64,000 bases of DNA from Abditibacterium sp. (GTDB lineage Bacteria > Armatimonadota > Abditibacteriia > Abditibacteriales > Abditibacteriaceae), in assembly GCA_965199495.1 (NCBI GenBank), contig CBDASK010000003.1, positions 3,840,001 through 3,904,000 of the forward strand, given 5' to 3'. A model generated the notes under the pieces. The model worked only from the letters and a program-made list of their open reading frames with translations. It was not told where the DNA came from and ran no database searches. The translations under genes were made by a program, and so were the position numbers. This document shows positions 1 through 64,000 of this stretch, piece by piece. How positions within the stretch are numbered: position 1 is the stretch's first letter; each line of letters opens with the position of its first letter.

Positions 1-114
1 TGTATCACCGGCGCGATGCGCCAACCTTATTGACCGACGACGAAACGACTGGCGAATCGCCCTAAACTTCATCCTGCCGCATTCATCACCGCACCTTCAC
101 CGCCGCCCTCATCA

Positions 115-3100
115 ATGCACTTATCCAAACTTCAACTTCACGGATTTAAATCGTTCGCCGACGACACTACGCTCGAATTTGGCGCGGGCATCACCGCCGT
201 CGTCGGGCCGAATGGGTCAGGCAAATCGAATATCGTGGACGGCATTTTGTGGGCGCTGGGCGAACGTTCGCACAAAGCCCTGCGCGGCCACGCCGCCACC
301 GATGTAATTTTTAATGGCGCCGCCTCGCGTAAACCGACCGGTTTGGCCGAAGTTTCGTTGTTCTTCGATAACGCGGATGGCGTTTTGTCGATTGGTTTGA
401 AGGAAGTTCAAGTCACTCGGCGCATTTTCCGCGATGGCGATAACGAATATCGGCTGGGCGGCTCGAAGTGCCGGTTGCGCGATGTAACCGATTTATTTCT
501 CGATACCGGCGTTGGGCCGGACGCCGGTTGCATTATCTCGCAGGGCGAAATCGACGCGATTTTAAGCGCCCGCGCCGAAGATCGGCGCGGTTTAATCGAA
601 GGCGCGGCGGGCATCCAGAAATATCATTCGCGCCGCACGGAAACGCGGCGGCGATTAGACAAAGTTTCCATAGATTTGACGCGCATCGGCGATATTACGT
701 CCGAATTGGAAAAGCAGGTCGGGCCATTGGCGCAGCAAGCCGAAATCGCGCGCGAATACGATCATTTGGTCGCGCGTTTGAAATCGTTGCAACTCGGCGT
801 TTTGGGCCGCGATTATGGTGCGCGCAAAGCGAAATTGGATGCCAGTAAATCGGCGCACACCGAAACCATCGTATTGGTGGACGAAGCGCGTTTGGAAATC
901 GAAAATTTTGAGCGCTTGGAAACTTTGACTTCGCGGCGATTACGCGAATTGGAAGCGCAAGTCGAAACGTTGTCGGGGCAATTAACAGAAAGCGTTTCGC
1001 AATTGAAATCGACCGAAGGCCAAATCGCCGTCGCGCGCGAGCGCCGGCGCGCATTGAGCGAGCAGGGCGAATATCAGGCGCGCGAAATCGGGCATTTGCG
1101 CGCGCGCGTGACGGCGACGCGCGAACAGATTACCACGACGCAAACCGCGATTAAAAACGCGGGCCAAGAGAACTCCGGCCTCAACGTGGCTGCTGCTCAG
1201 GCCGAAAGCAAATTGGGCGAAGCCAACGCGCGTTTATCGGAAGCCGCACGCGAATTGCAAATCGTGCAAAACGGCGTAATCGAAACGCTGCGCGCCGGAC
1301 AGAAACGCCGCGAAGCGATTGCGACCGCGCGCGCCGAAGCTACAGGTTTGGAAAACCGTCTGCGCGAATTGGAACAATTGGGCAAAGGCGGCGGCGAAGA
1401 GATCGAATCTTTGCGCGAAACTCACAATGTCGCGGCGAAAACTTTGGGCGAGCTGCGCGCCCAAATCGCCGACGAAAGCGCGCAAACGGCGGCGCGCGAG
1501 GCGTTGAACGCGGCGCGTGCGGCGGCGAAAAACGCCGCCGAAACTCTGCGCGATGCGCGCGAAAGTCGCGCGAAAATGGCGTCGCGCGCGGCGGCGTTGC
1601 GCGAGTTGGAAGAAAACCTGGAAGGTTTCGCCGGAGGCACGCGCGCGGTTTTAGCCGCCGTCCAAAAAGGCGTTTTGCCCGACGAATATACGCCGGTTGC
1701 CGACGCGATTCGGGCGCCGCAAGAGTTGGAACTCGCCATCGAAATCGCGCTGGGCGCAGGCGTGAATAACTTGATTTGCCCCGACAACGGCGCCGCCAAA
1801 ACCGCGATTGAATTTCTCAAACGCCGCAGCGCCGGACGCGCGACTTTTCTGCCGCTCGATTCATTGCGCAATTCCGGTTTGGGCAACCGCACGCTCGATG
1901 TTTTGAACGACAACGCGGTGCGCGGTTTGGCGTCGGAATTGGTCGAATGCGACGATTATTTTGGCAAAGCGGTGGATTATTTGTTGGGCCGTATTGTCAT
2001 CGTCGAAACGCTGGAAGACGCCACGCGATTGGCGCGGCGCTGCGACAACGGCGCGCGTTTGGTGACTTTGGAAGGCGAACTGGTTTTGGCGGGTGGCGCG
2101 ATAACCGGCGGCGCGGGCAAAGGGCGTGGAAGCGGATTATTGAAGCGCAAACGCGAATTGGACGAATTTGAGGCGCAACTGGCCGATTTGCAGTCGCGCA
2201 TTGATACAGCCACGTCCGACGTGGCTGCATCGAACGAAGCGATTGCCGCGCGCGAAAACGAGTTGCGAATCGCGGGCGAAAATCACAACGAATTGCGGCG
2301 TCAGGGCGCGCGCCAAGAACGCGAAGTCGAAGGTTTGGAGCGCGAAATTCGCAAAATGGGCGGGCAACGCGAAGCCATCGAAAGCCAGATGCGCGCGGCG
2401 CGCGCGCAACTCGAAACCAAATTGGCGGCGCGCGACGTTGAAATCGGCGAGGCGGATTTGGATGACGCGAAATCGAAAGAACTCGAAAGTGCCGTCGAAG
2501 GCGCGCGCGCGGTTGTCGGCACGCGGCAATCCGAAAAAGACGCCATTGCTGCCGAAGTTTCGGATGTGCGCGCGCAGTTTGGTGCGGCGCAGGAACGTTT
2601 GAACGCGATGCGGCGCGAAGTTGGCGAACTCGAACGCGGAATCAAAGAAGCCGAATCGCAAATCAAAGCGAAACAGAGCCAGTTCGACCGCGCCGAAATC
2701 GAAGACGCCGAAATCGTGCGCGCCGAAATCGAAATGGTGGCGAAATTGGAAGAATTGACGCAACGCCGCGCCGATTTGGAATTCGCCACGCGCAAAGCGC
2801 GCGAAGAGCGCGGCGCGGCATTGGAAAAGTTGGAAGAAGTCGGCGCCGGACTAAAATTAGCGCGCCAAAAATTGCACGGCGCCGAAGACGAACTACACAA
2901 AATCGAAGTGCGCATCGCCTCGACAGAAGCCGAAATCGCCGACATGGAACGCCGCTTTCGCGATGAATTTACGCTCGTTCCGGCGTCGGTCGTCGAATGT
3001 CTGGAACACGGCGCGCCCCTTCGCGCGTTCGTGCCGGTTGTTGAGGAAATTGAAGTCGAAGAACACGAATCTGACGGAGAAGAAATCGTCGAAGTTGTAA

Positions 3101-3918
3101 AACCCGAAGATCCAAAAGCGTTGCGAACTCCCGAAGAAGAGTTGGAAATGTTGTTGGCTGAACCCGAAATCGATGCGCCAAAAGCGCCCGCGTTTCCTCT
3201 CGATTTTTTCTTGCGCGACGAGAACTTCGACCGGCGCGGCGCGGGACGCGAAATCGAAGAATTGACGCGCAAAGTGAGCGGACTGGGCCGCGTGAATACC
3301 GGCGCCATTGCGCAATACGAAGCGGTCAAAGAGCGGCTCGATTTTCTGCTTGAACAGCGCGCCGATTTGGAAACCGCGCGCGACGAACTCCATGCGATTA
3401 TGACCGAAATTGATGGGCGCATGAAATCGCAGTTTTTGGAAACTTTTACCGCGATTCGCGAGGCTTTTGCTGAGACTTTTTCGCGCGTTTTCGGCGGTGG
3501 CAAAACGCATCTGTCGCTGACCGATCCGGAAAATTTGCTCGAAACTGGCATCGAACTGCGCGTGCAAATGCCCGGCAAAGCGGCGCAAGATATTTCGCTC
3601 CTTTCGGGTGGCGAACGGGCCTTGACGGCGCTTTCATTCATGATGGCGATTCTGCGCGTGCGCCCGGCGCCGTTCGTGATTTTGGACGAAGTGGACGCGC
3701 CTCTGGATCAATCGAACGTCGGGCGCTTCACCGATTTGCTGCGCGAATTCACCGATACGACGCAGTTCATCGTGATTACGCACAACAACGGCACAATGCA
3801 AGCCGCCGACGTTTTGTATGGCGTCACGCAACAAGAGCAGGGCGTCTCGACGTTGATGAGCGTGCGATTGGCCGAAGAATCCGAAATGCAACGCGAGAAC
3901 GTTTTGGCAGTGGCGTAA
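115..3918 (+). CDS. smc: Chromosome segregation protein SMC
   Basis: N-terminal GFKSF and Walker A GPNGSGKSN, long coiled coils, central hinge (GRATFLPL..GG), C-terminal LSGGE signature and LDEVDAPLD Walker B/D-loop. Confidence 0.97.
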   Translation: MHLSKLQLHGFKSFADDTTLEFGAGITAVVGPNGSGKSNIVDGILWALGERSHKALRGHAATDVIFNGAASRKPTGLAEVSLFFDNADGVLSIGLKEVQVTRRIFRDGDNEYRLGGSKCRLRDVTDLFLDTGVGPDAGCIISQGEIDAILSARAEDRRGLIEGAAGIQKYHSRRTETRRRLDKVSIDLTRIGDITSELEKQVGPLAQQAEIAREYDHLVARLKSLQLGVLGRDYGARKAKLDASKSAHTETIVLVDEARLEIENFERLETLTSRRLRELEAQVETLSGQLTESVSQLKSTEGQIAVARERRRALSEQGEYQAREIGHLRARVTATREQITTTQTAIKNAGQENSGLNVAAAQAESKLGEANARLSEAARELQIVQNGVIETLRAGQKRREAIATARAEATGLENRLRELEQLGKGGGEEIESLRETHNVAAKTLGELRAQIADESAQTAAREALNAARAAAKNAAETLRDARESRAKMASRAAALRELEENLEGFAGGTRAVLAAVQKGVLPDEYTPVADAIRAPQELELAIEIALGAGVNNLICPDNGAAKTAIEFLKRRSAGRATFLPLDSLRNSGLGNRTLDVLNDNAVRGLASELVECDDYFGKAVDYLLGRIVIVETLEDATRLARRCDNGARLVTLEGELVLAGGAITGGAGKGRGSGLLKRKRELDEFEAQLADLQSRIDTATSDVAASNEAIAARENELRIAGENHNELRRQGARQEREVEGLEREIRKMGGQREAIESQMRAARAQLETKLAARDVEIGEADLDDAKSKELESAVEGARAVVGTRQSEKDAIAAEVSDVRAQFGAAQERLNAMRREVGELERGIKEAESQIKAKQSQFDRAEIEDAEIVRAEIEMVAKLEELTQRRADLEFATRKAREERGAALEKLEEVGAGLKLARQKLHGAEDELHKIEVRIASTEAEIADMERRFRDEFTLVPASVVECLEHGAPLRAFVPVVEEIEVEEHESDGEEIVEVVKPEDPKALRTPEEELEMLLAEPEIDAPKAPAFPLDFFLRDENFDRRGAGREIEELTRKVSGLGRVNTGAIAQYEAVKERLDFLLEQRADLETARDELHAIMTEIDGRMKSQFLETFTAIREAFAETFSRVFGGGKTHLSLTDPENLLETGIELRVQMPGKAAQDISLLSGGERALTALSFMMAILRVRPAPFVILDEVDAPLDQSNVGRFTDLLREFTDTTQFIVITHNNGTMQAADVLYGVTQQEQGVSTLMSVRLAEESEMQRENVLAVA

Positions 3919-3921
3919 AAA

Positions 3922-4017
3922 GTAGAGACACCGATTTATCGTGTCTAAAACGTAAACGAACCCGCTAACTTTAGCAAAGGCTTTAACGTTTTAGACACGA
4001 CAAGTCGGTGTCTCTAC
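3922..4017. repeat. GTAG-type REP doublet (inverted pair), family A copy 1
   Basis: gtagagacaccgatttatcgtgtctaaaacgt ... acgttttagacacgacaagtcggtgtctctac; near-identical element at 50796-50890. Confidence 0.85.
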
Positions 4018-4034
4018 GGGGTTAAAGAAAACTA

Positions 4035-5471
4035 TTACTTCGGCAAAAACTTCAACGCCTTCTGCGCTAAATCCGACGCCAATAATTCCTGATAATACGC
4101 GTTGCCCGCTTTATGAACGATTTCTGAGAGCGTCGGGTAGGGAAACATGGCTTCGCCGAATTCGCTGATTAACGCGCCTTCGCGCACGGGAATAATCAGC
4201 GAACCAATCAATTCGCCCGCGTGCGCGCCGATGATATGCGCGCCGACGATGCGGCCACTGCCCGTCGTAATGATGCGCGCGAAACCGCTGGTTTCGCCCT
4301 CAATAATCGCGCGATCTAATTCGCTAAATGGGATATGCCAGGCGCGCGCGCTTTCGCCCCATTCCCGTTTCGCTTGCGCCAAAGTCTGCCCCAGATGCGC
4401 GACTTCGGGATCGGTAAATGTGACCCACGACAAACCGCGACTGTCCAACTTTTGCGCGAGCGGCGCGGGCAAAACCGCGTTGGCTCCAGCGATTTTGCCC
4501 TGATTTTCGGCGACGTGCGTGAAATACGGCCCGCCCGTCGCATCGCCGCACGCCCACACGTTGTTGGCGGAAGTGCGCAAATGCGCATCAACGCCGATGC
4601 CTTTTTTGTCGGCTTTAACGCCAATTTTTTCTAAGCCCAGATTCTCGAAAACCGGAATTTTGCCAATCGAAACCACGATTTCGCCCGCGCTCACGCTTTG
4701 GCCTTTTTCGTCGGGCGTATCGAACCAAACTTTCTTGCGATCATCACTTTCTTCGGCGCGCGTGGCTGTTGCGTTGAGATGAATCGTGATGCCTTCGGCG
4801 CGCAATAATTTCAGCATCAGCGCCGAAACTTCCGGTTCTTCTTTTTCCAAAATGCGTTCGCCGCGCTGTAAAACCGTGACGCGCGCGCCGAAACGCGAAA
4901 ACGCCTGCGCCATTTCAATCGAAACTGGCCCGCCGCCGATGAAAATCAGCGATTTCGGCAAATTCGGTTTGTCGAATAATCCGTCGGGCGCAATAAATCC
5001 GACTTCTTCCAATCCGTCAATTTCGGCCACGCGCGGCGTCGAACCTGTCGCCAAAACGAACTTTTTCGCGGTGAATTTTTGAACGCCGTTTTTGCTTTCG
5101 ATTTCGAGCGTATTGGAATCCAAAAAGCGCGCGCGTCCGCTCAACGTTTGCACGCCCGATTTTTTGAGTGCCTCGCGTTCGGTGGCCTTAATTTCGTCGC
5201 GCACATCGGCCAATCTTAATTTAACTGCCGACCAAATCAGACGCGGTTTTTCGAGATGAACACCAAATTCGGCGGCACCTTTGACGGTGTAAAACACACG
5301 CGCGCTTTTCAATAAAGTTTTCGATGGCACGCAGCCACGCCACAGACACTCGCCGCCGACTTTATCGGCTTCGATGAGAGTGGCGCGCGCGCCCAGCGAA
5401 GCAGCCACGGCGGACGACACGAGGCCAGCAGTTCCGCCGCCAATTACGGCGACATCGGTATCAAATTGCAT
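4035..5471 (-). CDS. Pyridine nucleotide-disulfide oxidoreductase (dihydrolipoamide dehydrogenase/MerA-like family)
   Basis: GxGxxG FAD motif, GGECLWRGCVPSK redox disulfide, NAD-binding GGGP, C-terminal dimerisation domain with YPTLSE. Confidence 0.9.
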   Translation of the reverse strand: MQFDTDVAVIGGGTAGLVSSAVAASLGARATLIEADKVGGECLWRGCVPSKTLLKSARVFYTVKGAAEFGVHLEKPRLIWSAVKLRLADVRDEIKATEREALKKSGVQTLSGRARFLDSNTLEIESKNGVQKFTAKKFVLATGSTPRVAEIDGLEEVGFIAPDGLFDKPNLPKSLIFIGGGPVSIEMAQAFSRFGARVTVLQRGERILEKEEPEVSALMLKLLRAEGITIHLNATATRAEESDDRKKVWFDTPDEKGQSVSAGEIVVSIGKIPVFENLGLEKIGVKADKKGIGVDAHLRTSANNVWACGDATGGPYFTHVAENQGKIAGANAVLPAPLAQKLDSRGLSWVTFTDPEVAHLGQTLAQAKREWGESARAWHIPFSELDRAIIEGETSGFARIITTGSGRIVGAHIIGAHAGELIGSLIIPVREGALISEFGEAMFPYPTLSEIVHKAGNAYYQELLASDLAQKALKFLPK

Positions 5472-5493
5472 TGGGAATAGTTAAACACTACAC

Positions 5494-5611
5494 GCCACAA
5501 AGAACACAAATGAAATTGAATCAACGGAGACCGGTCTAAAATTCTAAAAAATCTTTGGAGAATTATCTTCGTTAATTCAATCTCATTTGCCTTCTTCGTG
5601 TTCTTTGTGGC
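5494..5611. repeat. Inverted-repeat element family B (CCACA..G.ACACA.A arms) copy 1
   Basis: gccacaaagaacac ... gtgttctttgtggc; related to 17337-17486 and 26835-26965. Confidence 0.7.
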
Positions 5612-6756
5612 TAAAAATTTTGTCCGAACGCGCTCGCATAACCCGTCATTTCGAGATAGCCAACGCCGCTCAAGGCGCGCCCATTTTTTGTGCCGCGCGC
5701 TGTGACGCTGCCTTCCCAATACGCCAAATTCGCGCCCGTGCGCGAGGGCCGCAATTCTTGATTGGAAACGCTCGGCGTCACGATTAAATTCATCTTTTCG
5801 CGCGGCAACGCAATGCGCCATTTCGCCGGGTAAGTCGCGCCCGTAGCGGGCGAATTCCAACGCGAAAGCGGCGTCAATTGAAATTCGGACAATTTCAAAT
5901 GGCGCGCTACGCCATTTTTCTCGATCAAAGTGCCCGACGAATACGGCTCGGTTTTGCCGTTTTTAAGTCGCAACCGGTAAACCATCAATTCGCGGCCATC
6001 GTTAAATTGCAAAGCGAACCAATCCCAGCCGACCTGACTTTTATCCATCTGATTCGAGCCGTATTCGTGATCGAACCAACTTTGCCCCGTCACGCTCAAT
6101 CTTTCGTTGCCAACGACTAAAGTCCCTGACGTTACGAGCCGCGTATAAGAATAATAATGCGAAGCGCGCCCGCGTCCCGCCGATTTTTGCGAAACGCCGT
6201 TTTCTCCTTGAATTACCGGTGGCTTAAGCGCGCTTTGATGGAGATTGAGCGCGAAACTCTGGCCGTTTGTCGCCGTCGCGTCGCTGAGGCCGTGCGCACG
6301 AATCGTTTGATTTTCGCCGCTCTTGCCGTCGAATTTCAAAACCCAATCGCCGCACCAAATACGCGGAGATTTGCTATTGAAATCGGCGCCGTTCAAACCT
6401 AAATTGGCGCGCCCGATGCGGTCGGTGAAATAAAATTTGCGCCCGTTTTCGTCGGTCAGTGCGAAGTGCGCGAACATCAAATCGCGCGCGGCCCACTTCG
6501 ATTGGCGATGGATTTCGGGCGCCAACGCGGTGCGAAACCACGTCAATTGATAACCGAATTTGCGGCCATCTTTGGTTTTTAAATGGCCGGTATAATACCA
6601 CCATTCGGTCGCATAAGCCGGATGCGAATTGTGATCGCGCGGAAACGCAAACGTGTAGGGCGGCACAGCCAATTTGAACTGCGCGGCGGCGTGGCTGCTT
6701 GTTGGCCCGCATAATGGCATCAGCAAAAGACAAAGAAAAACCCGAAACGCTCGCAT
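5611..6756 (-). CDS. Secreted AttH/CrtC-like lipocalin-domain protein
   Basis: FPRDH..HP.Y.TEWWYYTG, W.DHE, GWDWF and YWEG..GYLEMTGY motifs; start moved to MRAFRVFLCLL, which gives a signal peptide. Confidence 0.88.
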   Translation of the reverse strand: MRAFRVFLCLLLMPLCGPTSSHAAAQFKLAVPPYTFAFPRDHNSHPAYATEWWYYTGHLKTKDGRKFGYQLTWFRTALAPEIHRQSKWAARDLMFAHFALTDENGRKFYFTDRIGRANLGLNGADFNSKSPRIWCGDWVLKFDGKSGENQTIRAHGLSDATATNGQSFALNLHQSALKPPVIQGENGVSQKSAGRGRASHYYSYTRLVTSGTLVVGNERLSVTGQSWFDHEYGSNQMDKSQVGWDWFALQFNDGRELMVYRLRLKNGKTEPYSSGTLIEKNGVARHLKLSEFQLTPLSRWNSPATGATYPAKWRIALPREKMNLIVTPSVSNQELRPSRTGANLAYWEGSVTARGTKNGRALSGVGYLEMTGYASAFGQNF

Positions 6757-6815
6757 AATAGCCGGGCGTTTCGGGTGGGTTTGTGGTTCCTGCACAATGA
6801 AGTTAAAAGATTTTA

Positions 6816-7055
6816 CTATTCGCCTTGCAGCCATTTCGAGCAGGTGTCGTGCTCAAACATCGTTCTACCACAATAAACCGATTCGCGGTTAGTGCAATGG
6901 CCCCAATCGTCGTCTGTGCGCGCAAATTTGCGGCAATCTCCGCATTGCTCGGCATGAAAATGCGTTTTCTCGTCGTTAGTGTTGACGGGACGATTGCATC
7001 GGTCACACCAAATAACGAATAAATTGCCGGTTTGTGGATTGATTTTTCTGGCCAT
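6816..7055 (-). CDS. Small Cys-rich protein (DUF3027-like)
   Basis: CxxC..CGDC..DWGHC.N.ES..CGR..FEH..C pattern; starts 2 bp after the response regulator stop. Confidence 0.65.
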   Translation of the reverse strand: MARKINPQTGNLFVIWCDRCNRPVNTNDEKTHFHAEQCGDCRKFARTDDDWGHCTNRESVYCGRTMFEHDTCSKWLQGE

Positions 7056-7057
7056 TG

Positions 7058-7417
7058 TTAATGCGATAACTGTTCGATTTTCGCCAGCAATTCTTGCGGC
7101 AAAATCGGTTTGTGCAACAGCAAATCGGCGCCCGCTTCGTCGGCTTTTTCCGAGGCTTCGTTGTCGCCATAAGCCGTGAACATCACGATGGGAACATCGC
7201 TGCCGCCATCGAGATCGCGGATCGCTTTGACCGCGTCGAAACCGTTCATTTCTGGCATCTCGACATCCATGATAATCGCGTCGAACTTCTCTTCGGTCGC
7301 CGCCTCGACGGCCTCGCGCCCATTAGCCGCCAGACGCGTCGAGTGGCCCTGAATTCCAAAGGCCAATTGGAAAACATCGCGCGTGTCGGGCAAATCATCA
7401 ACAAATAAAATCCGCAT
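7058..7417 (-). CDS. Single-domain CheY-like response regulator
   Basis: MRILFVDD, D(phosphoacceptor)VEMPEMNG, TA, KP motifs; start moved to 7417. Confidence 0.92.
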   Translation of the reverse strand: MRILFVDDLPDTRDVFQLAFGIQGHSTRLAANGREAVEAATEEKFDAIIMDVEMPEMNGFDAVKAIRDLDGGSDVPIVMFTAYGDNEASEKADEAGADLLLHKPILPQELLAKIEQLSH

Positions 7418-7466
7418 AATCTTACAAAGTGTGCATTGAACTTGCAAAAGCCGTTCCCGCTTGGGG

Positions 7467-7562
7467 AAGGGACAAGTGGCAAGGGACAAGGAGCAAGGAG
7501 ATATTTGCTTAAAGTTGTCGCGCTTTCAAACCTTGTCCCCTGTTCCTTGCCACTTGTCCCTT
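7467..7562. repeat. Inverted heptamer-tandem element family C copy 1
   Basis: aagggac-aagtggc-aagggac-aaggagc-aagg ... ccttgtc-ccctgtt-ccttgcc-acttgtc-cctt. Confidence 0.75.
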
Positions 7563-7567
7563 TGAAT

Positions 7568-10168
7568 TCATTCGCGTTGTAGCGCCGACGCCAGATTGCG
7601 CCGCGCCGCCGCGCGCGCCGGAAAAACGCCTGCGCCCAACGCCGCCCCCAATGCGAGGGCGAAGGCTTGCACGAAGACCATCGGCTCGACCGAAGGAAAA
7701 ATCGTCCAGCCGAAAAATTGGCGGTTGATGACGAAAATCATTTCGCCCGCCAGCAACAATCCGGCGATGCTGCCCAGAATCCACGACACGCCGCCCAACA
7801 GCGCGAATTCCCACAACGCCATCGCGCGGATTTGTTTCTGCGAAGCGCCCATCGCGCGCAACGCCGCCAGTTCGGTCGTGCGTTCGAGCATCATCGAAAC
7901 CAAAGTGTCGAACACGCCAATCGCAGCCACGACGACAGCGATGAGTTGCAGCGCGTAAGTCACGGCGAAAGTTTGGTCGAAGGTATCGAAAACCTGACGG
8001 CGAATTTCGCGGTTGGGCAACAGCGCGAGCGCGTATTTAGCGCCGAACTTTTCGTTGATTTTACGCTTGATTTCTTCGCCACTCCCGCTTTTGAGATAAA
8101 GCGCGAGTCCATCAATTTGGTCGTCATTCCACAATTTTCGGTAGGTCGAAAGCGGCAGATAAAACACCGAATTGGGATTATAATCATAGAAAACACCGCT
8201 AATCGGAAACGATTTTTCGCCGAGTGGCGTCGGCACTTTTAAGACGCCGCCCGCTTTGAGTTTCAGCTCGTTGGCCAATCGCTCCGAAACCAAAATCGCG
8301 TTGCCCGCCAGATAATCGCGTAACGCCGTGGCTGCTCCGTCGCGCGTCGAGACAAAACGCAAAACGCGTTGTCCGCTTTGAAATGACGGCAAATCGTTGG
8401 CGAAAACCGTTACCGGTTGGCCGTCAATCTCGACCTGCGCCTGACGCACTTTGTCCACGGTTGTTACGCCCGGCAAACTCGCGGCGAAAGCGGTGACTTC
8501 GGCGGGCAAACCCGGCCCGCGTTCGCCCGAAAAACCGCCCGAAGTCGCGATGAAAATATCGGCGCTAATGGTGCCGTTGATCCAATCGGCGACGGTATTG
8601 CGAAACGAACCGACCATCACGTTCATGCCAATTGTTAAGGCCAGCGAAACCAGAAGCGCCGCGATGACCAGACTGGAACGGTTGAGCGCGCGCCGCAAAT
8701 TATCGGCGGCCAAAGCGCCCGCGATGCCACCAAAACGTTCGGCCAATGGGCGCAAAACGCGCGCGAACCAATTGAGTAAAAGCGGCACCATCAAAGCCAC
8801 GCCGCCCAAAGTCGCGCCCGCCGCGACAAATCCGAGCAAAGGCGAGCGGCCCGAAACCGACGGCAAACACAAAACGCCCGCCGCGATTAAACAAACAACG
8901 CCAGCGATGAACAAACGCGGCGCCCAATTTTCCAGCAACGTGTGTAGCGACGAACCCGACAACGCCGCGCGCGGTGTCGTCGAAGCGGCTTCCGAAGCGG
9001 CAGGAATCGCCGCCAGAACGCTGATAATTGTTCCGGCGCACAACGACGCGGGTAGCAGCCACGCCGGGATAAACAGTTCGCGCGCTTTGACCGCCAGATA
9101 CAACTGCGAGACGGTTGTGGCGACCGCGCCCAGCGTCCATTTGGCCAAAATCACGCCGATTCCGAAGCCGACGAGCGAACCGAAAAACCCGATTATCGCT
9201 GCCTCGCCCAGAAACAAACGCATGATTTGCCCGCGTTGCGCGCCGACCGCGCGCAAAATGCCCGCTTCGGCGCGCCTTCGCACGACGGCAGAGGCGAGCG
9301 CGTTATAAATCAAAAACGCGCCGACAAACGCGGCGATGCTGGACAATGCCGTGAGATTCAGTTGAAACGCGCCCAACATCGCGCCGATTTGCGCGCCCCG
9401 TTGCGCGGGCCGCGCGATGGTCGCGTCGGGCGGCAAAAGCGGAGTTAATTCGGATTTGATTTTATCAATCGCTTCGTCGTCAACGATTAAATCAATTTGA
9501 TCGATGTGCCCCAATTCGCCCAGCGCTTCCTGCGCGGCGGCGATGTCGAGCAGGGCATAGTCGCCACCAAACGCGCGGCCCGATGCTTCATCGGTCAAAA
9601 TCGTGGCGACTTTAAACGTCTCGGTGCGCGGCCCAATATTCAATTCGAGCGGCGAACCAATTTTCAACTTCGCCTTGTTCGCCAATTCGCTCGAAACCGC
9701 GATGGCTTTTGGATCCAGTAAAAATCGAATCGCGCCCGAACTATCGCGTCCGGCGACAGGCGCGTTTTGGCCGCGCGTTTCGCGCATCGAATTATCGAGC
9801 GAACTGTCGCGGAATTCGAGTTGCGAAAAGAAATCAACGCCGCTTACCAAAAGCGATGTTTTGAGTTGCGGCGCGTAAAGCGTGCGCGAAATTAGCGGCG
9901 TGCTGGCTTTAATACGTGGATCGCCGCGCTCCATAATTTCGCCTAAAAGTTCGTCGGGCAAACCACTCGAACCGCCGCGAATTTGCAGGTTGGCGCGACC
10001 AGCCACGGCGTCGAGCGAAGCTGAAAACGCGCCCAAAACCGACGCGTTGGCGATCTGAATCGCTACCCAAACCGCGATGCCCAGCGCCACGCCCAAACCC
10101 GCCAAAACAAACGCGCCGCGATGGCGGAGCCAATAGCGCAACGACAAATAGCGCAATCCAATAAGCAT
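7568..10168 (-). CDS. FtsX/MacB-type ABC transporter permease (AttF/G-like double-domain)
   Basis: Two MacB-periplasmic plus FtsX repeats, RRRAEAGILRAVGA and ERTTELAALRAMGAS motifs, C-terminal VINRQFFGW. Confidence 0.9.
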   Translation of the reverse strand: MLIGLRYLSLRYWLRHRGAFVLAGLGVALGIAVWVAIQIANASVLGAFSASLDAVAGRANLQIRGGSSGLPDELLGEIMERGDPRIKASTPLISRTLYAPQLKTSLLVSGVDFFSQLEFRDSSLDNSMRETRGQNAPVAGRDSSGAIRFLLDPKAIAVSSELANKAKLKIGSPLELNIGPRTETFKVATILTDEASGRAFGGDYALLDIAAAQEALGELGHIDQIDLIVDDEAIDKIKSELTPLLPPDATIARPAQRGAQIGAMLGAFQLNLTALSSIAAFVGAFLIYNALASAVVRRRAEAGILRAVGAQRGQIMRLFLGEAAIIGFFGSLVGFGIGVILAKWTLGAVATTVSQLYLAVKARELFIPAWLLPASLCAGTIISVLAAIPAASEAASTTPRAALSGSSLHTLLENWAPRLFIAGVVCLIAAGVLCLPSVSGRSPLLGFVAAGATLGGVALMVPLLLNWFARVLRPLAERFGGIAGALAADNLRRALNRSSLVIAALLVSLALTIGMNVMVGSFRNTVADWINGTISADIFIATSGGFSGERGPGLPAEVTAFAASLPGVTTVDKVRQAQVEIDGQPVTVFANDLPSFQSGQRVLRFVSTRDGAATALRDYLAGNAILVSERLANELKLKAGGVLKVPTPLGEKSFPISGVFYDYNPNSVFYLPLSTYRKLWNDDQIDGLALYLKSGSGEEIKRKINEKFGAKYALALLPNREIRRQVFDTFDQTFAVTYALQLIAVVVAAIGVFDTLVSMMLERTTELAALRAMGASQKQIRAMALWEFALLGGVSWILGSIAGLLLAGEMIFVINRQFFGWTIFPSVEPMVFVQAFALALGAALGAGVFPARAAARRNLASALQRE

Positions 10169-10284
10169 GAAGAGAGTTTAAGGCGCGCCGAAAGTCCGCT
10201 TGGTGCGCGTGGCTCATTGCTGTGTGTGAGTGCCGAAGATGTTACTTAATGCGAAGTTCCTCCCAAAGTTCAGGCTCGCGCGCT

Positions 10285-10743
10285 TCAAAACGAATCCCGC
10301 CGTTTGTCGGAGAACTCGTGCGCTAAGCCCAACGTAATTTTCGCCCACGCCGGAACAGCAGGCACGCCGTCGCCGTGGCTGCTATGAAGTGACAGGTTTT
10401 CGATAATTCGCAACTGCGCGCGGCCCACTGCGGTTTGCGCGCATTCGAGCCAACGCGCGCGCAGACTTTCCAGCGCGATTTGGTTCGTCAGTTCATCCAA
10501 TCGTGACTGACGAGCGCTTTTGGGAAATGGCAAATCTTCGCTCAACTCGAACGCCAGGCGCGCGCGTTCGTTGGCAATGCTTGCGGCGCGGCGCGCGACT
10601 TCGCGCGTTAATTTGTCGCGCAAATTGGCGTTGACCAGAGCATCCACGCTCAAAGTAAAATTCCACAAACGCGGACGTAAATGCGCCAACAGTAAAACAT
10701 CGGCGCGGTGCAGAGAATCGAATTCGATGTCGTCGAAAATCAT
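10285..10743 (-). CDS. Hypothetical protein
   Basis: 152-aa ORF co-oriented with neighbours, native-like codon usage, no recognised motif. Confidence 0.6.
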   Translation of the reverse strand: MIFDDIEFDSLHRADVLLLAHLRPRLWNFTLSVDALVNANLRDKLTREVARRAASIANERARLAFELSEDLPFPKSARQSRLDELTNQIALESLRARWLECAQTAVGRAQLRIIENLSLHSSHGDGVPAVPAWAKITLGLAHEFSDKRRDSF

Positions 10744-10989
10744 GATTTTGAAAAATCACGGCGCGACGCGGATTGTTGGAAGAAAAGGGAAACAACACCA
10801 TTTTCGGACTTTGTCCGCGCATCGCTGAACCACCGTAGCGTGTTGAAGCTCGGTTGGTGGGCCGCCTAGGGGCAGCCGCTCGTGATGTGGATCAAAGAGA
10901 TTAGTTGGTTTATTTTGCTTTGCCAAGGCGTGATTTAATTTCCCAGTTACTCCTCCCAAGCGTCGGTCGCTCGATGATTCGATTCCCTC

Positions 10990-12252
10990 TTAGGGATTGC
11001 GAATTCGATCAATGATTTTGGTGGCGTGCCCGCTCTCTCTGGACGTGACAGCTTGAACTGGCGTCGCATTACGTCTGCGGGGCACCAGCTTTTCGCGTAG
11101 CCGGAGTTGCGCAGGAGCCTCGAACCGACGGTAAACCAGAACCGATAGCGGAATCAAAATGGCAAAGAATAAAATGAGAATAAGGGGAGAATAATAGATG
11201 GAGTTATCTATTTTGAAATATCTGGTTGCAATATAAAATAAAATTTGTAGCGGGAAGTGGATAAGATAAGCGGCATAACTGGCTTCGCCGATAAACGCGA
11301 ATCGCTTGGCGGCGTCCGAAGTATAAGACTCGATAAGCGCCAGACAAATGATTGTCAGTGGAAATAAGAAAAACTTATAAACGCATCCCACGAGAAATTT
11401 CGGCAGCGAGCTGCCCGCTTCAATGCTCAAACCATATTGAGGATAATGCGCGGAAACATAACTGATAGTTGTCTGCGTAACTATCCATGCGACGGCGCAA
11501 AATATAACTATTAACCAGACCCTGTTTTTGAGGAAATCGCGCTGGTAAGCGTAGGAAAAGAGCTTGAACGCGAGGCCACCGAAGAAAAAGACCATCGCCG
11601 CTGAAGCGACATCTTTGATGCCGCCCGGCCCAACTTTGATGAGCAAAAAACTCGCGATAATAAAGAGCGCAAGGTGCCACCAACGCGTGAGACCTTTCAG
11701 ACAACCCAACGCGAAGACGACGTAGAGCAGAACTTCGACGGAAATTGACCACGAAGGACTATTGAACGAGTAGCCCTGTTGAAATCCCCAGTGATTGGCC
11801 AGAAATAGGTGCAGAAAAAAGTGATAGGCATCGTTATTGGGGTGCAAGAAAAATGAGCCAAATTCGGCTTTAACTGTGACTTGTAAAAGAAGAACTAAAA
11901 GTAACGTCGCGAAATGAAGCGGATAGAGACGCGAGAAACGGAGCAAGCCGAAGTCCTTTAAATTGACTTTCTTTTCCGCGATTTGTCTGGCATAGAGCCA
12001 GTAAAAAATGAAGCCCGACAAACAGAAAAAGAGTTGGACGGCCCGCCAACCTTCCGCATAAAAAGTGTGTAATAAAGCGCTAAACGGCAGCAGTTGCGGA
12101 TTATATTTGGTTTGTTCTGTCCCTATATAAAAAAAGACTTCCCAGTGATAAAGCACAACGCAAAATGCGGCGAGTCCCCGTAATATATCGAGAGAGTAAA
12201 GATGCCTGGGAATTGCGTTGGTGCGGCTGGTGTTGTTCATGTTGTTGGGCAT
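10990..12252 (-). CDS. Acyltransferase-3 (OafA/OatA-like) membrane O-acyltransferase
   Basis: SLDILRGLAA..VV.YH, V.LFF.LSGF, RFSRLYP, WSISVE, YLIHFP, RRFEAP; visibly AT-rich. Confidence 0.9.
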   Translation of the reverse strand: MPNNMNNTSRTNAIPRHLYSLDILRGLAAFCVVLYHWEVFFYIGTEQTKYNPQLLPFSALLHTFYAEGWRAVQLFFCLSGFIFYWLYARQIAEKKVNLKDFGLLRFSRLYPLHFATLLLVLLLQVTVKAEFGSFFLHPNNDAYHFFLHLFLANHWGFQQGYSFNSPSWSISVEVLLYVVFALGCLKGLTRWWHLALFIIASFLLIKVGPGGIKDVASAAMVFFFGGLAFKLFSYAYQRDFLKNRVWLIVIFCAVAWIVTQTTISYVSAHYPQYGLSIEAGSSLPKFLVGCVYKFFLFPLTIICLALIESYTSDAAKRFAFIGEASYAAYLIHFPLQILFYIATRYFKIDNSIYYSPLILILFFAILIPLSVLVYRRFEAPAQLRLREKLVPRRRNATPVQAVTSRESGHATKIIDRIRNP

Positions 12253-12399
12253 GTTTTACGGGCTTTCTCAAAAACCACTGAAATGATACTACAAAACATT
12301 ATTTAGGAGCGAATGCGAATTTTGAATACGGAACAGCGATTGCAAAGATATCGCGCTGTGAGCCGCCCTGTGAGGCGCTCGTCATAAAGCAAAATTATC

Positions 12400-12888
12400 A
12401 TGCTCCGTAATCAAGATTCTGCCCCCGAATTTACTCTCCAAGACCAAGATGGAAAACAACGCACTTTAACAGAACTGCGCGGCGATAAACCGTTACTGTT
12501 GTTCTATTATCGCGGCGCGTTTTGCCCGACTTCTCACAAACAGTTGACTGACTACGCCGATATTTATTCGCGTTTCAAGCCATTGGGCGCAAATCTCGTC
12601 GCCGTCAGCGTGGACGCCCCCGAAACTTCCAAACAATTGGCGGGCGAATTAAAAGTTCAATTCCCACTTTTGTCCGACTCCGATTTTTCGCTCGCGCAAA
12701 GTTACGGCGTCTACAAATCGGACGACACCGAAGGCCCGCAACCGCACGGCGAACCGGCGATTTTCATTATTGATTCGGATGGCAAAATCGCCTATTCGCA
12801 AATCCAAACCGGCCCGAAAGGCAGCGCCAATCCCGCCGAACTCGCCCTCGTTTTGCTTTATATGCGCGACAACGGCGGCAAATATTGA
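12400..12888 (+). CDS. AhpC/TSA-family peroxiredoxin-like protein
   Basis: APEFTLQDQDG, YRGAFCPTS, AVSVD, FPLLSD, PAIFIID.DGKI. Confidence 0.85.
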   Translation: MLRNQDSAPEFTLQDQDGKQRTLTELRGDKPLLLFYYRGAFCPTSHKQLTDYADIYSRFKPLGANLVAVSVDAPETSKQLAGELKVQFPLLSDSDFSLAQSYGVYKSDDTEGPQPHGEPAIFIIDSDGKIAYSQIQTGPKGSANPAELALVLLYMRDNGGKY

Positions 12889-12900
12889 TTTGCGACAACG

Positions 12901-12937
12901 AAAAAGCGGCGCGAACCGAAAGGTTCGCGCCGCTTTT
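12901..12937. terminator. Bidirectional intrinsic terminator
   Basis: aaaaagcggcgcgaacc-gaaa-ggttcgcgccgctttt, a perfect stem with GAAA loop. Confidence 0.85.
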
Positions 12938-13004
12938 AGTTATTCAGCATTGTCTCAAGAGAAGAAATGAGCTTTCAGTCTTTACTGCGGTGTTATCCCT
13001 ATTT

Positions 13005-14120
13005 AATAGGACTTACGCAGAAGCCAAGTTGATGGTAGGTCTTTTGAGTTGTTGAACGAGGTAGTCTCGCAGCAAGCCGTGCTTGAGTTGGTAGACGTTT
13101 GTGAGATTGCGGTGAGCAATGGCGGTCAATCGTGTCCAGACCAAAAGCGCGCAGTGGACGTGGTTACGCTGAATGCGAGCTTTGCGGCATTGGCAGCTCT
13201 CGATGCCTGTGAGTTGCTTGATTTCTCGGTGATACTGCTCAATCTTCCAGCGCACGGCACACACCTTTCGTGTCTCTTGCGTGGAATCCTGAGACAAGTC
13301 GTTGGTCACGACGTAGTCCGTGCGGCTGGAAGAAACCGGCACCCGGAACAGTTGCACCTTGAACTCTTTAGCAAACCCATAAACCTTGATCTTTTTGCCC
13401 GTTTGTAACTCTGCTTCGCTCCACTCCAACTCACTCACCGCGCGGTAAGGTCGCTCACCAAAGCTATCATCGACTTTGCGGTTGCTTTTGAGCGGACAGT
13501 AGAACAGCTTCTTGTCGGCACCGGCACCGGCACCGGCACCGGCACTGTCCTCCTGTTGGGTGTTTTGGTGCCAGTTCTCGATTGTCCACATCAGGTGTTT
13601 GGTGGCATACCACGAGTCCATCAGCACGGTTTGAAACGGAATTGCCCGCGCCTTGATGCTTTGCAGCATCTCTTCGACATGGTCGAGCTTGCTTTTGCCG
13701 TCGCCATCGGGGTCGAAGATGCGGTAGTCAATGACCCAAAACTGCTCGGTTTCGGGATGGACATAGAGGCACGAGACCAGACCGATACCGCGCACGATAC
13801 CATGAGCGTTGCCGCTCCATTGTCTGCGCGTGGTCTCGATAGAGGGGCCAAAGCTCTTGTCCAACACCGTGTCGTCGAACACGATAAACCCACTCGCGCA
13901 CGGCTGGTAAACTTCGCGCACGTTCTCCCACAACAAACGCGGGGTGAGCTTCTCCCCGCGCAGGTAGCGGTTGAGACGGTCATGGGACAGCTCTTCCACA
14001 TGAGCGGCCATGTTAGTCAAGGTGTAATTGACCGGGCTGCTCAGAAGATATTGGCAGTAATCCAGTTTGCTCAAACTCATCAGAAAAAGTCTAAATCAAC
14101 GCCCCTGCGTAAGTCCTATT
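13005..14120 (-). mobile_element. IS701-family insertion sequence
   Basis: Perfect 16-bp terminal inverted repeats aataggacttacgcag (13005-13020) / ctgcgtaagtcctatt (14105-14120) around a DDE transposase; exact ends uncertain by a few bp. Confidence 0.9.
13013..14080 (-). CDS. IS701-family DDE transposase
   Basis: YCQYLLSS..NYT.T, FDDTVLDK, WSGNAH, MDSWYA, RWKIEQYHREIKQLTGIE.CQCRK.R.QRNH. Confidence 0.93.
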   Translation of the reverse strand: MSLSKLDYCQYLLSSPVNYTLTNMAAHVEELSHDRLNRYLRGEKLTPRLLWENVREVYQPCASGFIVFDDTVLDKSFGPSIETTRRQWSGNAHGIVRGIGLVSCLYVHPETEQFWVIDYRIFDPDGDGKSKLDHVEEMLQSIKARAIPFQTVLMDSWYATKHLMWTIENWHQNTQQEDSAGAGAGAGADKKLFYCPLKSNRKVDDSFGERPYRAVSELEWSEAELQTGKKIKVYGFAKEFKVQLFRVPVSSSRTDYVVTNDLSQDSTQETRKVCAVRWKIEQYHREIKQLTGIESCQCRKARIQRNHVHCALLVWTRLTAIAHRNLTNVYQLKHGLLRDYLVQQLKRPTINLASA

Positions 14121-14478
14121 TATAATTTCTTACTGTGAAATCGTGCCCTGTTCTGTAAACAAGTATTTCGCCTGACTTTGTTTTATCACCCGTCACTTCT
14201 ATGTTCCCACCGACGCGCAATTTGGCAGCAGAATCCCTGACAAAGTTTTGTGTTGGGCCAGAGGGAATAATTACTCTGAAAATTTTGCCTTGAGAATTTT
14301 TTATTCTCAAGACGGCTGGTTTGAGAGATTTCGGCGAGGCTTGGTTTGTTGCTAATACTTGTCCCGAAACAACTGTAAATTTGCTCGCCGTCGATGGAGT
14401 TCTACTGCATCCGCAAAGAACGCCCCCGATTGCAAAAACTCCGAGGAGTGCGAATGTGTCAGTTATTTTCATTTTCAT
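14116..14478 (-). CDS. AT-rich lipoprotein of unknown function
   Basis: Signal peptide with lipobox LCGC; its stop codon lies inside the IS inverted repeat. Confidence 0.7.
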   Translation of the reverse strand: MKMKITDTFALLGVFAIGGVLCGCSRTPSTASKFTVVSGQVLATNQASPKSLKPAVLRIKNSQGKIFRVIIPSGPTQNFVRDSAAKLRVGGNIEVTGDKTKSGEILVYRTGHDFTVRNYK

Positions 14479-14517
14479 GTTTTCAAGGATACAGTTTTAA
14501 ATTGTGGTCGTCAAATG

Positions 14518-14552
14518 AAAAGCGGCACGAACCGAATGATTCGCGCCGCTTT
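14518..14552 (-). terminator. Intrinsic terminator after catalase (diverged copy of 12902-12936)
   Basis: aaaagcggcacgaaccgaatgattcgcgccgcttt, 32/35 identical to the 12902 hairpin. Confidence 0.7.
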
Positions 14553-14571
14553 CTTGTGCTTCAATCTCACC

Positions 14572-16212
14572 TTATTTCGCCATCTCTTTCACGCTCGAAA
14601 CGCCATTGCTCGAACCGTTGCCGTTCGACGTGGCTGCGTCCATCGAACCGTTCATTTCGGACTTCATCGCTTTCATCTTCGCGATGCCGTCTTTGACGCG
14701 GCGACCGTAATCTTCGTCGCACTGGGTGAACATTTCGATCATTTTGTCCTGAATTTGGGGCGTGCAAACGCCGATGGCGCCGACCAAATTCGAGATCAAT
14801 TCGTCGCGCTCCCAATCCTCGAACGCGCGATATTGCGCGCCCGCTTGCGTGAACGGGTCTTGGCGCGGCGTGACCTGGCGCACCAGATTGCCCTCGACAT
14901 AGGGCGTGTGATCGGCGCCCGCCGGAGTCGCTTCTTTCAGGCCGCCCAAAATCGAAGGCTCATAATTGACGTGCGGGTTGGCGCCCGGCGCCTGATCAAC
15001 GTGGAACGTCATCTGGCCGTCTCGCTGATTGGTCGTGGCTTTGACTTTGGGCGCGTTAATCGGCAGTTGCAAATAGTTCGGCCCGACGCGGTAACGCTGC
15101 GTGTCCGAATAGGATAGCGTGCGGCCAACGAGCATTTTATCGTCGGAGAAATCCAAGCCGTCCACCAGAACGCCAGTGCCAAATGAAACCTGCTCGACTT
15201 CGGCGAAGTAGTTGACAGGATTGCGATCCAAAACCATGCGGCCAATCGGCAGGAACGGGAACTGGTCTTCGGGCCAGATGTTGGTGTCGTCCAAAACGTC
15301 GAACGGCATTTTGTCGCCCTCTTCGTCGGTCATCAATTGCACGGCAAACTCCCATTCGGGAAAGTCGCCGCGTTCGATGGCTTCATATAAATCCTGCGTG
15401 GCGTGGTTAAAGTTGGTCGCCTGAATTTCGTTGGCCTGTTTTTGCGTCAAATTGTGAACGCCCTGCTTGGGAATCCAGTGGTATTTCACCAAAATGCCTT
15501 CGCCCGCCTCGTTATACCATTTGTAAGTGTTGACGCCCGCGCCATCCATGAAGCGGTAGCTCGCCGGAATGCCGTAGGGCGAAAACAAAAACGTAATCAT
15601 GTGCATCGATTCCGGCATCTGGGAGATGAAATCGAACTGACGGCGCGAATCCTGACGGTTGGTGACCGGATCGGGCTTGAACGCGTGAATCACGTCGGGA
15701 AACTTGATGGCGTCGCGAATGAAAAACACGCGCAGGTTGTTGCCGACCAAATCCCAGTTGCCGTCTTCGGTGTAAAACTTGACCGCGAAACCGCGCGGAT
15801 CGCGCAAAGTTTCGGGCGAAGTGCCGCCGTGAATCACCGTCGAAAATCGCACGAAAACCGGCGTGCGCTTGCCCTTTTCCTGAAACAGTTTGGCGCGCGT
15901 ATATTTGGAAATCGGCTGGTCGCCGACGGTGCCGTACGCCTCGAAATAGCCGTGCGCGCCCGCGCCGCGCGCGTGAACTACGCGTTCGGGAATGCGCTCG
16001 CGATCGAAGTGCGTGATTTTTTCGAGAAACTGATAATTCTCCAAAGTCGCCGGGCCACGCGGCCCAACGGTGCGCGTGGATTGGTTATTCGTGACCGGAT
16101 GGCCCTGTCGCGTGGTTAAGGTGCCGTTGCCGGTGGCTCCGTCGTTGACAGTCGCCACGTCGGAGCCATCGGCCAATTGTTGAATGAGTTGTGAATCGGT
16201 TTGTCGTGCCAT
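14572..16212 (-). CDS. katA: Monofunctional heme catalase
   Basis: [15 protein letters not shown] active site, [34 protein letters not shown] heme-ligand motif; start moved to MARQTD. Confidence 0.95.
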
Positions 16213-16368
16213 AATGTTCGTTATACGAGAAGGGAGCGCCGCAAATTCGGTTCCCCGCGACGCATAAATTACGGCGATAAGCATAAAAAGCGGCAACCAA
16301 AATTCGAGTGCGCGGTTTGCGCACTCAAGTGCTTGAAGCGCCTTTCCATTTGCGCCAAATTAAAACGC

Positions 16369-16971
16369 ATGAACGCGCGCAAACTCTGCATAATTCGGCT
16401 CGCACTTTCACTATTGTTTGGCATTGCAGTGGCGAGTGTGCCACTTCATTTGATTTTGGGTGGCGCACAGACCAACTCGACATTGAGTTTTCAGAGTCGC
16501 ATCACTGACATTTATCTGAAAAAATTAGATCGAATTGCACAGTTTGCTTACCAGACTACCGGCGTTTACCCAACGAAGTTAGCAGATTTGAGAGAGGTGC
16601 CGCGCGATGGCTGGAGTCGTCCGTTTTTGTATTCGTTGTCCGATGGCAAACCACTTGTCGAATCATTGGGGCGCGACGGCAAACGCGGCGGCGTGGGTTT
16701 AGATGCCGATTTATCTAATCTTAATCCTAACCCGCCACAAGCGCGTATCCCGTTTTGGGCGCGCCTTTTTGAGCGCGAAGCGCAGGGTATCGTGCTGGCT
16801 TCTCTCTCCTGTGGAATCATGGCGGGCGCGCTCTTTTTCGCCGGAGTGCGCCACCAAACTTTCTCATCGAAAACTTTGCCCGTCTTGGCGATTTCGCTGC
16901 TGCTTTCGCTGGCTCTCGCCGCCTTTGGCGCGCTGACCATCGCCACTTTCCACATTCCTTCGGGCCACTGA
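16369..16971 (+). CDS. Membrane protein with GspG/T2SSG C-terminal-like domain
   Basis: YPTKLADL..VPRDGWSRPFLY..SLGRDGKRGG.G.DADL flanked by one N-terminal and two C-terminal hydrophobic helices. Confidence 0.7.
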   Translation: MNARKLCIIRLALSLLFGIAVASVPLHLILGGAQTNSTLSFQSRITDIYLKKLDRIAQFAYQTTGVYPTKLADLREVPRDGWSRPFLYSLSDGKPLVESLGRDGKRGGVGLDADLSNLNPNPPQARIPFWARLFEREAQGIVLASLSCGIMAGALFFAGVRHQTFSSKTLPVLAISLLLSLALAAFGALTIATFHIPSGH

Positions 16972-16974
16972 ACC

Positions 16975-17403
16975 ATGAAAACTTATTCGCCCAAGCGCGA
17001 CGCTTTGTGGTTGTTCTCCGTCGCGTTATTTGTTCTCAACAAAGTTTGGATTAAACCCAATTTCGCCGGTTGGTTCTGGCACGGCTCGCTCAACGATGTT
17101 TTGTGTTTGCCGGTGTGGATGCCGATTTGCGTCTGGATTTTTGCCAAACTCAAACTGCGCGATAACGCGCCGCCGCGTCCGCTCGAAATCGCGATTTGTC
17201 TGTTGTTTTGGTCGTGGGTCTTTGAAGTTTGGCTGCCGAAAACCGACGTTTTTGGCAAATTTTCGGCGGGCGATCCGTATGATGTTTTGGCTTACACAGT
17301 CGGCGGATTGGTGGGCTGGATTTGGTGGGAAACCGTTTTTAGCCACAAAGGACACAGAGAACGCTCAGAGGGGCACAGAGAAAACGAAGAAAGTAATTTG
17401 TAA
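16975..17403 (+). CDS. Small integral membrane protein
   Basis: Hydrophobic helices, ND.LC.P, FE..LP, GDP.D.LAY..G; C-terminus runs into repeat B2. Confidence 0.75.
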   Translation: MKTYSPKRDALWLFSVALFVLNKVWIKPNFAGWFWHGSLNDVLCLPVWMPICVWIFAKLKLRDNAPPRPLEIAICLLFWSWVFEVWLPKTDVFGKFSAGDPYDVLAYTVGGLVGWIWWETVFSHKGHRERSEGHRENEESNL

Positions 17404-17486
17404 AAGAACATCAGCAGAATATCGCTTCTTTGTAAGCTATTTTCTTCGTTTTCTCTGTGCGTTCTCTGTGTCCTCTGTGGCTAAAA
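17337..17486. repeat. Inverted-repeat element family B copy 2
   Basis: ttttagccacaaaggacacagagaacgc ... gcgttctctgtgtcctctgtggctaaaa. Confidence 0.8.
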
Positions 17487-18776
17487 TTAATCTTGAAACT
17501 CGAAGCTAATCTTGCCAACATGAACGGTGTCGCCGACTTTGACGCCCGCCTCGCGCATTTCAGTCAGGGCGCCGTTTCTGTCCAGAATGCGATGCACATA
17601 AAACATCGCTTCGTCGTTGGTCGTGTTGAAGCGCTTCATTAAACGTTCGATGCTGCCGCCGCGCACTTCCCATTCGCTTTTGCCGTCGGCGAAGCGCGCG
17701 CTTTCGGTAATGTCCAACGGCTCGTCCGCCGTGGCTGTAGTGACGACCATCGGCTCTTCCTGCTGAGCGATGCGCTTTTCGCGCTCGACTTCGACGAAGT
17801 GCATCGCGCGCCACAACAACGGTTCGAGGCCCGATTGCGTCGCCGCACTGATGCGAAAGACTTCGCAACCACGCGCCACAAAACGCGCTTCGAGCGCCTC
17901 CACTTCGGGCATCAACTCGTCGTCAATGATATCCATTTTGGTGAGCGCCACCAACTGCGGGCGCTGAATCAGTTCGGCGTCCCACATCTTGAGTTCGCGA
18001 TTGATGCTCAGAAAATTGCGAAAAGCGTGCGGTTGCGTTGGGTCAACGAGGTGAATGAAAACCGGTGCGCGTTCGATATGCTTGAGAAATTGCTGGCCCA
18101 GACCAACGCCTTTATGAGCGCCGCGAATTAGGCCGGGAATATCGGCGGCCACGAAAATATGGCCGGGATCGAGTTTGACCACGCCCAAATTCGGCGTGAG
18201 TGTCGTAAACGGGTAAGCCGCGATTTTCGGTTTGGCCGCGCTAATTGCGCTCACCAAAGTTGATTTGCCCGCGTTGGGCAAGCCGATAAGAGCCACGTCG
18301 GCCAACAACTTCAGCGAAAGTAGCAACGTGCGCTCTTCGCCGTCGGCGCCGTTTTCGGAAAACTTGGGCGCGTGACGCGCGCTCGTGGTGAAATGCACGT
18401 TGCCGCGTCCACCCGTTCCGCCCGCCGCCGCCACATATTTTTGGCCGTTGGCGGTTAAATCGGCCAATTTTTCGCCGGTCGCTTTATCGAAAATCTGCGT
18501 GCCGATGGGAACCGGAATGCGCACCGATTTGCCGTCGCGCCCTTTGCGCCGCGAGCCTTCGCCGTGACGCCCGCGTTCGCCTTTGTGGTGACGTTGGCGC
18601 GACAGTTCTAATAAAGTCGCGCGATGCGGATCGGCGTAAAGTATCACTGAACCGCCCGCGCCGCCGTCGCCGCCGCTCGGCCCACCCAAAGGCACATATT
18701 TCTCGCGCCGAAAGGCCACGATGCCGTTGCCGCCGCCGCCCGCTTTCACTTCAATTGTCGCTTCATCAATAAACAT
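17487..18776 (-). CDS. obgE: GTPase ObgE/CgtA
   Basis: FRREKYVP.GGP.GGDGG, GLPNAGKST, YPFTTL.PNLG, DIPGLI, C-terminal DUF1967-like GVKVGDTV. Confidence 0.97.
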   Translation of the reverse strand: MFIDEATIEVKAGGGGNGIVAFRREKYVPLGGPSGGDGGAGGSVILYADPHRATLLELSRQRHHKGERGRHGEGSRRKGRDGKSVRIPVPIGTQIFDKATGEKLADLTANGQKYVAAAGGTGGRGNVHFTTSARHAPKFSENGADGEERTLLLSLKLLADVALIGLPNAGKSTLVSAISAAKPKIAAYPFTTLTPNLGVVKLDPGHIFVAADIPGLIRGAHKGVGLGQQFLKHIERAPVFIHLVDPTQPHAFRNFLSINRELKMWDAELIQRPQLVALTKMDIIDDELMPEVEALEARFVARGCEVFRISAATQSGLEPLLWRAMHFVEVEREKRIAQQEEPMVVTTATADEPLDITESARFADGKSEWEVRGGSIERLMKRFNTTNDEAMFYVHRILDRNGALTEMREAGVKVGDTVHVGKISFEFQD

Positions 18777-18820
18777 TTGGCTCTAAGTGTAGTGTTTTGG
18801 CGGCGCGCTAATGACGCGAC

Positions 18821-19660
18821 TTAAAAATCGGTCGCCGTGGCTGCTGCTTCGCACGCGTCCAAATCGGCCTGCACCTGCCCGATTTTCTGGTGCGCCATAT
18901 CGTAGGCATCGGCGCCCAGAAACAGATGAAGCGGCGGCGCTTCCTGCGCGGCGATTTCGATGAGGACGCGCGCCGCTTTGTGCGGATCGCCCGGCTGGTT
19001 GCCCTTGACGCCCTCGTGAAACGCCTCCGATTCGCGCGCGCTCTGGTAGGCCGCGATGGGATTTTTCGCCAAATTGAGCGAGCCGCTATCCAGAAATTCG
19101 GTGCGGAAATAACCGGGATAAACAACCGTTACGCCGATGCCAAAGGGCGCGGCTTCGGCGCCCAGCGATTCGGACAGACCAGCCACGGCAAACTTGGTCG
19201 CGCAGTAAACGCCCCAACCGGCGAAACCGCCGTTGTAACCGCCGATGGATGAGATGTTGAAAATGTGCCCTGAACCCTGCGCGCGCAAATGCGGCATCGC
19301 AGCGCGCGTGACGTTGAGCAAACCGAAAACGTTGACCTCGAAGTTGGCGCGCGCCTCGGCGTCGGACAGCTCTTCGAGCGCGCCCAACTGCCCGTAACCG
19401 GCGTTGTTGACGACAACATCCAAACGGCTCCATTTCTCCAGCGTTTGCTGGAGCGCGTCGCCGACGCTTTGTTCGTCGCTCAAGTCGGTTTCGAGCGGCA
19501 GGAAGTTATCGGTTTCCTCGCTCACAGCTTCAACCAACGCCGACATTTGGCGCGAAGTCGCGGCGACGCGATGGCCCGCTTTGAGTAGTTCTTGCACTTG
19601 CGCCAAACCGAGGCCTTTGGAGGCGCCGGTGACAAACCAGATTTGTGAAGTGTTGTTCAT
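18821..19660 (-). CDS. Short-chain dehydrogenase/reductase
   Basis: TGASKGLG, NNAGYG, YCATK. Confidence 0.93.
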   Translation of the reverse strand: MNNTSQIWFVTGASKGLGLAQVQELLKAGHRVAATSRQMSALVEAVSEETDNFLPLETDLSDEQSVGDALQQTLEKWSRLDVVVNNAGYGQLGALEELSDAEARANFEVNVFGLLNVTRAAMPHLRAQGSGHIFNISSIGGYNGGFAGWGVYCATKFAVAGLSESLGAEAAPFGIGVTVVYPGYFRTEFLDSGSLNLAKNPIAAYQSARESEAFHEGVKGNQPGDPHKAARVLIEIAAQEAPPLHLFLGADAYDMAHQKIGQVQADLDACEAAATATDF

Positions 19661-19832
19661 AATTGATGGACGCGATGCAGCCACGTCCGCCGTGGCTGCA
19701 TGGTGTGCCCGACTTTAAGTTAGCTCTCACTGGCGATAAATGTGATGGCACATTGCTCGCCTATTCTTGCCCGATTGTCCAGAAGTTGCTTTGGGACGCA
19801 ACTTGTCGCGCTCCGAGAAGTTGGAATCTGTC

Positions 19833-20753
19833 ATGTCTGCCAATCCCGCGTTTGTCGCGCCGCCCACGGAATTAGCGGCCTTGGTCGAGCGCTTCACCGG
19901 TTGCGATGGCGCGCACCAAACGGCGATTGAGGCGCTGACGCTCTACCGGTTTTCGCGGCCCGCGCAACCGTTTCACGGCGTTTACCGACCGGCGTTGTGT
20001 CTTATCCCGCAGGGCCGCAAGTTGGTGATGCTGGGCGATGAGACGTTGCAATACGATCCGTCCCACTTTTTGCTGAGCGCGGTCGAATTGCCGGTCGCCA
20101 CGCACACACTGGAAGCGACGCCGCAAACGCCTTATTTGGGGTTGCAACTCGAACTCGATCCGCGACAGATCGGCGCGCTGCTCGCCGAAACTGATTTGCC
20201 CAATTGTCCCGCTCGACAAGAGCCGACGCGCGGTTTGGCGGTCGGGCGCATTGACGCGCCGTTGCTCGATGCCGTGACGCGTTTGCTGCGCTTGCTGGAT
20301 CAGCCGCGACACATCGGCGCGCTCGCGCCGCTCGTCGTGCGCGAGATTTCGTATCTTTTGCTTGTGGGCGAGCAGGGCGACAAACTGCGGCGCATCGCCA
20401 CGCTCAACGGCGAAACGCGCGGTATCGGTGCGGCGCTCGATTGGATTAAAACCAATTTCGCGCAACCCTGTCGCATCGAAGAAATCGCTCAGCGCGCGCA
20501 TATGAGCCGTTCGGGTTTGCACCAGCACTTCAAGGCCGTGACCGCGATGACGCCGCTCCAATATCAAAAGCAGTTGCGTTTGCAGGAAGCGCGGCGCCTG
20601 ATGCTCAACGAGCGCGCCGATGCAGCCACGGCGTGCTATCGCGTGGGCTACGAAAGCCCGTCGCAGTTTTCGCGCGAGTATCGCCGGATGTTTGGCCAGT
20701 CGCCGCGCCGCGACATCGCGCGTTTGCGCGCGGCGCAATGGGACGCGCTTTGA
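19833..20753 (+). CDS. AraC-family regulator (AraC_N + HTH)
   Basis: QGRK.V.LG..Y, HFKAVTAMTPLQYQKQLRLQEARRLM, VGYESPSQFSREY. Confidence 0.95.
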   Translation: MSANPAFVAPPTELAALVERFTGCDGAHQTAIEALTLYRFSRPAQPFHGVYRPALCLIPQGRKLVMLGDETLQYDPSHFLLSAVELPVATHTLEATPQTPYLGLQLELDPRQIGALLAETDLPNCPARQEPTRGLAVGRIDAPLLDAVTRLLRLLDQPRHIGALAPLVVREISYLLLVGEQGDKLRRIATLNGETRGIGAALDWIKTNFAQPCRIEEIAQRAHMSRSGLHQHFKAVTAMTPLQYQKQLRLQEARRLMLNERADAATACYRVGYESPSQFSREYRRMFGQSPRRDIARLRAAQWDAL

Positions 20754-20803
20754 ACATCAAAGGCGCGCGAATTGCGACGCCGCCAACCAGCAGGAAAACA
20801 AAA

Positions 20804-21625
20804 ATGACAAACAAAATTTGGTTTATCACCGGAACATCGAAGGGCTTTGGCCGCATCTGGGCGCAGGCCGCGCTCGACCGAGGCGACAAAGTTATCGCCA
20901 CCGCGCGCGATTTGAACGACTTGAGCGATTTGCAAGACAAATACGGCGACAACGTTTTGACGCTGGCGCTCGACGTGACCGACAAAGATGCTTGTCGGGA
21001 AGCGGTGAAACGCGGCCATGACAAGTTTGGGCGTTTGGATGTTGTGGTCAACAACGCCGGTTACGGGCAGTTCGGCGCCGTCGAGGAGTTGAGCGAGCAA
21101 GATTTGCGCGACCAACTCGAAACCAATCTCTTCGGCGTTTTGTGGGTGACGCAAGCGGCGCTTCCGATTATGCGCGAGCAGGGAAGCGGGCGCATCATTC
21201 AAATTTCGAGTATTGCGGGCACGACGGCGTTTGCGCTCATCGGCGCTTATCACGCCAGCAAATGGGCGCTGGAAGGGCTGAGTCAATCGTTGGCTCTGGA
21301 AGTCAAAGATAGGGGCATTCACGTCACGCTCGTTGAGCCGGTCGGCTACTCGACCGATTGGGCCGGGCCGTCATCCAAAACCGCCGAGCCATTGCCCGCT
21401 TACGACTCCACGCGCGAGGCAATGCAGGAACGGCGCAAAAAGATGAAGACCGGCGACCCGCAAGCGACGGCTGCGGTGATGCTGCAATTGGCCGATATGG
21501 ACGAGCCGCCGTTGCGGATTTTCTTCGGCGATTGGGCCAACGGCATGATTCACGAAGAGTATCAAAAGCGTCTGGACGAGTGGGACAAATACCAAAACTT
21601 GAGCGTCGAGGCGATGGGAACTTAG
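20804..21625 (+). CDS. Short-chain dehydrogenase/reductase
   Basis: TGTSKGFG, NNAGYG, YHASK; start moved to MTNKIW behind aggaaa. Confidence 0.93.
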   Translation: MTNKIWFITGTSKGFGRIWAQAALDRGDKVIATARDLNDLSDLQDKYGDNVLTLALDVTDKDACREAVKRGHDKFGRLDVVVNNAGYGQFGAVEELSEQDLRDQLETNLFGVLWVTQAALPIMREQGSGRIIQISSIAGTTAFALIGAYHASKWALEGLSQSLALEVKDRGIHVTLVEPVGYSTDWAGPSSKTAEPLPAYDSTREAMQERRKKMKTGDPQATAAVMLQLADMDEPPLRIFFGDWANGMIHEEYQKRLDEWDKYQNLSVEAMGT

Positions 21626-21847
21626 ATCGGAGTAAAGCGCGGGTTTCAAGGATTTGAAATTCGCGCTTTGCTTTATCTGGCGCGAAAGGGCGCCTACAAG
21701 CGATAAAACAGACGAAGGTGGCTTTTGGCGTGAACACTTTCGATGCAATTAACCATGTTTAGAGGCCGCGCATCGGTTGCGCGTTGACCCGCGCCGCTAA
21801 AACAATGAAAATATAGAGGGCGCGTTTGGAATACGCCTCCCATTTTT

Positions 21848-22771
21848 ATGGTTTCTCACCCTTGTGATGTTGTGGTAATCGGTTCGGCGAACATGGATAT
21901 GACGGTGCGCTGCAAGCACCTGCCCATTCCCGGCCAAACGATTTTAGGCGATTCGTTCGTGACCAATCCCGGCGGCAAAGGCGCCAATCAAGCGTTCGCT
22001 TCGGCGCTGTGCGGCGCGACGACGCAACTGGTCGCGCGCGTGGGTAACGGCATGTTCGTGCCGCGCTTCATCGAAAATTATGAGCGCGTCGGCATGTCGC
22101 ACGATTATCTGATCCGCGACAAAAACACGCCATCGGGCACGGCGCTGATTTTCGTGGACGAAGAGGGCGAAAACATGATCGTCGTCGCACCCGGCGCCAA
22201 CCAAAAGCTCACGCCCGCAAACGTGGACGCGGCTCTACCCGCGATTCAGAACGCCAAAGTTGTGATTCTGCAATTGGAAATTCCGCTCGAAACCGTGATT
22301 CACGCGGCCCAACTCGCCAAACAAAACAACGCGACCGTCATTCTCAATCCGGCCCCGGTGCGCGCTTTGCCGCCCGCTTTGTTGGAAAATGTGGATATTA
22401 TCGTCGCCAACGAAATCGAAATCGCGATTTTAACCGGCGCCGAAGAAGTGGATACTTCAACCGCCGCACAGGCGTGCAAACCTTTAATTGAGGCGGGCGT
22501 GGATCACGTTATTACAACTTTGGGCAAAGATGGCGCTGTTATCACATCCGGCGATGGCGCGACCAAAGTGCGCGGCTTCAAAGTGGACGCCATTGATACC
22601 ACGTCGGCGGGCGATACTTTCGTCGGCGCCCTCGCTTGTGCGTTGACCGAGGGCAAATCGCTCGAAGACGCGACTTCGTTCGCCAACGCGGCGGGCGCGC
22701 TGACCTGCACCAAAATCGGCGCGCAACAAGCGATGCCCACGCGCGAAGAAGTGGACGCGATGCTCGCTTAA
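21848..22771 (+). CDS. rbsK: Ribokinase (PfkB family)
   Basis: GSANMD, GGKGANQA, QLEIP, NPAP, DTTSAGDTF. Confidence 0.92.
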   Translation: MVSHPCDVVVIGSANMDMTVRCKHLPIPGQTILGDSFVTNPGGKGANQAFASALCGATTQLVARVGNGMFVPRFIENYERVGMSHDYLIRDKNTPSGTALIFVDEEGENMIVVAPGANQKLTPANVDAALPAIQNAKVVILQLEIPLETVIHAAQLAKQNNATVILNPAPVRALPPALLENVDIIVANEIEIAILTGAEEVDTSTAAQACKPLIEAGVDHVITTLGKDGAVITSGDGATKVRGFKVDAIDTTSAGDTFVGALACALTEGKSLEDATSFANAAGALTCTKIGAQQAMPTREEVDAMLA

Positions 22772-22892
22772 CAGGAGACAGAAGACAGGAGACGAGGGAG
22801 ACAGAAGATTGAGGTCAGCGTAATATTCGCGTGTAAACTCAGACTTTACCTTTCGCGTTACGCCTACCAATTCTCCTGTCTCCTGTCTCCTG
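22772..22892. repeat. Inverted heptamer-tandem element family C copy 2
   Basis: caggaga-cagaaga-caggaga ... tctcctg-tctcctg-tctcctg. Confidence 0.75.
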
Positions 22893-22898
22893 AACACA

Positions 22899-24317
22899 AT
22901 GCCTTTTCTCGAACTGACTCCGCGCCAAATTGTGGCGCAACTCGATCAATATATCATCGGCCAAAACGGCGCCAAGCGCGCCGTGGCTGTGGCGCTGCGC
23001 AACCGCTTTCGGCGCGCCCAACTCGAACCCTCAATGCGCGCTGATGTCGCGCCCAAAAACATTTTGATGATCGGGCCAACTGGCGTCGGCAAAACCGAAA
23101 TCGCGCGCCGTCTGGCCTCGCTTGCCAACGCGCCCCTACTCAAAATTGAGGCGACGAAATTTACCGAATTGGGTTATGTTGGGCGCGATGTGGATTCCAT
23201 CGCGCGCGACTTGGTGGACGTATCTGTCGCGATGGTCGAGCGCGAACGTTTGGAAGAGGCCAAGCCGCGCGCCGAAACGGCGGCGCGCGAACGGTTGCTC
23301 GATTTGCTGGCGCCGCCACCGCGCGGGGCCGCGCAAAACGCGCCGGGCGGTGCCAATCCGTTTGGCGCCAATTTTCCCGGTTTGTGGCCGCAATCGCAGC
23401 CGCTCACCGAGACCGACCGCGTGCAGGCCGAACAAGCCAAACGTCTGCGTGACCGCATGAGCCAAAAATTGGATGCGGGCGAACTGGAAGATTCCGAAGT
23501 CGAACTCGAAGTCGAGGAAAAACGTGGCGGCAACGGCGGAATGCCGTTTATGATGATGGAAAGCGGCAGCGCCGATCTGGGTGAAATGCTGTCGGGCATG
23601 ATGCCGGGCACGCGCAAAAACCGCCGCATGAAAGTTTCCGAAGCGCGCGTAACTTTGGAAGCGCAGGAAGCCGAAAAACTGCTCGACCGCGACGCCATCG
23701 CTTCCGATGCCATCGCGCGCGCGCAGGAACGTGGCATTGTTTTCTTAGACGAAATCGATAAAATCGCCGGGCGCGGGGCCGGAAGCGGCGGCCCGCAGGT
23801 TTCGCGCGAAGGCGTGCAACGCGATTTGTTGCCGCTCGTGGAAGGCGCGACGGTTTCGACGAAATACGGGCCAGTCAAAACCGATCACGTTTTGTTCATT
23901 GCGGCGGGCGCGTTTCACGTTTCCAAGCCGAGCGATTTAATTCCCGAACTGCAAGGAAGATTTCCGGTTCGCGTCGAGTTAGAGCCGCTCATCGAAGACG
24001 ACTTGCGGCGCATTCTGGCCGAGCCGCATCATTCGCTGTTGCAGCAATATTCGGCGCTGTTGGGCGCCGATGGCGTGCAAATCGAGTGGAGCGACGAAGG
24101 CATCGCCGAAATCGCGCGCTTGGCGATTCAGGTCAATCACTCGACCGAAGACATCGGCGCGCGCCGACTTCATACGTTGCTGGAAAAAGTGTTGGAAGAA
24201 GTCGCGTTCGAGGCGCCCGAAGGCGACGAATCGAAAATCGTCGTGGACAGATTTTACGTGCGCGCGCGTTTGGCGCATTTGATTGACGACGACGAACTCA
24301 GCCGCATGATGTTGTAA
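22899..24317 (+). CDS. hslU: ATP-dependent protease ATPase subunit HslU/ClpY
   Basis: PKNILMIGPTGVGKTEIARRLA, GYVGRDV, DEIDKI, SREGVQRDLLP, ELQGRFP, IGARRLHT. Confidence 0.96.
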   Translation: MPFLELTPRQIVAQLDQYIIGQNGAKRAVAVALRNRFRRAQLEPSMRADVAPKNILMIGPTGVGKTEIARRLASLANAPLLKIEATKFTELGYVGRDVDSIARDLVDVSVAMVERERLEEAKPRAETAARERLLDLLAPPPRGAAQNAPGGANPFGANFPGLWPQSQPLTETDRVQAEQAKRLRDRMSQKLDAGELEDSEVELEVEEKRGGNGGMPFMMMESGSADLGEMLSGMMPGTRKNRRMKVSEARVTLEAQEAEKLLDRDAIASDAIARAQERGIVFLDEIDKIAGRGAGSGGPQVSREGVQRDLLPLVEGATVSTKYGPVKTDHVLFIAAGAFHVSKPSDLIPELQGRFPVRVELEPLIEDDLRRILAEPHHSLLQQYSALLGADGVQIEWSDEGIAEIARLAIQVNHSTEDIGARRLHTLLEKVLEEVAFEAPEGDESKIVVDRFYVRARLAHLIDDDELSRMML

Positions 24318-24332
24318 GTTTGCGAAGATATT

Positions 24333-24449
24333 ATGGATGAAAATGGGAAAATATTTTTACTGACTTTGATTGGAACTTTGGTAACGCTTGTATTTATCTG
24401 CGTTCTTATTTTCTTCGTGTCCTTGATTCTTAGCCATAGCGTGCTTTAG
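24333..24449 (+). CDS. Putative 38-aa single-TM microprotein (not in ORF track)
   Basis: MDENGKIFLLTLIGTLVTLVFICVLIFFVSLILSHSVL*, fills the hslU-gmd gap in the same orientation. Confidence 0.5.
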   Translation: MDENGKIFLLTLIGTLVTLVFICVLIFFVSLILSHSVL

Positions 24450-24463
24450 AGATTAGAAAATTT

Positions 24464-25468
24464 ATGCCCAACGCACTTATTACCGGAATTAACGGGCAAG
24501 ACGGCGCCTACTTAGCGCATTTGCTCATCGGGCGCGGCTATCGCGTTTGGGGCGCGATGCGTTATGAGTCGTGGAGTGCAGCCACGCCGTCGCGGGCGCT
24601 GACAGCTTTGGGCGTCGCCGACCAAATCGCGCTGTTGCCGGTGGATTTCGAGAGCGTGCCTTCGCTGGCGTGCGCGATTTCGGCGGCGCAGCCCGACGAG
24701 ATTTATAATCTGGCGGCGCAAAGTTCGGTCGCGGCCTCGTTCCAAGAGCCGACGCAAACCGGCGAAGTCACGGCCTTAGGCGTGGCGCGCTTGCTGGAAG
24801 CGGCTCGCTCGATCAAGCCCGACGCGAAATTTTATCAAGCGGGCAGTTCCGAAATGTTCGGCATCGCGCGCGAAACGCCCCAAGTCGAAACCACGCCGTT
24901 TTATCCGCGCTCGCCCTATGGCGTGGCCAAGGTTTATGCGCATTGGATGACGGTGAATTCGCGCGAGGCTTACGACGTTTTCGCGTGCAACGGCATTTTG
25001 TTCAACCACGAATCGCCCCTGCGCCCGGAAAAGTTCGTGACGCGCAAAATCTGCGCGGGCGTCGCGCGCATCAAAGCCGGATTGGACAAAGAATTGGTTT
25101 TGGGCAATTTGGACGTGTCGCGCGATTGGGGTTTCGCGGGCGATTATGTTGCCGCGATGTTCGCCATGATGCAAGCCACAGCGCCCGACGATTACATTAT
25201 TGCGACGGGCGAAGTGCAGACGCTGCGCAATTTCGTGGTCGGCGCGTTCGATTGTGTTGATCTGGATTGGGAAAAATATGTGCGCATTGACCCGGCGTTT
25301 TTCCGCCCGACCGAAGTCAACATCGTCGTCGGTGACCCGACCAAGGCGCGCGAAAAATTGGGTTGGGAGCCGTCAATGAATTTTGCCGAACTCATCGAGT
25401 TTTTGATGGAAGCCGAAATGCACCGCGTCAACGGTCGGCCCGATTTGGTGCGTTATTATCCCTCGTAG
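24464..25468 (+). CDS. gmd: GDP-mannose 4,6-dehydratase
   Basis: TGINGQDGAYL, YNLAAQS, SSEMFG, PFYPRSPYGVAK, LFNHESP, FVTRKI, RDWG. Confidence 0.95.
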   Translation: MPNALITGINGQDGAYLAHLLIGRGYRVWGAMRYESWSAATPSRALTALGVADQIALLPVDFESVPSLACAISAAQPDEIYNLAAQSSVAASFQEPTQTGEVTALGVARLLEAARSIKPDAKFYQAGSSEMFGIARETPQVETTPFYPRSPYGVAKVYAHWMTVNSREAYDVFACNGILFNHESPLRPEKFVTRKICAGVARIKAGLDKELVLGNLDVSRDWGFAGDYVAAMFAMMQATAPDDYIIATGEVQTLRNFVVGAFDCVDLDWEKYVRIDPAFFRPTEVNIVVGDPTKAREKLGWEPSMNFAELIEFLMEAEMHRVNGRPDLVRYYPS

Positions 25469-25551
25469 GGGCGGGGTTCTCCCGCCCGATTACAAAATTC
25501 CGATAAGTCGCTGACGGCGATACCATTTGGGCGGGAGAACCCCGCCCCTAC
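25465..25551. repeat. GTAG-type REP doublet (second sequence type)
   Basis: gtaggggcggggttctcccgccc ... gggcgggagaaccccgcccctac, perfect 23-bp arms; provides the gmd TAG stop. Confidence 0.85.
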
Positions 25552-25596
25552 AATTGACGTGGCCGCGACATTTGTAACTTCTGCGCGCAAATTTTA

Positions 25597-26808
25597 ATGT
25601 TCGATTCTCTTCCCATTCATCCCGCCGATGTGCGCGCAGCGCAAACGCGCATCGCGGGCGGCGTGAAACGCACGCCGTGTCGCCGGACGAATTTAGCGGG
25701 TTTAGACCTGTTTCTCAAGTTCGATAATCGCCAGGAAACCCATTCGTTCAAAGAGCGGGGCGCGCTCAACAAACTGCTGTGCCTGAGCGACGACGAAAAA
25801 GCGCGCGGCGTTATCACGGCTTCGGCGGGCAATCATGCGCAGGCGGTGGCTTGTCACGCCGGGCGGTTGGGCATTACGGCGCTGATCGCGATGCCGGTTG
25901 GCACGCCCTTCAACAAAATCTTGCGCACGCGCTCTTATGGCGCTGATGTGGTTTTGCATGGCGATAATTACGACGAAGCGCAAACTCACGCGCGCACGTT
26001 GGCGCAGCAGACCGGCAAAGTTTGGGTCGCGGCGTTCGATGATCCGCTCGTGATGGCCGGGCAGGGCACGCTCGGTTTAGAAATGCTCGAAGATTGGCCT
26101 GACCTCGATTGTTTGGTGATTCCCATCGGCGGCGGCGGGCTGATTGCGGGTTGCGCGGTCGCGGCCAAATCGGTCAATCCCGACATCGAAATCATCGGCG
26201 TGCAGTCGGCGCTTTATCCGGCGATGAAAGAAGTCATCGAAGGCCGCTCGCTGCCCCAACGGCGCGGACGATCCATCGCCGAAGGCATCGCGGTCAAGGA
26301 ACCGGGTGTTTTAACGCGAGAGGTCGTGGCGGCGCTGGTTTCGCGCATCGAATTGGTGGACGAACATCAAATCGAGGACGCGATCAATCTGTTGCTCGAA
26401 GAAGAAAAAACCCTCGCCGAAGGCGCGGGCGCGGCGGGCGTGGCTTATGTTTTGGCGCATTCCGATGAGTTCAGGGGCAAGAAAGTCGGACTGCCGATTT
26501 GTGGCGGCAACCTCGATATGCGGATGCTGGCGACCTGTTTAATGCGCGGATTGGCGCGCGGTGGCCGCATCGCCGCCCTCACGATTTTGCTGGACGATGT
26601 GCCGGGCGGGTTGGCGCGCAGCACCGAAATCATCGCGCGCGAAGGCGGCAACGTCATCGAAGTCCAGCATCAGCGCCAGTTCGGCATCACCGGCTCGCAG
26701 GTCGAACTCAATATCACTGTTGAAACGCAAGACAAAGCGCATTTGCAAGATATTTTGGGCGCCCTGCGCGCGCAAGACTTGAACGTAATTTCGCATCACG
26801 CGGCGTGA
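25597..26808 (+). CDS. ilvA: Threonine ammonia-lyase with C-terminal ACT domain
   Basis: SFKERGA PLP lysine, SAGNHAQ, GQGT, IGGGGL, CGGN, ACT-like tail. Confidence 0.9.
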   Translation: MFDSLPIHPADVRAAQTRIAGGVKRTPCRRTNLAGLDLFLKFDNRQETHSFKERGALNKLLCLSDDEKARGVITASAGNHAQAVACHAGRLGITALIAMPVGTPFNKILRTRSYGADVVLHGDNYDEAQTHARTLAQQTGKVWVAAFDDPLVMAGQGTLGLEMLEDWPDLDCLVIPIGGGGLIAGCAVAAKSVNPDIEIIGVQSALYPAMKEVIEGRSLPQRRGRSIAEGIAVKEPGVLTREVVAALVSRIELVDEHQIEDAINLLLEEEKTLAEGAGAAGVAYVLAHSDEFRGKKVGLPICGGNLDMRMLATCLMRGLARGGRIAALTILLDDVPGGLARSTEIIAREGGNVIEVQHQRQFGITGSQVELNITVETQDKAHLQDILGALRAQDLNVISHHAA

Positions 26809-26834
26809 TTTGTAAATTTAGGGGAACAACTTTG

Positions 26835-26965
26835 CCACAAAAACACAGAAATCACAAAGGGCACAAAAATTCAAAAATACTTAGTCGAACTTTCTTCATT
26901 GAAATAATGTTCTTCAAAACCTTTGGCATTTTTTTGTGCCCTTTGTGATTTCTGTGTTTTTGTGG
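26835..26965. repeat. Inverted-repeat element family B copy 3
   Basis: Perfect 35-bp arms ccacaaaaacacagaaatcacaaagggcacaaaaa and reverse complement. Confidence 0.85.
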
Positions 26966-26995
26966 TCAAAAATCGTTCGCCTAAATCCGCGACAC

Positions 26996-27135
26996 TATAG
27001 CCCTTCTCGCTCAGTAAGCTACAATGTCCAGCGGGGCTGACGCCTCCTTCCAATCGATAAAGTTCCTAAAAAGCCCGTTGATTGGAAGGAGGCGTCAGCC
27101 CCGCTGTTGTAGTCTCTACCCTGTTAAGGGCTATA
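26996..27135. repeat. Nested inverted-repeat element family F
   Basis: Outer tatagccctt/aagggctata, middle ctacaa/ttgtag, inner perfect 27-bp cagcggggctgacgcctccttccaatc (27029-27055) / 27080-27106. Confidence 0.8.
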
Positions 27136-27148
27136 TCTTCCATCCCCT

Positions 27149-28666
27149 ATGAAAAAGCCCCTCAACGTTTTGCTTATCACCAGCGACCAGCAACATTGGA
27201 CGGCGTTGGGCGCGGTCAACGACAAAATTAAAACGCCCAATCTCGACCGTTTATGCACCCAAGGCACACGTTTCACCCGCGCTTATTGTCCCAACCCAAC
27301 TTGCACGCCGACGCGCGCTTCGATCCTCACCGGGCAATACCCTTCGACGCACGGCGCGTGGAGTCTGGGCACCAAACTGAGCGAAGATGCTCTCACCGTC
27401 GGCGACATTTTTCGCGATAACGGTTACCAGACTTTTCTCATCGGCAAAGCGCATTTTCAGCCGCTCGCCAGCGCGCCCGATCAAATGTCGGTCGAGTGTC
27501 AGCCGACGCTACGCGATTTAGATTTCTGGCGCGCGTTCAACGACACTCACACGCCGTGGTATGGTTTCGATCACGTCGAACTGGCGCGCAATCACGCCGA
27601 CGAAGCGCACGCCGGGCAACATTACGCGATTTGGCTCGAAGAACACGGCTTGACAAACTGGCGCGACTATTTCAGCGACCCGGAAACCGGCCAGCCCCAA
27701 CGTTATGGCGCGTGGGATTTGCCCGCCGAACTGCATTACACAACGTGGACGGCAGAGCGCACGATTGCTTCAATTGAAGCAGCCACGGCGGCGGGTAAGC
27801 CGTTCTTTGGCTGGGCGAGTTTTCACGATCCGCATCTGCCTTATCTTGTGCCCAGCCCGTGGTCAGAAATGTATAATCCCGCCGACATGGAGCCGGGAAC
27901 ATTGCTCGAAAACGAGATGGAATTGCTGCCCGAACATTTCCGCCTGACGCAACAAGAAAACCCCGATTATTCGGCGTATCGCGAAACTCGATTCGAGAAT
28001 CACGGTTTTCATACTCATCTGCAAGACGCCGAAAAAGGCCAGCGCGACATGGCTCTTTATTATGGCATGGTCAGTTTCATGGACGAGCAAATCGGGCGCA
28101 TTTTGGATGCGTTAGACGAGCAGGGCATCGCCGAGAATACGCTCCTTGTTTTCACGACCGATCACGGACATTTTCTGGGACAGCACGGTTTGTGGTTCAA
28201 AGGCGCGTTTCACTACGAGGATGTTTTGCGGTTGCCGTTCATCGCCCGTTGGCCCAATCACATTGCGGCGGGCGCTCAATGCGACGCGTTGCAAAGTCTG
28301 GTAGATTTGGCGCCGACGTTTCTGGCCGCGTGCGAATTGCCGGTTCCCGGTTCGATGCAGGGCGTGAACCAGTTGCCGGTTTGGGAGGGCGAATCCGAAA
28401 GTGCGCGCGACGAAGTCATCGTCGAATTTCGCCATCAGCCGACGCGTGTTCACCTGCGCACTCTCGTGACGGAGCGTTATAAATTGACGATTTATCGCGA
28501 GCAAAATTATGGCGAACTGTTCGATTTGCACGCCGATCCCGACGAACGCCGCAACCTGTGGGACGACGTGGCTGCATCGGGCGTCAAGGCCGAAATGTTT
28601 CAAAAGTTAGCTTACGCCGAAATCCGCCGCGAACCGACGACACTTTCGCGGATCGCGGGCGCGTGA
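27149..28666 (+). CDS. Sulfatase (formylglycine-dependent)
   Basis: NVLLITSDQ, KTPNLDRL, CTPTRASILTG (CxPxR), GKAH, DPH, TTDHG. Confidence 0.94.
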   Translation: MKKPLNVLLITSDQQHWTALGAVNDKIKTPNLDRLCTQGTRFTRAYCPNPTCTPTRASILTGQYPSTHGAWSLGTKLSEDALTVGDIFRDNGYQTFLIGKAHFQPLASAPDQMSVECQPTLRDLDFWRAFNDTHTPWYGFDHVELARNHADEAHAGQHYAIWLEEHGLTNWRDYFSDPETGQPQRYGAWDLPAELHYTTWTAERTIASIEAATAAGKPFFGWASFHDPHLPYLVPSPWSEMYNPADMEPGTLLENEMELLPEHFRLTQQENPDYSAYRETRFENHGFHTHLQDAEKGQRDMALYYGMVSFMDEQIGRILDALDEQGIAENTLLVFTTDHGHFLGQHGLWFKGAFHYEDVLRLPFIARWPNHIAAGAQCDALQSLVDLAPTFLAACELPVPGSMQGVNQLPVWEGESESARDEVIVEFRHQPTRVHLRTLVTERYKLTIYREQNYGELFDLHADPDERRNLWDDVAASGVKAEMFQKLAYAEIRREPTTLSRIAGA

Positions 28667-28723
28667 GAACGTGTTCTGTATCGTTTTGCGCAGTTGAGCG
28701 ATAGTCACCTAATTAGCTTTCCT

Positions 28724-28860
28724 CTTTGTCATTCTGAGCGAAGAGAGGGACGAACGAAGTCGAAGAATCCAACGGTTGCGTATTAACTTTGCTTTTGCCT
28801 CGCCCAGAGTCATGGATTCTTCGACTTCGTTCGTCCCTCTCTTCGCTCAGAATGACAAAG
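28724..28860. repeat. Inverted-repeat element family D (GTCATTCTGAGC...GAAGAATC) copy 1
   Basis: Perfect 48-bp arms 28724-28771 / 28813-28860. Confidence 0.9.
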
Positions 28861-28903
28861 TGGGAGAAATAATTGATTCTAATCGCGTAAAATAGTGAAT
28901 AAT

Positions 28904-29539
28904 TTAACGCCCGAAAAATCGGTTTTCCAGCGCAATTGCCAGCGCGTGATAGATTGGCAGATGGCGCTCCTGAATTTCGTGCGTCACATCGCAGGGCACG
29001 CAAATCGTAATGTCGCAGAGCGCTTTCATCGCGCCGCCGCTGTGGCCAGTTAGACCGATAGTTTGGAGGCCTTTAACTTTGGCGACGCGCAGCGCGTTCA
29101 GCACATTCGTCGAGTTGCCCGAAGTCGTGATGGCCAGCAAAACGTCGCCACTTTGGCCGTAGCCCCAGACCTGCTGAGCGAACATCGCATCGGGCGCGCC
29201 ATCATTAGCTACGGCGGTCGAGAGCGAATTGTGGCCGGTGAGGGCAATTGCGGGCAAGGCGCCTTCCAATTGGGCAGCCACGGCGGCGCCTTCGGCGCCA
29301 AAATAGTCGGCAAAACGCGCGCGCTCGGCGCTCGAAAGCGCGCGCTTGAGAATGAAACCCTTCATCAATTCGGCGACCAGATGTTCGCTGTCGGCGGCGC
29401 TGCCGCCGTTGCCGCACACCAAAAGTTTGCTGCCGCTCGCGAAACTGCGCTCTAACATCGCGCACGCGTTTTCGATGTCGGCGTGACACGGCTGGAGATC
29501 GGGATAATTGCGCACGAGGGCGGAAAAAACGGGATTCAT
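28904..29539 (-). CDS. gmhA: Phosphoheptose isomerase (SIS domain)
   Basis: CGNGGSAADSEH, AVAND, TTSGNS.NV, IQERH..IYH. Confidence 0.88.
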   Translation of the reverse strand: MNPVFSALVRNYPDLQPCHADIENACAMLERSFASGSKLLVCGNGGSAADSEHLVAELMKGFILKRALSSAERARFADYFGAEGAAVAAQLEGALPAIALTGHNSLSTAVANDGAPDAMFAQQVWGYGQSGDVLLAITTSGNSTNVLNALRVAKVKGLQTIGLTGHSGGAMKALCDITICVPCDVTHEIQERHLPIYHALAIALENRFFGR

Positions 29540-29640
29540 AAATTGCGGATGTCGCGAGTTTAACAAGCGCTCGCGCGCTGATTTTTTCGCTTCGCCCGAT
29601 GGAGGCGGCGCGGTTAAACTTGTAAGTTAGTTAAATTGCC

Positions 29641-30111
29641 ATGAATTCCGCTATTTCTTCTTCGCCACTTGCGCTCGACCGCGTGCGCGCGCAGTTCGAC
29701 TCGTTGCTACGCGCAACTGGCATTTCGCCCGACGCGCCCGATTTGAACGCGACATGGAACGCTTTTACTCAGTTCGCGCGGGTGGAAGTCGCTTGCGACG
29801 AAGAAAGTTTGTTTTTCGAGTGCGGCCCGTCTTCGACCGATGAAAGCCGCTTTTACGTGAATTTCACGCGCACGTTTTTCGGGCGCGACGCGGGCAATCA
29901 CTTTTGGTCGAGCGAATTGAACTGCGATTTTCTGTTTGAAAACACCGAAGATTTGGAAGTGTTGGGCGCGACCATTGAAGCCGAGGAATTCGACGAAAAC
30001 CCCAACGAGCGCGCCCGGTTTTTCGAGCAGGTCGCCAATCAGCAAAAGTTGTGGGATGCGTTGCAGGGCCGCCAAAGTCTGGCGACGACGATTTATTTTG
30101 GCGAATCGTAA
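29641..30111 (+). CDS. Acidic hypothetical protein
   Basis: 156-aa ORF with native codon usage, no motif recognised. Confidence 0.7.
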   Translation: MNSAISSSPLALDRVRAQFDSLLRATGISPDAPDLNATWNAFTQFARVEVACDEESLFFECGPSSTDESRFYVNFTRTFFGRDAGNHFWSSELNCDFLFENTEDLEVLGATIEAEEFDENPNERARFFEQVANQQKLWDALQGRQSLATTIYFGES

Positions 30112-30196
30112 AAAGAAAATTAGAAATTTGCCTTGACTGAATGGGCCGTGCGCGTTATCCTTTTTCTTCGCGTTGAGAAACGCATAGCGTTCGAGT

Positions 30197-30267
30197 GGCT
30201 CTGTGGCCGAGGGGTTAGGCACCGGTCTGCAAAACCGTTTACACCGGTTCGACTCCGGTCGGAGCCT
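30197..30267 (+). tRNA. tRNA-Cys (GCA)
   Basis: Acceptor ggctctg/cggagcc, anticodon loop ct-GCA-aa, T-loop gttcgactc; CCA not encoded. Confidence 0.95.
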
Positions 30268-30295
30268 TTTTGGAAATCCAAAAGGTTTCTAGTTT

Positions 30296-30367
30296 TGGGG
30301 AATGGCCAAATGGTAAGGCACCTGTCTCTGGATCAGGCGATTCTAGGTTCGAGTCCTAGTTCCCCAG
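30296..30367 (+). tRNA. tRNA-Gln (CTG)
   Basis: Acceptor tggggaa/ttcccca, anticodon loop ct-CTG-ga, T-arm ctagg-ttcgagt-cctag. Confidence 0.95.
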
Positions 30368-30380
30368 TTTTTATAATCTA

Positions 30381-30416
30381 AAAAACGCCCGCGATTTAAT
30401 TATCGCGGGCGTTTTT
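30381..30416. terminator. Bidirectional terminator between tRNAs and ankyrin gene
   Basis: aaaaacgcccgcgat-ttaatt-atcgcgggcgttttt. Confidence 0.8.
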
Positions 30417-31166
30417 ATTTGTATGTTTTTTGCTTAACGCGTTTTGAATTAAGCGAATAAAAGCTGGATTGCCGCCAGCTTTGGCCCATTTGAGCGCCGT
30501 GTTGCCGTTATCCGTGCGGGCGCGAACATCGGCGCCGCGTGCGAGCAGCATTTTGGCGTTGAGTAACGCATCTTCTTGATTATAAAATGAGAGTTGCGCG
30601 GCGTAAATAAGCGCGGTGTCACCCAATTTAGTGGCGACATTAACTTTGGCGCCGTGAGCCAGCAAAATTTTGACGCATTCAGGATTTGAGCAAAGCCCCT
30701 CGCAGGGATAAGCCACGGCGCGCATCAGAGCAGTTTCTCCGGCGTGATTTTGAAAGTTGATGCTGGAGCCTTTGGCAATTAACAATCGCACGGCTTCAGG
30801 ACTGCTGCCCGCCGCTTCCATGAGCGCCGTGTTGCCGTTGGCATCGGCCAGATTGACGTTGGGTTTGTAATTCAAGAACAGTTTCAATAAATCAGTTGAA
30901 TCCACGCCCGTCGTTTCGTCTTCCGGGCCGCCAATAAAACTGACGTTAATCAAAGCCGTGCTGCCTTCCGTATCGCGAGCGTTGACTGAGGCGCCGCGTT
31001 TGAGCAGCGACTTGGCGCGCTCCACATCGTTGTTGTTAATGGCCGCAAACAGCGCGTTATCGAGAACCTTTTGCGTCGGCGTGGCTGCAACTGGCGTCGC
31101 GACAACTGCAACGGACAAAAGCAACGCCACAATGGGCCAGAAAGCGAAAAATTTCTTTCTATTCAT
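30396..31166 (-). CDS. Secreted ankyrin-repeat protein
   Basis: Signal peptide then about 5 repeats of G.TAL..A...LL..GA.VN. Confidence 0.9.
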   Translation of the reverse strand: MNRKKFFAFWPIVALLLSVAVVATPVAATPTQKVLDNALFAAINNNDVERAKSLLKRGASVNARDTEGSTALINVSFIGGPEDETTGVDSTDLLKLFLNYKPNVNLADANGNTALMEAAGSSPEAVRLLIAKGSSINFQNHAGETALMRAVAYPCEGLCSNPECVKILLAHGAKVNVATKLGDTALIYAAQLSFYNQEDALLNAKMLLARGADVRARTDNGNTALKWAKAGGNPAFIRLIQNALSKKHTNKNARDN

Positions 31167-31272
31167 AATTTCAATTGATTTTATCATTTTGGTTTGATGA
31201 AAGTCTGAGCCATCTGTTTCTTCAATCTTTGTAAATGAGCAAAGTTGGCAACTCGCCGCTTAACAACGTAAA

Positions 31273-32862
31273 ATGAAAGGGCGCCGCGTCCGAAGTTTGG
31301 GCGCGCAAGCCTTTATGTTTAGAGCACAACGCACCGCTTCCATTGCCATTATGATGGCGCTCGACGCCGCCGCTCTGGTGCTGGCGTTTTTCATTGTCTG
31401 GCAATTGCGCGCCGGATTGGGCGAATTTCTCGTCGCGCTGGGCAAATTCTTTGGCGCCGATACCTCAAACTGGGTGCGGCGCGCGGCGCAAGTGCCCGTC
31501 GGCGATTACGATCTTACCAAAGTCATGATTTCGAGCAATCCGATGCTCAATATTTCGCGGCATATGTGGGTTCTCTATTTCTCGCTGCTGTCGTGGGGCG
31601 CGTTGCTCTATTTTCAAAAAGGCTACGATGTCGGCGTTTCGCGCGACGCGCGGCGCGAGTTCGCGTTGTGCGCCTACACCGGCTTTCTGGGCACGGTTTC
31701 GCTTTTGGCGTTCATGGCGCTGTTGCAATGGGAAACTTCGCGCTTGTTCCTCGTCGGCTTGCTGGTTGTGGGCGTGCTGATTATGTGGGCCACGCGCGTT
31801 ATCGTCGGGCCGATGGCGCGGCGCGCCTCGCGGCCCAAACGCAACATTTTGCTTATCGGTTCGCAGGATTCGGCGCAACGCTACAAAGCGATGCTCGGAA
31901 CTCCAGCTTATCAATGGAGCCGCCTCATCGGTTACGTGGACGAATCGCGTCCGTCGGCAAACGCCGCGATTGCCGACGAGTTTCTGGGCACCATCGAAGA
32001 GTTGCCCAAAATTTTGGACGAACAAATTATTGACGAAGTGATATTGGAACGCGCGACGCTGGAAAAAACTCAAAAACTCAATCAGGGCGACGTTTTGGAA
32101 CTCTGTTTGGAGCGCGGGCGCACCGTTTCTCTCGTGGACGACACGGCGCCGCCCGTCAACGCCAAAGTCGAGGCTTCGATGATGGGACAGATGCCGGTTT
32201 TGGTGATGCACAACACGCCGCAAAACCCGCTCGCGCTGGCGATTAAGAACGTGATGGATCGGGTGTTGGCGGCGATGATGTTAGTTGTTTTGGCACCCTT
32301 ATTTGCCGTTGTCGGGTTTCTCATCAAGATGCACGATGGTGGGCCGGTATTTTATTCGCAAAAGCGCGTTGGCTTGAACGGGCGCATTTTTAATTTCTAC
32401 AAGTTCCGTTCGATGGACGTAAACGCCTCGGAGATTTTGGAGAAACTCCGCATCGAAGACCGCGCCTATTACGATTCGATCAACGTGATGGAAGAGCCGT
32501 TTTTCAAGGCGCCCGACGACCAAGACCCGCGCATCACACCGATTGGCCGCTTCATTCGCAAGTATTCGATTGACGAGTTGCCGCAGTTTTGGAACGTCTT
32601 CAAAGGCGATATGAGTCTGGTCGGCCCGCGCCCGCCGTTGCCCAAAGAAGTCGCCGAACTGGCGCCGTGGCAACGTCGCAAATTGTCGGTCAAAGGCGGT
32701 TTAACTTGCATCTGGCAGGCGAGCGGGCGCAACGACATCAAAGAAACCGACGAATGGATGCGGATGGATTTGGAATATATCGACAACTGGAGTTTGTGGC
32801 TGGACGTGAAATTATTGTTCAAAACGGTGAAAACCGTCGTTAGAGCCAAAGGCGCCAGCTAA
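31273..32862 (+). CDS. Polyprenyl-phosphate glycosylphosphotransferase (WcaJ/CpsE-like priming sugar transferase)
   Basis: N-terminal TM helices, C-terminal KFRSM, DPRIT.IG.FIRK.SIDELPQFWNV.KGDMSLVGPRP, DLEYIDNWS. Confidence 0.94.
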   Translation: MKGRRVRSLGAQAFMFRAQRTASIAIMMALDAAALVLAFFIVWQLRAGLGEFLVALGKFFGADTSNWVRRAAQVPVGDYDLTKVMISSNPMLNISRHMWVLYFSLLSWGALLYFQKGYDVGVSRDARREFALCAYTGFLGTVSLLAFMALLQWETSRLFLVGLLVVGVLIMWATRVIVGPMARRASRPKRNILLIGSQDSAQRYKAMLGTPAYQWSRLIGYVDESRPSANAAIADEFLGTIEELPKILDEQIIDEVILERATLEKTQKLNQGDVLELCLERGRTVSLVDDTAPPVNAKVEASMMGQMPVLVMHNTPQNPLALAIKNVMDRVLAAMMLVVLAPLFAVVGFLIKMHDGGPVFYSQKRVGLNGRIFNFYKFRSMDVNASEILEKLRIEDRAYYDSINVMEEPFFKAPDDQDPRITPIGRFIRKYSIDELPQFWNVFKGDMSLVGPRPPLPKEVAELAPWQRRKLSVKGGLTCIWQASGRNDIKETDEWMRMDLEYIDNWSLWLDVKLLFKTVKTVVRAKGAS

Positions 32863-32877
32863 TTTGGAGGTGAAATC

Positions 32878-33144
32878 ATGGTAACTTTAGAAATCGCGGC
32901 TCCCGAATTTGTGCGTCGTTTTCAGGCGGGCGAAATTCCCGGCGACGCGCGCGTGACGGTCACCTACGAAGCCAACGAAAACGATGCGGCATTGGATATA
33001 ATTGAGCGCAGACTCGCCAAGGTGCCAACAGATGCAGCGGCAATCGAAGAAGCCGAAGATGAATTGCGCGAATTGTAATTAGCCCTCAACTCGACACGAC
33101 GCGCAGCGGGCGCGCGGATTTTATATCCCGATGTGATCGAATGA
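32878..33144 (+). pseudogene. Putative antitoxin interrupted by in-frame TAA (33076-33078)
   Basis: RBS ggaggtg; frame continues past TAA as LALNSTRRAAGARILYPDVIE to a TGA overlapping the toxin ATG (ATGA). Confidence 0.7.
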
Positions 33145-33608
33145 GCCTTTATATCGTGCTTGACACTGGGCCTTTAGGGATTGCCAGTAATCCTAAAGAG
33201 CCGCCGCTCACAGTCGAATTATTACAATGGGCCATGCGTCATATTCGTCAAGGTAATATATTTTTGGTGCCCGCAATGGCCGATTACGAAGTGCGGCGCG
33301 AGTTGACTCGTTTGGGGAAAACTGCGAGACTTCGCGAACTTGATCGGTGGAACGATATTCCCTCAGATCGCTATCTTCCGCTCTCGGATTCAGCCCTCAA
33401 GCGAGCCGCGACTTTGTGGGCACAGGTGCGTAATCAAGGATTGATAACCGCTGATCCCAAAGAACTCGATTGTGACGCGCTAATCGCGGCTCAGGCTTTG
33501 GAATATCAGGAGAGACATGGCCTTTCGGGTGACGAAATCGTTGTTGCGACCACGAACGTTGGCCATCTTTCGCGTTTCGTCAGAGCGGAATTGTGGTCGG
33601 ATATTTAA
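33141..33608 (+). CDS. PIN-domain (VapC-like) ribonuclease toxin
   Basis: IVLDTGPLG, DYEVRREL, AA.LWAQ.R..G, LDCDALIAAQ, VATTNVGHL. Confidence 0.88.
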   Translation: MSLYIVLDTGPLGIASNPKEPPLTVELLQWAMRHIRQGNIFLVPAMADYEVRRELTRLGKTARLRELDRWNDIPSDRYLPLSDSALKRAATLWAQVRNQGLITADPKELDCDALIAAQALEYQERHGLSGDEIVVATTNVGHLSRFVRAELWSDI

Positions 33609-33683
33609 AGCGAAATCGCGAAAAAACGACGTTTTCGCTGGTCGTTTACACTCGTGTTCCCAAATAAATCACTGCACTGGCGC

Positions 33684-33767
33684 CAATTGGAACTTGTGGC
33701 TCGACGTAAACTTGATGTTCAAGACCATAAAAACCGTCGCTAAAGCCAAAGGCGCCAACTAATTTGG
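33684..33767 (+). pseudogene. Diverged duplicate of the sugar-transferase 3' end
   Basis: 69/84 nt identical, ungapped, to 32784-32867; encodes NWNLWLDVNLMFKTIKTVAKAKGAN* versus NWSLWLDVKLLFKTVKTVVRAKGAS*. Confidence 0.85.
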
Positions 33768-33837
33768 TTTTTTAATTGTCCGCCGTCCGCGAATTTGGAG
33801 AAATGGCGCACTGCGCCAGCTCAATCATTTTTAACTC

Positions 33838-34896
33838 GTGAAATTAATTTCTCATCGCCCGCGCGTGGCCGTCATCGGCTACGGATTCTGGGGCCGCGCC
33901 GCGCATAGCCCTTTAATTCAAATGGCACCCGCTCTCGAACTGCGCGGAGTGGCTTCGTCCGACGCGGTCAAGCGCGCGCAAATCGAAAACGATTTGGATT
34001 GCCACGCCTATGCTTCGTTTGACGAAGTGATCGCCGACTCAAACGTTGATGTCGTCGTGTTAGCCACGCCGACGCACACTCATGCGCCGCTCGCGATTGC
34101 GGCTTTGAATGCGGGCAAGCACGTCGTGACCGATAAAGCGATGTGCCTGTCGCTCGCCGAATGCGACGCGATGATCGAGGCCGCGCGCACCAACGACAAA
34201 TTGCTGACGGTTTTTCAGAACCGGCGACGCGACGGCGATTTTCTGACAGTTCAAAAATTGATCGGCGACGGCGAGTTGGGCGAAGTCAACTGGATCGAAA
34301 TGGCGTGGCAGGGCTTTGGCCCGTGGGGCAGTTGGCGCGGCGAGCGCGCCAAAGGCGGCGGGCGCTTTTATGATTTGGGCGCGCACTTGATCGATCAATT
34401 GTTGGCGCTTTTTCCCGACCCAATTGAGAGCGTTTACTGCCGGATGCAACGCGATTTCGCCGATATGGACGTGGAAAGCGAGGCTTTGATTATCGTCAAC
34501 TTTGCCGGTGGCTCTACGGGGCGACCGCGCACCGGCATTTGCGATTTGTCGAGTTTGTGCGCGATTAGCAAACCGCGTTTTCTGGTGCATGGCAGCGCGG
34601 CGACGTTTTGCAAAAGCGGACTCGATCCGCAGGAAGACGCGCTCAAAGCGGGCGATATTGATGCGGCGGTCGAAGCGCCCGAAAATTATGGATTGCTGAA
34701 AAGCAACGCGGGCGAGCGCCGCGTGCCGACCCTACCGGGCCGTTGGCGCGATTTCTACGAAAATCTGGGCGCCGTCCTGACGCAGGGCGAGGCGCCGCTT
34801 GTGCCCATCGAAGATTCGCGCCGCGCCATGAGCGTGATTGACGCGGCGTTGCAAGCGGCCACAAGCGGCGAAGTCGTTCATTTTGATGTGCGATAG
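33838..34896 (+). CDS. Gfo/Idh/MocA-family oxidoreductase
   Basis: GYGFWG, ATP..H, GKHVV.DK, VFQNRR.DGDF, DLGAHLIDQ. Confidence 0.92.
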   Translation: MKLISHRPRVAVIGYGFWGRAAHSPLIQMAPALELRGVASSDAVKRAQIENDLDCHAYASFDEVIADSNVDVVVLATPTHTHAPLAIAALNAGKHVVTDKAMCLSLAECDAMIEAARTNDKLLTVFQNRRRDGDFLTVQKLIGDGELGEVNWIEMAWQGFGPWGSWRGERAKGGGRFYDLGAHLIDQLLALFPDPIESVYCRMQRDFADMDVESEALIIVNFAGGSTGRPRTGICDLSSLCAISKPRFLVHGSAATFCKSGLDPQEDALKAGDIDAAVEAPENYGLLKSNAGERRVPTLPGRWRDFYENLGAVLTQGEAPLVPIEDSRRAMSVIDAALQAATSGEVVHFDVR

Positions 34897-34944
34897 AAAC
34901 TATCGCTCTCCATTGTGAAAGGCTGTATTACAAAACGCCCGCGA

Positions 34945-35451
34945 TTAACGACGAATCGCGGGTGTTCTTGGTTTGGGCACTTGGGCTTCCAGCAGTTCGA
35001 TAATGCGATCTTGTTGCTGCAACAGTTGTTGGTTTTGCTGCACCAAAATTTGGTTTTGTGCGGTCTGCAAAACCATGAAACGCAGCATCGCTTCCGAGAC
35101 CGCTTGCGTGGCCTGATCGGCGGTCTGGGCTTGATTGCGCAACTGATAATAATCGTTCAGCAATTGCCCGATGGCGGCGCGCGCCAGTTCAGGCGTAGTC
35201 ACGGCCTGCCCGTAAGTCAGCAGCAAATTATCGGCGTTCTGAGTGCGCTCGGAGTTTTGGATGGATTGCGCCAGCGAGCCAGCCGTCACGGCCTGACCCG
35301 TTTGAATCGTGGGCGTTTGCGCGGCCAAATTGGGGTTGCGCGGGCCAACCGGTTGAGCCGTGGCTGTCGCCGACAGAGCAGCCACGCCGCCGCAGAGGAG
35401 CAAAAGTGTGGTAAGGCGCGGCGCAGAAAAACAAGAACGAGGGGAAAACAT
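34945..35451 (-). CDS. Secreted Gln-rich hypothetical protein
   Basis: Signal-peptide-like N-terminus (ATA-Q), QNQILVQQNQQLLQQQDRII coiled coil. Confidence 0.7.
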   Translation of the reverse strand: MFSPRSCFSAPRLTTLLLLCGGVAALSATATAQPVGPRNPNLAAQTPTIQTGQAVTAGSLAQSIQNSERTQNADNLLLTYGQAVTTPELARAAIGQLLNDYYQLRNQAQTADQATQAVSEAMLRFMVLQTAQNQILVQQNQQLLQQQDRIIELLEAQVPKPRTPAIRR

Positions 35452-35598
35452 AGTTGGAGCAGTTTGACCGTTGATAACCGAGTTTGAGGCAGTTTTAGCG
35501 AAATGTCTAATGCAAATCGTCAGCGTTATTCAAATTGCGCCGAAAGGAAGTTTCTGTGCTGTGATTAACTCTGCGTTTCCCTGTTGCAAATTCCCCTT

Positions 35599-36588
35599 AT
35601 GAACTCCGAATTTTTTCGCGATAAAAAATGTTTAGTGACCGGCGGCCTCGGTTTTATCGGCTCCAATCTGGCGCACGCCCTGTTAAAGGCGGGCGCGCAT
35701 GTTACCTTAGTGGATTCGCTGATTCCCGAATATGGCGGCAACTTGTTCAACGTCGAGGACATCGAATCGCAAATCCGCATTAATATCTCCGATGTGCGCG
35801 ACCGTTTCTCGATGCGCGCTTTGGTCAAAGACCAGGATTTCCTGTTCAATCTGGCGGGCCAGACTTCGCATCTCGATTCGATGCACAATCCCTACGCCGA
35901 TTTGGAAATTAACTGTCACGCGCAAATTTCGATTTTGGAAGCGTGCCGCCATTACAATCCCGATTTGAAATTGATTTTCGCTTCGACGCGCCAACTTTAT
36001 GGCAAGCCCGATTATCTGCCGGTTGACGAACAGCATCTCAAGCGGCCCGTGGATGTCAATGGCATCAACAAAATGGCGGGCGAATGGTATCACATTCTTT
36101 ATAATAACGTTTACGGCATCCGCTCGTGCGCCTTGCGCCTGACCAACACTTACGGCCCGCGCATGAGAGTGATGGACGCGCGCCAGACTTTTCTGGGCAT
36201 CTGGGTCAAACAGGCGATTGCGGGCGCGCCGTTCGAGGTCTGGGGCGGCGACCAACTGCGCGATTTCACTTATGTTGACGATTGCATCAGCGCGATGCTG
36301 TTGGCCGCGTGTAATCCCGCCGCCGATGGCCAGATTTTCAATCTGGGTGGCCAAAAACCGCTCGCCCTGCGCACGATGGCTGAATTGTTGATCGAAGAAA
36401 ACGAGGGGCGCGGCAGTTTTGAAATCAAAGAGTTTCCCGCCGAACGCAAAAAAATCGACATCGGCGATTACTACTGCGATTGGACGCTCATCAAAGAAAA
36501 ATTGGGCTGGCAGCCAAAAGTAGATGAGCGCGAAGGTTTGCGCAAAACGCTCGATTTCTATCGCGAAAATATCGCGCAATATTTGTGA
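35599..36588 (+). CDS. NAD-dependent epimerase/dehydratase
   Basis: TGGLGFIGS, NLAGQ, ASTRQ.YG, LRLTNTYGP, RDF.YVDD. Confidence 0.92.
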   Translation: MNSEFFRDKKCLVTGGLGFIGSNLAHALLKAGAHVTLVDSLIPEYGGNLFNVEDIESQIRINISDVRDRFSMRALVKDQDFLFNLAGQTSHLDSMHNPYADLEINCHAQISILEACRHYNPDLKLIFASTRQLYGKPDYLPVDEQHLKRPVDVNGINKMAGEWYHILYNNVYGIRSCALRLTNTYGPRMRVMDARQTFLGIWVKQAIAGAPFEVWGGDQLRDFTYVDDCISAMLLAACNPAADGQIFNLGGQKPLALRTMAELLIEENEGRGSFEIKEFPAERKKIDIGDYYCDWTLIKEKLGWQPKVDEREGLRKTLDFYRENIAQYL

Positions 36589-36769
36589 GGCGCCGAAACC
36601 CCCTCTGTCCTTACGGACATCTCCCCCTTCGTAAAGGGGAGAAAAATTGCGTTAGTTTCTGGCGTTAGTCGCGATTTTGAAGTCTCGAATACCGCATTAA
36701 ACTATCGCTCAATTTCTCCCCTTTACGAAGGGGGAGATGTCCGTAAGGACAGAGGGGGTTTCGGCGCCT
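36588..36769. repeat. Inverted-repeat element family E (CCCCCTCTGTCC..CATCTCCCCC..AAGGGGAGA)
   Basis: Perfect 57-bp arms 36588-36644 / 36713-36769. Confidence 0.9.
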
Positions 36770-36792
36770 TACAACTTCTAATTCTACTCCCC

Positions 36793-37938
36793 ATGATTCT
36801 TCAATCCAATCCGGGCGCGTCTTACTTCGCCCACAAAGTCGCCATTGATGCCGCCGTGCAAAGCTGTCTGGAAAGCCGCTGGTATATTCTGGGCGCGCAG
36901 GTCAAAACGTTCGAGGCCGAATTCTCGCAATTTCTGAACGGCGAGACCGAGGTTCAAACCGTCGGCGCTAATTCGGGCACTGACGCGCTCGAACTGGCAA
37001 TGCGCGCGCTCGAAATCGGGCCGGGCGACATCGTGTTCGCGCCCTCGCACACCGCCGTGGCGACTGTCACCGCCATTGATCTTGTGGGAGCCACGCCGCG
37101 TTACGTGGACATTGACCCGCGTTGTTATACAATGTCGGTTCACGATTTACGCGACGCGATCCAAGCCGCGCGCGCCGAAAATATCGGCGTTCCAAAAGCG
37201 ATTATCGCGGTTCATTTGTATGGGCAATCGGCGTATTTGTCGGAATTGACCCAAATCGCGCGCGAAAATAATCTTTATCTCATCGAAGATTGCGCGCAAT
37301 CGCATGGCGCGACGCATCACGGCCAAGTCACCGGAACCGTGGGCGAGGTCGCCGATTTTTCGTTTTATCCGACCAAAAATCTGGGCGCTTTGGGCGATGG
37401 TGGCGCCTTGGTTTCGCGCGACGCTGAAGTCGCTGAGCGCGCACGTTTGCTGCGCGAATACGGTTGGAAAGAGCGTTACGTTTCGCATTTGCGCGGCATG
37501 AACACGCGATTGGACGAACTGCAAGCCGCGATTTTGCGCGTCAAATTGCCGTATTTGGCGCGCGCCAACGCGCGGCGCGGCGAATTAGCGCAGATTTACA
37601 TGAATCAGTTAGGCGAAACCGGATTGGGTTTGCCGCACGTTTTTCCCGAAAACGGGCACGTCTGGCATCAATTCGTGGTGCGCGTGCCGCAAACATTTAA
37701 GGCGGGCAATCGCGACGATTTGCAAACACATCTCAAGGCGCAGAATATAGGCAGTCTGGTGCATTATCCCGTGCCGATTCATTTGCAACCGGCCTATGCC
37801 AACCACTTTACGCGTCCGTTGCCCCACACCGAAAGCGCCGCGCGCGAAGTTTTGAGTCTGCCGATTTATCCAGAACTCACCGACGACGAGGCCAGCCACG
37901 TCGCCCGCACGATTCGCGATTGGAGCGCGGGCGGTTGA
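36793..37938 (+). CDS. DegT/DnrJ/EryC1/StrS sugar aminotransferase
   Basis: NSGTDAL, VHLYG, IEDCAQSHG, SFYPTKNLGALGDGG, N.RLDELQAA. Confidence 0.95.
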   Translation: MILQSNPGASYFAHKVAIDAAVQSCLESRWYILGAQVKTFEAEFSQFLNGETEVQTVGANSGTDALELAMRALEIGPGDIVFAPSHTAVATVTAIDLVGATPRYVDIDPRCYTMSVHDLRDAIQAARAENIGVPKAIIAVHLYGQSAYLSELTQIARENNLYLIEDCAQSHGATHHGQVTGTVGEVADFSFYPTKNLGALGDGGALVSRDAEVAERARLLREYGWKERYVSHLRGMNTRLDELQAAILRVKLPYLARANARRGELAQIYMNQLGETGLGLPHVFPENGHVWHQFVVRVPQTFKAGNRDDLQTHLKAQNIGSLVHYPVPIHLQPAYANHFTRPLPHTESAAREVLSLPIYPELTDDEASHVARTIRDWSAGG

Positions 37939-38272
37939 TTTGATGCGTTCTTACTTTACCGCTTGCGGCTTGAAAAGGTAGCAAAGAAATCGGCGAAATG
38001 TCGCCCCGATTGCGCAACTGAATTTTCAGACCTTACCTGCGAGCGATGTCGCAAACCACGAGTTGGGCGCGCCAAAAGTTACTGCATCATTTGGGTTTTA
38101 ACGGTTACATACGGACTTATGACAAACGCATTCCGTTTTATAAACTCAACCATAAATATTTGGTGAGTTTTTGAAATCATTCTGCATTTCTTCTCATCCA
38201 CAAGGATAACTCCAAGATATAATATTTGAAGAACTTGTGCGTTGTCTTAACACTCGCTCGGAAACGTAGAAC

Positions 38273-39388
38273 ATGACAAAAATTCCCGACAAAACAACGC
38301 CAATCAAATCTATCAAGCATAGGTTAAGTCGGCGATTGTTGCCTCGGAAATGGCGGGAAAATGGCGCTCCCAATTTTAACCCCTTGCTGTTTGCCAAAAG
38401 GGCGATTCGAGTGGCAACCGTGCGAAAACTTTCTCCCGCCGGTTTCGTGCTGGAAACGCTGGAAGCTGGCGGCCCTGAACGTCTGAATGCGTGGATGGCC
38501 GACATTTCGGCGCGTTCGCGCGAATTGTCGGGCGTTGTCCCCTATGAGTTGAGCGTGGCGGCACAAATCATGGCGGCGGCGATGCCTTATCTTAAAAACG
38601 TGCCCCATTGCGCATTGCAAATGGGGTCGGGGCGTGTGCCCGGCTCCGACGTGGCTCTGTGTTTGGCGGGAGTAAAACAGGCGTGGAGCATTGAGCCTTA
38701 TCGCTCGTCGCGGCCCGACGTGTCCGCCATTCTGGCTGCTCTATGCGAACAGGTGCGCGCGGCCCATCCTTGGTATGCTTTGCGGGCGAGTTGTGGGGCT
38801 GTTTCGGTGCCCGCTTTGAACATCCCGGAATGCCGAGAATTAGATGAAAATCACTGGCAAATCGGTGAAAGCGAGTTGCGCCATTTCGCGGGTCGCACCG
38901 CAGAGGCGACGGGTTTGGCCGATGAATGCGCCGATTTCGTGTGGTCGTGCGCGGTATTTGAACATGTGGACGATCCTCAAGCGTGTTTGCGCGAAGCGTT
39001 TCGCCTGTTGCGGCCCGGTGGCGTGACGACGCACTTCATTGATCTACGGGATCACCGCGATTTCTCGCAGCCTTTGCGCTTTTTGCAGCAGTCGCACGAC
39101 GCCTGGCAAGAAACGCAACGCGTTCGCGCCACACCGCCGGGCGATTTTACCAATCGTTGGCGCGCTCCGCAGTGGGAGCGCGCGGCGCGCGAAGAAGGTT
39201 TTGAAATTCTGGAAGCACATTCACACGAATCGCTTTCTATCGAGCAGGTGCGTGCAGAACGCCCACGCTTAAGTCCGGAGTTCGAGAATTATAGCGATGA
39301 AGAACTTTCCGTGTTGACGCTTCATTTGACGCTACGCAAACCTGACAACTCATCTTTGGACTCACAACAAATTGAATTATCTCCATGA
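38273..39388 (+). CDS. Class I SAM-dependent methyltransferase
   Basis: LQMGSG, DFVWSCAVFEHV, RLLRPGG, IDLRDH, NRWR; start codon uncertain. Confidence 0.8.
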   Translation: MTKIPDKTTPIKSIKHRLSRRLLPRKWRENGAPNFNPLLFAKRAIRVATVRKLSPAGFVLETLEAGGPERLNAWMADISARSRELSGVVPYELSVAAQIMAAAMPYLKNVPHCALQMGSGRVPGSDVALCLAGVKQAWSIEPYRSSRPDVSAILAALCEQVRAAHPWYALRASCGAVSVPALNIPECRELDENHWQIGESELRHFAGRTAEATGLADECADFVWSCAVFEHVDDPQACLREAFRLLRPGGVTTHFIDLRDHRDFSQPLRFLQQSHDAWQETQRVRATPPGDFTNRWRAPQWERAAREEGFEILEAHSHESLSIEQVRAERPRLSPEFENYSDEELSVLTLHLTLRKPDNSSLDSQQIELSP

Positions 39389-40572
39389 ACCAATCCGATG
39401 AAGAACTCTTGCCTTTTAACAAGGTCGCGTTGCTGTTGGGTTGGTTTCAACTCGGCGGCGCGGAACGGCAAGCGTTTTTGTTGGCGCGCGAATTATACGC
39501 GCGCGGCGTGGCCGTCGAGATGTGGGCTTTTGAAAGCGATGGCACGCGCGCTGGCGACGATGTGACCACGTTGTGCGATGCCGCCGGAATTGCGTGGCGC
39601 ACTTTGCCGCGACCGATGGGCAAAAGTTCGTTAGTCGCGAATTTGCTCAGTTTATGGCGCGTGTTTTGGGCCATGCGCAACGCGCGCGCCGACGTGATAT
39701 TGGGTTATACGTTGCTGCCCAATGTCATAGTTGGTCTGATGTGGCGCGCTTGCAATGCGCGCGCGTTTTTGTGGGGCCAACGTTCGGGCGATTACGAGTT
39801 CGTCGGGCATCGTTTAGAGCGTATAGCCGTTAGTCGCACGCGCGTTTTTACTTCTAACTCGCATCACGCCGCGCAGTTTTTGCAGCAGTCTTACGGCGTG
39901 GCTGCTGATGCCGTTCACGTCATTCCCAACGGATTGTATTTGAAAGCGCCTCTGCGGACGCGTTATGCTTGGCGGGGCGAATTGCAATCGAGCGAAACGC
40001 GCGTTATCACGTCAATGGTGGCGCATCTCTGCGGTTACAAAGACCACGCGATGCTGGTGCGGGCGTGGGCGCGCGTTGTCAATTGGGAGCGCGCCAATGG
40101 GCGCGCCGAAGACGAAATGCCGTTGCTGGTGTTGGCCGGGCGTTTTGAAGACGCAACCGACGAAGTTCGTCAACTGATTGATTCGTTTCATCTTGGGCGA
40201 TACGTCAAACTGTTGGGCGCCGTCGAAGATGTCACCGGCTTGCTGGAAGCGAGCGATTTATGCGCATTTTGCTCCCAAGTTGAGGGCGTGCCCAACGGCG
40301 TTTTGGAAGCGATGGCGTGTGGTTTAGCGGTTGTCGGCTCCGATATCCCCGGTGTGCGCGAGGCTGTTGGCGAAGAAAACGCGGCGTTTCTGGCGCCTTC
40401 GGGCGATGACGAGGCGCTCAGCCACTTGTTATTACGCTTCCTGAATGACGCCTCACTGCGCCAAAAAGTCGGCCAAGCCAACCGCCGCCGCACAGCCACG
40501 TCGCATTCGCCTTCCGCTTTGTGCGAGCGTTATCTGGCCCTTATCAACGCGGAATTGTCCGCAAGGAACTAA
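39385..40572 (+). CDS. Glycosyltransferase family 4
   Basis: GGAERQA, VIPNG, EGVPNGVLEAMACG. Confidence 0.9.
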   Translation: MNQSDEELLPFNKVALLLGWFQLGGAERQAFLLARELYARGVAVEMWAFESDGTRAGDDVTTLCDAAGIAWRTLPRPMGKSSLVANLLSLWRVFWAMRNARADVILGYTLLPNVIVGLMWRACNARAFLWGQRSGDYEFVGHRLERIAVSRTRVFTSNSHHAAQFLQQSYGVAADAVHVIPNGLYLKAPLRTRYAWRGELQSSETRVITSMVAHLCGYKDHAMLVRAWARVVNWERANGRAEDEMPLLVLAGRFEDATDEVRQLIDSFHLGRYVKLLGAVEDVTGLLEASDLCAFCSQVEGVPNGVLEAMACGLAVVGSDIPGVREAVGEENAAFLAPSGDDEALSHLLLRFLNDASLRQKVGQANRRRTATSHSPSALCERYLALINAELSARN

Positions 40573-40577
40573 ATTTT

Positions 40578-42500
40578 ATGTGCGGCATCGCAGGCATTCT
40601 TCAACTCGATAATCGTCCGGTCAACGAACGCGAAGTGCGCGCCCTGACGCGCGCGCTGGCGCATCGCGGGCCGGATGGCGAAGGCGTGCGTTGCGCGGGC
40701 AACGTAGGGTTGGGGCACCGGCGGCTTTCGATTATTGATTTGGAAGGCGGCGCGCAACCGCTTTGCAACGAAGATGGCACGGTTTGGGTCAGCTTCAACG
40801 GCGAAATTTATAATTACGTCGAGTTGCAGCGCGACTTGGAAGCGCGCGGTCACGTCTTCGCCACGCACTGCGATACCGAAACCATCGTTCACGCCTACGA
40901 AGAATGGGGCGCGGCGTGCGTCGAAAGGTTTCGCGGGATGTTCGCGTTTGCGATTCACGATGAGCGCCGCCGCCAACTGTTTCTGGCGCGCGACCGATTG
41001 GGCGTCAAACCGTTGGTTTATCGCGTCGAGCCGGAGCGCGTGGCGTGGGCCTCGGAATTGGGAGCGCTCGAAGCGTTGGAAAACGCGCGCTGGGAAATAG
41101 ATTATGGGGCGCTGGGCGCGTTTTTGCGCTTGCAATACATTCCCGCGCCGCTCACGATTTATCGCGATACCTACAAATTGCCGCCCGGCCACACGCTTAC
41201 GCTGTCGCTCGATGCCAAACGGTTCGAGGGCGATTTAAAGCCGCAGCGTTATTGGGATTTATCTTACGCGCCCGACGAAAGCCGCAACGAGAACGAGTGG
41301 ATTGAAGAACTGCATCACGAACTGCGCGAGGCTGTGCGTTTGCGTTTGCGCAGCGATGTTTCGTTTGGCGCGTTTCTGTCGGGCGGCGTGGATTCGAGCG
41401 TCGTCGTCGCGATTATGGCCGAGCAGATGAGCCAGCCGGTGCAAACTTTTAGCATCGCGTTTCCTCACGACGATTTTTCCGAGGCGCCCTATGCGCGCTT
41501 TGTGGCCGAGCAGTGCGGCGCCGTTCACCACGAGGAAATGGTCGAAATGGACGCTTTGAGCGTGCTGCCGCTTTTGATGCGCCATTACGGCGAGCCGTTT
41601 GGCGATTCGTCCGCCGTGCCGACGTATTACGTTTCGCGGCTCGCGCGCGGGCACGTCAAAATGGTTTTGACCGGCGACGGCGGCGACGAATCGTTTCTGG
41701 GCTACAACCATCACAAAGAAGCGTTGCGCCGCGTGCAACCGTTCGCGGGCACGGGCGGTTTGAGCGCGGGCGAATTGAAATTGCGCATGCGTCGTTTGGC
41801 GGGCGATGCTTTGCGTGGCGTGGGCGCTCTGCCCAAACTCGATTCGCCGCTCAAAGTGTGGCGCAACATGGTTTTGACGACCAACGACGAGGAATGGCAA
41901 GCGCTGGCGGCCCCTTCTTGGCGCGATTCGACCGCGTTTTCCCCCCTCGCGCCCGGCTTGCCGCCCGGCGTGGCTGATGTTTACGCGCCGATACAATCTG
42001 ACCGCAAAGACTGGGATTTCTTCGCATGGACGAGTTACCTCGATACGCGCCATTATTTAGGCTCGAACATTCTGGCGAAAGTGGACATCGCGACAATGGC
42101 CAACGGCTTGGAAGCGCGCGGGCCGTTGCTCGATTATAAAGTCATCGAACTGGCGGCCCAAATGCCATCGCGCCATAAACTGAGTTACGACGACGCCGGA
42201 CAGAGCGAAGGCAAACGCGTTTTGAAGCGCGTCGCCGAACGTTATTTTCCCACTGAGTTCGTGCGGCGCCCGAAGATGGGATTTTCCGTGCCCCTCCAAC
42301 ATTGGTTGCGCGGCGCGGAGTTGCGCGAAGTCGAAGCGCGCCTGACCGAATCGTCGTCGCGTTTGGGCGAACTCATCGCGCCCGATGGCGTGCGCGCCTT
42401 GGTGCGCGAACAGGATGTAAGCGGCGACCGTTGCACGCCCGTCTGGCAACTGCTCTGTTTGGACGAATGGTTGCGCCAACATCCGGGAGTTTCGCTATGA
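40578..42500 (+). CDS. asnB: Asparagine synthase (glutamine-hydrolysing)-family amidotransferase
   Basis: N-terminal MCGIAG, HRGPD, HRRLSIIDL, NGEIYN, LSGGVDSS, GDGGDE, KMGF. Confidence 0.93.
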   Translation: MCGIAGILQLDNRPVNEREVRALTRALAHRGPDGEGVRCAGNVGLGHRRLSIIDLEGGAQPLCNEDGTVWVSFNGEIYNYVELQRDLEARGHVFATHCDTETIVHAYEEWGAACVERFRGMFAFAIHDERRRQLFLARDRLGVKPLVYRVEPERVAWASELGALEALENARWEIDYGALGAFLRLQYIPAPLTIYRDTYKLPPGHTLTLSLDAKRFEGDLKPQRYWDLSYAPDESRNENEWIEELHHELREAVRLRLRSDVSFGAFLSGGVDSSVVVAIMAEQMSQPVQTFSIAFPHDDFSEAPYARFVAEQCGAVHHEEMVEMDALSVLPLLMRHYGEPFGDSSAVPTYYVSRLARGHVKMVLTGDGGDESFLGYNHHKEALRRVQPFAGTGGLSAGELKLRMRRLAGDALRGVGALPKLDSPLKVWRNMVLTTNDEEWQALAAPSWRDSTAFSPLAPGLPPGVADVYAPIQSDRKDWDFFAWTSYLDTRHYLGSNILAKVDIATMANGLEARGPLLDYKVIELAAQMPSRHKLSYDDAGQSEGKRVLKRVAERYFPTEFVRRPKMGFSVPLQHWLRGAELREVEARLTESSSRLGELIAPDGVRALVREQDVSGDRCTPVWQLLCLDEWLRQHPGVSL

Positions 42501-43651
42501 ATCTGAAAAATAAGCGCATTATTTTCGTGTTGGGCGAATTTTCGTTGGGCGGCGCCGAGCGTCAGGCGCTGTTATTGGCGCGAATGTTTCAGCAAAAGTG
42601 TGGCGCTCACGTCGAAATTTGGAGTTTGCATCCCCAAGCGGGCCGCGTCTCGGAATTGTGTGATCAATTCGGTTTGCCGTGGCACACGCTGCCGTTGCAA
42701 TGGAATCCATCGAAGCCTGCTTTATTAAAAGATTTGGCGCGTCTGGCGTGGGCGCTACGTCGCGCGCGGCCCGATGTTTTGATGCCTTATATCACTTTTC
42801 AAAATGTCGCTTGCGGTTTGATTTGGCGCTTGACGGGCGCCAAATTGTGCGTTTGGAATCAGCGCGAAGAAGGTTTGATTCGTCTGGGCGCCAGCGCCGA
42901 AAACGCGGCGGTGGCGCGCACGCCGCTTTTTATCGCCAACTCGCGCGGCGGCGCCGAGTTCTTAACGCGCGATTTGAAAGCGCCCGCCGCCAAAGTTCAC
43001 ACGGTTTATAACGGCGTTGAACTGGCGCCGCCCGCGCGCGGGCGCGACCAATGGCGGCGCGAGTTGGACTTGGCGCCCGGCGATTTCGCGGCGTGTATGG
43101 TGGCGAACTTCAACGGTTACAAAGATCATCTGGGATTGTTGCGCGCGTGGAAACGTGCCGTCGCTTCATACAGCCACGGCGAGCGCGCGGTTTTACTGTT
43201 TGCCGGACGCACCGACGGTTCTTACGCCGAACCCTATCAAGCCGCGCGCGAACTGTGCGAACAATTGGACTTAAACGATCACGTCCGTTTCATGGGCGGC
43301 GTCAGCGATATTTCGGGTTTGCTCGGCGCCGTCGAATTGGGCGCGTTTTGTTCGCATTCGGAAGGCGTGCCCAACGGCGTTTTGGAATGTATGGCGAGCG
43401 GTCTGGCGATGGTCGGCTCCGATATTCCCGGCGTGCGCGAGGCCGTCGGCGAGAATTATCAATTTCTGTCGCCGCCCGGCGACGATGAAACTCTGGCCGC
43501 GACGATTATTCAAATGCAGCGCGACCCCGAATTGCGAGCGCGTCTGGGAAAAGCCAATAAAACGCGCATCGAAACGGCGTTTAGCCCCGAAACTTTGTTG
43601 GCGCGTTCCACCGAATTAATCGCGCGTTATTTACCGCAAACCCAAAAATGA
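42497..43651 (+). CDS. Glycosyltransferase family 4
   Basis: GGAERQA, YNG, KDH, EGVPNGVLECMASG; ATGA overlap with asnB. Confidence 0.9.
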   Translation: MNLKNKRIIFVLGEFSLGGAERQALLLARMFQQKCGAHVEIWSLHPQAGRVSELCDQFGLPWHTLPLQWNPSKPALLKDLARLAWALRRARPDVLMPYITFQNVACGLIWRLTGAKLCVWNQREEGLIRLGASAENAAVARTPLFIANSRGGAEFLTRDLKAPAAKVHTVYNGVELAPPARGRDQWRRELDLAPGDFAACMVANFNGYKDHLGLLRAWKRAVASYSHGERAVLLFAGRTDGSYAEPYQAARELCEQLDLNDHVRFMGGVSDISGLLGAVELGAFCSHSEGVPNGVLECMASGLAMVGSDIPGVREAVGENYQFLSPPGDDETLAATIIQMQRDPELRARLGKANKTRIETAFSPETLLARSTELIARYLPQTQK

Positions 43652-44616
43652 AAACCGCCGAATTGACAAATGTGCGAGTATCGGTCGTCATCCCGACTTA
43701 TAATCGCGGCGCTTCCATCGCGCCGACGATTGAAAGCGTTCTCGCTCAAGATTTGCCGCCCGAAGCCTTCGAAATCATCATCGTCAACGATGGTTCGACC
43801 GACGAAACGGGCGCGTTTTTGGACGCGCGTTACGGACAAAATCCGCGCGTGCGCACCTTTCATATTCCAAATGGCGGCGTGGCGCGGGCGCGCAATTTCG
43901 GGTTGGAACAGGCGCGCGGCGAATTCATCGCGTTTCTCGATCACGACGATTTGTGGTTGCCTCGAAAATTGCGTTTGCAGTTGGATCGCATCGAAAACGA
44001 CAAGAAATTCGGCGTGGTTTATAGTTCGTGGGTCGCCGTTGACGAAGCTGGCGCGGAGATGCCGCCGATTATTCAGTTTCAGCGCCAATGGTGGTGGCGT
44101 CCGCGCAATGGCTGCGCCTATCCGTGGACGCTGCTGCCTCATCCGTTGCAATTTGTGCGCAATCCGATTGTTTCGATGAGCGTCCCGCTCATCCGCACGC
44201 AATTGCTGCGCGAAATCGGCGGTTTTGATGCGCGCACTGTGCCTTCGGACGATTGGGATTTGTGGATTCGATTGTCGAAAATCTGCGATTTCGCGGGTGT
44301 CAACGAAGAGTTGGTGCGTTACGTTCACCACGACGGACAGCAGCATAAGCAGATGAAAACCGCGTATGCCTCGGCCCTCGTCATTCTGCGCAAACATCGC
44401 GCGCGTTGGACGCGGCGCCCGTGGCTGCGTTTCAAGCAAGGGGCGTATCGGCGAACCTGCTTCGCCCTGACTTATCACGCGCAAGCCGAAATCGCCGCAG
44501 AGCAAAAGCAATTGGGGCGCCTGATTTGGCTGGCGATAAAAGCCACGATTCAACGTCCCGAAACGCCGTTAATGCGGCGCTGGCACCGGCTTTTTGCCAA
44601 GGCTTTGGGGCGCTAA
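43648..44616 (+). CDS. Glycosyltransferase family 2
   Basis: VSVVIPTYN, NDGSTD, ARN.G, FLDHDD, DDWDLW. Confidence 0.92.
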   Translation: MKTAELTNVRVSVVIPTYNRGASIAPTIESVLAQDLPPEAFEIIIVNDGSTDETGAFLDARYGQNPRVRTFHIPNGGVARARNFGLEQARGEFIAFLDHDDLWLPRKLRLQLDRIENDKKFGVVYSSWVAVDEAGAEMPPIIQFQRQWWWRPRNGCAYPWTLLPHPLQFVRNPIVSMSVPLIRTQLLREIGGFDARTVPSDDWDLWIRLSKICDFAGVNEELVRYVHHDGQQHKQMKTAYASALVILRKHRARWTRRPWLRFKQGAYRRTCFALTYHAQAEIAAEQKQLGRLIWLAIKATIQRPETPLMRRWHRLFAKALGR

Positions 44617-44620
44617 AGTC

Positions 44621-45574
44621 ATGACATTCACCGATTCGTCACCAACGATTAGCGTCGTGATTCCGACTTATAATTCGGGCGCTTTGCTCAAACAAACGCT
44701 CGATTCGGCGTTGAATCAAACCCTCGCGCCGCTCGAAATACTCGTCGTTGACGACGGCTCGACCGATGGCACAGCCGACTGGATCGAGGCGAATTATGGC
44801 GCGCGCGTGCGCGTGATTCGGCAGCGCAACGGCGGCGTGGCTGCGGCACGCAATACGGGTTGGCGCGCGGCGCGCGGCGAGTGGATCGCGTTTTTAGATC
44901 ACGACGATGTCTGGCACTGCGACAAATTAGAACGCTTGCTCGATGCAGCCACGGCGACGAGGTCGGCGACGACGGCTTCGCCTGTGGGCGTGGTTTATGG
45001 GCGTTGGCGCGAAGTGGACGAACGCGGACAGCCGTTGCCCGCGTCGGCGCAATTGACGCGACAAAAACGGTGGCACGGCGCGAGCGGTTATGTTTTTGGT
45101 TGGCTCTTTGGCTGGCGTTGCCCGATAGTTTCGATGAGCGTGCCCATCGTGCGGCGCGATTTGTTGGAACAAATCGGCGGCTTCGATTCGCGTTGCGTGC
45201 CGTGCGACGATTGGGATTTGTGGTTGCGTCTGGCGCGCGTTTGTCAGTTTGGTTTTGTGGACGAAACTCTGGTGGATTATCGCTGTTACGCGACGCAACA
45301 AAGTCGCGACGAAACCAAAGCGTTACGCGCGGCGCGGCGCGTTTTGGGCAAGCATCGGTTCGATTTGGCGACGCGACCGTTGCTGTTTTGGTGGTGGCTG
45401 TGGCTGGGCGCGTTCGGCGCTTCGCTCCCGGCTTATAATGCGGCCAAACGCGCTGATTCATGGAGCGCGTTTGCTAAAGCGTTGGCGCGCGCGATGCGGG
45501 CGCATCCGCTCGCGTTGCTGGCGCCGCAATGGTTGGCTTTGATTGGTAAGTTTGGACTGAAACGTCGCGATTAA
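44621..45574 (+). CDS. Glycosyltransferase family 2
   Basis: ISVVIPTYN, DDGSTD, AARN, FLDHDD, DDWDLW. Confidence 0.92.
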   Translation: MTFTDSSPTISVVIPTYNSGALLKQTLDSALNQTLAPLEILVVDDGSTDGTADWIEANYGARVRVIRQRNGGVAAARNTGWRAARGEWIAFLDHDDVWHCDKLERLLDAATATRSATTASPVGVVYGRWREVDERGQPLPASAQLTRQKRWHGASGYVFGWLFGWRCPIVSMSVPIVRRDLLEQIGGFDSRCVPCDDWDLWLRLARVCQFGFVDETLVDYRCYATQQSRDETKALRAARRVLGKHRFDLATRPLLFWWWLWLGAFGASLPAYNAAKRADSWSAFAKALARAMRAHPLALLAPQWLALIGKFGLKRRD

Positions 45575-45583
45575 CGGTTTTGG

Positions 45584-47956
45584 TCAAGCGTCGGCTTTGA
45601 GCGCGCCCTGGGGCGCGATGACGCGGTAGACGCGCGTATCAGTGTCGTCGAAGGCGACGGGCAAATGTAGATGGTCGAGCAGTTTCATTTTCGAGGCGTC
45701 CAACTTTTTGTGAACCACGAAATAGCGCACGTCCAGTTTTTGAAGTTCGCGCAGCGCCGGGCCATAATCGAAACCGGGGCCGGGGACTTTGCCTATGGGT
45801 TCATTGGGCAGGAGGAAAATGTCGCTACTGAGCGCGCGCAGAAGCGGATTGTGCGCGGCGAGGGCGAACGCCTGCGGAGGACAACGCGAGACGATGCCAA
45901 CAATGGTGGCTTTTTCGTGCGTGACCTGCCAGCCTCCATAACGCTGGCTCAGAGCGACGGGCACATCCACGACGGCGTAATTTTGTGGGTCGTGCGCGAT
46001 GCGCTGGTAAAATGCGGGCACGCTGATGTCCGAAGTCGGAAACGGCCACGGCGCATACTCGAAAATCATCAGGCCCATCAGCCCCAGCGCCACAAGGGGT
46101 ACTATGGCGGCGCGGCGTTGGCGCACCGCACTTAAAAGTTGTTGCAATCCCACGGCGGCGAAGGGCGCACAACACATTAATACCAACACGCTCATACGCG
46201 GCGGCACGCGGAAGGCTTTGAAACCCGGCAGATAGGGCGTGAGCCAGTTGAACGGTAATTCGACGTTATGAATGCTCTCGAATGGCGACAGCGATAGCGC
46301 AAAGCGATTGGCCCAATCCAATATTTGTGTGGTGTTCCAGGGCGGATCGAGTCCGTTGCCGGGCGCGCCCAGAGCGGTCAGGTAAATCAGGGCGTTGTTT
46401 GCTCCACCATGAAGATAAATTGTGGGGCCAAAGGCGAAAACAAAGGCCGCAACGCCTGCGACGAACCACGGTAAAAACGCGCTTTGTTGTTCGCGCCCGC
46501 GACGCCAACAGAGCGGAAGCGCGCACAGCGCGAGAATACAAAAACCGGGCGTCACATTGGTTTCAACGCTATTGAACGGATTGTGCTTGCTCAATACCGG
46601 GTTCAATTTGCCGGGGGTAAGCCAACTGGACACGGCGATGGTGAACGTGCCCGACTCTGTCGAGCGTTTCATGTAAGACGCGCTACGACTTTCGCGCGCA
46701 AGGGGTATCAGCATCGGCGCCAGCAAAACCCCGCACACAGCCAACGCGCTCGCGGCGCTGGCGAGGCGTTGCCAGCGAAAGGCTTGCCCGGCCCGCCGCA
46801 GACTCCACTCGACGCCAATCCAGAGCGCGACGGCGACGAACGTGCCAAAGAGCAGATATTGCCAGTCGCACAAGCCCGCCAACGCCAGCGCCACGCCCGC
46901 TCCCAACACGGTGCGCGCGCGGCCATCGAGCAGGGCCGCATAAAAAAGGCCCGCGAAAACCGGCAGAAACTGCGCCGATGTCAGATTGGCGTGCCCCAAT
47001 CCGTGCATCATGAAATAAGGCGAAAACCCGAAAACCGGCGCGACCAAAAACGAGGCCAGACGCGCGCGCGTTAAGCCGCACGAAAGCCAGTAGGCCGCGA
47101 AAGCGCACAGCGCGGGCGTCAGTAAAAACAGCAGATTATAAGTTTCAACGGGCGAGAAAAAATGGAGCAACGGCCACGCCAGCGCGCAATCGAACCAGTT
47201 CATGGTGTGGAATAACAGCGGCACCGAAGACGGATAAAACAGGAGGTTGGTCGAAAGCAGCGGTGCGCCGGTTTGCAGCGCGTGCGAGAAATACCAGTTG
47301 TTCCACACGAAAACCCACGCATCGCCGCCATCACCCGCCAAAGCGCTGCTGAGTTGCTGCGCGACGGGCCACGTTAGCACAACCGAGAGCGCGAGGTAAG
47401 CCGCGAACACGAGGGGCCAGCCGCGCCACGCGACCGAAAAATCGGGTGCGACGGGCAACGGGCGCTCGCGTTTCGCTCTCGCTTCGCGCTCTGCGGCGGC
47501 GGCGTGGCTGCTCTTGAGAACAGCACTCGTTGGCAAAGGCTCGCGGTCGTCAACGACCAGCGTTTTGGCTAATCGGTCGTGCCAGCCACGGCGCAATGGA
47601 TCGGAGAGAATCGGCAGAAAACCGACTTTGAGCGGCAGGCACGCCAACGCGTAACCGCCAACGCGATAAAGCGCGCGACGGGCGTTCATCGGCTCGCCAT
47701 CGGCGGCGATGACGCGCACGCGCCACAACTGTTTGCCCGGCGTCTGCCCGCTCGACCAACCCCACCACAAATAACACCAGCACGCTATCGGACTCAGATA
47801 TTGCATCCGCGTTAGCCAGAGCAACGGGTCGGGCGAGAAGTAGGTCACGAAGCTGAGGGGGATCAGATGTGCCAACAACAAAAATAGGGCGTCGGTCGCC
47901 GAGGCCGCCCAACGCCGAAAGGGAGAGGCCAAGAAAACACCTTCAAAGGCAGACAT
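45584..47956 (-). CDS. RDD-domain fused multi-pass membrane protein (GT-C/YfhO-like)
   Basis: N-terminal RR..A..D, GQTPGK, RGWHD RDD motifs; then more than 10 TM helices with D...FVWN.W, FYP, FGFSPY, FRVP.R. Confidence 0.75.
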   Translation of the reverse strand: MSAFEGVFLASPFRRWAASATDALFLLLAHLIPLSFVTYFSPDPLLWLTRMQYLSPIACWCYLWWGWSSGQTPGKQLWRVRVIAADGEPMNARRALYRVGGYALACLPLKVGFLPILSDPLRRGWHDRLAKTLVVDDREPLPTSAVLKSSHAAAAEREARAKRERPLPVAPDFSVAWRGWPLVFAAYLALSVVLTWPVAQQLSSALAGDGGDAWVFVWNNWYFSHALQTGAPLLSTNLLFYPSSVPLLFHTMNWFDCALAWPLLHFFSPVETYNLLFLLTPALCAFAAYWLSCGLTRARLASFLVAPVFGFSPYFMMHGLGHANLTSAQFLPVFAGLFYAALLDGRARTVLGAGVALALAGLCDWQYLLFGTFVAVALWIGVEWSLRRAGQAFRWQRLASAASALAVCGVLLAPMLIPLARESRSASYMKRSTESGTFTIAVSSWLTPGKLNPVLSKHNPFNSVETNVTPGFCILALCALPLCWRRGREQQSAFLPWFVAGVAAFVFAFGPTIYLHGGANNALIYLTALGAPGNGLDPPWNTTQILDWANRFALSLSPFESIHNVELPFNWLTPYLPGFKAFRVPPRMSVLVLMCCAPFAAVGLQQLLSAVRQRRAAIVPLVALGLMGLMIFEYAPWPFPTSDISVPAFYQRIAHDPQNYAVVDVPVALSQRYGGWQVTHEKATIVGIVSRCPPQAFALAAHNPLLRALSSDIFLLPNEPIGKVPGPGFDYGPALRELQKLDVRYFVVHKKLDASKMKLLDHLHLPVAFDDTDTRVYRVIAPQGALKADA

Positions 47957-48000
47957 AATTGGGTCGCCCTTCGCGCGTCGGAAAAGCGGCTCACAAAAGG

Positions 48001-49170
48001 TTACTTCAATGCCAACTCATACGCTTTCAATACGCCGCGCGCCTGCGCCTCGACGGTGAAACGCTGCGTCCAATTTTTGCCGCGTTGAATCAGTTCGTCG
48101 CGCAAATCGGCGTCGCGCATCATCAGTTCCAAACCATCGCGAATAGATTGCGTTTCGTAGGGATCAATTTTGACGGCGGCATCGCCCGCGACTTCGGGCA
48201 TCGAAGCGCGATTGCTCGTCAAAACCGGCGCGCCCGCCGCCATCGCTTCGATGATGGGCAAACCGAAACCCTCATACAAACTTGGATAAGCGAAAACCTG
48301 CGCGCCCGCGTAAAGCGCGGGCAGTTCCTCGTCCAAGACGTAGCCAGTGAAACGAATATCGGGATCGGTTTTTTGTAAGTCGTCGCCCCAGCCGGGTTTG
48401 CCGGTAATCACCAACTGTTGCAGCCACGTCGGGTTGGCGCGCTTGATTTGGCGAAACGCTTTGATCAAACGCGCCACGTTTTTGCGCGGCTGCAAAACGC
48501 CGACGCTCAAAACGTAGGGCGCGTCGGTCAAATCGTATTTGCGACGCAGTTCGGCGATTTGCGCGGGCGCAACCGGCGCACGAAAGCGGTCGTCGAGGCC
48601 AATCGTCGTCAGCGAAATTTTGTTGGGATTGACGCGCAGCGCCCGCGCGATTTCGTTTTTGCTGGAACGGCTTTCGGTTAGAATGCGCCGCGCGCGCCGG
48701 ACGGAAAGCGGCATCGCCAGATTCATAATCGCGCGATCTTTGGCGGGGAATGTTCGGGGTAAAGCGCGCCACACGACATCGTGAATCGTGGTCACGAACG
48801 GGCAGGGCAACGGCCCCGGCGCCAGATAATTAACGTGAACCAGCGCGGGCCGATTTTCCCATGCCCAGCGTGGCAAAGTCCACGCGCTCCACACGCGGCC
48901 ATTGCGCGCGGGCAAAACGTGCGTCGCAAAGCGCGATGGACTTGACGCCGTGGCTGCTACGATCAAACCGGCTTCGTCGGGCGCGTCGAGCAAAATATCG
49001 AATTCGTAGGGCGACGGCACGCGCGCCAGACCGCGCAGAAGTCCCAGCGTGTAAGTGCGGTCTCCGGTTTTGGGCTGGAGAATCGTGCGCGCGTCAATGG
49101 CGATGCGAGGAAGTGTTGGCAAGGCGTGTAGAGTATGGATGTTCGCGCGAATTTGTGGCGAGACCAACAA
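48001..49170 (-). CDS. Glycosyltransferase family 4 (mannosyltransferase-like)
   Basis: IAIDAR, TIHD, PRKN, PSLYEGFGLP.IEAMA; true start may lie slightly downstream. Confidence 0.9.
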   Translation of the reverse strand: MLVSPQIRANIHTLHALPTLPRIAIDARTILQPKTGDRTYTLGLLRGLARVPSPYEFDILLDAPDEAGLIVAATASSPSRFATHVLPARNGRVWSAWTLPRWAWENRPALVHVNYLAPGPLPCPFVTTIHDVVWRALPRTFPAKDRAIMNLAMPLSVRRARRILTESRSSKNEIARALRVNPNKISLTTIGLDDRFRAPVAPAQIAELRRKYDLTDAPYVLSVGVLQPRKNVARLIKAFRQIKRANPTWLQQLVITGKPGWGDDLQKTDPDIRFTGYVLDEELPALYAGAQVFAYPSLYEGFGLPIIEAMAAGAPVLTSNRASMPEVAGDAAVKIDPYETQSIRDGLELMMRDADLRDELIQRGKNWTQRFTVEAQARGVLKAYELALK

Positions 49171-49211
49171 AAAAGCTCAAAAACGCGTTTACGTTCTTGA
49201 GCTTTTCTAAC

Positions 49212-49416
49212 TAACCCCGTGTGCAAGTTGTTTTTAGCTCCTCGCCTTGTCATTCTGAGCGCAGTGAGGCACGAACGAAGTCGAAGAATCCATCGGTCGC
49301 GAGTCAAATCGGCTTTCGTCGAAGCCGTTAAGTCATGGATTCTTCGACTTCGTTCGTGCCTCACTGCGCTCAGAATGACAAGGCGAGGAGCTAAAAACAA
49401 CTTGTACACCGGGTTA
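49212..49416. repeat. Inverted-repeat element family D copy 2 with extended arms
   Basis: Perfect 70-bp arms 49224-49293 / 49335-49404 plus about 12 bp of imperfect outer pairing. Confidence 0.92.
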
Positions 49417-49427
49417 ACTATAAAATC

Positions 49428-49913
49428 TCAGCGCCCCATCAACATCCATGCGACTAACACGATAAAGGCGCACACGGCGAAACCGATAACCGCGACATTG
49501 GGAATGCCCGTCGAACTTCGCGAGCGTGTGGCGACGCCACCTGCGGGATTTTTTCTGGTCATTCCATTGCCCGCAGATAGCGCTGGCGGAGCATAAACTT
49601 CTTCGGGCGCTTCGGCTTTGCGCGCGTGAATTTCGGCGCACTTGGCGCAACGGAAATAACCGGGGTTCTCGTCGGCGCCAAACCAATTATCGCAGTCAGG
49701 GCATTTGCGCAGATAATGATCGTCGCACAGCGGTTGGGGTGGAGTATCGAGGTTGAGGTAACGTTCGTCGTCGAAAACGGGAAACGCCGGACGCAGTTTT
49801 TGGTCGCAACGCGCGCACACAAACGGAAACAAATCGCCGCAGTGGGGACACTGGACGCGTCGTGCGTTAGAGGAAATGTTGCCTCCGCAGGATTTACAGT
49901 TCAACGTTGCCAT
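49428..49913 (-). CDS. Multi-CxxC zinc-ribbon protein with C-terminal TM anchor
   Basis: CKSC, CPHC, CARC, CDDH, CPDC, CAKC then hydrophobic tail. Confidence 0.75.
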   Translation of the reverse strand: MATLNCKSCGGNISSNARRVQCPHCGDLFPFVCARCDQKLRPAFPVFDDERYLNLDTPPQPLCDDHYLRKCPDCDNWFGADENPGYFRCAKCAEIHARKAEAPEEVYAPPALSAGNGMTRKNPAGGVATRSRSSTGIPNVAVIGFAVCAFIVLVAWMLMGR

Positions 49914-49939
49914 GAACGAATGTTACCTCGATTTCAAAA

Positions 49940-50746
49940 CTATCCTACCTGAGCCGCCTTGACGATGGCCGCGAAACTATCGGCTTTGAGACTGGCACCG
50001 CCGACCAGAGCGCCGTCAACATGCTCCATGCTCAGCAGCTCTTTGGCCGATTCAGGTTTGACGCTGCCGCCATATTGAATGCGTACCGCCTCGCCGACCG
50101 CCGAGCCGAATTGGCTGGCAATCGTCGCGCGAATCACGCCACAAACGCGATTGGCTTCGGGCGCCTCGCAGGTCTCGCCGGTGCCGATGGCCCACACCGG
50201 CTCATAAGCCAAAACTAAACCGCTCACCTGCTGCGCGCTCAAACCATCGAGCGCGAGGGTGACCTGATTTTCTACTACGGCATCAGTATGGCCATTTTGC
50301 CGCTCGGTCAAGGATTCGCCAACGCACACAATTGGAACAAGTCCGCCCGCCAGCGCCGCCGCCGTCTTGAGATGAACTGAAGCATCAGAATCGCCAAACA
50401 CGTTTCCGGCTTGACCTTCCAAGTCGGGTTCGGGCACGCCAAAGCGCCCGCGCCGCTCGGAGTGGCCGACCAAAACGTAGGTCGCGCCCGCGTCGGTCAA
50501 AAGTGGCGCCGAAATTTCGCCGGTATAAGCGCCCGATTCTTTCCAGTAAATATCTTGTCCGCCGATTTGAATGGCGGAATTTTGCGCGCCCGCTTTGGCG
50601 GCGGCCAGAGCCGTAAAAGGCGGAAAGATCAGCACGTCAACGTCGTTGGTGTCGGCGAGGGCGCTGGTAAGTTCGGAGAAAAATGAAGAAGTTTCGGCAA
50701 TGGTTTTATTGAGTTTCCAGTTGCCAGCAATGATTGGTGTTCGCAT
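49940..50746 (-). CDS. tpiA: Triosephosphate isomerase
   Basis: AGNWK, GHSERR, AYEPVWAIGTG, YGGSVK, LVGGASL. Confidence 0.97.
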   Translation of the reverse strand: MRTPIIAGNWKLNKTIAETSSFFSELTSALADTNDVDVLIFPPFTALAAAKAGAQNSAIQIGGQDIYWKESGAYTGEISAPLLTDAGATYVLVGHSERRGRFGVPEPDLEGQAGNVFGDSDASVHLKTAAALAGGLVPIVCVGESLTERQNGHTDAVVENQVTLALDGLSAQQVSGLVLAYEPVWAIGTGETCEAPEANRVCGVIRATIASQFGSAVGEAVRIQYGGSVKPESAKELLSMEHVDGALVGGASLKADSFAAIVKAAQVG

Positions 50747-50795
50747 GATTTTAAGTTTTGTTTTCTGTGGGATACGTTAAATGTTGCGATGTTCC

Positions 50796-50890
50796 GTAGA
50801 GACACCGATTTATCGTGTCTAAAACGTTGGAATTGCCGCAAAATACGCGGGTTCATTTACATTTTAGACACGATAAATCGGTGTCTCTAC
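50796..50890. repeat. GTAG-type REP doublet family A copy 2
   Basis: gtagagacaccgatttatcgtgtctaaaa ... ttttagacacgataaatcggtgtctctac, perfect arms. Confidence 0.88.
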
Positions 50891-50906
50891 GGAGGCATCA
50901 CAGAAA

Positions 50907-52118
50907 TTAGAACGCGTTGTCCAAGACAGCCACGCCGGGCAGGTCTACGCCTTCGAGAAATTCGAGACTGGCGCCGCCGCCCGTCGAGACGTGCGACATT
51001 TGATCCGAAAGTCCCATCTGTTTGGCTGCCGCCGCGCTGTCTCCGCCGCCGATGACCGTGAGCGCTCCCTTGACCGTCGCGCTCGCCAGCGCCGTGGCTA
51101 TAGCGCGCGTGCCGTTGGAAAACGGCGTGACTTCAAAGCGACCCATCGGGCCGTTCCACAACACGGTTTGCGCGTTTTCGATGACTTGCGAATAATCGGC
51201 GACGGTTTTGGGGCCGATGTCCATGCCCATCATGTCGTCGGGGATTTGTCCGGCGGGCACGACTTCGGTGCGCGCGTCTTCGGCATCGCGGTCGGCGACC
51301 ACGAAATCCTGCGGCAAACGGAAATCATAGCCTTTTTCACTCGCCAATTGCATCAGTTCGGCAGCAATCGGCGCGTCTTCCACCTTGAAATACGACGTGC
51401 CGACCGGACGATTGCGCGCGGCCTCGAACGCATAAGCCATCGCGCCGCCGACCAAAATCGTGTCCACTTGGCCCAATAAATTGCGAATCACACCGATTTT
51501 GTCGCTGACTTTGACGCCGCCTAAAATCGCCACGAACGGGCGTTTGGGATTGTCGAGCAACTGGCTCAAAAACTCCAGTTCGCGCGCCATTAATAATCCG
51601 GCCACGCAGGGTTTGCCCTGTGCTTTCATCACTTCGGCGACGCCGTGCGTCGAGGCGTGCGCGCGGTGCGCGGCGCCAAAGGCGTCGTTGACGTAAACGT
51701 CGCCGAACTGCGCCAATTGGCGCGCGAGTTCGGGATCGTTGGTCTCTTCGCCGGGATGGAAACGCGTGTTTTCCAGCAACAAAACGCCGCCGGGCGCGAC
51801 GTTTTTCACCATCGCCGTCGCTTCGAGGCCGGTGCTGTCGGTGGCATATTGCACGTCGCGTTCGAGCAGTTCTTGCAAACGCTGCGAAACGCCAATCAGA
51901 CGCATTTCGGGCACGACTTGGCCTTTGGGACGGCCATAGTGCGCCATCAAAACGACGCCCGCTCCGGCGTCGAAAAGGTATTGCAGCGTCGGCACGGTTT
52001 CGCGGATGCGCGCGTCGTCAGTGATGTGGCCGTTTTCGTCAACGGGCACGTTGTAGTCAACGCGCATCAAGACGGTCTTGCCGCCCAGTTCGATGTCGCG
52101 AATGGTTTTTTTGTTCAT
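50907..52118 (-). CDS. pgk: Phosphoglycerate kinase
   Basis: [49 protein letters not shown]. Confidence 0.98.
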
Positions 52119-52126
52119 GGCGTAGG

Positions 52127-52217
52127 AAAGGATAAAGGATAAAGGCGCAAGGATAAAGGTTTGAGGGCAAACATTTCGATTTTCCCTTTATGCCCCAGCC
52201 TTTATGCTTTATCCTTT
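52127..52217. repeat. Inverted heptamer-tandem element family C copy 3
   Basis: aaaggat-aaaggat-aaaggcg-caaggat-aaagg ... cctttat-gccccag-cctttat-gctttat-ccttt. Confidence 0.75.
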
Positions 52218-52224
52218 TCGGGAA

Positions 52225-52797
52225 ATGTTTTTGATCGTTGGTCTGGGCAATCCCGGTTTGCAATACGCGCGCACGCGCCACAACGCCGGTTGGTTCGTCA
52301 TTGACGAACTGGCGCGGCGTCACGAGGTTTCCCTCGTCAAAAAGAACGCCGATTATAAATTGGGACTTGGCTTCATGGGCGAACACAAAATTGGTTTAGT
52401 CAAGCCGCAAACTTACATGAACGATTCGGGGCGCGCGGTCGCGTCTCTCCAGCATTTTTATCGTCTGGAAATCGCGCAAATTTTAGTTTTGACCGACGAT
52501 TTAAATTTGCCCGTCGGCAAACTGCGTCTGCGCGGCAACGGCTCGGACGGCGGGCATAACGGCCTCAAATCCATCGCGCAAAGTTTGAACAGTCGCGATT
52601 ATGCGCGGTTGCGCATTGGCGTCGGCGAGCCACCGCGCGAGGAACGCGAACGCGCGGGCACCGCCAATTTCGTGTTGCGCCCGTTCAGCTCCGACGAATG
52701 GCCCCTTGTTGATGAAAACACCGCCCGCGCCGCCGACGCCGTGGCTGCATGGATCGAAGGCGGCGTCGAATACGCGATGAGCCGCTTTAACGGCTAA
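52225..52797 (+). CDS. pth: Peptidyl-tRNA hydrolase
   Basis: LIVGLGNPG..Y..TRHN.G, KPQTYMN.SG, GGHNGLKSI, RLRIGVG. Confidence 0.96.
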   Translation: MFLIVGLGNPGLQYARTRHNAGWFVIDELARRHEVSLVKKNADYKLGLGFMGEHKIGLVKPQTYMNDSGRAVASLQHFYRLEIAQILVLTDDLNLPVGKLRLRGNGSDGGHNGLKSIAQSLNSRDYARLRIGVGEPPREERERAGTANFVLRPFSSDEWPLVDENTARAADAVAAWIEGGVEYAMSRFNG

Positions 52798-52836
52798 TTG
52801 AACGCGCGACGCGTTTCAAACGTATAATAAAGACTT

Positions 52837-53289
52837 ATGAAAACTCTTAATTCTCTCGCATTGTTGAGCGCCCTACTGGCGCCGACTACCTTAGTTAGCG
52901 CGACGGCGCACGCCAAACCGGCGACCAAAGTCAATTGGCAGCCTTCGTATTTCGCGGCCATGAAAGAGGCCAAACGTTCGGGCAAGCCGTTATTCATTGA
53001 TTTTTATACCGATTGGTGCGGCCCCTGCAAATATCTGGAGCAGACGACGTATCAAGACTCCAAATTCATCGCCTATTCGCGCGGTTGGGTCATGGTCAAA
53101 GTCAATCCCGAAAAGAGCGCGTTCGGGCGCCAACTCTTCGATAAATACAAATTGAGCGGTTATCCCTCAATGGTTTTCACCGACGCCAGAGGCAAGAAAA
53201 ACGGCGAAGCCGTCGGCAGTTATCCCGCCGCTATGCTGATTCCCGAAATGAAGAAAGCCGCCAAAAAAGCGGGCGGCACGCGAGTTTAA
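52837..53289 (+). CDS. Exported thioredoxin-family protein
   Basis: Signal peptide (AHA), DFYTDWCGPC, GYP. Confidence 0.9.
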   Translation: MKTLNSLALLSALLAPTTLVSATAHAKPATKVNWQPSYFAAMKEAKRSGKPLFIDFYTDWCGPCKYLEQTTYQDSKFIAYSRGWVMVKVNPEKSAFGRQLFDKYKLSGYPSMVFTDARGKKNGEAVGSYPAAMLIPEMKKAAKKAGGTRV

Positions 53290-53310
53290 AATTTCGCTTT
53301 TTCCCCACGT

Positions 53311-53440
53311 TGTCAGGAGTGCGCAGTGAGGGACGAACGAAGTCGAAGAATCCACAACTATAGACAAGACTAAAGCGAAGTCAATAGGCAACCGGTGGAT
53401 TCTTCGACTTCGTTCGTCCCTCACTGCGCTCAGAATGACA
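53311..53440. repeat. Inverted-repeat element family D copy 3
   Basis: gcgcagtgagggacgaacgaagtcgaagaatccac ... gtggattcttcgacttcgttcgtccctcactgcgc; left outer end degenerate. Confidence 0.88.
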
Positions 53441-53454
53441 GCGCGAGAATTCCT

Positions 53455-54084
53455 ATGTTTCTCAAAATCTGCGGCACGACTTCGATTAACGATGCGCAAT
53501 TATCGGCGCGCGCGGGCGCCGATGCGTTGGGCGTCATCGTGCGTCACGCGGCGTCGCCACGTTACGTCGTGGACGAAATGGCGCGCGAAATTTGCACAAA
53601 GGCGGGCGTGCCGATTGTGGCGGTTAGCGTCAATCAATCGCTCGAATCGTTGGAACAAATCGCGGCCCAATTGCAGCCCCTCGCGCTGCAACTGCATGGC
53701 GACGAATCGCCCGAATTGGTGCGCGAACTGGCCCGGCGTGGCACCGCCGTTTGGAAAGTGATTGCGGGCGCCAATTTGCTCAACGATGCGCAGATTTATA
53801 CCGACGCGGGCGCGTCGGCCTTAGTTGTGGATGCGCGCGAAATTGGTGCAAACGGCACGATTTACGGCGGCACCAGCCATCTCGCCGATTGGACGGCGGC
53901 GCGTGCGCTCGTTGACGCTGGGTTTCGCGTGATTTTGGCGGGCGGTTTGACGCCCGAAAACGTGGCGCGCGCCATCGAAACCGTCGAGCCGTGGGGCGTT
54001 GATGTGGTTTCGGGCGTCGAAGCGCGCAAAGGCACCAAAGACGCAGGCAAAATCAGCGAATTCGCGCGCTTGGTGAAAAGTTAA
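53455..54084 (+). CDS. trpF: Phosphoribosylanthranilate isomerase
   Basis: KICG, SPRYV, QLHGDE, GGT, LAGGLTPENV, GVDVVSGVE. Confidence 0.93.
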   Translation: MFLKICGTTSINDAQLSARAGADALGVIVRHAASPRYVVDEMAREICTKAGVPIVAVSVNQSLESLEQIAAQLQPLALQLHGDESPELVRELARRGTAVWKVIAGANLLNDAQIYTDAGASALVVDAREIGANGTIYGGTSHLADWTAARALVDAGFRVILAGGLTPENVARAIETVEPWGVDVVSGVEARKGTKDAGKISEFARLVKS

Positions 54085-54108
54085 TTTCGTCGAATCTGAA
54101 ACTCGCTG

Positions 54109-54660
54109 ATGCCTAAATCTTCCTTGAACTCGTCGGCCCGTTTCTGGCGTTTTCACTGGTTCGGGCGCGCGCTCCAATTGGCGGCGGCGAGTGCTTCAAG
54201 CGGCGCGTGGATTGGCGCGATAAACGGCTTCTACAACTGGTATGATTTGCGAGGTAATACGCTCGATCCGTGGTGGCATTGGACGGGAATGACGGCTCTT
54301 TACAACGCGATTTGGATGGGAATTTTCGGGCTTTGCGTGGGCGTCCCCTTGTTTTTGGGCGTCGCCGCGCTCGGCGCGCGTTGGAGTGCGCGTCGCCGAT
54401 GGCGTTACGCGCATAGTTTCAATCGTTATTTGTTGTTGCCTCTTATTGTGAGTTTGGTTCTAACCTCGGACATCGCAACTTTCGGTTGGCTCGTCGGCTT
54501 CATTCCGCGTGCCGCTGATTTGGGCGATATTCTGGTGCGCACCGAAATCGCGATTCTGGCGGCGAGCAGCTTAATTTTCGCTACGACGCTCGGCGTTTTG
54601 ACGCGCCGTCCGCGCAAACGCGTGATGCGTGTGACATCGCGGCTTTTACCCGTCCGATAA
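54109..54660 (+). CDS. Hypothetical membrane protein
   Basis: About 4 hydrophobic helices, co-oriented after trpF. Confidence 0.65.
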   Translation: MPKSSLNSSARFWRFHWFGRALQLAAASASSGAWIGAINGFYNWYDLRGNTLDPWWHWTGMTALYNAIWMGIFGLCVGVPLFLGVAALGARWSARRRWRYAHSFNRYLLLPLIVSLVLTSDIATFGWLVGFIPRAADLGDILVRTEIAILAASSLIFATTLGVLTRRPRKRVMRVTSRLLPVR

Positions 54661-54663
54661 AAG

Positions 54664-56130
54664 TTAAACCAAGCGCGCGCCAACTTGAACTTCAAAAGTG
54701 CGGCTCCACGGCAAATTGACCCGCAAATCGCGGACATTCGCGCCAAACTGTTCGCGCGCCAAATCGTGCGCGAATGTTTCCATGCTCGCGCGCGCCAACA
54801 CCTCGATTTGCTGGCCCTGACCGTTCATGCTGAGCGGCGAAAAGCCGCGTTGGCGCGCTTCGTGTTCCAATTCGGCGCGCAGGTTCGCCTGATAATACCA
54901 ATCGTCCAACAAACGCTCGAAAACGAATTGACGATTTAATTCGGCTTCGTTGCTGCGCACCAGAGCCGCGCACTGCGCCAGCACCGTTCCGGTTGTGTTG
55001 CCCGCCGTGTTCCAGCCGCCAAACGCGGCCAAACGGCCCAGAATGTCGCCGCTTGCGCGCAACTCGTCCATCAACAAATTATCGGCGCCATTGGGAAACG
55101 CGACATCGCACAGCGCGACGCGCGCGCCACTTTCGACGGCGCTTTTCAGGCGCGCGACCCAAGTTTTCAAGGCGCCAGTGCGCTCCAACTTTTCGGCGAC
55201 GCTTTCGTCTTTTTGCGAACCGGCAATCGGCGCGTTGACCCACAATTGAATGTCGGCCTCGTCGTCCTGCGTGATGCGCCCGCTCATCGCCGCGATATGA
55301 GAATGCAGCGCGTCTTCGTAGGGCACATCCTCGAAAACCGCGATGTTGCGCTTATTGGTCTGGCTCGACCAGTGAATCGAAAAGCCGACATCGCCGTTCC
55401 AGTGGCGCGCGAGCAACGTGAGCGCGGCCTCATCGGCGCCGGGATGCAACGCGAATTTCTTCGCGACGCCCTTGGCAGCCACGGCGGCGGTGATCTCGTC
55501 TTGTTCGGCGCGGTGCAGACCGAATTCGGTGCAATCTTCTTGGGTAATCAGCAGATAATCGAAAATTCCATCGGCCAGCCAATCCACCATTTGCAGGTTG
55601 ACCGCGTGATTGCGCGCGCGCGCGCCGCAATACTGCTCGATAATCGCGTCGGGAATTTGCGCGCGCACTTCGTTGCGCTCGGCCTCTTTGGCGGGCGAGG
55701 GAAACCGTTTGGCTTCGCCCATCAAACGCGCCCAGCGCATCACGTTGTAATAGTGCGGCACGGCGGCGTCCGAGTCCATCGTAATCGCCAGCCGCATCAA
55801 AATGTTGAACGCATAAACCGGCGTTTGCGGGCGCGACTTGCGCCACTTTTTCAGCGTTTGCAAACGATTCAACGCGGTTTCCAAATCGGTCGCGGTTTTA
55901 CGCGAGGCGACCAAACCGCCGTAGGCGAGCATATCAACCGAAACGATGAGCGCCTCGACGGGGGGCAACGCATCGAGCCACGCGCGCAAGGCGTCGCAGT
56001 CGCCGCGCTGATTGAATTGGCCGAGCAAGTTTGCGGGCGGCGCGAGGAGTTGCGCGTCGCCGATGGCGGCGATTTGCGCGGGAAATTGCAGGTTACAGGG
56101 ACGGTCGTCGAGCGGCAGAAGGGCGATCAT
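54664..56130 (-). CDS. DUF4127-family protein
   Basis: LPLDDRPCN, DML.YGGLVASR, PGADE, GWNTAGNT.G, DDW.YQ, PW.RTFEV. Confidence 0.85.
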   Translation of the reverse strand: MIALLPLDDRPCNLQFPAQIAAIGDAQLLAPPANLLGQFNQRGDCDALRAWLDALPPVEALIVSVDMLAYGGLVASRKTATDLETALNRLQTLKKWRKSRPQTPVYAFNILMRLAITMDSDAAVPHYYNVMRWARLMGEAKRFPSPAKEAERNEVRAQIPDAIIEQYCGARARNHAVNLQMVDWLADGIFDYLLITQEDCTEFGLHRAEQDEITAAVAAKGVAKKFALHPGADEAALTLLARHWNGDVGFSIHWSSQTNKRNIAVFEDVPYEDALHSHIAAMSGRITQDDEADIQLWVNAPIAGSQKDESVAEKLERTGALKTWVARLKSAVESGARVALCDVAFPNGADNLLMDELRASGDILGRLAAFGGWNTAGNTTGTVLAQCAALVRSNEAELNRQFVFERLLDDWYYQANLRAELEHEARQRGFSPLSMNGQGQQIEVLARASMETFAHDLAREQFGANVRDLRVNLPWSRTFEVQVGARLV

Positions 56131-56154
56131 GAATGGTGAAGTGAGCCGCGAATC

Positions 56155-56805
56155 TTACGATTGCGGTTCGCTCGTCGGCGGCGTGGCTGGTGTGGTCGCG
56201 TCGCTTGGAGCGTTGAGTTGTGAATTGAGTTCGTCCGAATGATTTTCGGTCGCAATTTTGTCTTTGTCTTTGGGACGCGGGATTTTCAGATGAATTTCGT
56301 TGAGCAGAGTGCGCGCGGCATCGTGTTTGGGATTGAGCGTCAGTTCGCGCCGCAAAGCCTGCGCGGCTTCGTCGCTACGGTCTTGCTTCATGTAACCGAC
56401 CGCTAAATTATAGTTGGCATCCACCCAGTTTGGCCGACCTTCGACCAAGGTTTCCAGCGTTTCAACCGAATGCTTGATGTCGCCCAATGCGTCGTAAGTC
56501 GCCGCCAAGTTTAATAGCGCGATGGTGTTATGCGGCTCCAGCGCCAGCACGTAGCGCAGATGGCCCAGCGCTTCTTCGGGCCGTTTGACCAGATAAAGCG
56601 CGGCGCCCAAGTTCAAACGGCCTTCCAAACGCGTTGGCTCGATGGCGTAGGCTTTCTCGAAACATTTGATGGCTTTTTCGGGTTGCCGCTTTTCCAGATA
56701 GCGCGTGCCCTGCGACCAAAAATGCTGGGCGCGCTCGAATTTATCGGCGCCCGCATTCTCGCCGGTTTCGGCGTCACTTTCTGACTTGGAACTAAACGGC
56801 CACAT
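56155..56805 (-). CDS. TPR-repeat protein
   Basis: Repeated NLG/NLA..Y...A.....L...P units. Confidence 0.88.
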   Translation of the reverse strand: MWPFSSKSESDAETGENAGADKFERAQHFWSQGTRYLEKRQPEKAIKCFEKAYAIEPTRLEGRLNLGAALYLVKRPEEALGHLRYVLALEPHNTIALLNLAATYDALGDIKHSVETLETLVEGRPNWVDANYNLAVGYMKQDRSDEAAQALRRELTLNPKHDAARTLLNEIHLKIPRPKDKDKIATENHSDELNSQLNAPSDATTPATPPTSEPQS

Positions 56806-56932
56806 AAAACCGCAGTTTAATCGGATTTCGCGTTTTGCGATTTCATCGCTTTGTATTGCCCGGTAAATCCAGTGAATTTTACTCAACAAAAAACTCCATC
56901 GCGTAATTACAATGGAGTTGGAAAGCATGATT

Positions 56933-57006
56933 TAGCGGAAGAGGGATTCGAACCCCCGACACACGGATTATGATTCCGTTGCTCTAACCGACTGAGCTAT
57001 TCCGCC
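56933..57006 (-). tRNA. tRNA-Met (CAT), elongator-like
   Basis: Reverse complement ggcggaatagctcagtcggttagagcaacggaatCATaatccgtgtgtcgggggttcgaatccctcttccgcta; lacks the GGG/CCC initiator anticodon stem; Ile2 identity not formally excluded. Confidence 0.9.
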
Positions 57007-57013
57007 TTTTTTG

Positions 57014-57117
57014 AGTGGCAAGGATCAAGTGACAGGGAACAAGATCGGCAGGTAGAAATCACGCTGTAAAGTTTGAGTTCCCATCTCTTGTCACTTGTTC
57101 CCTGCTACTTGTCACTT
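57014..57117. repeat. Inverted heptamer-tandem element family C copy 4
   Basis: agtggca-aggatca-agtgaca-gggaaca-ag ... cttgtca-cttgttc-cctgcta-cttgtca-ctt. Confidence 0.72.
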
Positions 57118-57121
57118 AGGT

Positions 57122-57301
57122 TTAGTCGTCGTTATTGCGGCGACGTTTCTGTTTGCGCTTTTTGAGTTTGCGCTGTTTGCGCTCTTCGATTTTGCGACGG
57201 CGTTCGGTGTGCTCGTGGCGAATCGCGTCGCCAATCGCCTGGTCGAGCTGTTGCAGCGGCGTGGCGTCGTAGGATTGCAGGGTTGTCAGATCAATGGCCA
57301 T
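57122..57301 (-). CDS. Small Lys/Arg-tailed protein
   Basis: MAIDLTTLQ...ERRRKIEERKQRKLKKRKQKRRRNNDD, 59 aa. Confidence 0.6.
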   Translation of the reverse strand: MAIDLTTLQSYDATPLQQLDQAIGDAIRHEHTERRRKIEERKQRKLKKRKQKRRRNNDD

Positions 57302-57465
57302 AATTTTTTCGCCGCATTTTTGGAATTTTCTAAAATCGCGCGCGTTGGAAACAAAGTTGCGCCTTAACTGGCGCAACTCCAAAGACGAAACGCACAAGGC
57401 CCGTAAAATATTAGCGTCTTACGCGTGCCGCGTCAACCCATATTCGCAAAAAAATTCCTTTTTCC

Positions 57466-58464
57466 ATGCAAAATTCTCTCAATTCTCCCGTTCACGTCGC
57501 CCTGACCGGCGCTGCCGGACAAATCGGTTACGCTCTGGCCTTTCGCATCGCGAGCGGCCAAATGTTTGGCCCGCAGACGCCGGTTTGTCTGCATCTCATC
57601 GAAATCGAACCGGCGTTGCCCGCACTTAAAGGCGTCGAAATGGAACTGCTCGATTGCGCGTTTCCGCTTCTGCAAAATATCGTTTGCACCGCCGATCTCA
57701 AACGCGGCTTTAACAACGTCAACTGGGCTTTGCTCATCGGTTCCGTTCCGCGCAAAGACGGCATGGAGCGCAGCGATTTGCTCAGCATCAACGGCAAAAT
57801 TTTCACCGGCCAAGGGCAGGCGATCCAAGACAACGCCAATTCCGACGCCCGCGTTTTGGTCGTTGGCAATCCGTGCAACACCAACTGTCTCATCGCGATG
57901 AACAACGCGCCCGAAGTGCCGCGTGACCGTTGGTTTGCCATGACGCGTTTGGACGAAAATCGCGCCAAACAGCAGTTGTCTCTCAAAGCCGAAGTCGGCG
58001 TGGCTGGGGTTGACCGCATGACGATTTGGGGCAATCACTCTTCGACGCAGTTTCCCGATTTTACCAACGCGCGCATCGGCGGCCAAAGTGCGACCGACGT
58101 GATTAACGACGAAAACTGGCTCAAATCAGAGTTCATTCCCATTGTGCAAAGTCGCGGCGGCGCCGTTATCAAGGCGCGCGGCGCGAGTTCGGCGGGTTCG
58201 GCGGCCAACGCCATTGTGGACAGCGTCGTCTCACTGACAACAGCCACGCCGGGCGACGACTGGCATTCGGTCGCGCTGTGCAGCGACGGCAGTTATGGCG
58301 TGCCCGAAGGTTTGATTTGCTCGTTTCCCACGCGCTGTGATGGAAATAATATTGAAATTGTGCCCGATGTGCCGCTCAACGATTTCGCGACGGATAAATT
58401 GGCGGCGTCGGTTGTCGAGTTGCAGGAAGAACAACGTCTGGTGGCCGATTTGTTGCCTGAGTGA
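57466..58464 (+). CDS. mdh: Malate dehydrogenase (MDH type 2)
   Basis: [51 protein letters not shown]. Confidence 0.96.
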
Positions 58465-58513
58465 AAATCGTGTTGTTCACGTTGTTCAAACGGCTGAAAA
58501 GTTGTTTTGAACC

Positions 58514-58547
58514 AAAAAAGCCCGCTCTGGGGGGAGCGGGCTTTTTT
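58514..58547. terminator. Bidirectional intrinsic terminator
   Basis: aaaaaagcccgctc-tggggg-gagcgggctttttt between convergent genes. Confidence 0.85.
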
Positions 58548-58594
58548 ATTATCGTAAAAATGGCGCGAAAGCCATGACTTTACTTGAATTAGGC

Positions 58595-58762
58595 TCAGCC
58601 ACCTTCGTCTTTCGTTGAAGCGGCGGGGGCTGCCGATCCGACTCCGTTGCCAGCGGCATTGGTGTCCGTGTCATCAGATTTGCCACAGCCGACCAAGACG
58701 GCGCTCGACAGAATGGCGCCGACGACGGCGAAAATCGCGATACGATTGATCCAGTTGTTCAT
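58595..58762 (-). CDS. 55-aa lipoprotein (not in ORF track)
   Basis: RBS aggagg, MNNWINRIAIFAVVGAILSSAVLVGC lipobox, then GKSDDTDTNAAGNGVGSAAPAASTKDEGG*. Confidence 0.8.
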   Translation of the reverse strand: MNNWINRIAIFAVVGAILSSAVLVGCGKSDDTDTNAAGNGVGSAAPAASTKDEGG

Positions 58763-58948
58763 GTTGTTCCTCCTTTCCCTTTGATGTCGGGAGCAAAATT
58801 TAAGTCGGCGTTTGGCGATGCAATTAAGACACCAAAAAACGCGTTGCTACCAATTTACTCCGCCTCGCGTTTTTTGACAAGTCATAACACGAATAATTGT
58901 GTTGTTCAAATGGCAGCGAAAGCCCGCTTTATCCAGCATTAAAGAGGT

Positions 58949-61669
58949 CTAAAACGAGCGACCGATGGCCAGCGAGACAATCGAGTTTTTCAGCGTTGGG
59001 CCGGGTTTGGTGAAGTCCGGTTGATCGGTGGAGGTGCGCAGATAGCGCGCGGTCAACGAAAATTTGCTGCTCAGATCGTAAGTCGCCGCCGCACGCACCA
59101 CGCGTTGGCGTTGGAAGCCCTGCGGGCCAGGCACATCCTGATCTTGCGAGTTCAGATCGGCGTATTGCAGTCCACCGAACAAGGTCAGTTTGGGTAATAC
59201 GCGGATGTAACCATCGAAACGCAAGTTTTCCGCGCCACCGTAAAGCGAAGGGGCAACCGGAGCAATCGCGTATCCCAACGGCGCGCCACGGTAGTAGTAG
59301 GAGTAATCCTGAGCGAAGGCGGCGCCTTGGCCGCCGCGATAAAGATAGGAAAGCGCGGCGAAGCGGGCATATTCAAAGTCAACGCCCAGACGCGCCGGAT
59401 CGGTTGGGTCGTTGTAGTGTCCGCCCACGATGGAGCCAGCGCGGTTGGCAATTGCGTTTTTCTGGTTGAGGCCCAGATCATCCAAAATAACCTCGCCATA
59501 AACCCGCGCGCCGCGCGCCACCGATACTTCGCCATAAGCGCTGACGACGGCATTCGAGTTGGATGTCACCCGATCTTTGCGCACGTTATAAAGTGGATAT
59601 GGGCTAAAGGCCGCCAGAAAATCGCTCGAACTAAAGGCTCTGCCGGGCAAAATCACCGTGGTATTGAAGCCAAATTTGGCGTCTTTGCCCACGCGCACAT
59701 TGAAATCTTGACCGTAAAAAGAGCGGTCTCCCGTCAATCCTTTGCCCAGATTGGCATATACGCCGCGCAGTTCGTAGGAGCCGCGCTTGAACGAGGTCGT
59801 GAGCGAGTCCAAGCCACCCGACGCATCCGAAATGACGCCCGTGCCGTAATGGCCCGGCCCCCACCATAATTCCTGGCGTCCCACGCGAAGCGTTAGGCCG
59901 CGCAACAACGAATTGGCGTCGTAATCCACGTAGGCTTTGCGGAACGAGTTGCTGGCGATTTGGCCGAACGGTTCGCCGTTGCGCACGGCGGTGCCCGCGT
60001 CAACCGACGCGTAAAACGAAAGTTTGGGCGTGATGGTGCCAAACACGTTGGTGCGCGTGTCCAGACCGCTTTTGCGGCGCGTCTGCCCCCAGCGCCCGTC
60101 GTTGGGATCGCGCGAGTTGTCTCCGGTATCGCCGCCGACCGCCGTCAGGCGCGTGTAGCCCGAAACGCCCAGTTGAAAACCGTCTTTGTTAAAGGCATCG
60201 AGCGTTTCGGCGGGCACGTTCAAATCCTGCAAATCGCGGCGATATTGTTTCACCAAAATCGAGAGCGCTGCGCTGTTGCGGCCCTTTTCTCCGTCGAAAT
60301 TGGAGAGCGCTTCGGCGATAAACCCAGCGACCTGCGCGCGCGAAAAGTTGATGTCTTCGGAAACGCTGTGGCGACGCGCGCCGTCGTCTTGAAAGACGCG
60401 CGCGGGCTGCGATTTGATCAGGCCGCGCGCCGCCAGACTGGCCAGCAATTCGTAGGTCGCCTCGGCCTTGGGCACGACGATGTTGGAAGCGCCGCTCTCG
60501 AACTTGACGCGTACGCTGGGAATCGGCGCATTGGGCAAACCAATCGCGGGCAAAACAACCGGCGCCTGCATGCCGCTCGATGGCGCGATTAAGCCCGCCG
60601 CATCGCCCACGCGCAGCGAACCCTGCGCGGCATCGCTATAAACAACTGTGGCCAGCGAAGTATCGGAGGCGGCGCTTTCGATGCGCACCAAACCGATGAC
60701 AGCGCCGTCGCGCAAAATCGGCACGTTCTGGCCGACTTTTGCGCCCTGTGCGGTGCCGACATCCAAAGTCACGTTTTGCGCGTCAACCGCGAGGATCGAA
60801 GCGGTGCGCCCGGAGATTTCGCCCGAAGCCATCGCTGCCTGTTTGACCGACGGCCCCGTGGGCACCCCACTGTCCGGCACGGTCGTGTCGGGCACGATCA
60901 CGGTCGGTTGCGTGGGCGTGACGACCACTTCGGGTTCGGGCGGCGCGAGCAAATCGGCGGGGATAGTTTCGATGGCGTCGAAGCGCGCGTTCTCGCCGAC
61001 GACGGGCACGAAACCTTCATCCATGTTTTGCACGCGCGCGCGCGCCGAATCGCCATTGACTTCGACGACGATCATGCGCGCCTTGGCGTCGCCAGTGACG
61101 GGCATCACGTAAACCGCGCCCAACTTCATGCCCCGATTGGTGCCCGCTCCCAGCATGATGTCCTTTCCGTTCACGCTCGTTACCAAAACCAAAGTCGGAG
61201 GTCTTTCGCTGGTATTGGTCGAATTATCAAGCGTCGGCTGTTCGGGCGGTAGCGGCGTGGCTGGAGTTAAGGGCGTGGTCGGATTCGCCGGAGTTAGGGG
61301 CGTCGCGGGGGCGGCGCCGTCGTTCATGCCGATGAAAGTCGCGGTGTCGCCGACCGTGATGACGAGCGAGCGTCCGGCGCTTTCGACCGACGAAATGCGC
61401 GCCATGGATTGGGCGGCCTGAACTTCGGTGACTTGCAATTGTACGAACTGATTGTCGCGCGCGATTTGATAGATAGCGCCGACTTGCGTGCCCTTGTCAG
61501 CGCCCGTCGAAAGCGTGACCATGTCGCCGCGCACCGCGAGGACATACGCGACATCGGGGGTGGCGGGCGTTGTGGCGTTTTGTGCGAGCGCGGCGGGCGC
61601 GAGGGCAGCCACGCCGGGCGCACCCAGCAAAGCGCACAAAAGGGGCGCGGAAATTTTACGTTTTTTCAT
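58949..61669 (-). CDS. Large outer-membrane protein: three repeated beta domains plus Wzi-like barrel
   Basis: Signal peptide, 3x V.G..V.L..G...G...G repeats with Pro/Thr linkers, GRQELWWGPG (Wzi-like), terminal Phe. Confidence 0.75.
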   Translation of the reverse strand: MKKRKISAPLLCALLGAPGVAALAPAALAQNATTPATPDVAYVLAVRGDMVTLSTGADKGTQVGAIYQIARDNQFVQLQVTEVQAAQSMARISSVESAGRSLVITVGDTATFIGMNDGAAPATPLTPANPTTPLTPATPLPPEQPTLDNSTNTSERPPTLVLVTSVNGKDIMLGAGTNRGMKLGAVYVMPVTGDAKARMIVVEVNGDSARARVQNMDEGFVPVVGENARFDAIETIPADLLAPPEPEVVVTPTQPTVIVPDTTVPDSGVPTGPSVKQAAMASGEISGRTASILAVDAQNVTLDVGTAQGAKVGQNVPILRDGAVIGLVRIESAASDTSLATVVYSDAAQGSLRVGDAAGLIAPSSGMQAPVVLPAIGLPNAPIPSVRVKFESGASNIVVPKAEATYELLASLAARGLIKSQPARVFQDDGARRHSVSEDINFSRAQVAGFIAEALSNFDGEKGRNSAALSILVKQYRRDLQDLNVPAETLDAFNKDGFQLGVSGYTRLTAVGGDTGDNSRDPNDGRWGQTRRKSGLDTRTNVFGTITPKLSFYASVDAGTAVRNGEPFGQIASNSFRKAYVDYDANSLLRGLTLRVGRQELWWGPGHYGTGVISDASGGLDSLTTSFKRGSYELRGVYANLGKGLTGDRSFYGQDFNVRVGKDAKFGFNTTVILPGRAFSSSDFLAAFSPYPLYNVRKDRVTSNSNAVVSAYGEVSVARGARVYGEVILDDLGLNQKNAIANRAGSIVGGHYNDPTDPARLGVDFEYARFAALSYLYRGGQGAAFAQDYSYYYRGAPLGYAIAPVAPSLYGGAENLRFDGYIRVLPKLTLFGGLQYADLNSQDQDVPGPQGFQRQRVVRAAATYDLSSKFSLTARYLRTSTDQPDFTKPGPTLKNSIVSLAIGRSF

Positions 61670-61763
61670 GGAGAATGATGCGGTGAAATTTGGAAATGAA
61701 GGCGCGGGAAAAGTGTCGCAAGTTTAGCCAATCGAATTTCGCGACGGCGGGAGGAAATATCAA

Positions 61764-62084
61764 TTAATCCGTTTTGGGCGCGCTGGACTCAGTTTTGGGC
61801 GCTTCCGTTTTGGTTGCGGACTGGCTTTCCGTTTTGCTCTGGCTGGGAGCCGCTTCGGTTTTTTCGGCCTTGTCCTCGCTTTTGGCTCCAGCTTTCTGGC
61901 CGCCGCTTTCGGCGCGTTTATCGGTCAGGTAAAAACCCGAACCTTTGAAAATGACGCGTGGCGGTTGGAAAACTTTTTTGGTGGGCGCGCCGCATTCGGG
62001 GCAGGGCGGGGCGGGCGAGCCGACTTCCTGCCAGAGGTCAAAGGTCGAGCCGTCGTTGGTACATTTGTATTCGTATGTGGGCAC
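61764..62084 (-). CDS. FmdB-family zinc-ribbon protein
   Basis: MPTYEYKC..CPECG..FKGSGFY.TD with low-complexity tail. Confidence 0.9.
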   Translation of the reverse strand: MPTYEYKCTNDGSTFDLWQEVGSPAPPCPECGAPTKKVFQPPRVIFKGSGFYLTDKRAESGGQKAGAKSEDKAEKTEAAPSQSKTESQSATKTEAPKTESSAPKTD

Positions 62085-62122
62085 GTCGAAAAATTAACTC
62101 CTGCGAAAATGAAAATTTAACT

Positions 62123-62857
62123 TCAAGAATTCTCGCGGTTCCTCGTAATTATATCTGAGAACGGCGACTTTATGCTGCTTTTGGGCGCGCCATCCGTTTC
62201 CCCTGCGGGCGCGCCGTGGCTATGGCCGTGAAGCGGTTCATCGCGTTCGCCCAGCGCCGCGCGCAGTTCGCGCACCCTCGCCGTCACGTCGGGCGCGTCC
62301 CACACGCCCGAAATCAGCGCGACGCCCGCCGCGCCCGCCGCCAAACACTGCGGCGCATTGTCGGCGGTAACTCCGCCGACCGCGAAAATTGGCACGCTCA
62401 CCGATTGGCAAATCGTGGCTAATGCGTCCAAACCAGCGCCGCTCTGGCCCGGATGCGAAAAGGTTTTCCAGACCGCGCCAAACAGCAAATAATCGGCGCC
62501 CTCGGCGGCGGCGCGTTGGGCGCCTTCCAAATCGTGAACCGAGCGGCCCATCGGCGTGTGAAATCCCAACGATAAGCGCGCATCGGCGACGCTGATTTCG
62601 TCTTCGGGCAAATGCAAACCTTCGGCGTGAGAGGCGCGCGTCAAGTCGGCGCGTCCCGTCAGAAACAGGCGCGCGCGAAACGCTTCGGTGCGCCGCGCGG
62701 CACGCCGATACAAATCGAGTTGCTCGCGTGGCGGCGCATCTTTTTCGCGCAGACAAAACCAACGCGCGCCGCCCTGACACGCCGCCAGCAGCGCCAATTC
62801 CCAGCTCGGCTTCATGCGCGCGCGGTCGGTGATTATCAATAATTTGGGAAAATCCAT
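62123..62857 (-). CDS. thiE: Thiamine-phosphate synthase (ThiE/TenI family)
   Basis: LIITDR, LREKD, GLHLP, GRSVH, ADYLLFG, T.SHPG, AVGG; could be the TenI paralogue. Confidence 0.8.
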   Translation of the reverse strand: MDFPKLLIITDRARMKPSWELALLAACQGGARWFCLREKDAPPREQLDLYRRAARRTEAFRARLFLTGRADLTRASHAEGLHLPEDEISVADARLSLGFHTPMGRSVHDLEGAQRAAAEGADYLLFGAVWKTFSHPGQSGAGLDALATICQSVSVPIFAVGGVTADNAPQCLAAGAAGVALISGVWDAPDVTARVRELRAALGERDEPLHGHSHGAPAGETDGAPKSSIKSPFSDIITRNRENS

Positions 62858-62936
62858 CGCGCAGAGTATGGCGAAAAATCGGAATTTTCGGACGAAATCG
62901 AGAACTCAGTCTCCCAATTATGCGAAAATTAAATCA

Positions 62937-64000
62937 ATGAATTCTCAAAAAATATCAGCCGAACTCGCTAATTTGTCCGTCGCCGCGCGCATGCAGCGCC
63001 TGACCGAACTGGGCCGCGATGCGCGCGCCGCCGACGTGATACAAAAATGGGAAAATGGTGATGGTTTCGAGCGCCGTCTGGCCCTGCAAAGCTGTTACGG
63101 CTCGCGCGATGGCGCGCGCGTGGCGCGCATGGCGGCGGACAAATCGCGTTTGACGCGTAATTTGGCCCTCACGCTGTCGGTCGAAGTCTGCGATTTGTCG
63201 CAACTCGAAGCCATTTTTGCACCGCTCAACGACAAATCGCGGTGGCATTTGTTGGTTCTTTTAATTCGCAAAAAACGCCGCGCCGATGTTGACGCGCTCA
63301 TCGAAAGCGCGCGGGGGCGCAGCGAGAATTGGCAGGTTCTACTCTCGCTCGGCTCGCAAAATTTAGTCGAGCGCCATTTCGCTGAAGCCTTCGCCAATGC
63401 CAATGCCAACGATTGGACGCGTCTGGCGCGCGCCCATCCGCGTTGGGCGCTGGAAAAATTAACGGCGCGCGTAAATGCGCAAACCGCGCCCGATGAAACG
63501 ATTCGCGGCCACGCCAATGCGGCGATGCGCGTCGCCGCGCATCGCGCGCCCGACGAAGCGTTGCAACTGATTCACGCCCTGACGACGCACGAACCACTGG
63601 CGCGCATCGAAATCGCGCCGCTGCTCAACTATCGCCCGCAGCAAGTCGCGCAATTGGTTCTCGACAACGACGAAGCGCCCGAATCGCGCGCACCGGTTCA
63701 AACGCCGTGGGGTTACTTGCAAACGCCCAATCGCGCGCTCGATTTTTCGCGTTTGGTGCCGCGCTTGCCGCTCGCAATTACGCTCGCGCTCGCCGAATAT
63801 CGTCCGGCGAATCTCGGCACTTTAACTTCGCATTTGAAAGCCATTTCGCCCGCCGTGCGCGGCAGTTTGTTCGCGAAATTGGGACGCAGTTGGCGCAACT
63901 CCAACGGCGAAATCGCGGCGAACATCGTCGCGCTCTTGCCGCCACCGTTTCGCGAGGCCGAAGCGCGGCGCCATTTGAAGTTGCCCTCATTAGTAGCCAC
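62937..64000 (+). CDS. Large alpha-helical hypothetical protein, 5' part (runs off window; not in ORF track)
   Basis: Open frame from ATG 62937 (MNSQKISAELANL...DWTRLARAHP...) to the window end without a stop; native codon usage. Confidence 0.8.
   Translation, partial: MNSQKISAELANLSVAARMQRLTELGRDARAADVIQKWENGDGFERRLALQSCYGSRDGARVARMAADKSRLTRNLALTLSVEVCDLSQLEAIFAPLNDKSRWHLLVLLIRKKRRADVDALIESARGRSENWQVLLSLGSQNLVERHFAEAFANANANDWTRLARAHPRWALEKLTARVNAQTAPDETIRGHANAAMRVAAHRAPDEALQLIHALTTHEPLARIEIAPLLNYRPQQVAQLVLDNDEAPESRAPVQTPWGYLQTPNRALDFSRLVPRLPLAITLALAEYRPANLGTLTSHLKAISPAVRGSLFAKLGRSWRNSNGEIAANIVALLPPPFREAEARRHLKLPSLVA

Follow-up and report, generated by a model that had tools for sequence, protein, structure and literature searches.

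The octamer CAGCCACG is maintained in genome G000 of the Abditibacteriaceae by a force on the DNA, not on protein or transcript, and each chromosome strand bears its own under-dispersed set of copies, with an exclusion of about 0.8 kb between them. The window (the whole 64-kb stretch of DNA that was analysed) contains 47 exact copies, 23 on the + strand and 24 on the - strand (Table 1). All 46 copies listed in a preliminary description of this DNA are exact matches, and one + strand copy (7924) had been overlooked. The same description had put the copies extending to GCAGCCACG at about 29, and 30 were counted; its estimate from base composition was about 3 copies. Dinucleotide shuffles gave a mean of 2.31 (maximum 6, with 0 of 100 reaching 47), and an order-3 Markov model gave 3.1.

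Table 1. Copies of CAGCCACG in the window. All are exact matches; gene names were read from the translations, not from tool annotation.
Position	Strand	Location and remarks
1185..1192	-	SMC-like ORF 115-3918
2207..2214	+	ORF 115-3918; inverted pair with 2220
2220..2227	-	inverted pair with 2207
4761..4768	-	ORF 4035-5471
5332..5339	+	ORF 4035-5471; rare close same-strand pair with 5402 (70 bp)
5402..5409	+	ORF 4035-5471
6690..6697	-	near 5' end of ORF 5611-6834
7924..7931	+	ORF 7568-10168; overlooked earlier
8327..8334	-	ORF 7568-10168
9056..9063	+	ORF 7568-10168
10000..10007	+	ORF 7568-10168
10374..10381	-	ORF 10285-10743
14629..14636	-	catalase-like ORF 14572-16296
17730..17737	-	Obg-like ORF 17487-18776
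18836..18843	-	ORF 18821-19660
19180..19187	+	ORF 18821-19660
19678..19685	+	between divergent genes; inverted pair with 19691
19691..19698	-	inverted pair with 19678
20623..20630	+	ORF 19791-20753
22982..22989	-	HslU-like ORF 22899-24317
24579..24586	+	ORF 24464-25468
27780..27787	+	ORF 27149-28666
28567..28574	-	ORF 27149-28666
29275..29282	+	ORF 28904-29539
31080..31087	-	ORF 30396-31130
35359..35366	-	ORF 34945-35403; divergent inverted pair with 35379
35379..35386	+	divergent inverted pair with 35359
37893..37900	+	ORF 36793-37938
39897..39904	-	ORF 39385-40572
40493..40500	+	ORF 39385-40572
41969..41976	-	ORF 40578-42500
43171..43178	+	ORF 42497-43651
44420..44427	-	ORF 43648-44616
44836..44843	-	ORF 44621-45574
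44946..44953	+	ORF 44621-45574
47503..47510	-	ORF 45584-47956
47583..47590	+	ORF 45584-47956
48421..48428	+	ORF 48001-49122
48949..48956	-	ORF 48001-49122
50927..50934	+	phosphoglycerate kinase gene 50907-52118
52740..52747	-	ORF 52225-52797
55476..55483	+	ORF 54664-56130
56182..56189	-	ORF 56155-56805
57999..58006	-	ORF 57466-58464
58241..58248	+	ORF 57466-58464
61256..61263	-	ORF 58949-61669
61606..61613	+	ORF 58949-61669

The enrichment is genome-wide. G000 holds 3,091 copies against 436 expected under an order-4 Markov model, by which the word is also the top 6-, 7-, 8- and 9-mer, and its chromosome carries 3,083 of them (0.65/kb), 2,832 (92%) as single copies within predicted genes. The suggestion that the word is read in several frames and selected at the DNA level proved sound: all six frames are used (sense 88, 833 and 316; antisense 68, 304 and 1,229), and the enrichment survives codon shuffling, with 2,836 copies in predicted genes compared to 274 under synonymous permutation within genes (about 10-fold) and 1,258 under dicodon-conditioned resampling, a null into which the word itself already enters. 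The tripeptides that it encodes (VAA, AVA, AAT, TAT) are among the top 8 enriched. When orthologues from word-negative relatives were compared, only 1 of 100 sites carried the word. The consensus consists of a strict core, AGCCAC, within a graded (A/T)GCAGCCACG(G/C/T)CG. Single mismatches of the core are mostly depleted in G000 (15 of 18 variants below 1); this is opposite to the mismatched DUES, which are reported to be over-represented under a different null model (PMC1939737).

The spacing of the copies, examined for pairs up to 10 kb apart, depends on strand. At 45-600 bp, 180 same-strand pairs were observed vs 568 expected, and 535 opposite-strand pairs vs 572, i.e. the two strands are independent; the fitted range of the same-strand exclusion is about 780 bp. 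None of 40 control 7-mers has such an exclusion (minimum ratio 0.95-1.08). The pattern was replicated in G004 at 160-1,000 bp (same strand 8 vs 23.6 expected, opposite strand 22 vs 22.0) and, with small counts, in G011, and a toy simulation gives the observed spacing under a strand-specific model; an orientation-blind model fails. In a Neisseria DUS control, pairs in the same orientation were weakly depleted at short range (0.70 and 0.61 under 320 bp) and not at larger distances, and no USS-bearing control genome was found among the 161 genomes sampled. Across oppositely oriented genes there are 16 pairs on the same chromosome strand vs 45 on opposite strands. The exclusion thus tracks the chromosome strand rather than the transcript, and for this reason an RNA-level signal was rejected and the reader of CAGCCACG must be strand-specific or directional; the strand-specific spacing implies that the word acts in an orientation-dependent way.

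One could postulate that the word has no function and simply results from codon usage, mutation bias or a REP-like mobile repeat. The inverted-pair hairpins of G004 do resemble REP doublets, and the commonest frames yield Ala-rich peptides. Nevertheless, the excess over protein-preserving shuffles, the predominance of intragenic single copies in all frames, the lack of strand-specific spacing in the controls and the near-absence of the word at orthologous sites largely refute this reading, which we regard as extremely improbable. A window artefact, a codon by-product and a mobile repeat have all been discarded, given the genome-wide excess, the protein-preserving nulls and the orthologues without the word.

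Strong leading-strand bias, which according to the preliminary description would mean Chi or KOPS, is absent: 1,489 copies are leading and 1,594 lagging (p = 0.06), with a KOPS-type pattern being polar in the same genome (299 vs 81). Classical Chi, KOPS and AIMS were set aside, since polarity is lacking and the enzymes are missing. Density is uniform chromosome-wide, and there is no concentration at the origin or terminus. Foreign-looking DNA has few copies: the word is scarce on the small contigs C1 and C2 (0.08-0.09/kb), in low-GC 10-kb bins (low-GC islands) and in atypical genes (0.43-0.46/kb), and the 8.5 kb of the CRISPR array contain none. Close inverted pairs in G000 lie inside genes in 71 of 88 cases and consequently are not terminators.

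Among the 27 family genomes, CAGCCACG is present in 3, which form one clade, and absent in 24. The named isolate falls outside this clade, its phosphoglycerate kinase having just 74% identity. In seven other family genomes the words are different, with a length of 8-12 bases or more and a density of about 1/kb; six of the seven are palindromic, and the word changes completely between genera. AGTACT is the core of the palindromes in sister genera, and the palindromic words repel one another below about 640 bp. Graded consensuses of 12-20 bases occur in G004, G014 and G020, and G004 has frequent long inverted-pair hairpins, whose intergenic position was judged by eye from the flanks. Whole-genome counts lie behind the word-negative calls for CAGCCACG and AGTACT only; for other words, the calls come from sampled stretches of about 15-113 kb in each family genome except G025, and of 3-20 kb in genomes beyond the family, and further dialects may be missed.

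These distributions bear on the idea that the word is a housekeeping site, either on exposed single strands (replication-restart priming or loading for gap repair) or as the target of a nucleoid or condensin factor that acts directionally. Uniform density along the chromosome, per-strand tiling and the lack of a transcript effect would suit such a site. However, polarity and an origin or terminus concentration are both absent, and a housekeeping need is hard to reconcile with 24 of 27 genomes that do without the word and with its change between genera; this role is improbable.

The genome sequence is instead consistent with CAGCCACG being an uptake-sequence-like, lineage-specific self tag that is read in single-stranded form during transformation, a proposal whose likelihood we place somewhat short of even. 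In this model, a sequence-specific reader would meet single-stranded DNA, most likely the strand imported in natural transformation (at the ComEC/DprA/RecA stage), or a pilus receptor would fix the entering strand. A strand with one tag per ~1-kb tract would be kept and recombined; a second tag on the same strand would contribute little more, and the reader would not see one on the opposite strand. Biased recombination would then raise the word on each strand separately. The palindromic dialects of the sister genera would be the economical solution, since a single site serves as the mark of both strands.

The com and pil genes that such a model calls for are present. G000 contains intact comEC and comEA, a type IV pilus operon (pilB-pilT-pilC-pilD-pilin) and a dprA match. 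ComEA and DprA are each found in 25 of 27 family genomes and ComEC in 5 of 5 tested, including 2 that are word-negative; whether a genome has the word or not makes no difference to the presence of these genes. The ComP-like pilin anticipated in the preliminary description did not appear: PF16732 matched 0 of 5 genomes in a search that was positive in 2 of 2 Neisseria genomes. The large pilin of the operon is acidic and 615 aa long; its predicted fold (pLDDT 88) has no PDB structure match at E <= 0.001, and an atlas search returned only unnamed Armatimonadota pilin clusters. The search for a reader proceeded candidate by candidate. The earlier uptake-signal reading stands in part. Density, lack of polarity, DNA-level selection, tripeptides, scarcity in foreign-looking DNA, dialects and com genes favour it, but no ComP was found, the competence genes do not discriminate, and same-strand exclusion is unlike the action of an orientation-blind receptor of double-stranded DNA. 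ComP is reported to prefer double-stranded DNA (PMC12061091).

Another hypothesis is a Chi-like signal for chromosome repair, in which a directional nuclease-helicase other than RecBCD/AddAB would resect a broken end as far as the first copy of the word on the strand that it reads; two-ended breaks, such as those from desiccation, would need both orientations on both replichores. A directional reader predicts strand-specific tiling, and within the genus AddB was found in all 10 word-negative genomes but in none of the 3 word-positive ones. The candidate is a 1,421-aa protein with a PD-(D/E)XK nuclease and a Dna2/Nam7-type helicase (C3:4111365-4115630), which is one of two PDDEXK_1 matches in G000, the other having 299 aa and neither being AddA. 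It is found in the 3 word-positive genomes and in G017, which has a non-palindromic unit, whereas all 10 genomes with AddB lack it. A further 21 close homologues, with identities of 64-89%, suggest that it is a stable gene of the clade. However, the gene pattern amounts to about two independent evolutionary events, and no RecC was found in 5 of 5 genomes tested. In G011, where residues 1-679 of the protein (the nuclease) are missing and the reading frame is shifted, 2,676 copies of the word are nevertheless kept with little sign of decay (the core one-off variant numbers 194 vs 162 in G000), although this is tempered by an excess of G000-only over G011-only sites (19 vs 5). Furthermore, G016 carries the gene with no dispersed word evident in 95 kb, the 6 AGTACT genomes lack it, and a full-length homologue occurs in 3 long metagenomic loci, of which 2 are without a word and 1 has an unconvincing one. 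The case for the 1,421-aa protein as reader is thus weakened, and the Chi-like explanation as a whole, though the strongest of the rivals, is unlikely.

The single-strand tag also has to be weighed against a methylation mark on one strand, placed by a type IIG/IIL-like or orphan methyltransferase and used for strand discrimination in mismatch repair, along the lines of the methyl-directed model proposed for HIP1 (PMC4390886). Both strands would then have to carry sites of their own, within about 1 kb. The spacing fits, as does the strict core, with a penultimate A in CAGCCAC like that of MmeI-family sites, and the depleted core mismatches are compatible with conversion to the word. Three methyltransferases are common to G000 and G004, but two are broken genes in G000, with relatives in word-negative G003 or G009. 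The third resembles GATC enzymes, and GATC is depleted in G000 (0.44). In addition, the 12-20-base consensuses exceed the usual length of a methyltransferase site, and in G014 a single N4/N6 match and no C5 enzyme were found. In a search of four Pfam families, no intact methyltransferase was found to track CAGCCACG, and this alternative, also raised in the preliminary description, has little probability.

No published account of CAGCCACG as a bacterial genome word was found among the matches listed, and supplementary k-mer tables could contain it; a search for accounts linking Abditibacterium or Armatimonadota to uptake, motif or competence gave no relevant match, with most subscription papers outside its scope. 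It is conceivable, albeit rather doubtful, that the Abditibacteriaceae possess a third, independently evolved system of sequence-specific self-recognition, with single-stranded reading by an undescribed factor and a word that switches between palindromic and non-palindromic forms. In that case, words of the DUS type and of the HIP1 type would answer the same need in two ways, with about one mark per kb per strand. To our knowledge, two proteobacterial families are the only ones for which sequence-specific uptake is established, and what HIP1 does has not been settled in three decades. The Abditibacteriaceae, a small family, combine one non-palindromic word, several palindromes, an intermediate form made of pairs, and close relatives that have no word, and this diversity provides a natural experiment for identifying the reader by comparing gene content. 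The strand dependence of the spacing is easily computed and restricts the mechanism to a reader of single strands or one with a direction, acting over about 0.8 kb; the same statistic could be applied to DUS, USS, HIP1 and other unexplained words.

Among known systems, KOPS, AIMS and REP are likewise abundant short chromosomal words, and REP-like hairpins occur in G004, but CAGCCACG is non-polar, is not concentrated at the terminus and is mainly a single intragenic word in G000. Chi of RecBCD/AddAB is also a non-palindromic, orientation-dependent 8-mer that marks self DNA; it differs from CAGCCACG, which has no replichore polarity, and in G000 (95% complete) no RecC family match, no AddB with a congeneric query and no AddA/RecB-type nuclease were found. 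The DUS of Neisseriaceae, with eight dialects and the receptor ComP, and the USS of Pasteurellaceae, for which ComN/PpdA is the proposed receptor, share with CAGCCACG a density of about 1/kb, a non-palindromic form, the lack of replichore bias, an intragenic location in preferred frames, enriched tripeptides, scarcity in foreign DNA, lineage dialects and the presence of competence genes. In contrast, the Abditibacteriaceae belong to another phylum, no ComP was found, some dialects are perfect palindromes, mismatches in the core are depleted, and same-strand exclusion is strong and kilobase-scale, whereas it is weak in the Neisseria control. According to a preprint (10.1101/2025.06.16.659825), no families other than Neisseriaceae and Pasteurellaceae are known to have sequence-specific uptake. 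The hairpins of G004 resemble the inverted-pair hairpins that DUS form (PMC3630211). Compared to HIP1 (GCGATCGC) and the alternative HIPs of cyanobacteria, CAGCCACG is not a palindrome, belongs to a clade of three genomes rather than a phylum and has no intact cognate methyltransferase that was found in the four Pfam families searched. Nevertheless, both are hyper-abundant coding octamers under DNA-level selection with a link to transformation, a proposed one for CAGCCACG; HIP1 is reported to increase transformation in a partly homology-dependent manner (10.1101/2024.09.10.611283), and the AGTACT-core palindromes of the sister genera are direct analogues of HIP1.

The non-palindromic octamer CAGCCACG (the word) is present in 47 exact copies in the window, 23 on the + strand and 24 on the - strand, compared with a mean of 2.31 and never more than 6 in shuffled versions, and it leads the window's rankings of 6-, 7- and 8-mers. 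All 46 positions listed in the preliminary description were recovered, plus one extra copy at 7924. The enrichment also extends well beyond the window: the 4.81-Mb genome (G000; three contigs, with the window at C3:3840001-3904000 of the chromosome) contains 3,091 copies. The chromosome carries 3,083 of them (0.65/kb), while the two small contigs have 2 and 6 (0.08-0.09/kb). Comparison of its PGK with named homologues assigns this genome to Abditibacteriaceae. A custom gene caller predicted 3,880 genes, which contain 2,832 of the 3,083 chromosomal copies (0.72/kb inside vs 0.32/kb outside). Synonymous permutation of the genes leaves 274 copies and dicodon-conditioned resampling 1,258, vs 2,836 observed; the excess thus survives both nulls, the codon shuffle having been proposed as a test. 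Within G000 genes, the word encodes 26%-54% of all compatible peptides, and VAA, AVA, AAT and TAT are within the eight most enriched tripeptides.

The strict core of the word is AGCCAC. In G000, 15 of 18 single changes in this core fall below expectation (lowest 0.15), while changes of the octamer's first or last base are over-represented 1.3-3.2-fold. A graded consensus, (A/T)GCAGCCACG(G/C/T)CG, is seen both in 240 intergenic copies and in well-populated frames. Alignment to orthologues from seven relatives without word enrichment, another proposed check, revealed the word at 1 of 100 G000 sites; 10 of the 100 have the same peptide, a figure without a control comparison. G011 and G000 have 27 of 40 sites in common (control 8-mers, 39% identical). 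Between G004 and G000, 29 of 131 are common (control, 26%), indicating that sites turn over. The word is kept by a force at the DNA level.

The spacing of copies is strand-specific. Same-strand pairs at 45-600 bp number 180 in G000, vs 568 expected from a shift null; the ratio climbs from 0.14 at ~70 bp, via ~0.4 (500 bp) and 0.8 (1.1 kb), to 1 at 1.7 kb and beyond, and the fitted range of exclusion is 782 +/- 99 bp. Between strands, pair numbers match expectation (535 vs 572), except that pairs 8-20 bp apart are 4-6-fold in excess. Among 40 control 7-mers of like abundance, none shows similar same-strand avoidance, weak sites are likewise depleted beside strong ones on the same strand, and the pattern recurs in G004 and G011 samples. 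Across oppositely oriented genes (45-700 bp), pairs on the same chromosome strand remain depleted (16 vs 45 on opposite strands); consequently, spacing acts on DNA, and a transcript-level effect is ruled out. The pattern emerges from a toy model in which saturation is strand-specific, whereas an orientation-blind version depletes both pair classes. Saturation operates per strand over about 0.8 kb, and a reader of the word would see one strand or move directionally. In a Neisseria control (618 unpaired DUS; 835 kb in 42 merged loci chosen around inverted pairs), ratios at 45-160, -320, -640 and -1,000 bp were 0.70, 0.61, 1.29 and 1.09 for the same orientation and 2.46, 1.34, 1.07 and 0.94 for the opposite one; the sign is the same at short range, but the effect is far weaker and shorter.

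Word density differs between self and foreign-looking DNA. Atypical genes have 0.43-0.46 copies/kb vs about 0.75, the emptiest chromosome bins are mostly low-GC stretches, and a CRISPR-like array outside the window has no copies in 8.5 kb. There is no replichore polarity: leading and lagging strands carry 1,489 and 1,594 copies (p = 0.06), with replichores defined by what we take to be a KOPS-type pattern (299 vs 81 in G000). No origin or terminus excess was seen on the chromosome, and a chromosome-housekeeping site seems an improbable role. G000 also has two further REP- or MITE-like repeat families (~120-160 copies; containing GTAGAGACACC and GTCATTCTGAG).

CAGCCACG is enriched in 3 of 27 Abditibacteriaceae genomes, G000, G004 (3,503) and G011 (2,676), which form one clade (support 100/100; PGK tree, 25 rows); the other 24 are at reversed-control level. 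In G004 the word is longer, approximately GACACCAGCCACGTCCTACGG, and 56 of 175 sampled copies are in close pairs. Hairpins of ~60 bp there, each made of two extended copies and commonly with A/T-rich flanks, are terminator-like or REP-like (L026-L037), and one 18-bp tandem array of the word is present. Six other genomes (G018, G014, G020, G022, G024 and G042) have 2,813-4,733 copies of AGTACT, vs <=285 in the remaining 21. Palindromes with this core (8-12 bases, about 1/kb, evenly spaced, e.g. L052-L059 and L088-L094) mutually repel below about 640 bp and represent an apparently undescribed HIP1-like system. GTAC, their centre, is strongly avoided on the G000 chromosome (0.11), as is CTAG (0.04). 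In G017, 70 of 109 copies of AAGTACGGTCGA lie in close inverted pairs forming a larger near-palindrome. The start of this word (L095, L177-L182) is one mismatch from the H. influenzae USS core as quoted in PMC2817400, probably a coincidence. Overall, 10 of 27 genomes have such a word; limited samples of the rest showed none, apart from a G001 repeat containing ATTTTTTGTG (L138; 19 times in 14.6 kb), which may be either an array or one more dialect. The word changes fast between lineages.

Positions and samples of the features and lineage words
Feature	Position or sample	Strand	Remark
SAM-I/IV riboswitch (upstream of small hypothetical ORF) and three tRNA genes, listed jointly	window 10789-10893; 30197-30367; 56933-57006	-; +; -	
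Transposase-like ORF	window 13013-14080	-	reading of translation; 0 word copies
Large pilin-like protein cluster	C3:867671-880963		conserved; after pilD
CRISPR-like array	C3:2766484-2775007		131 repeats, 66-bp period
Nuclease-helicase gene	C3:4111365-4115630		adjoins type IB topoisomerase gene
G020 full word TCGAGTACTCGA	160 kb		127 sites
G014 full word GCAAGTACTTGC	140 kb		88 sites
G022 full word GAGTACTC			
G018 full word AAAGTACTTT	6.5-kb sample		

The suggested search for com and pil genes found intact comEC (859 aa) and comEA (315 aa) in G000, and a pilB-pilT-pilC-pilD operon that continues into genes for large pilins. ComEA and DprA each have matches in 25 of 27 genomes, which allows an uptake reading without lending it specific support. 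Operon pilins of G000 and G004 match at 41-59%, vs 85-93% for motor genes; surface proteins often diverge in this way. One 615-aa pilin-like member has a confident structure model and no PDB match. ComP was absent in the genomes searched. Density, lack of polarity, DNA-level selection and the presence of com/pil genes are as expected of the uptake sequence first proposed; the missing ComP speaks against it.

A Chi-like repair role, with a candidate enzyme of another kind than RecBCD or AddAB, is unlikely, though less so than a housekeeping site. No RecC was found in five genomes tested; within the genus, AddB occurs in all 10 word-negative genomes and in no word-positive one. AddAB-like genes were seen in these 10 congeners alone, and other family members appear, where tested, to be without both RecBCD and AddAB. 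The candidate, a 1,421-aa PD-(D/E)XK nuclease and SF1 helicase, is in the three word-positive genomes, G017 and G016; its gene is truncated in G011 (L438), which keeps the word, and G016 showed no dispersed word in 95 kb. Its uncharacterised family has 286 homologues among the matches listed, including Thermomicrobiales. A methyl mark is as doubtful as a housekeeping site: 3 of 16 G004 methylase ORFs compared have close G000 counterparts, two of them interrupted in G000 and with relatives in word-negative genomes, the third presumably GATC-specific by resemblance.

We tentatively favour transformation and recombination as the pathway the word may serve, since, to our knowledge, only uptake-type systems build words of such length, density and lineage specificity. 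A further reason is that HIP1, according to a preprint, acts partly via homology-dependent steps (10.1101/2024.09.10.611283). A literature search of main texts turned up neither these words nor any uptake sequence from Abditibacteriaceae. The word is real and strongly selected, apparently undescribed, and known in kind although different in detail. By analogy, it may work like DUS/USS, but ComP, a defining feature there, is absent from the genomes searched; it may likewise work like HIP1, but it is not a palindrome. From Chi it differs in both polarity and enzymes.
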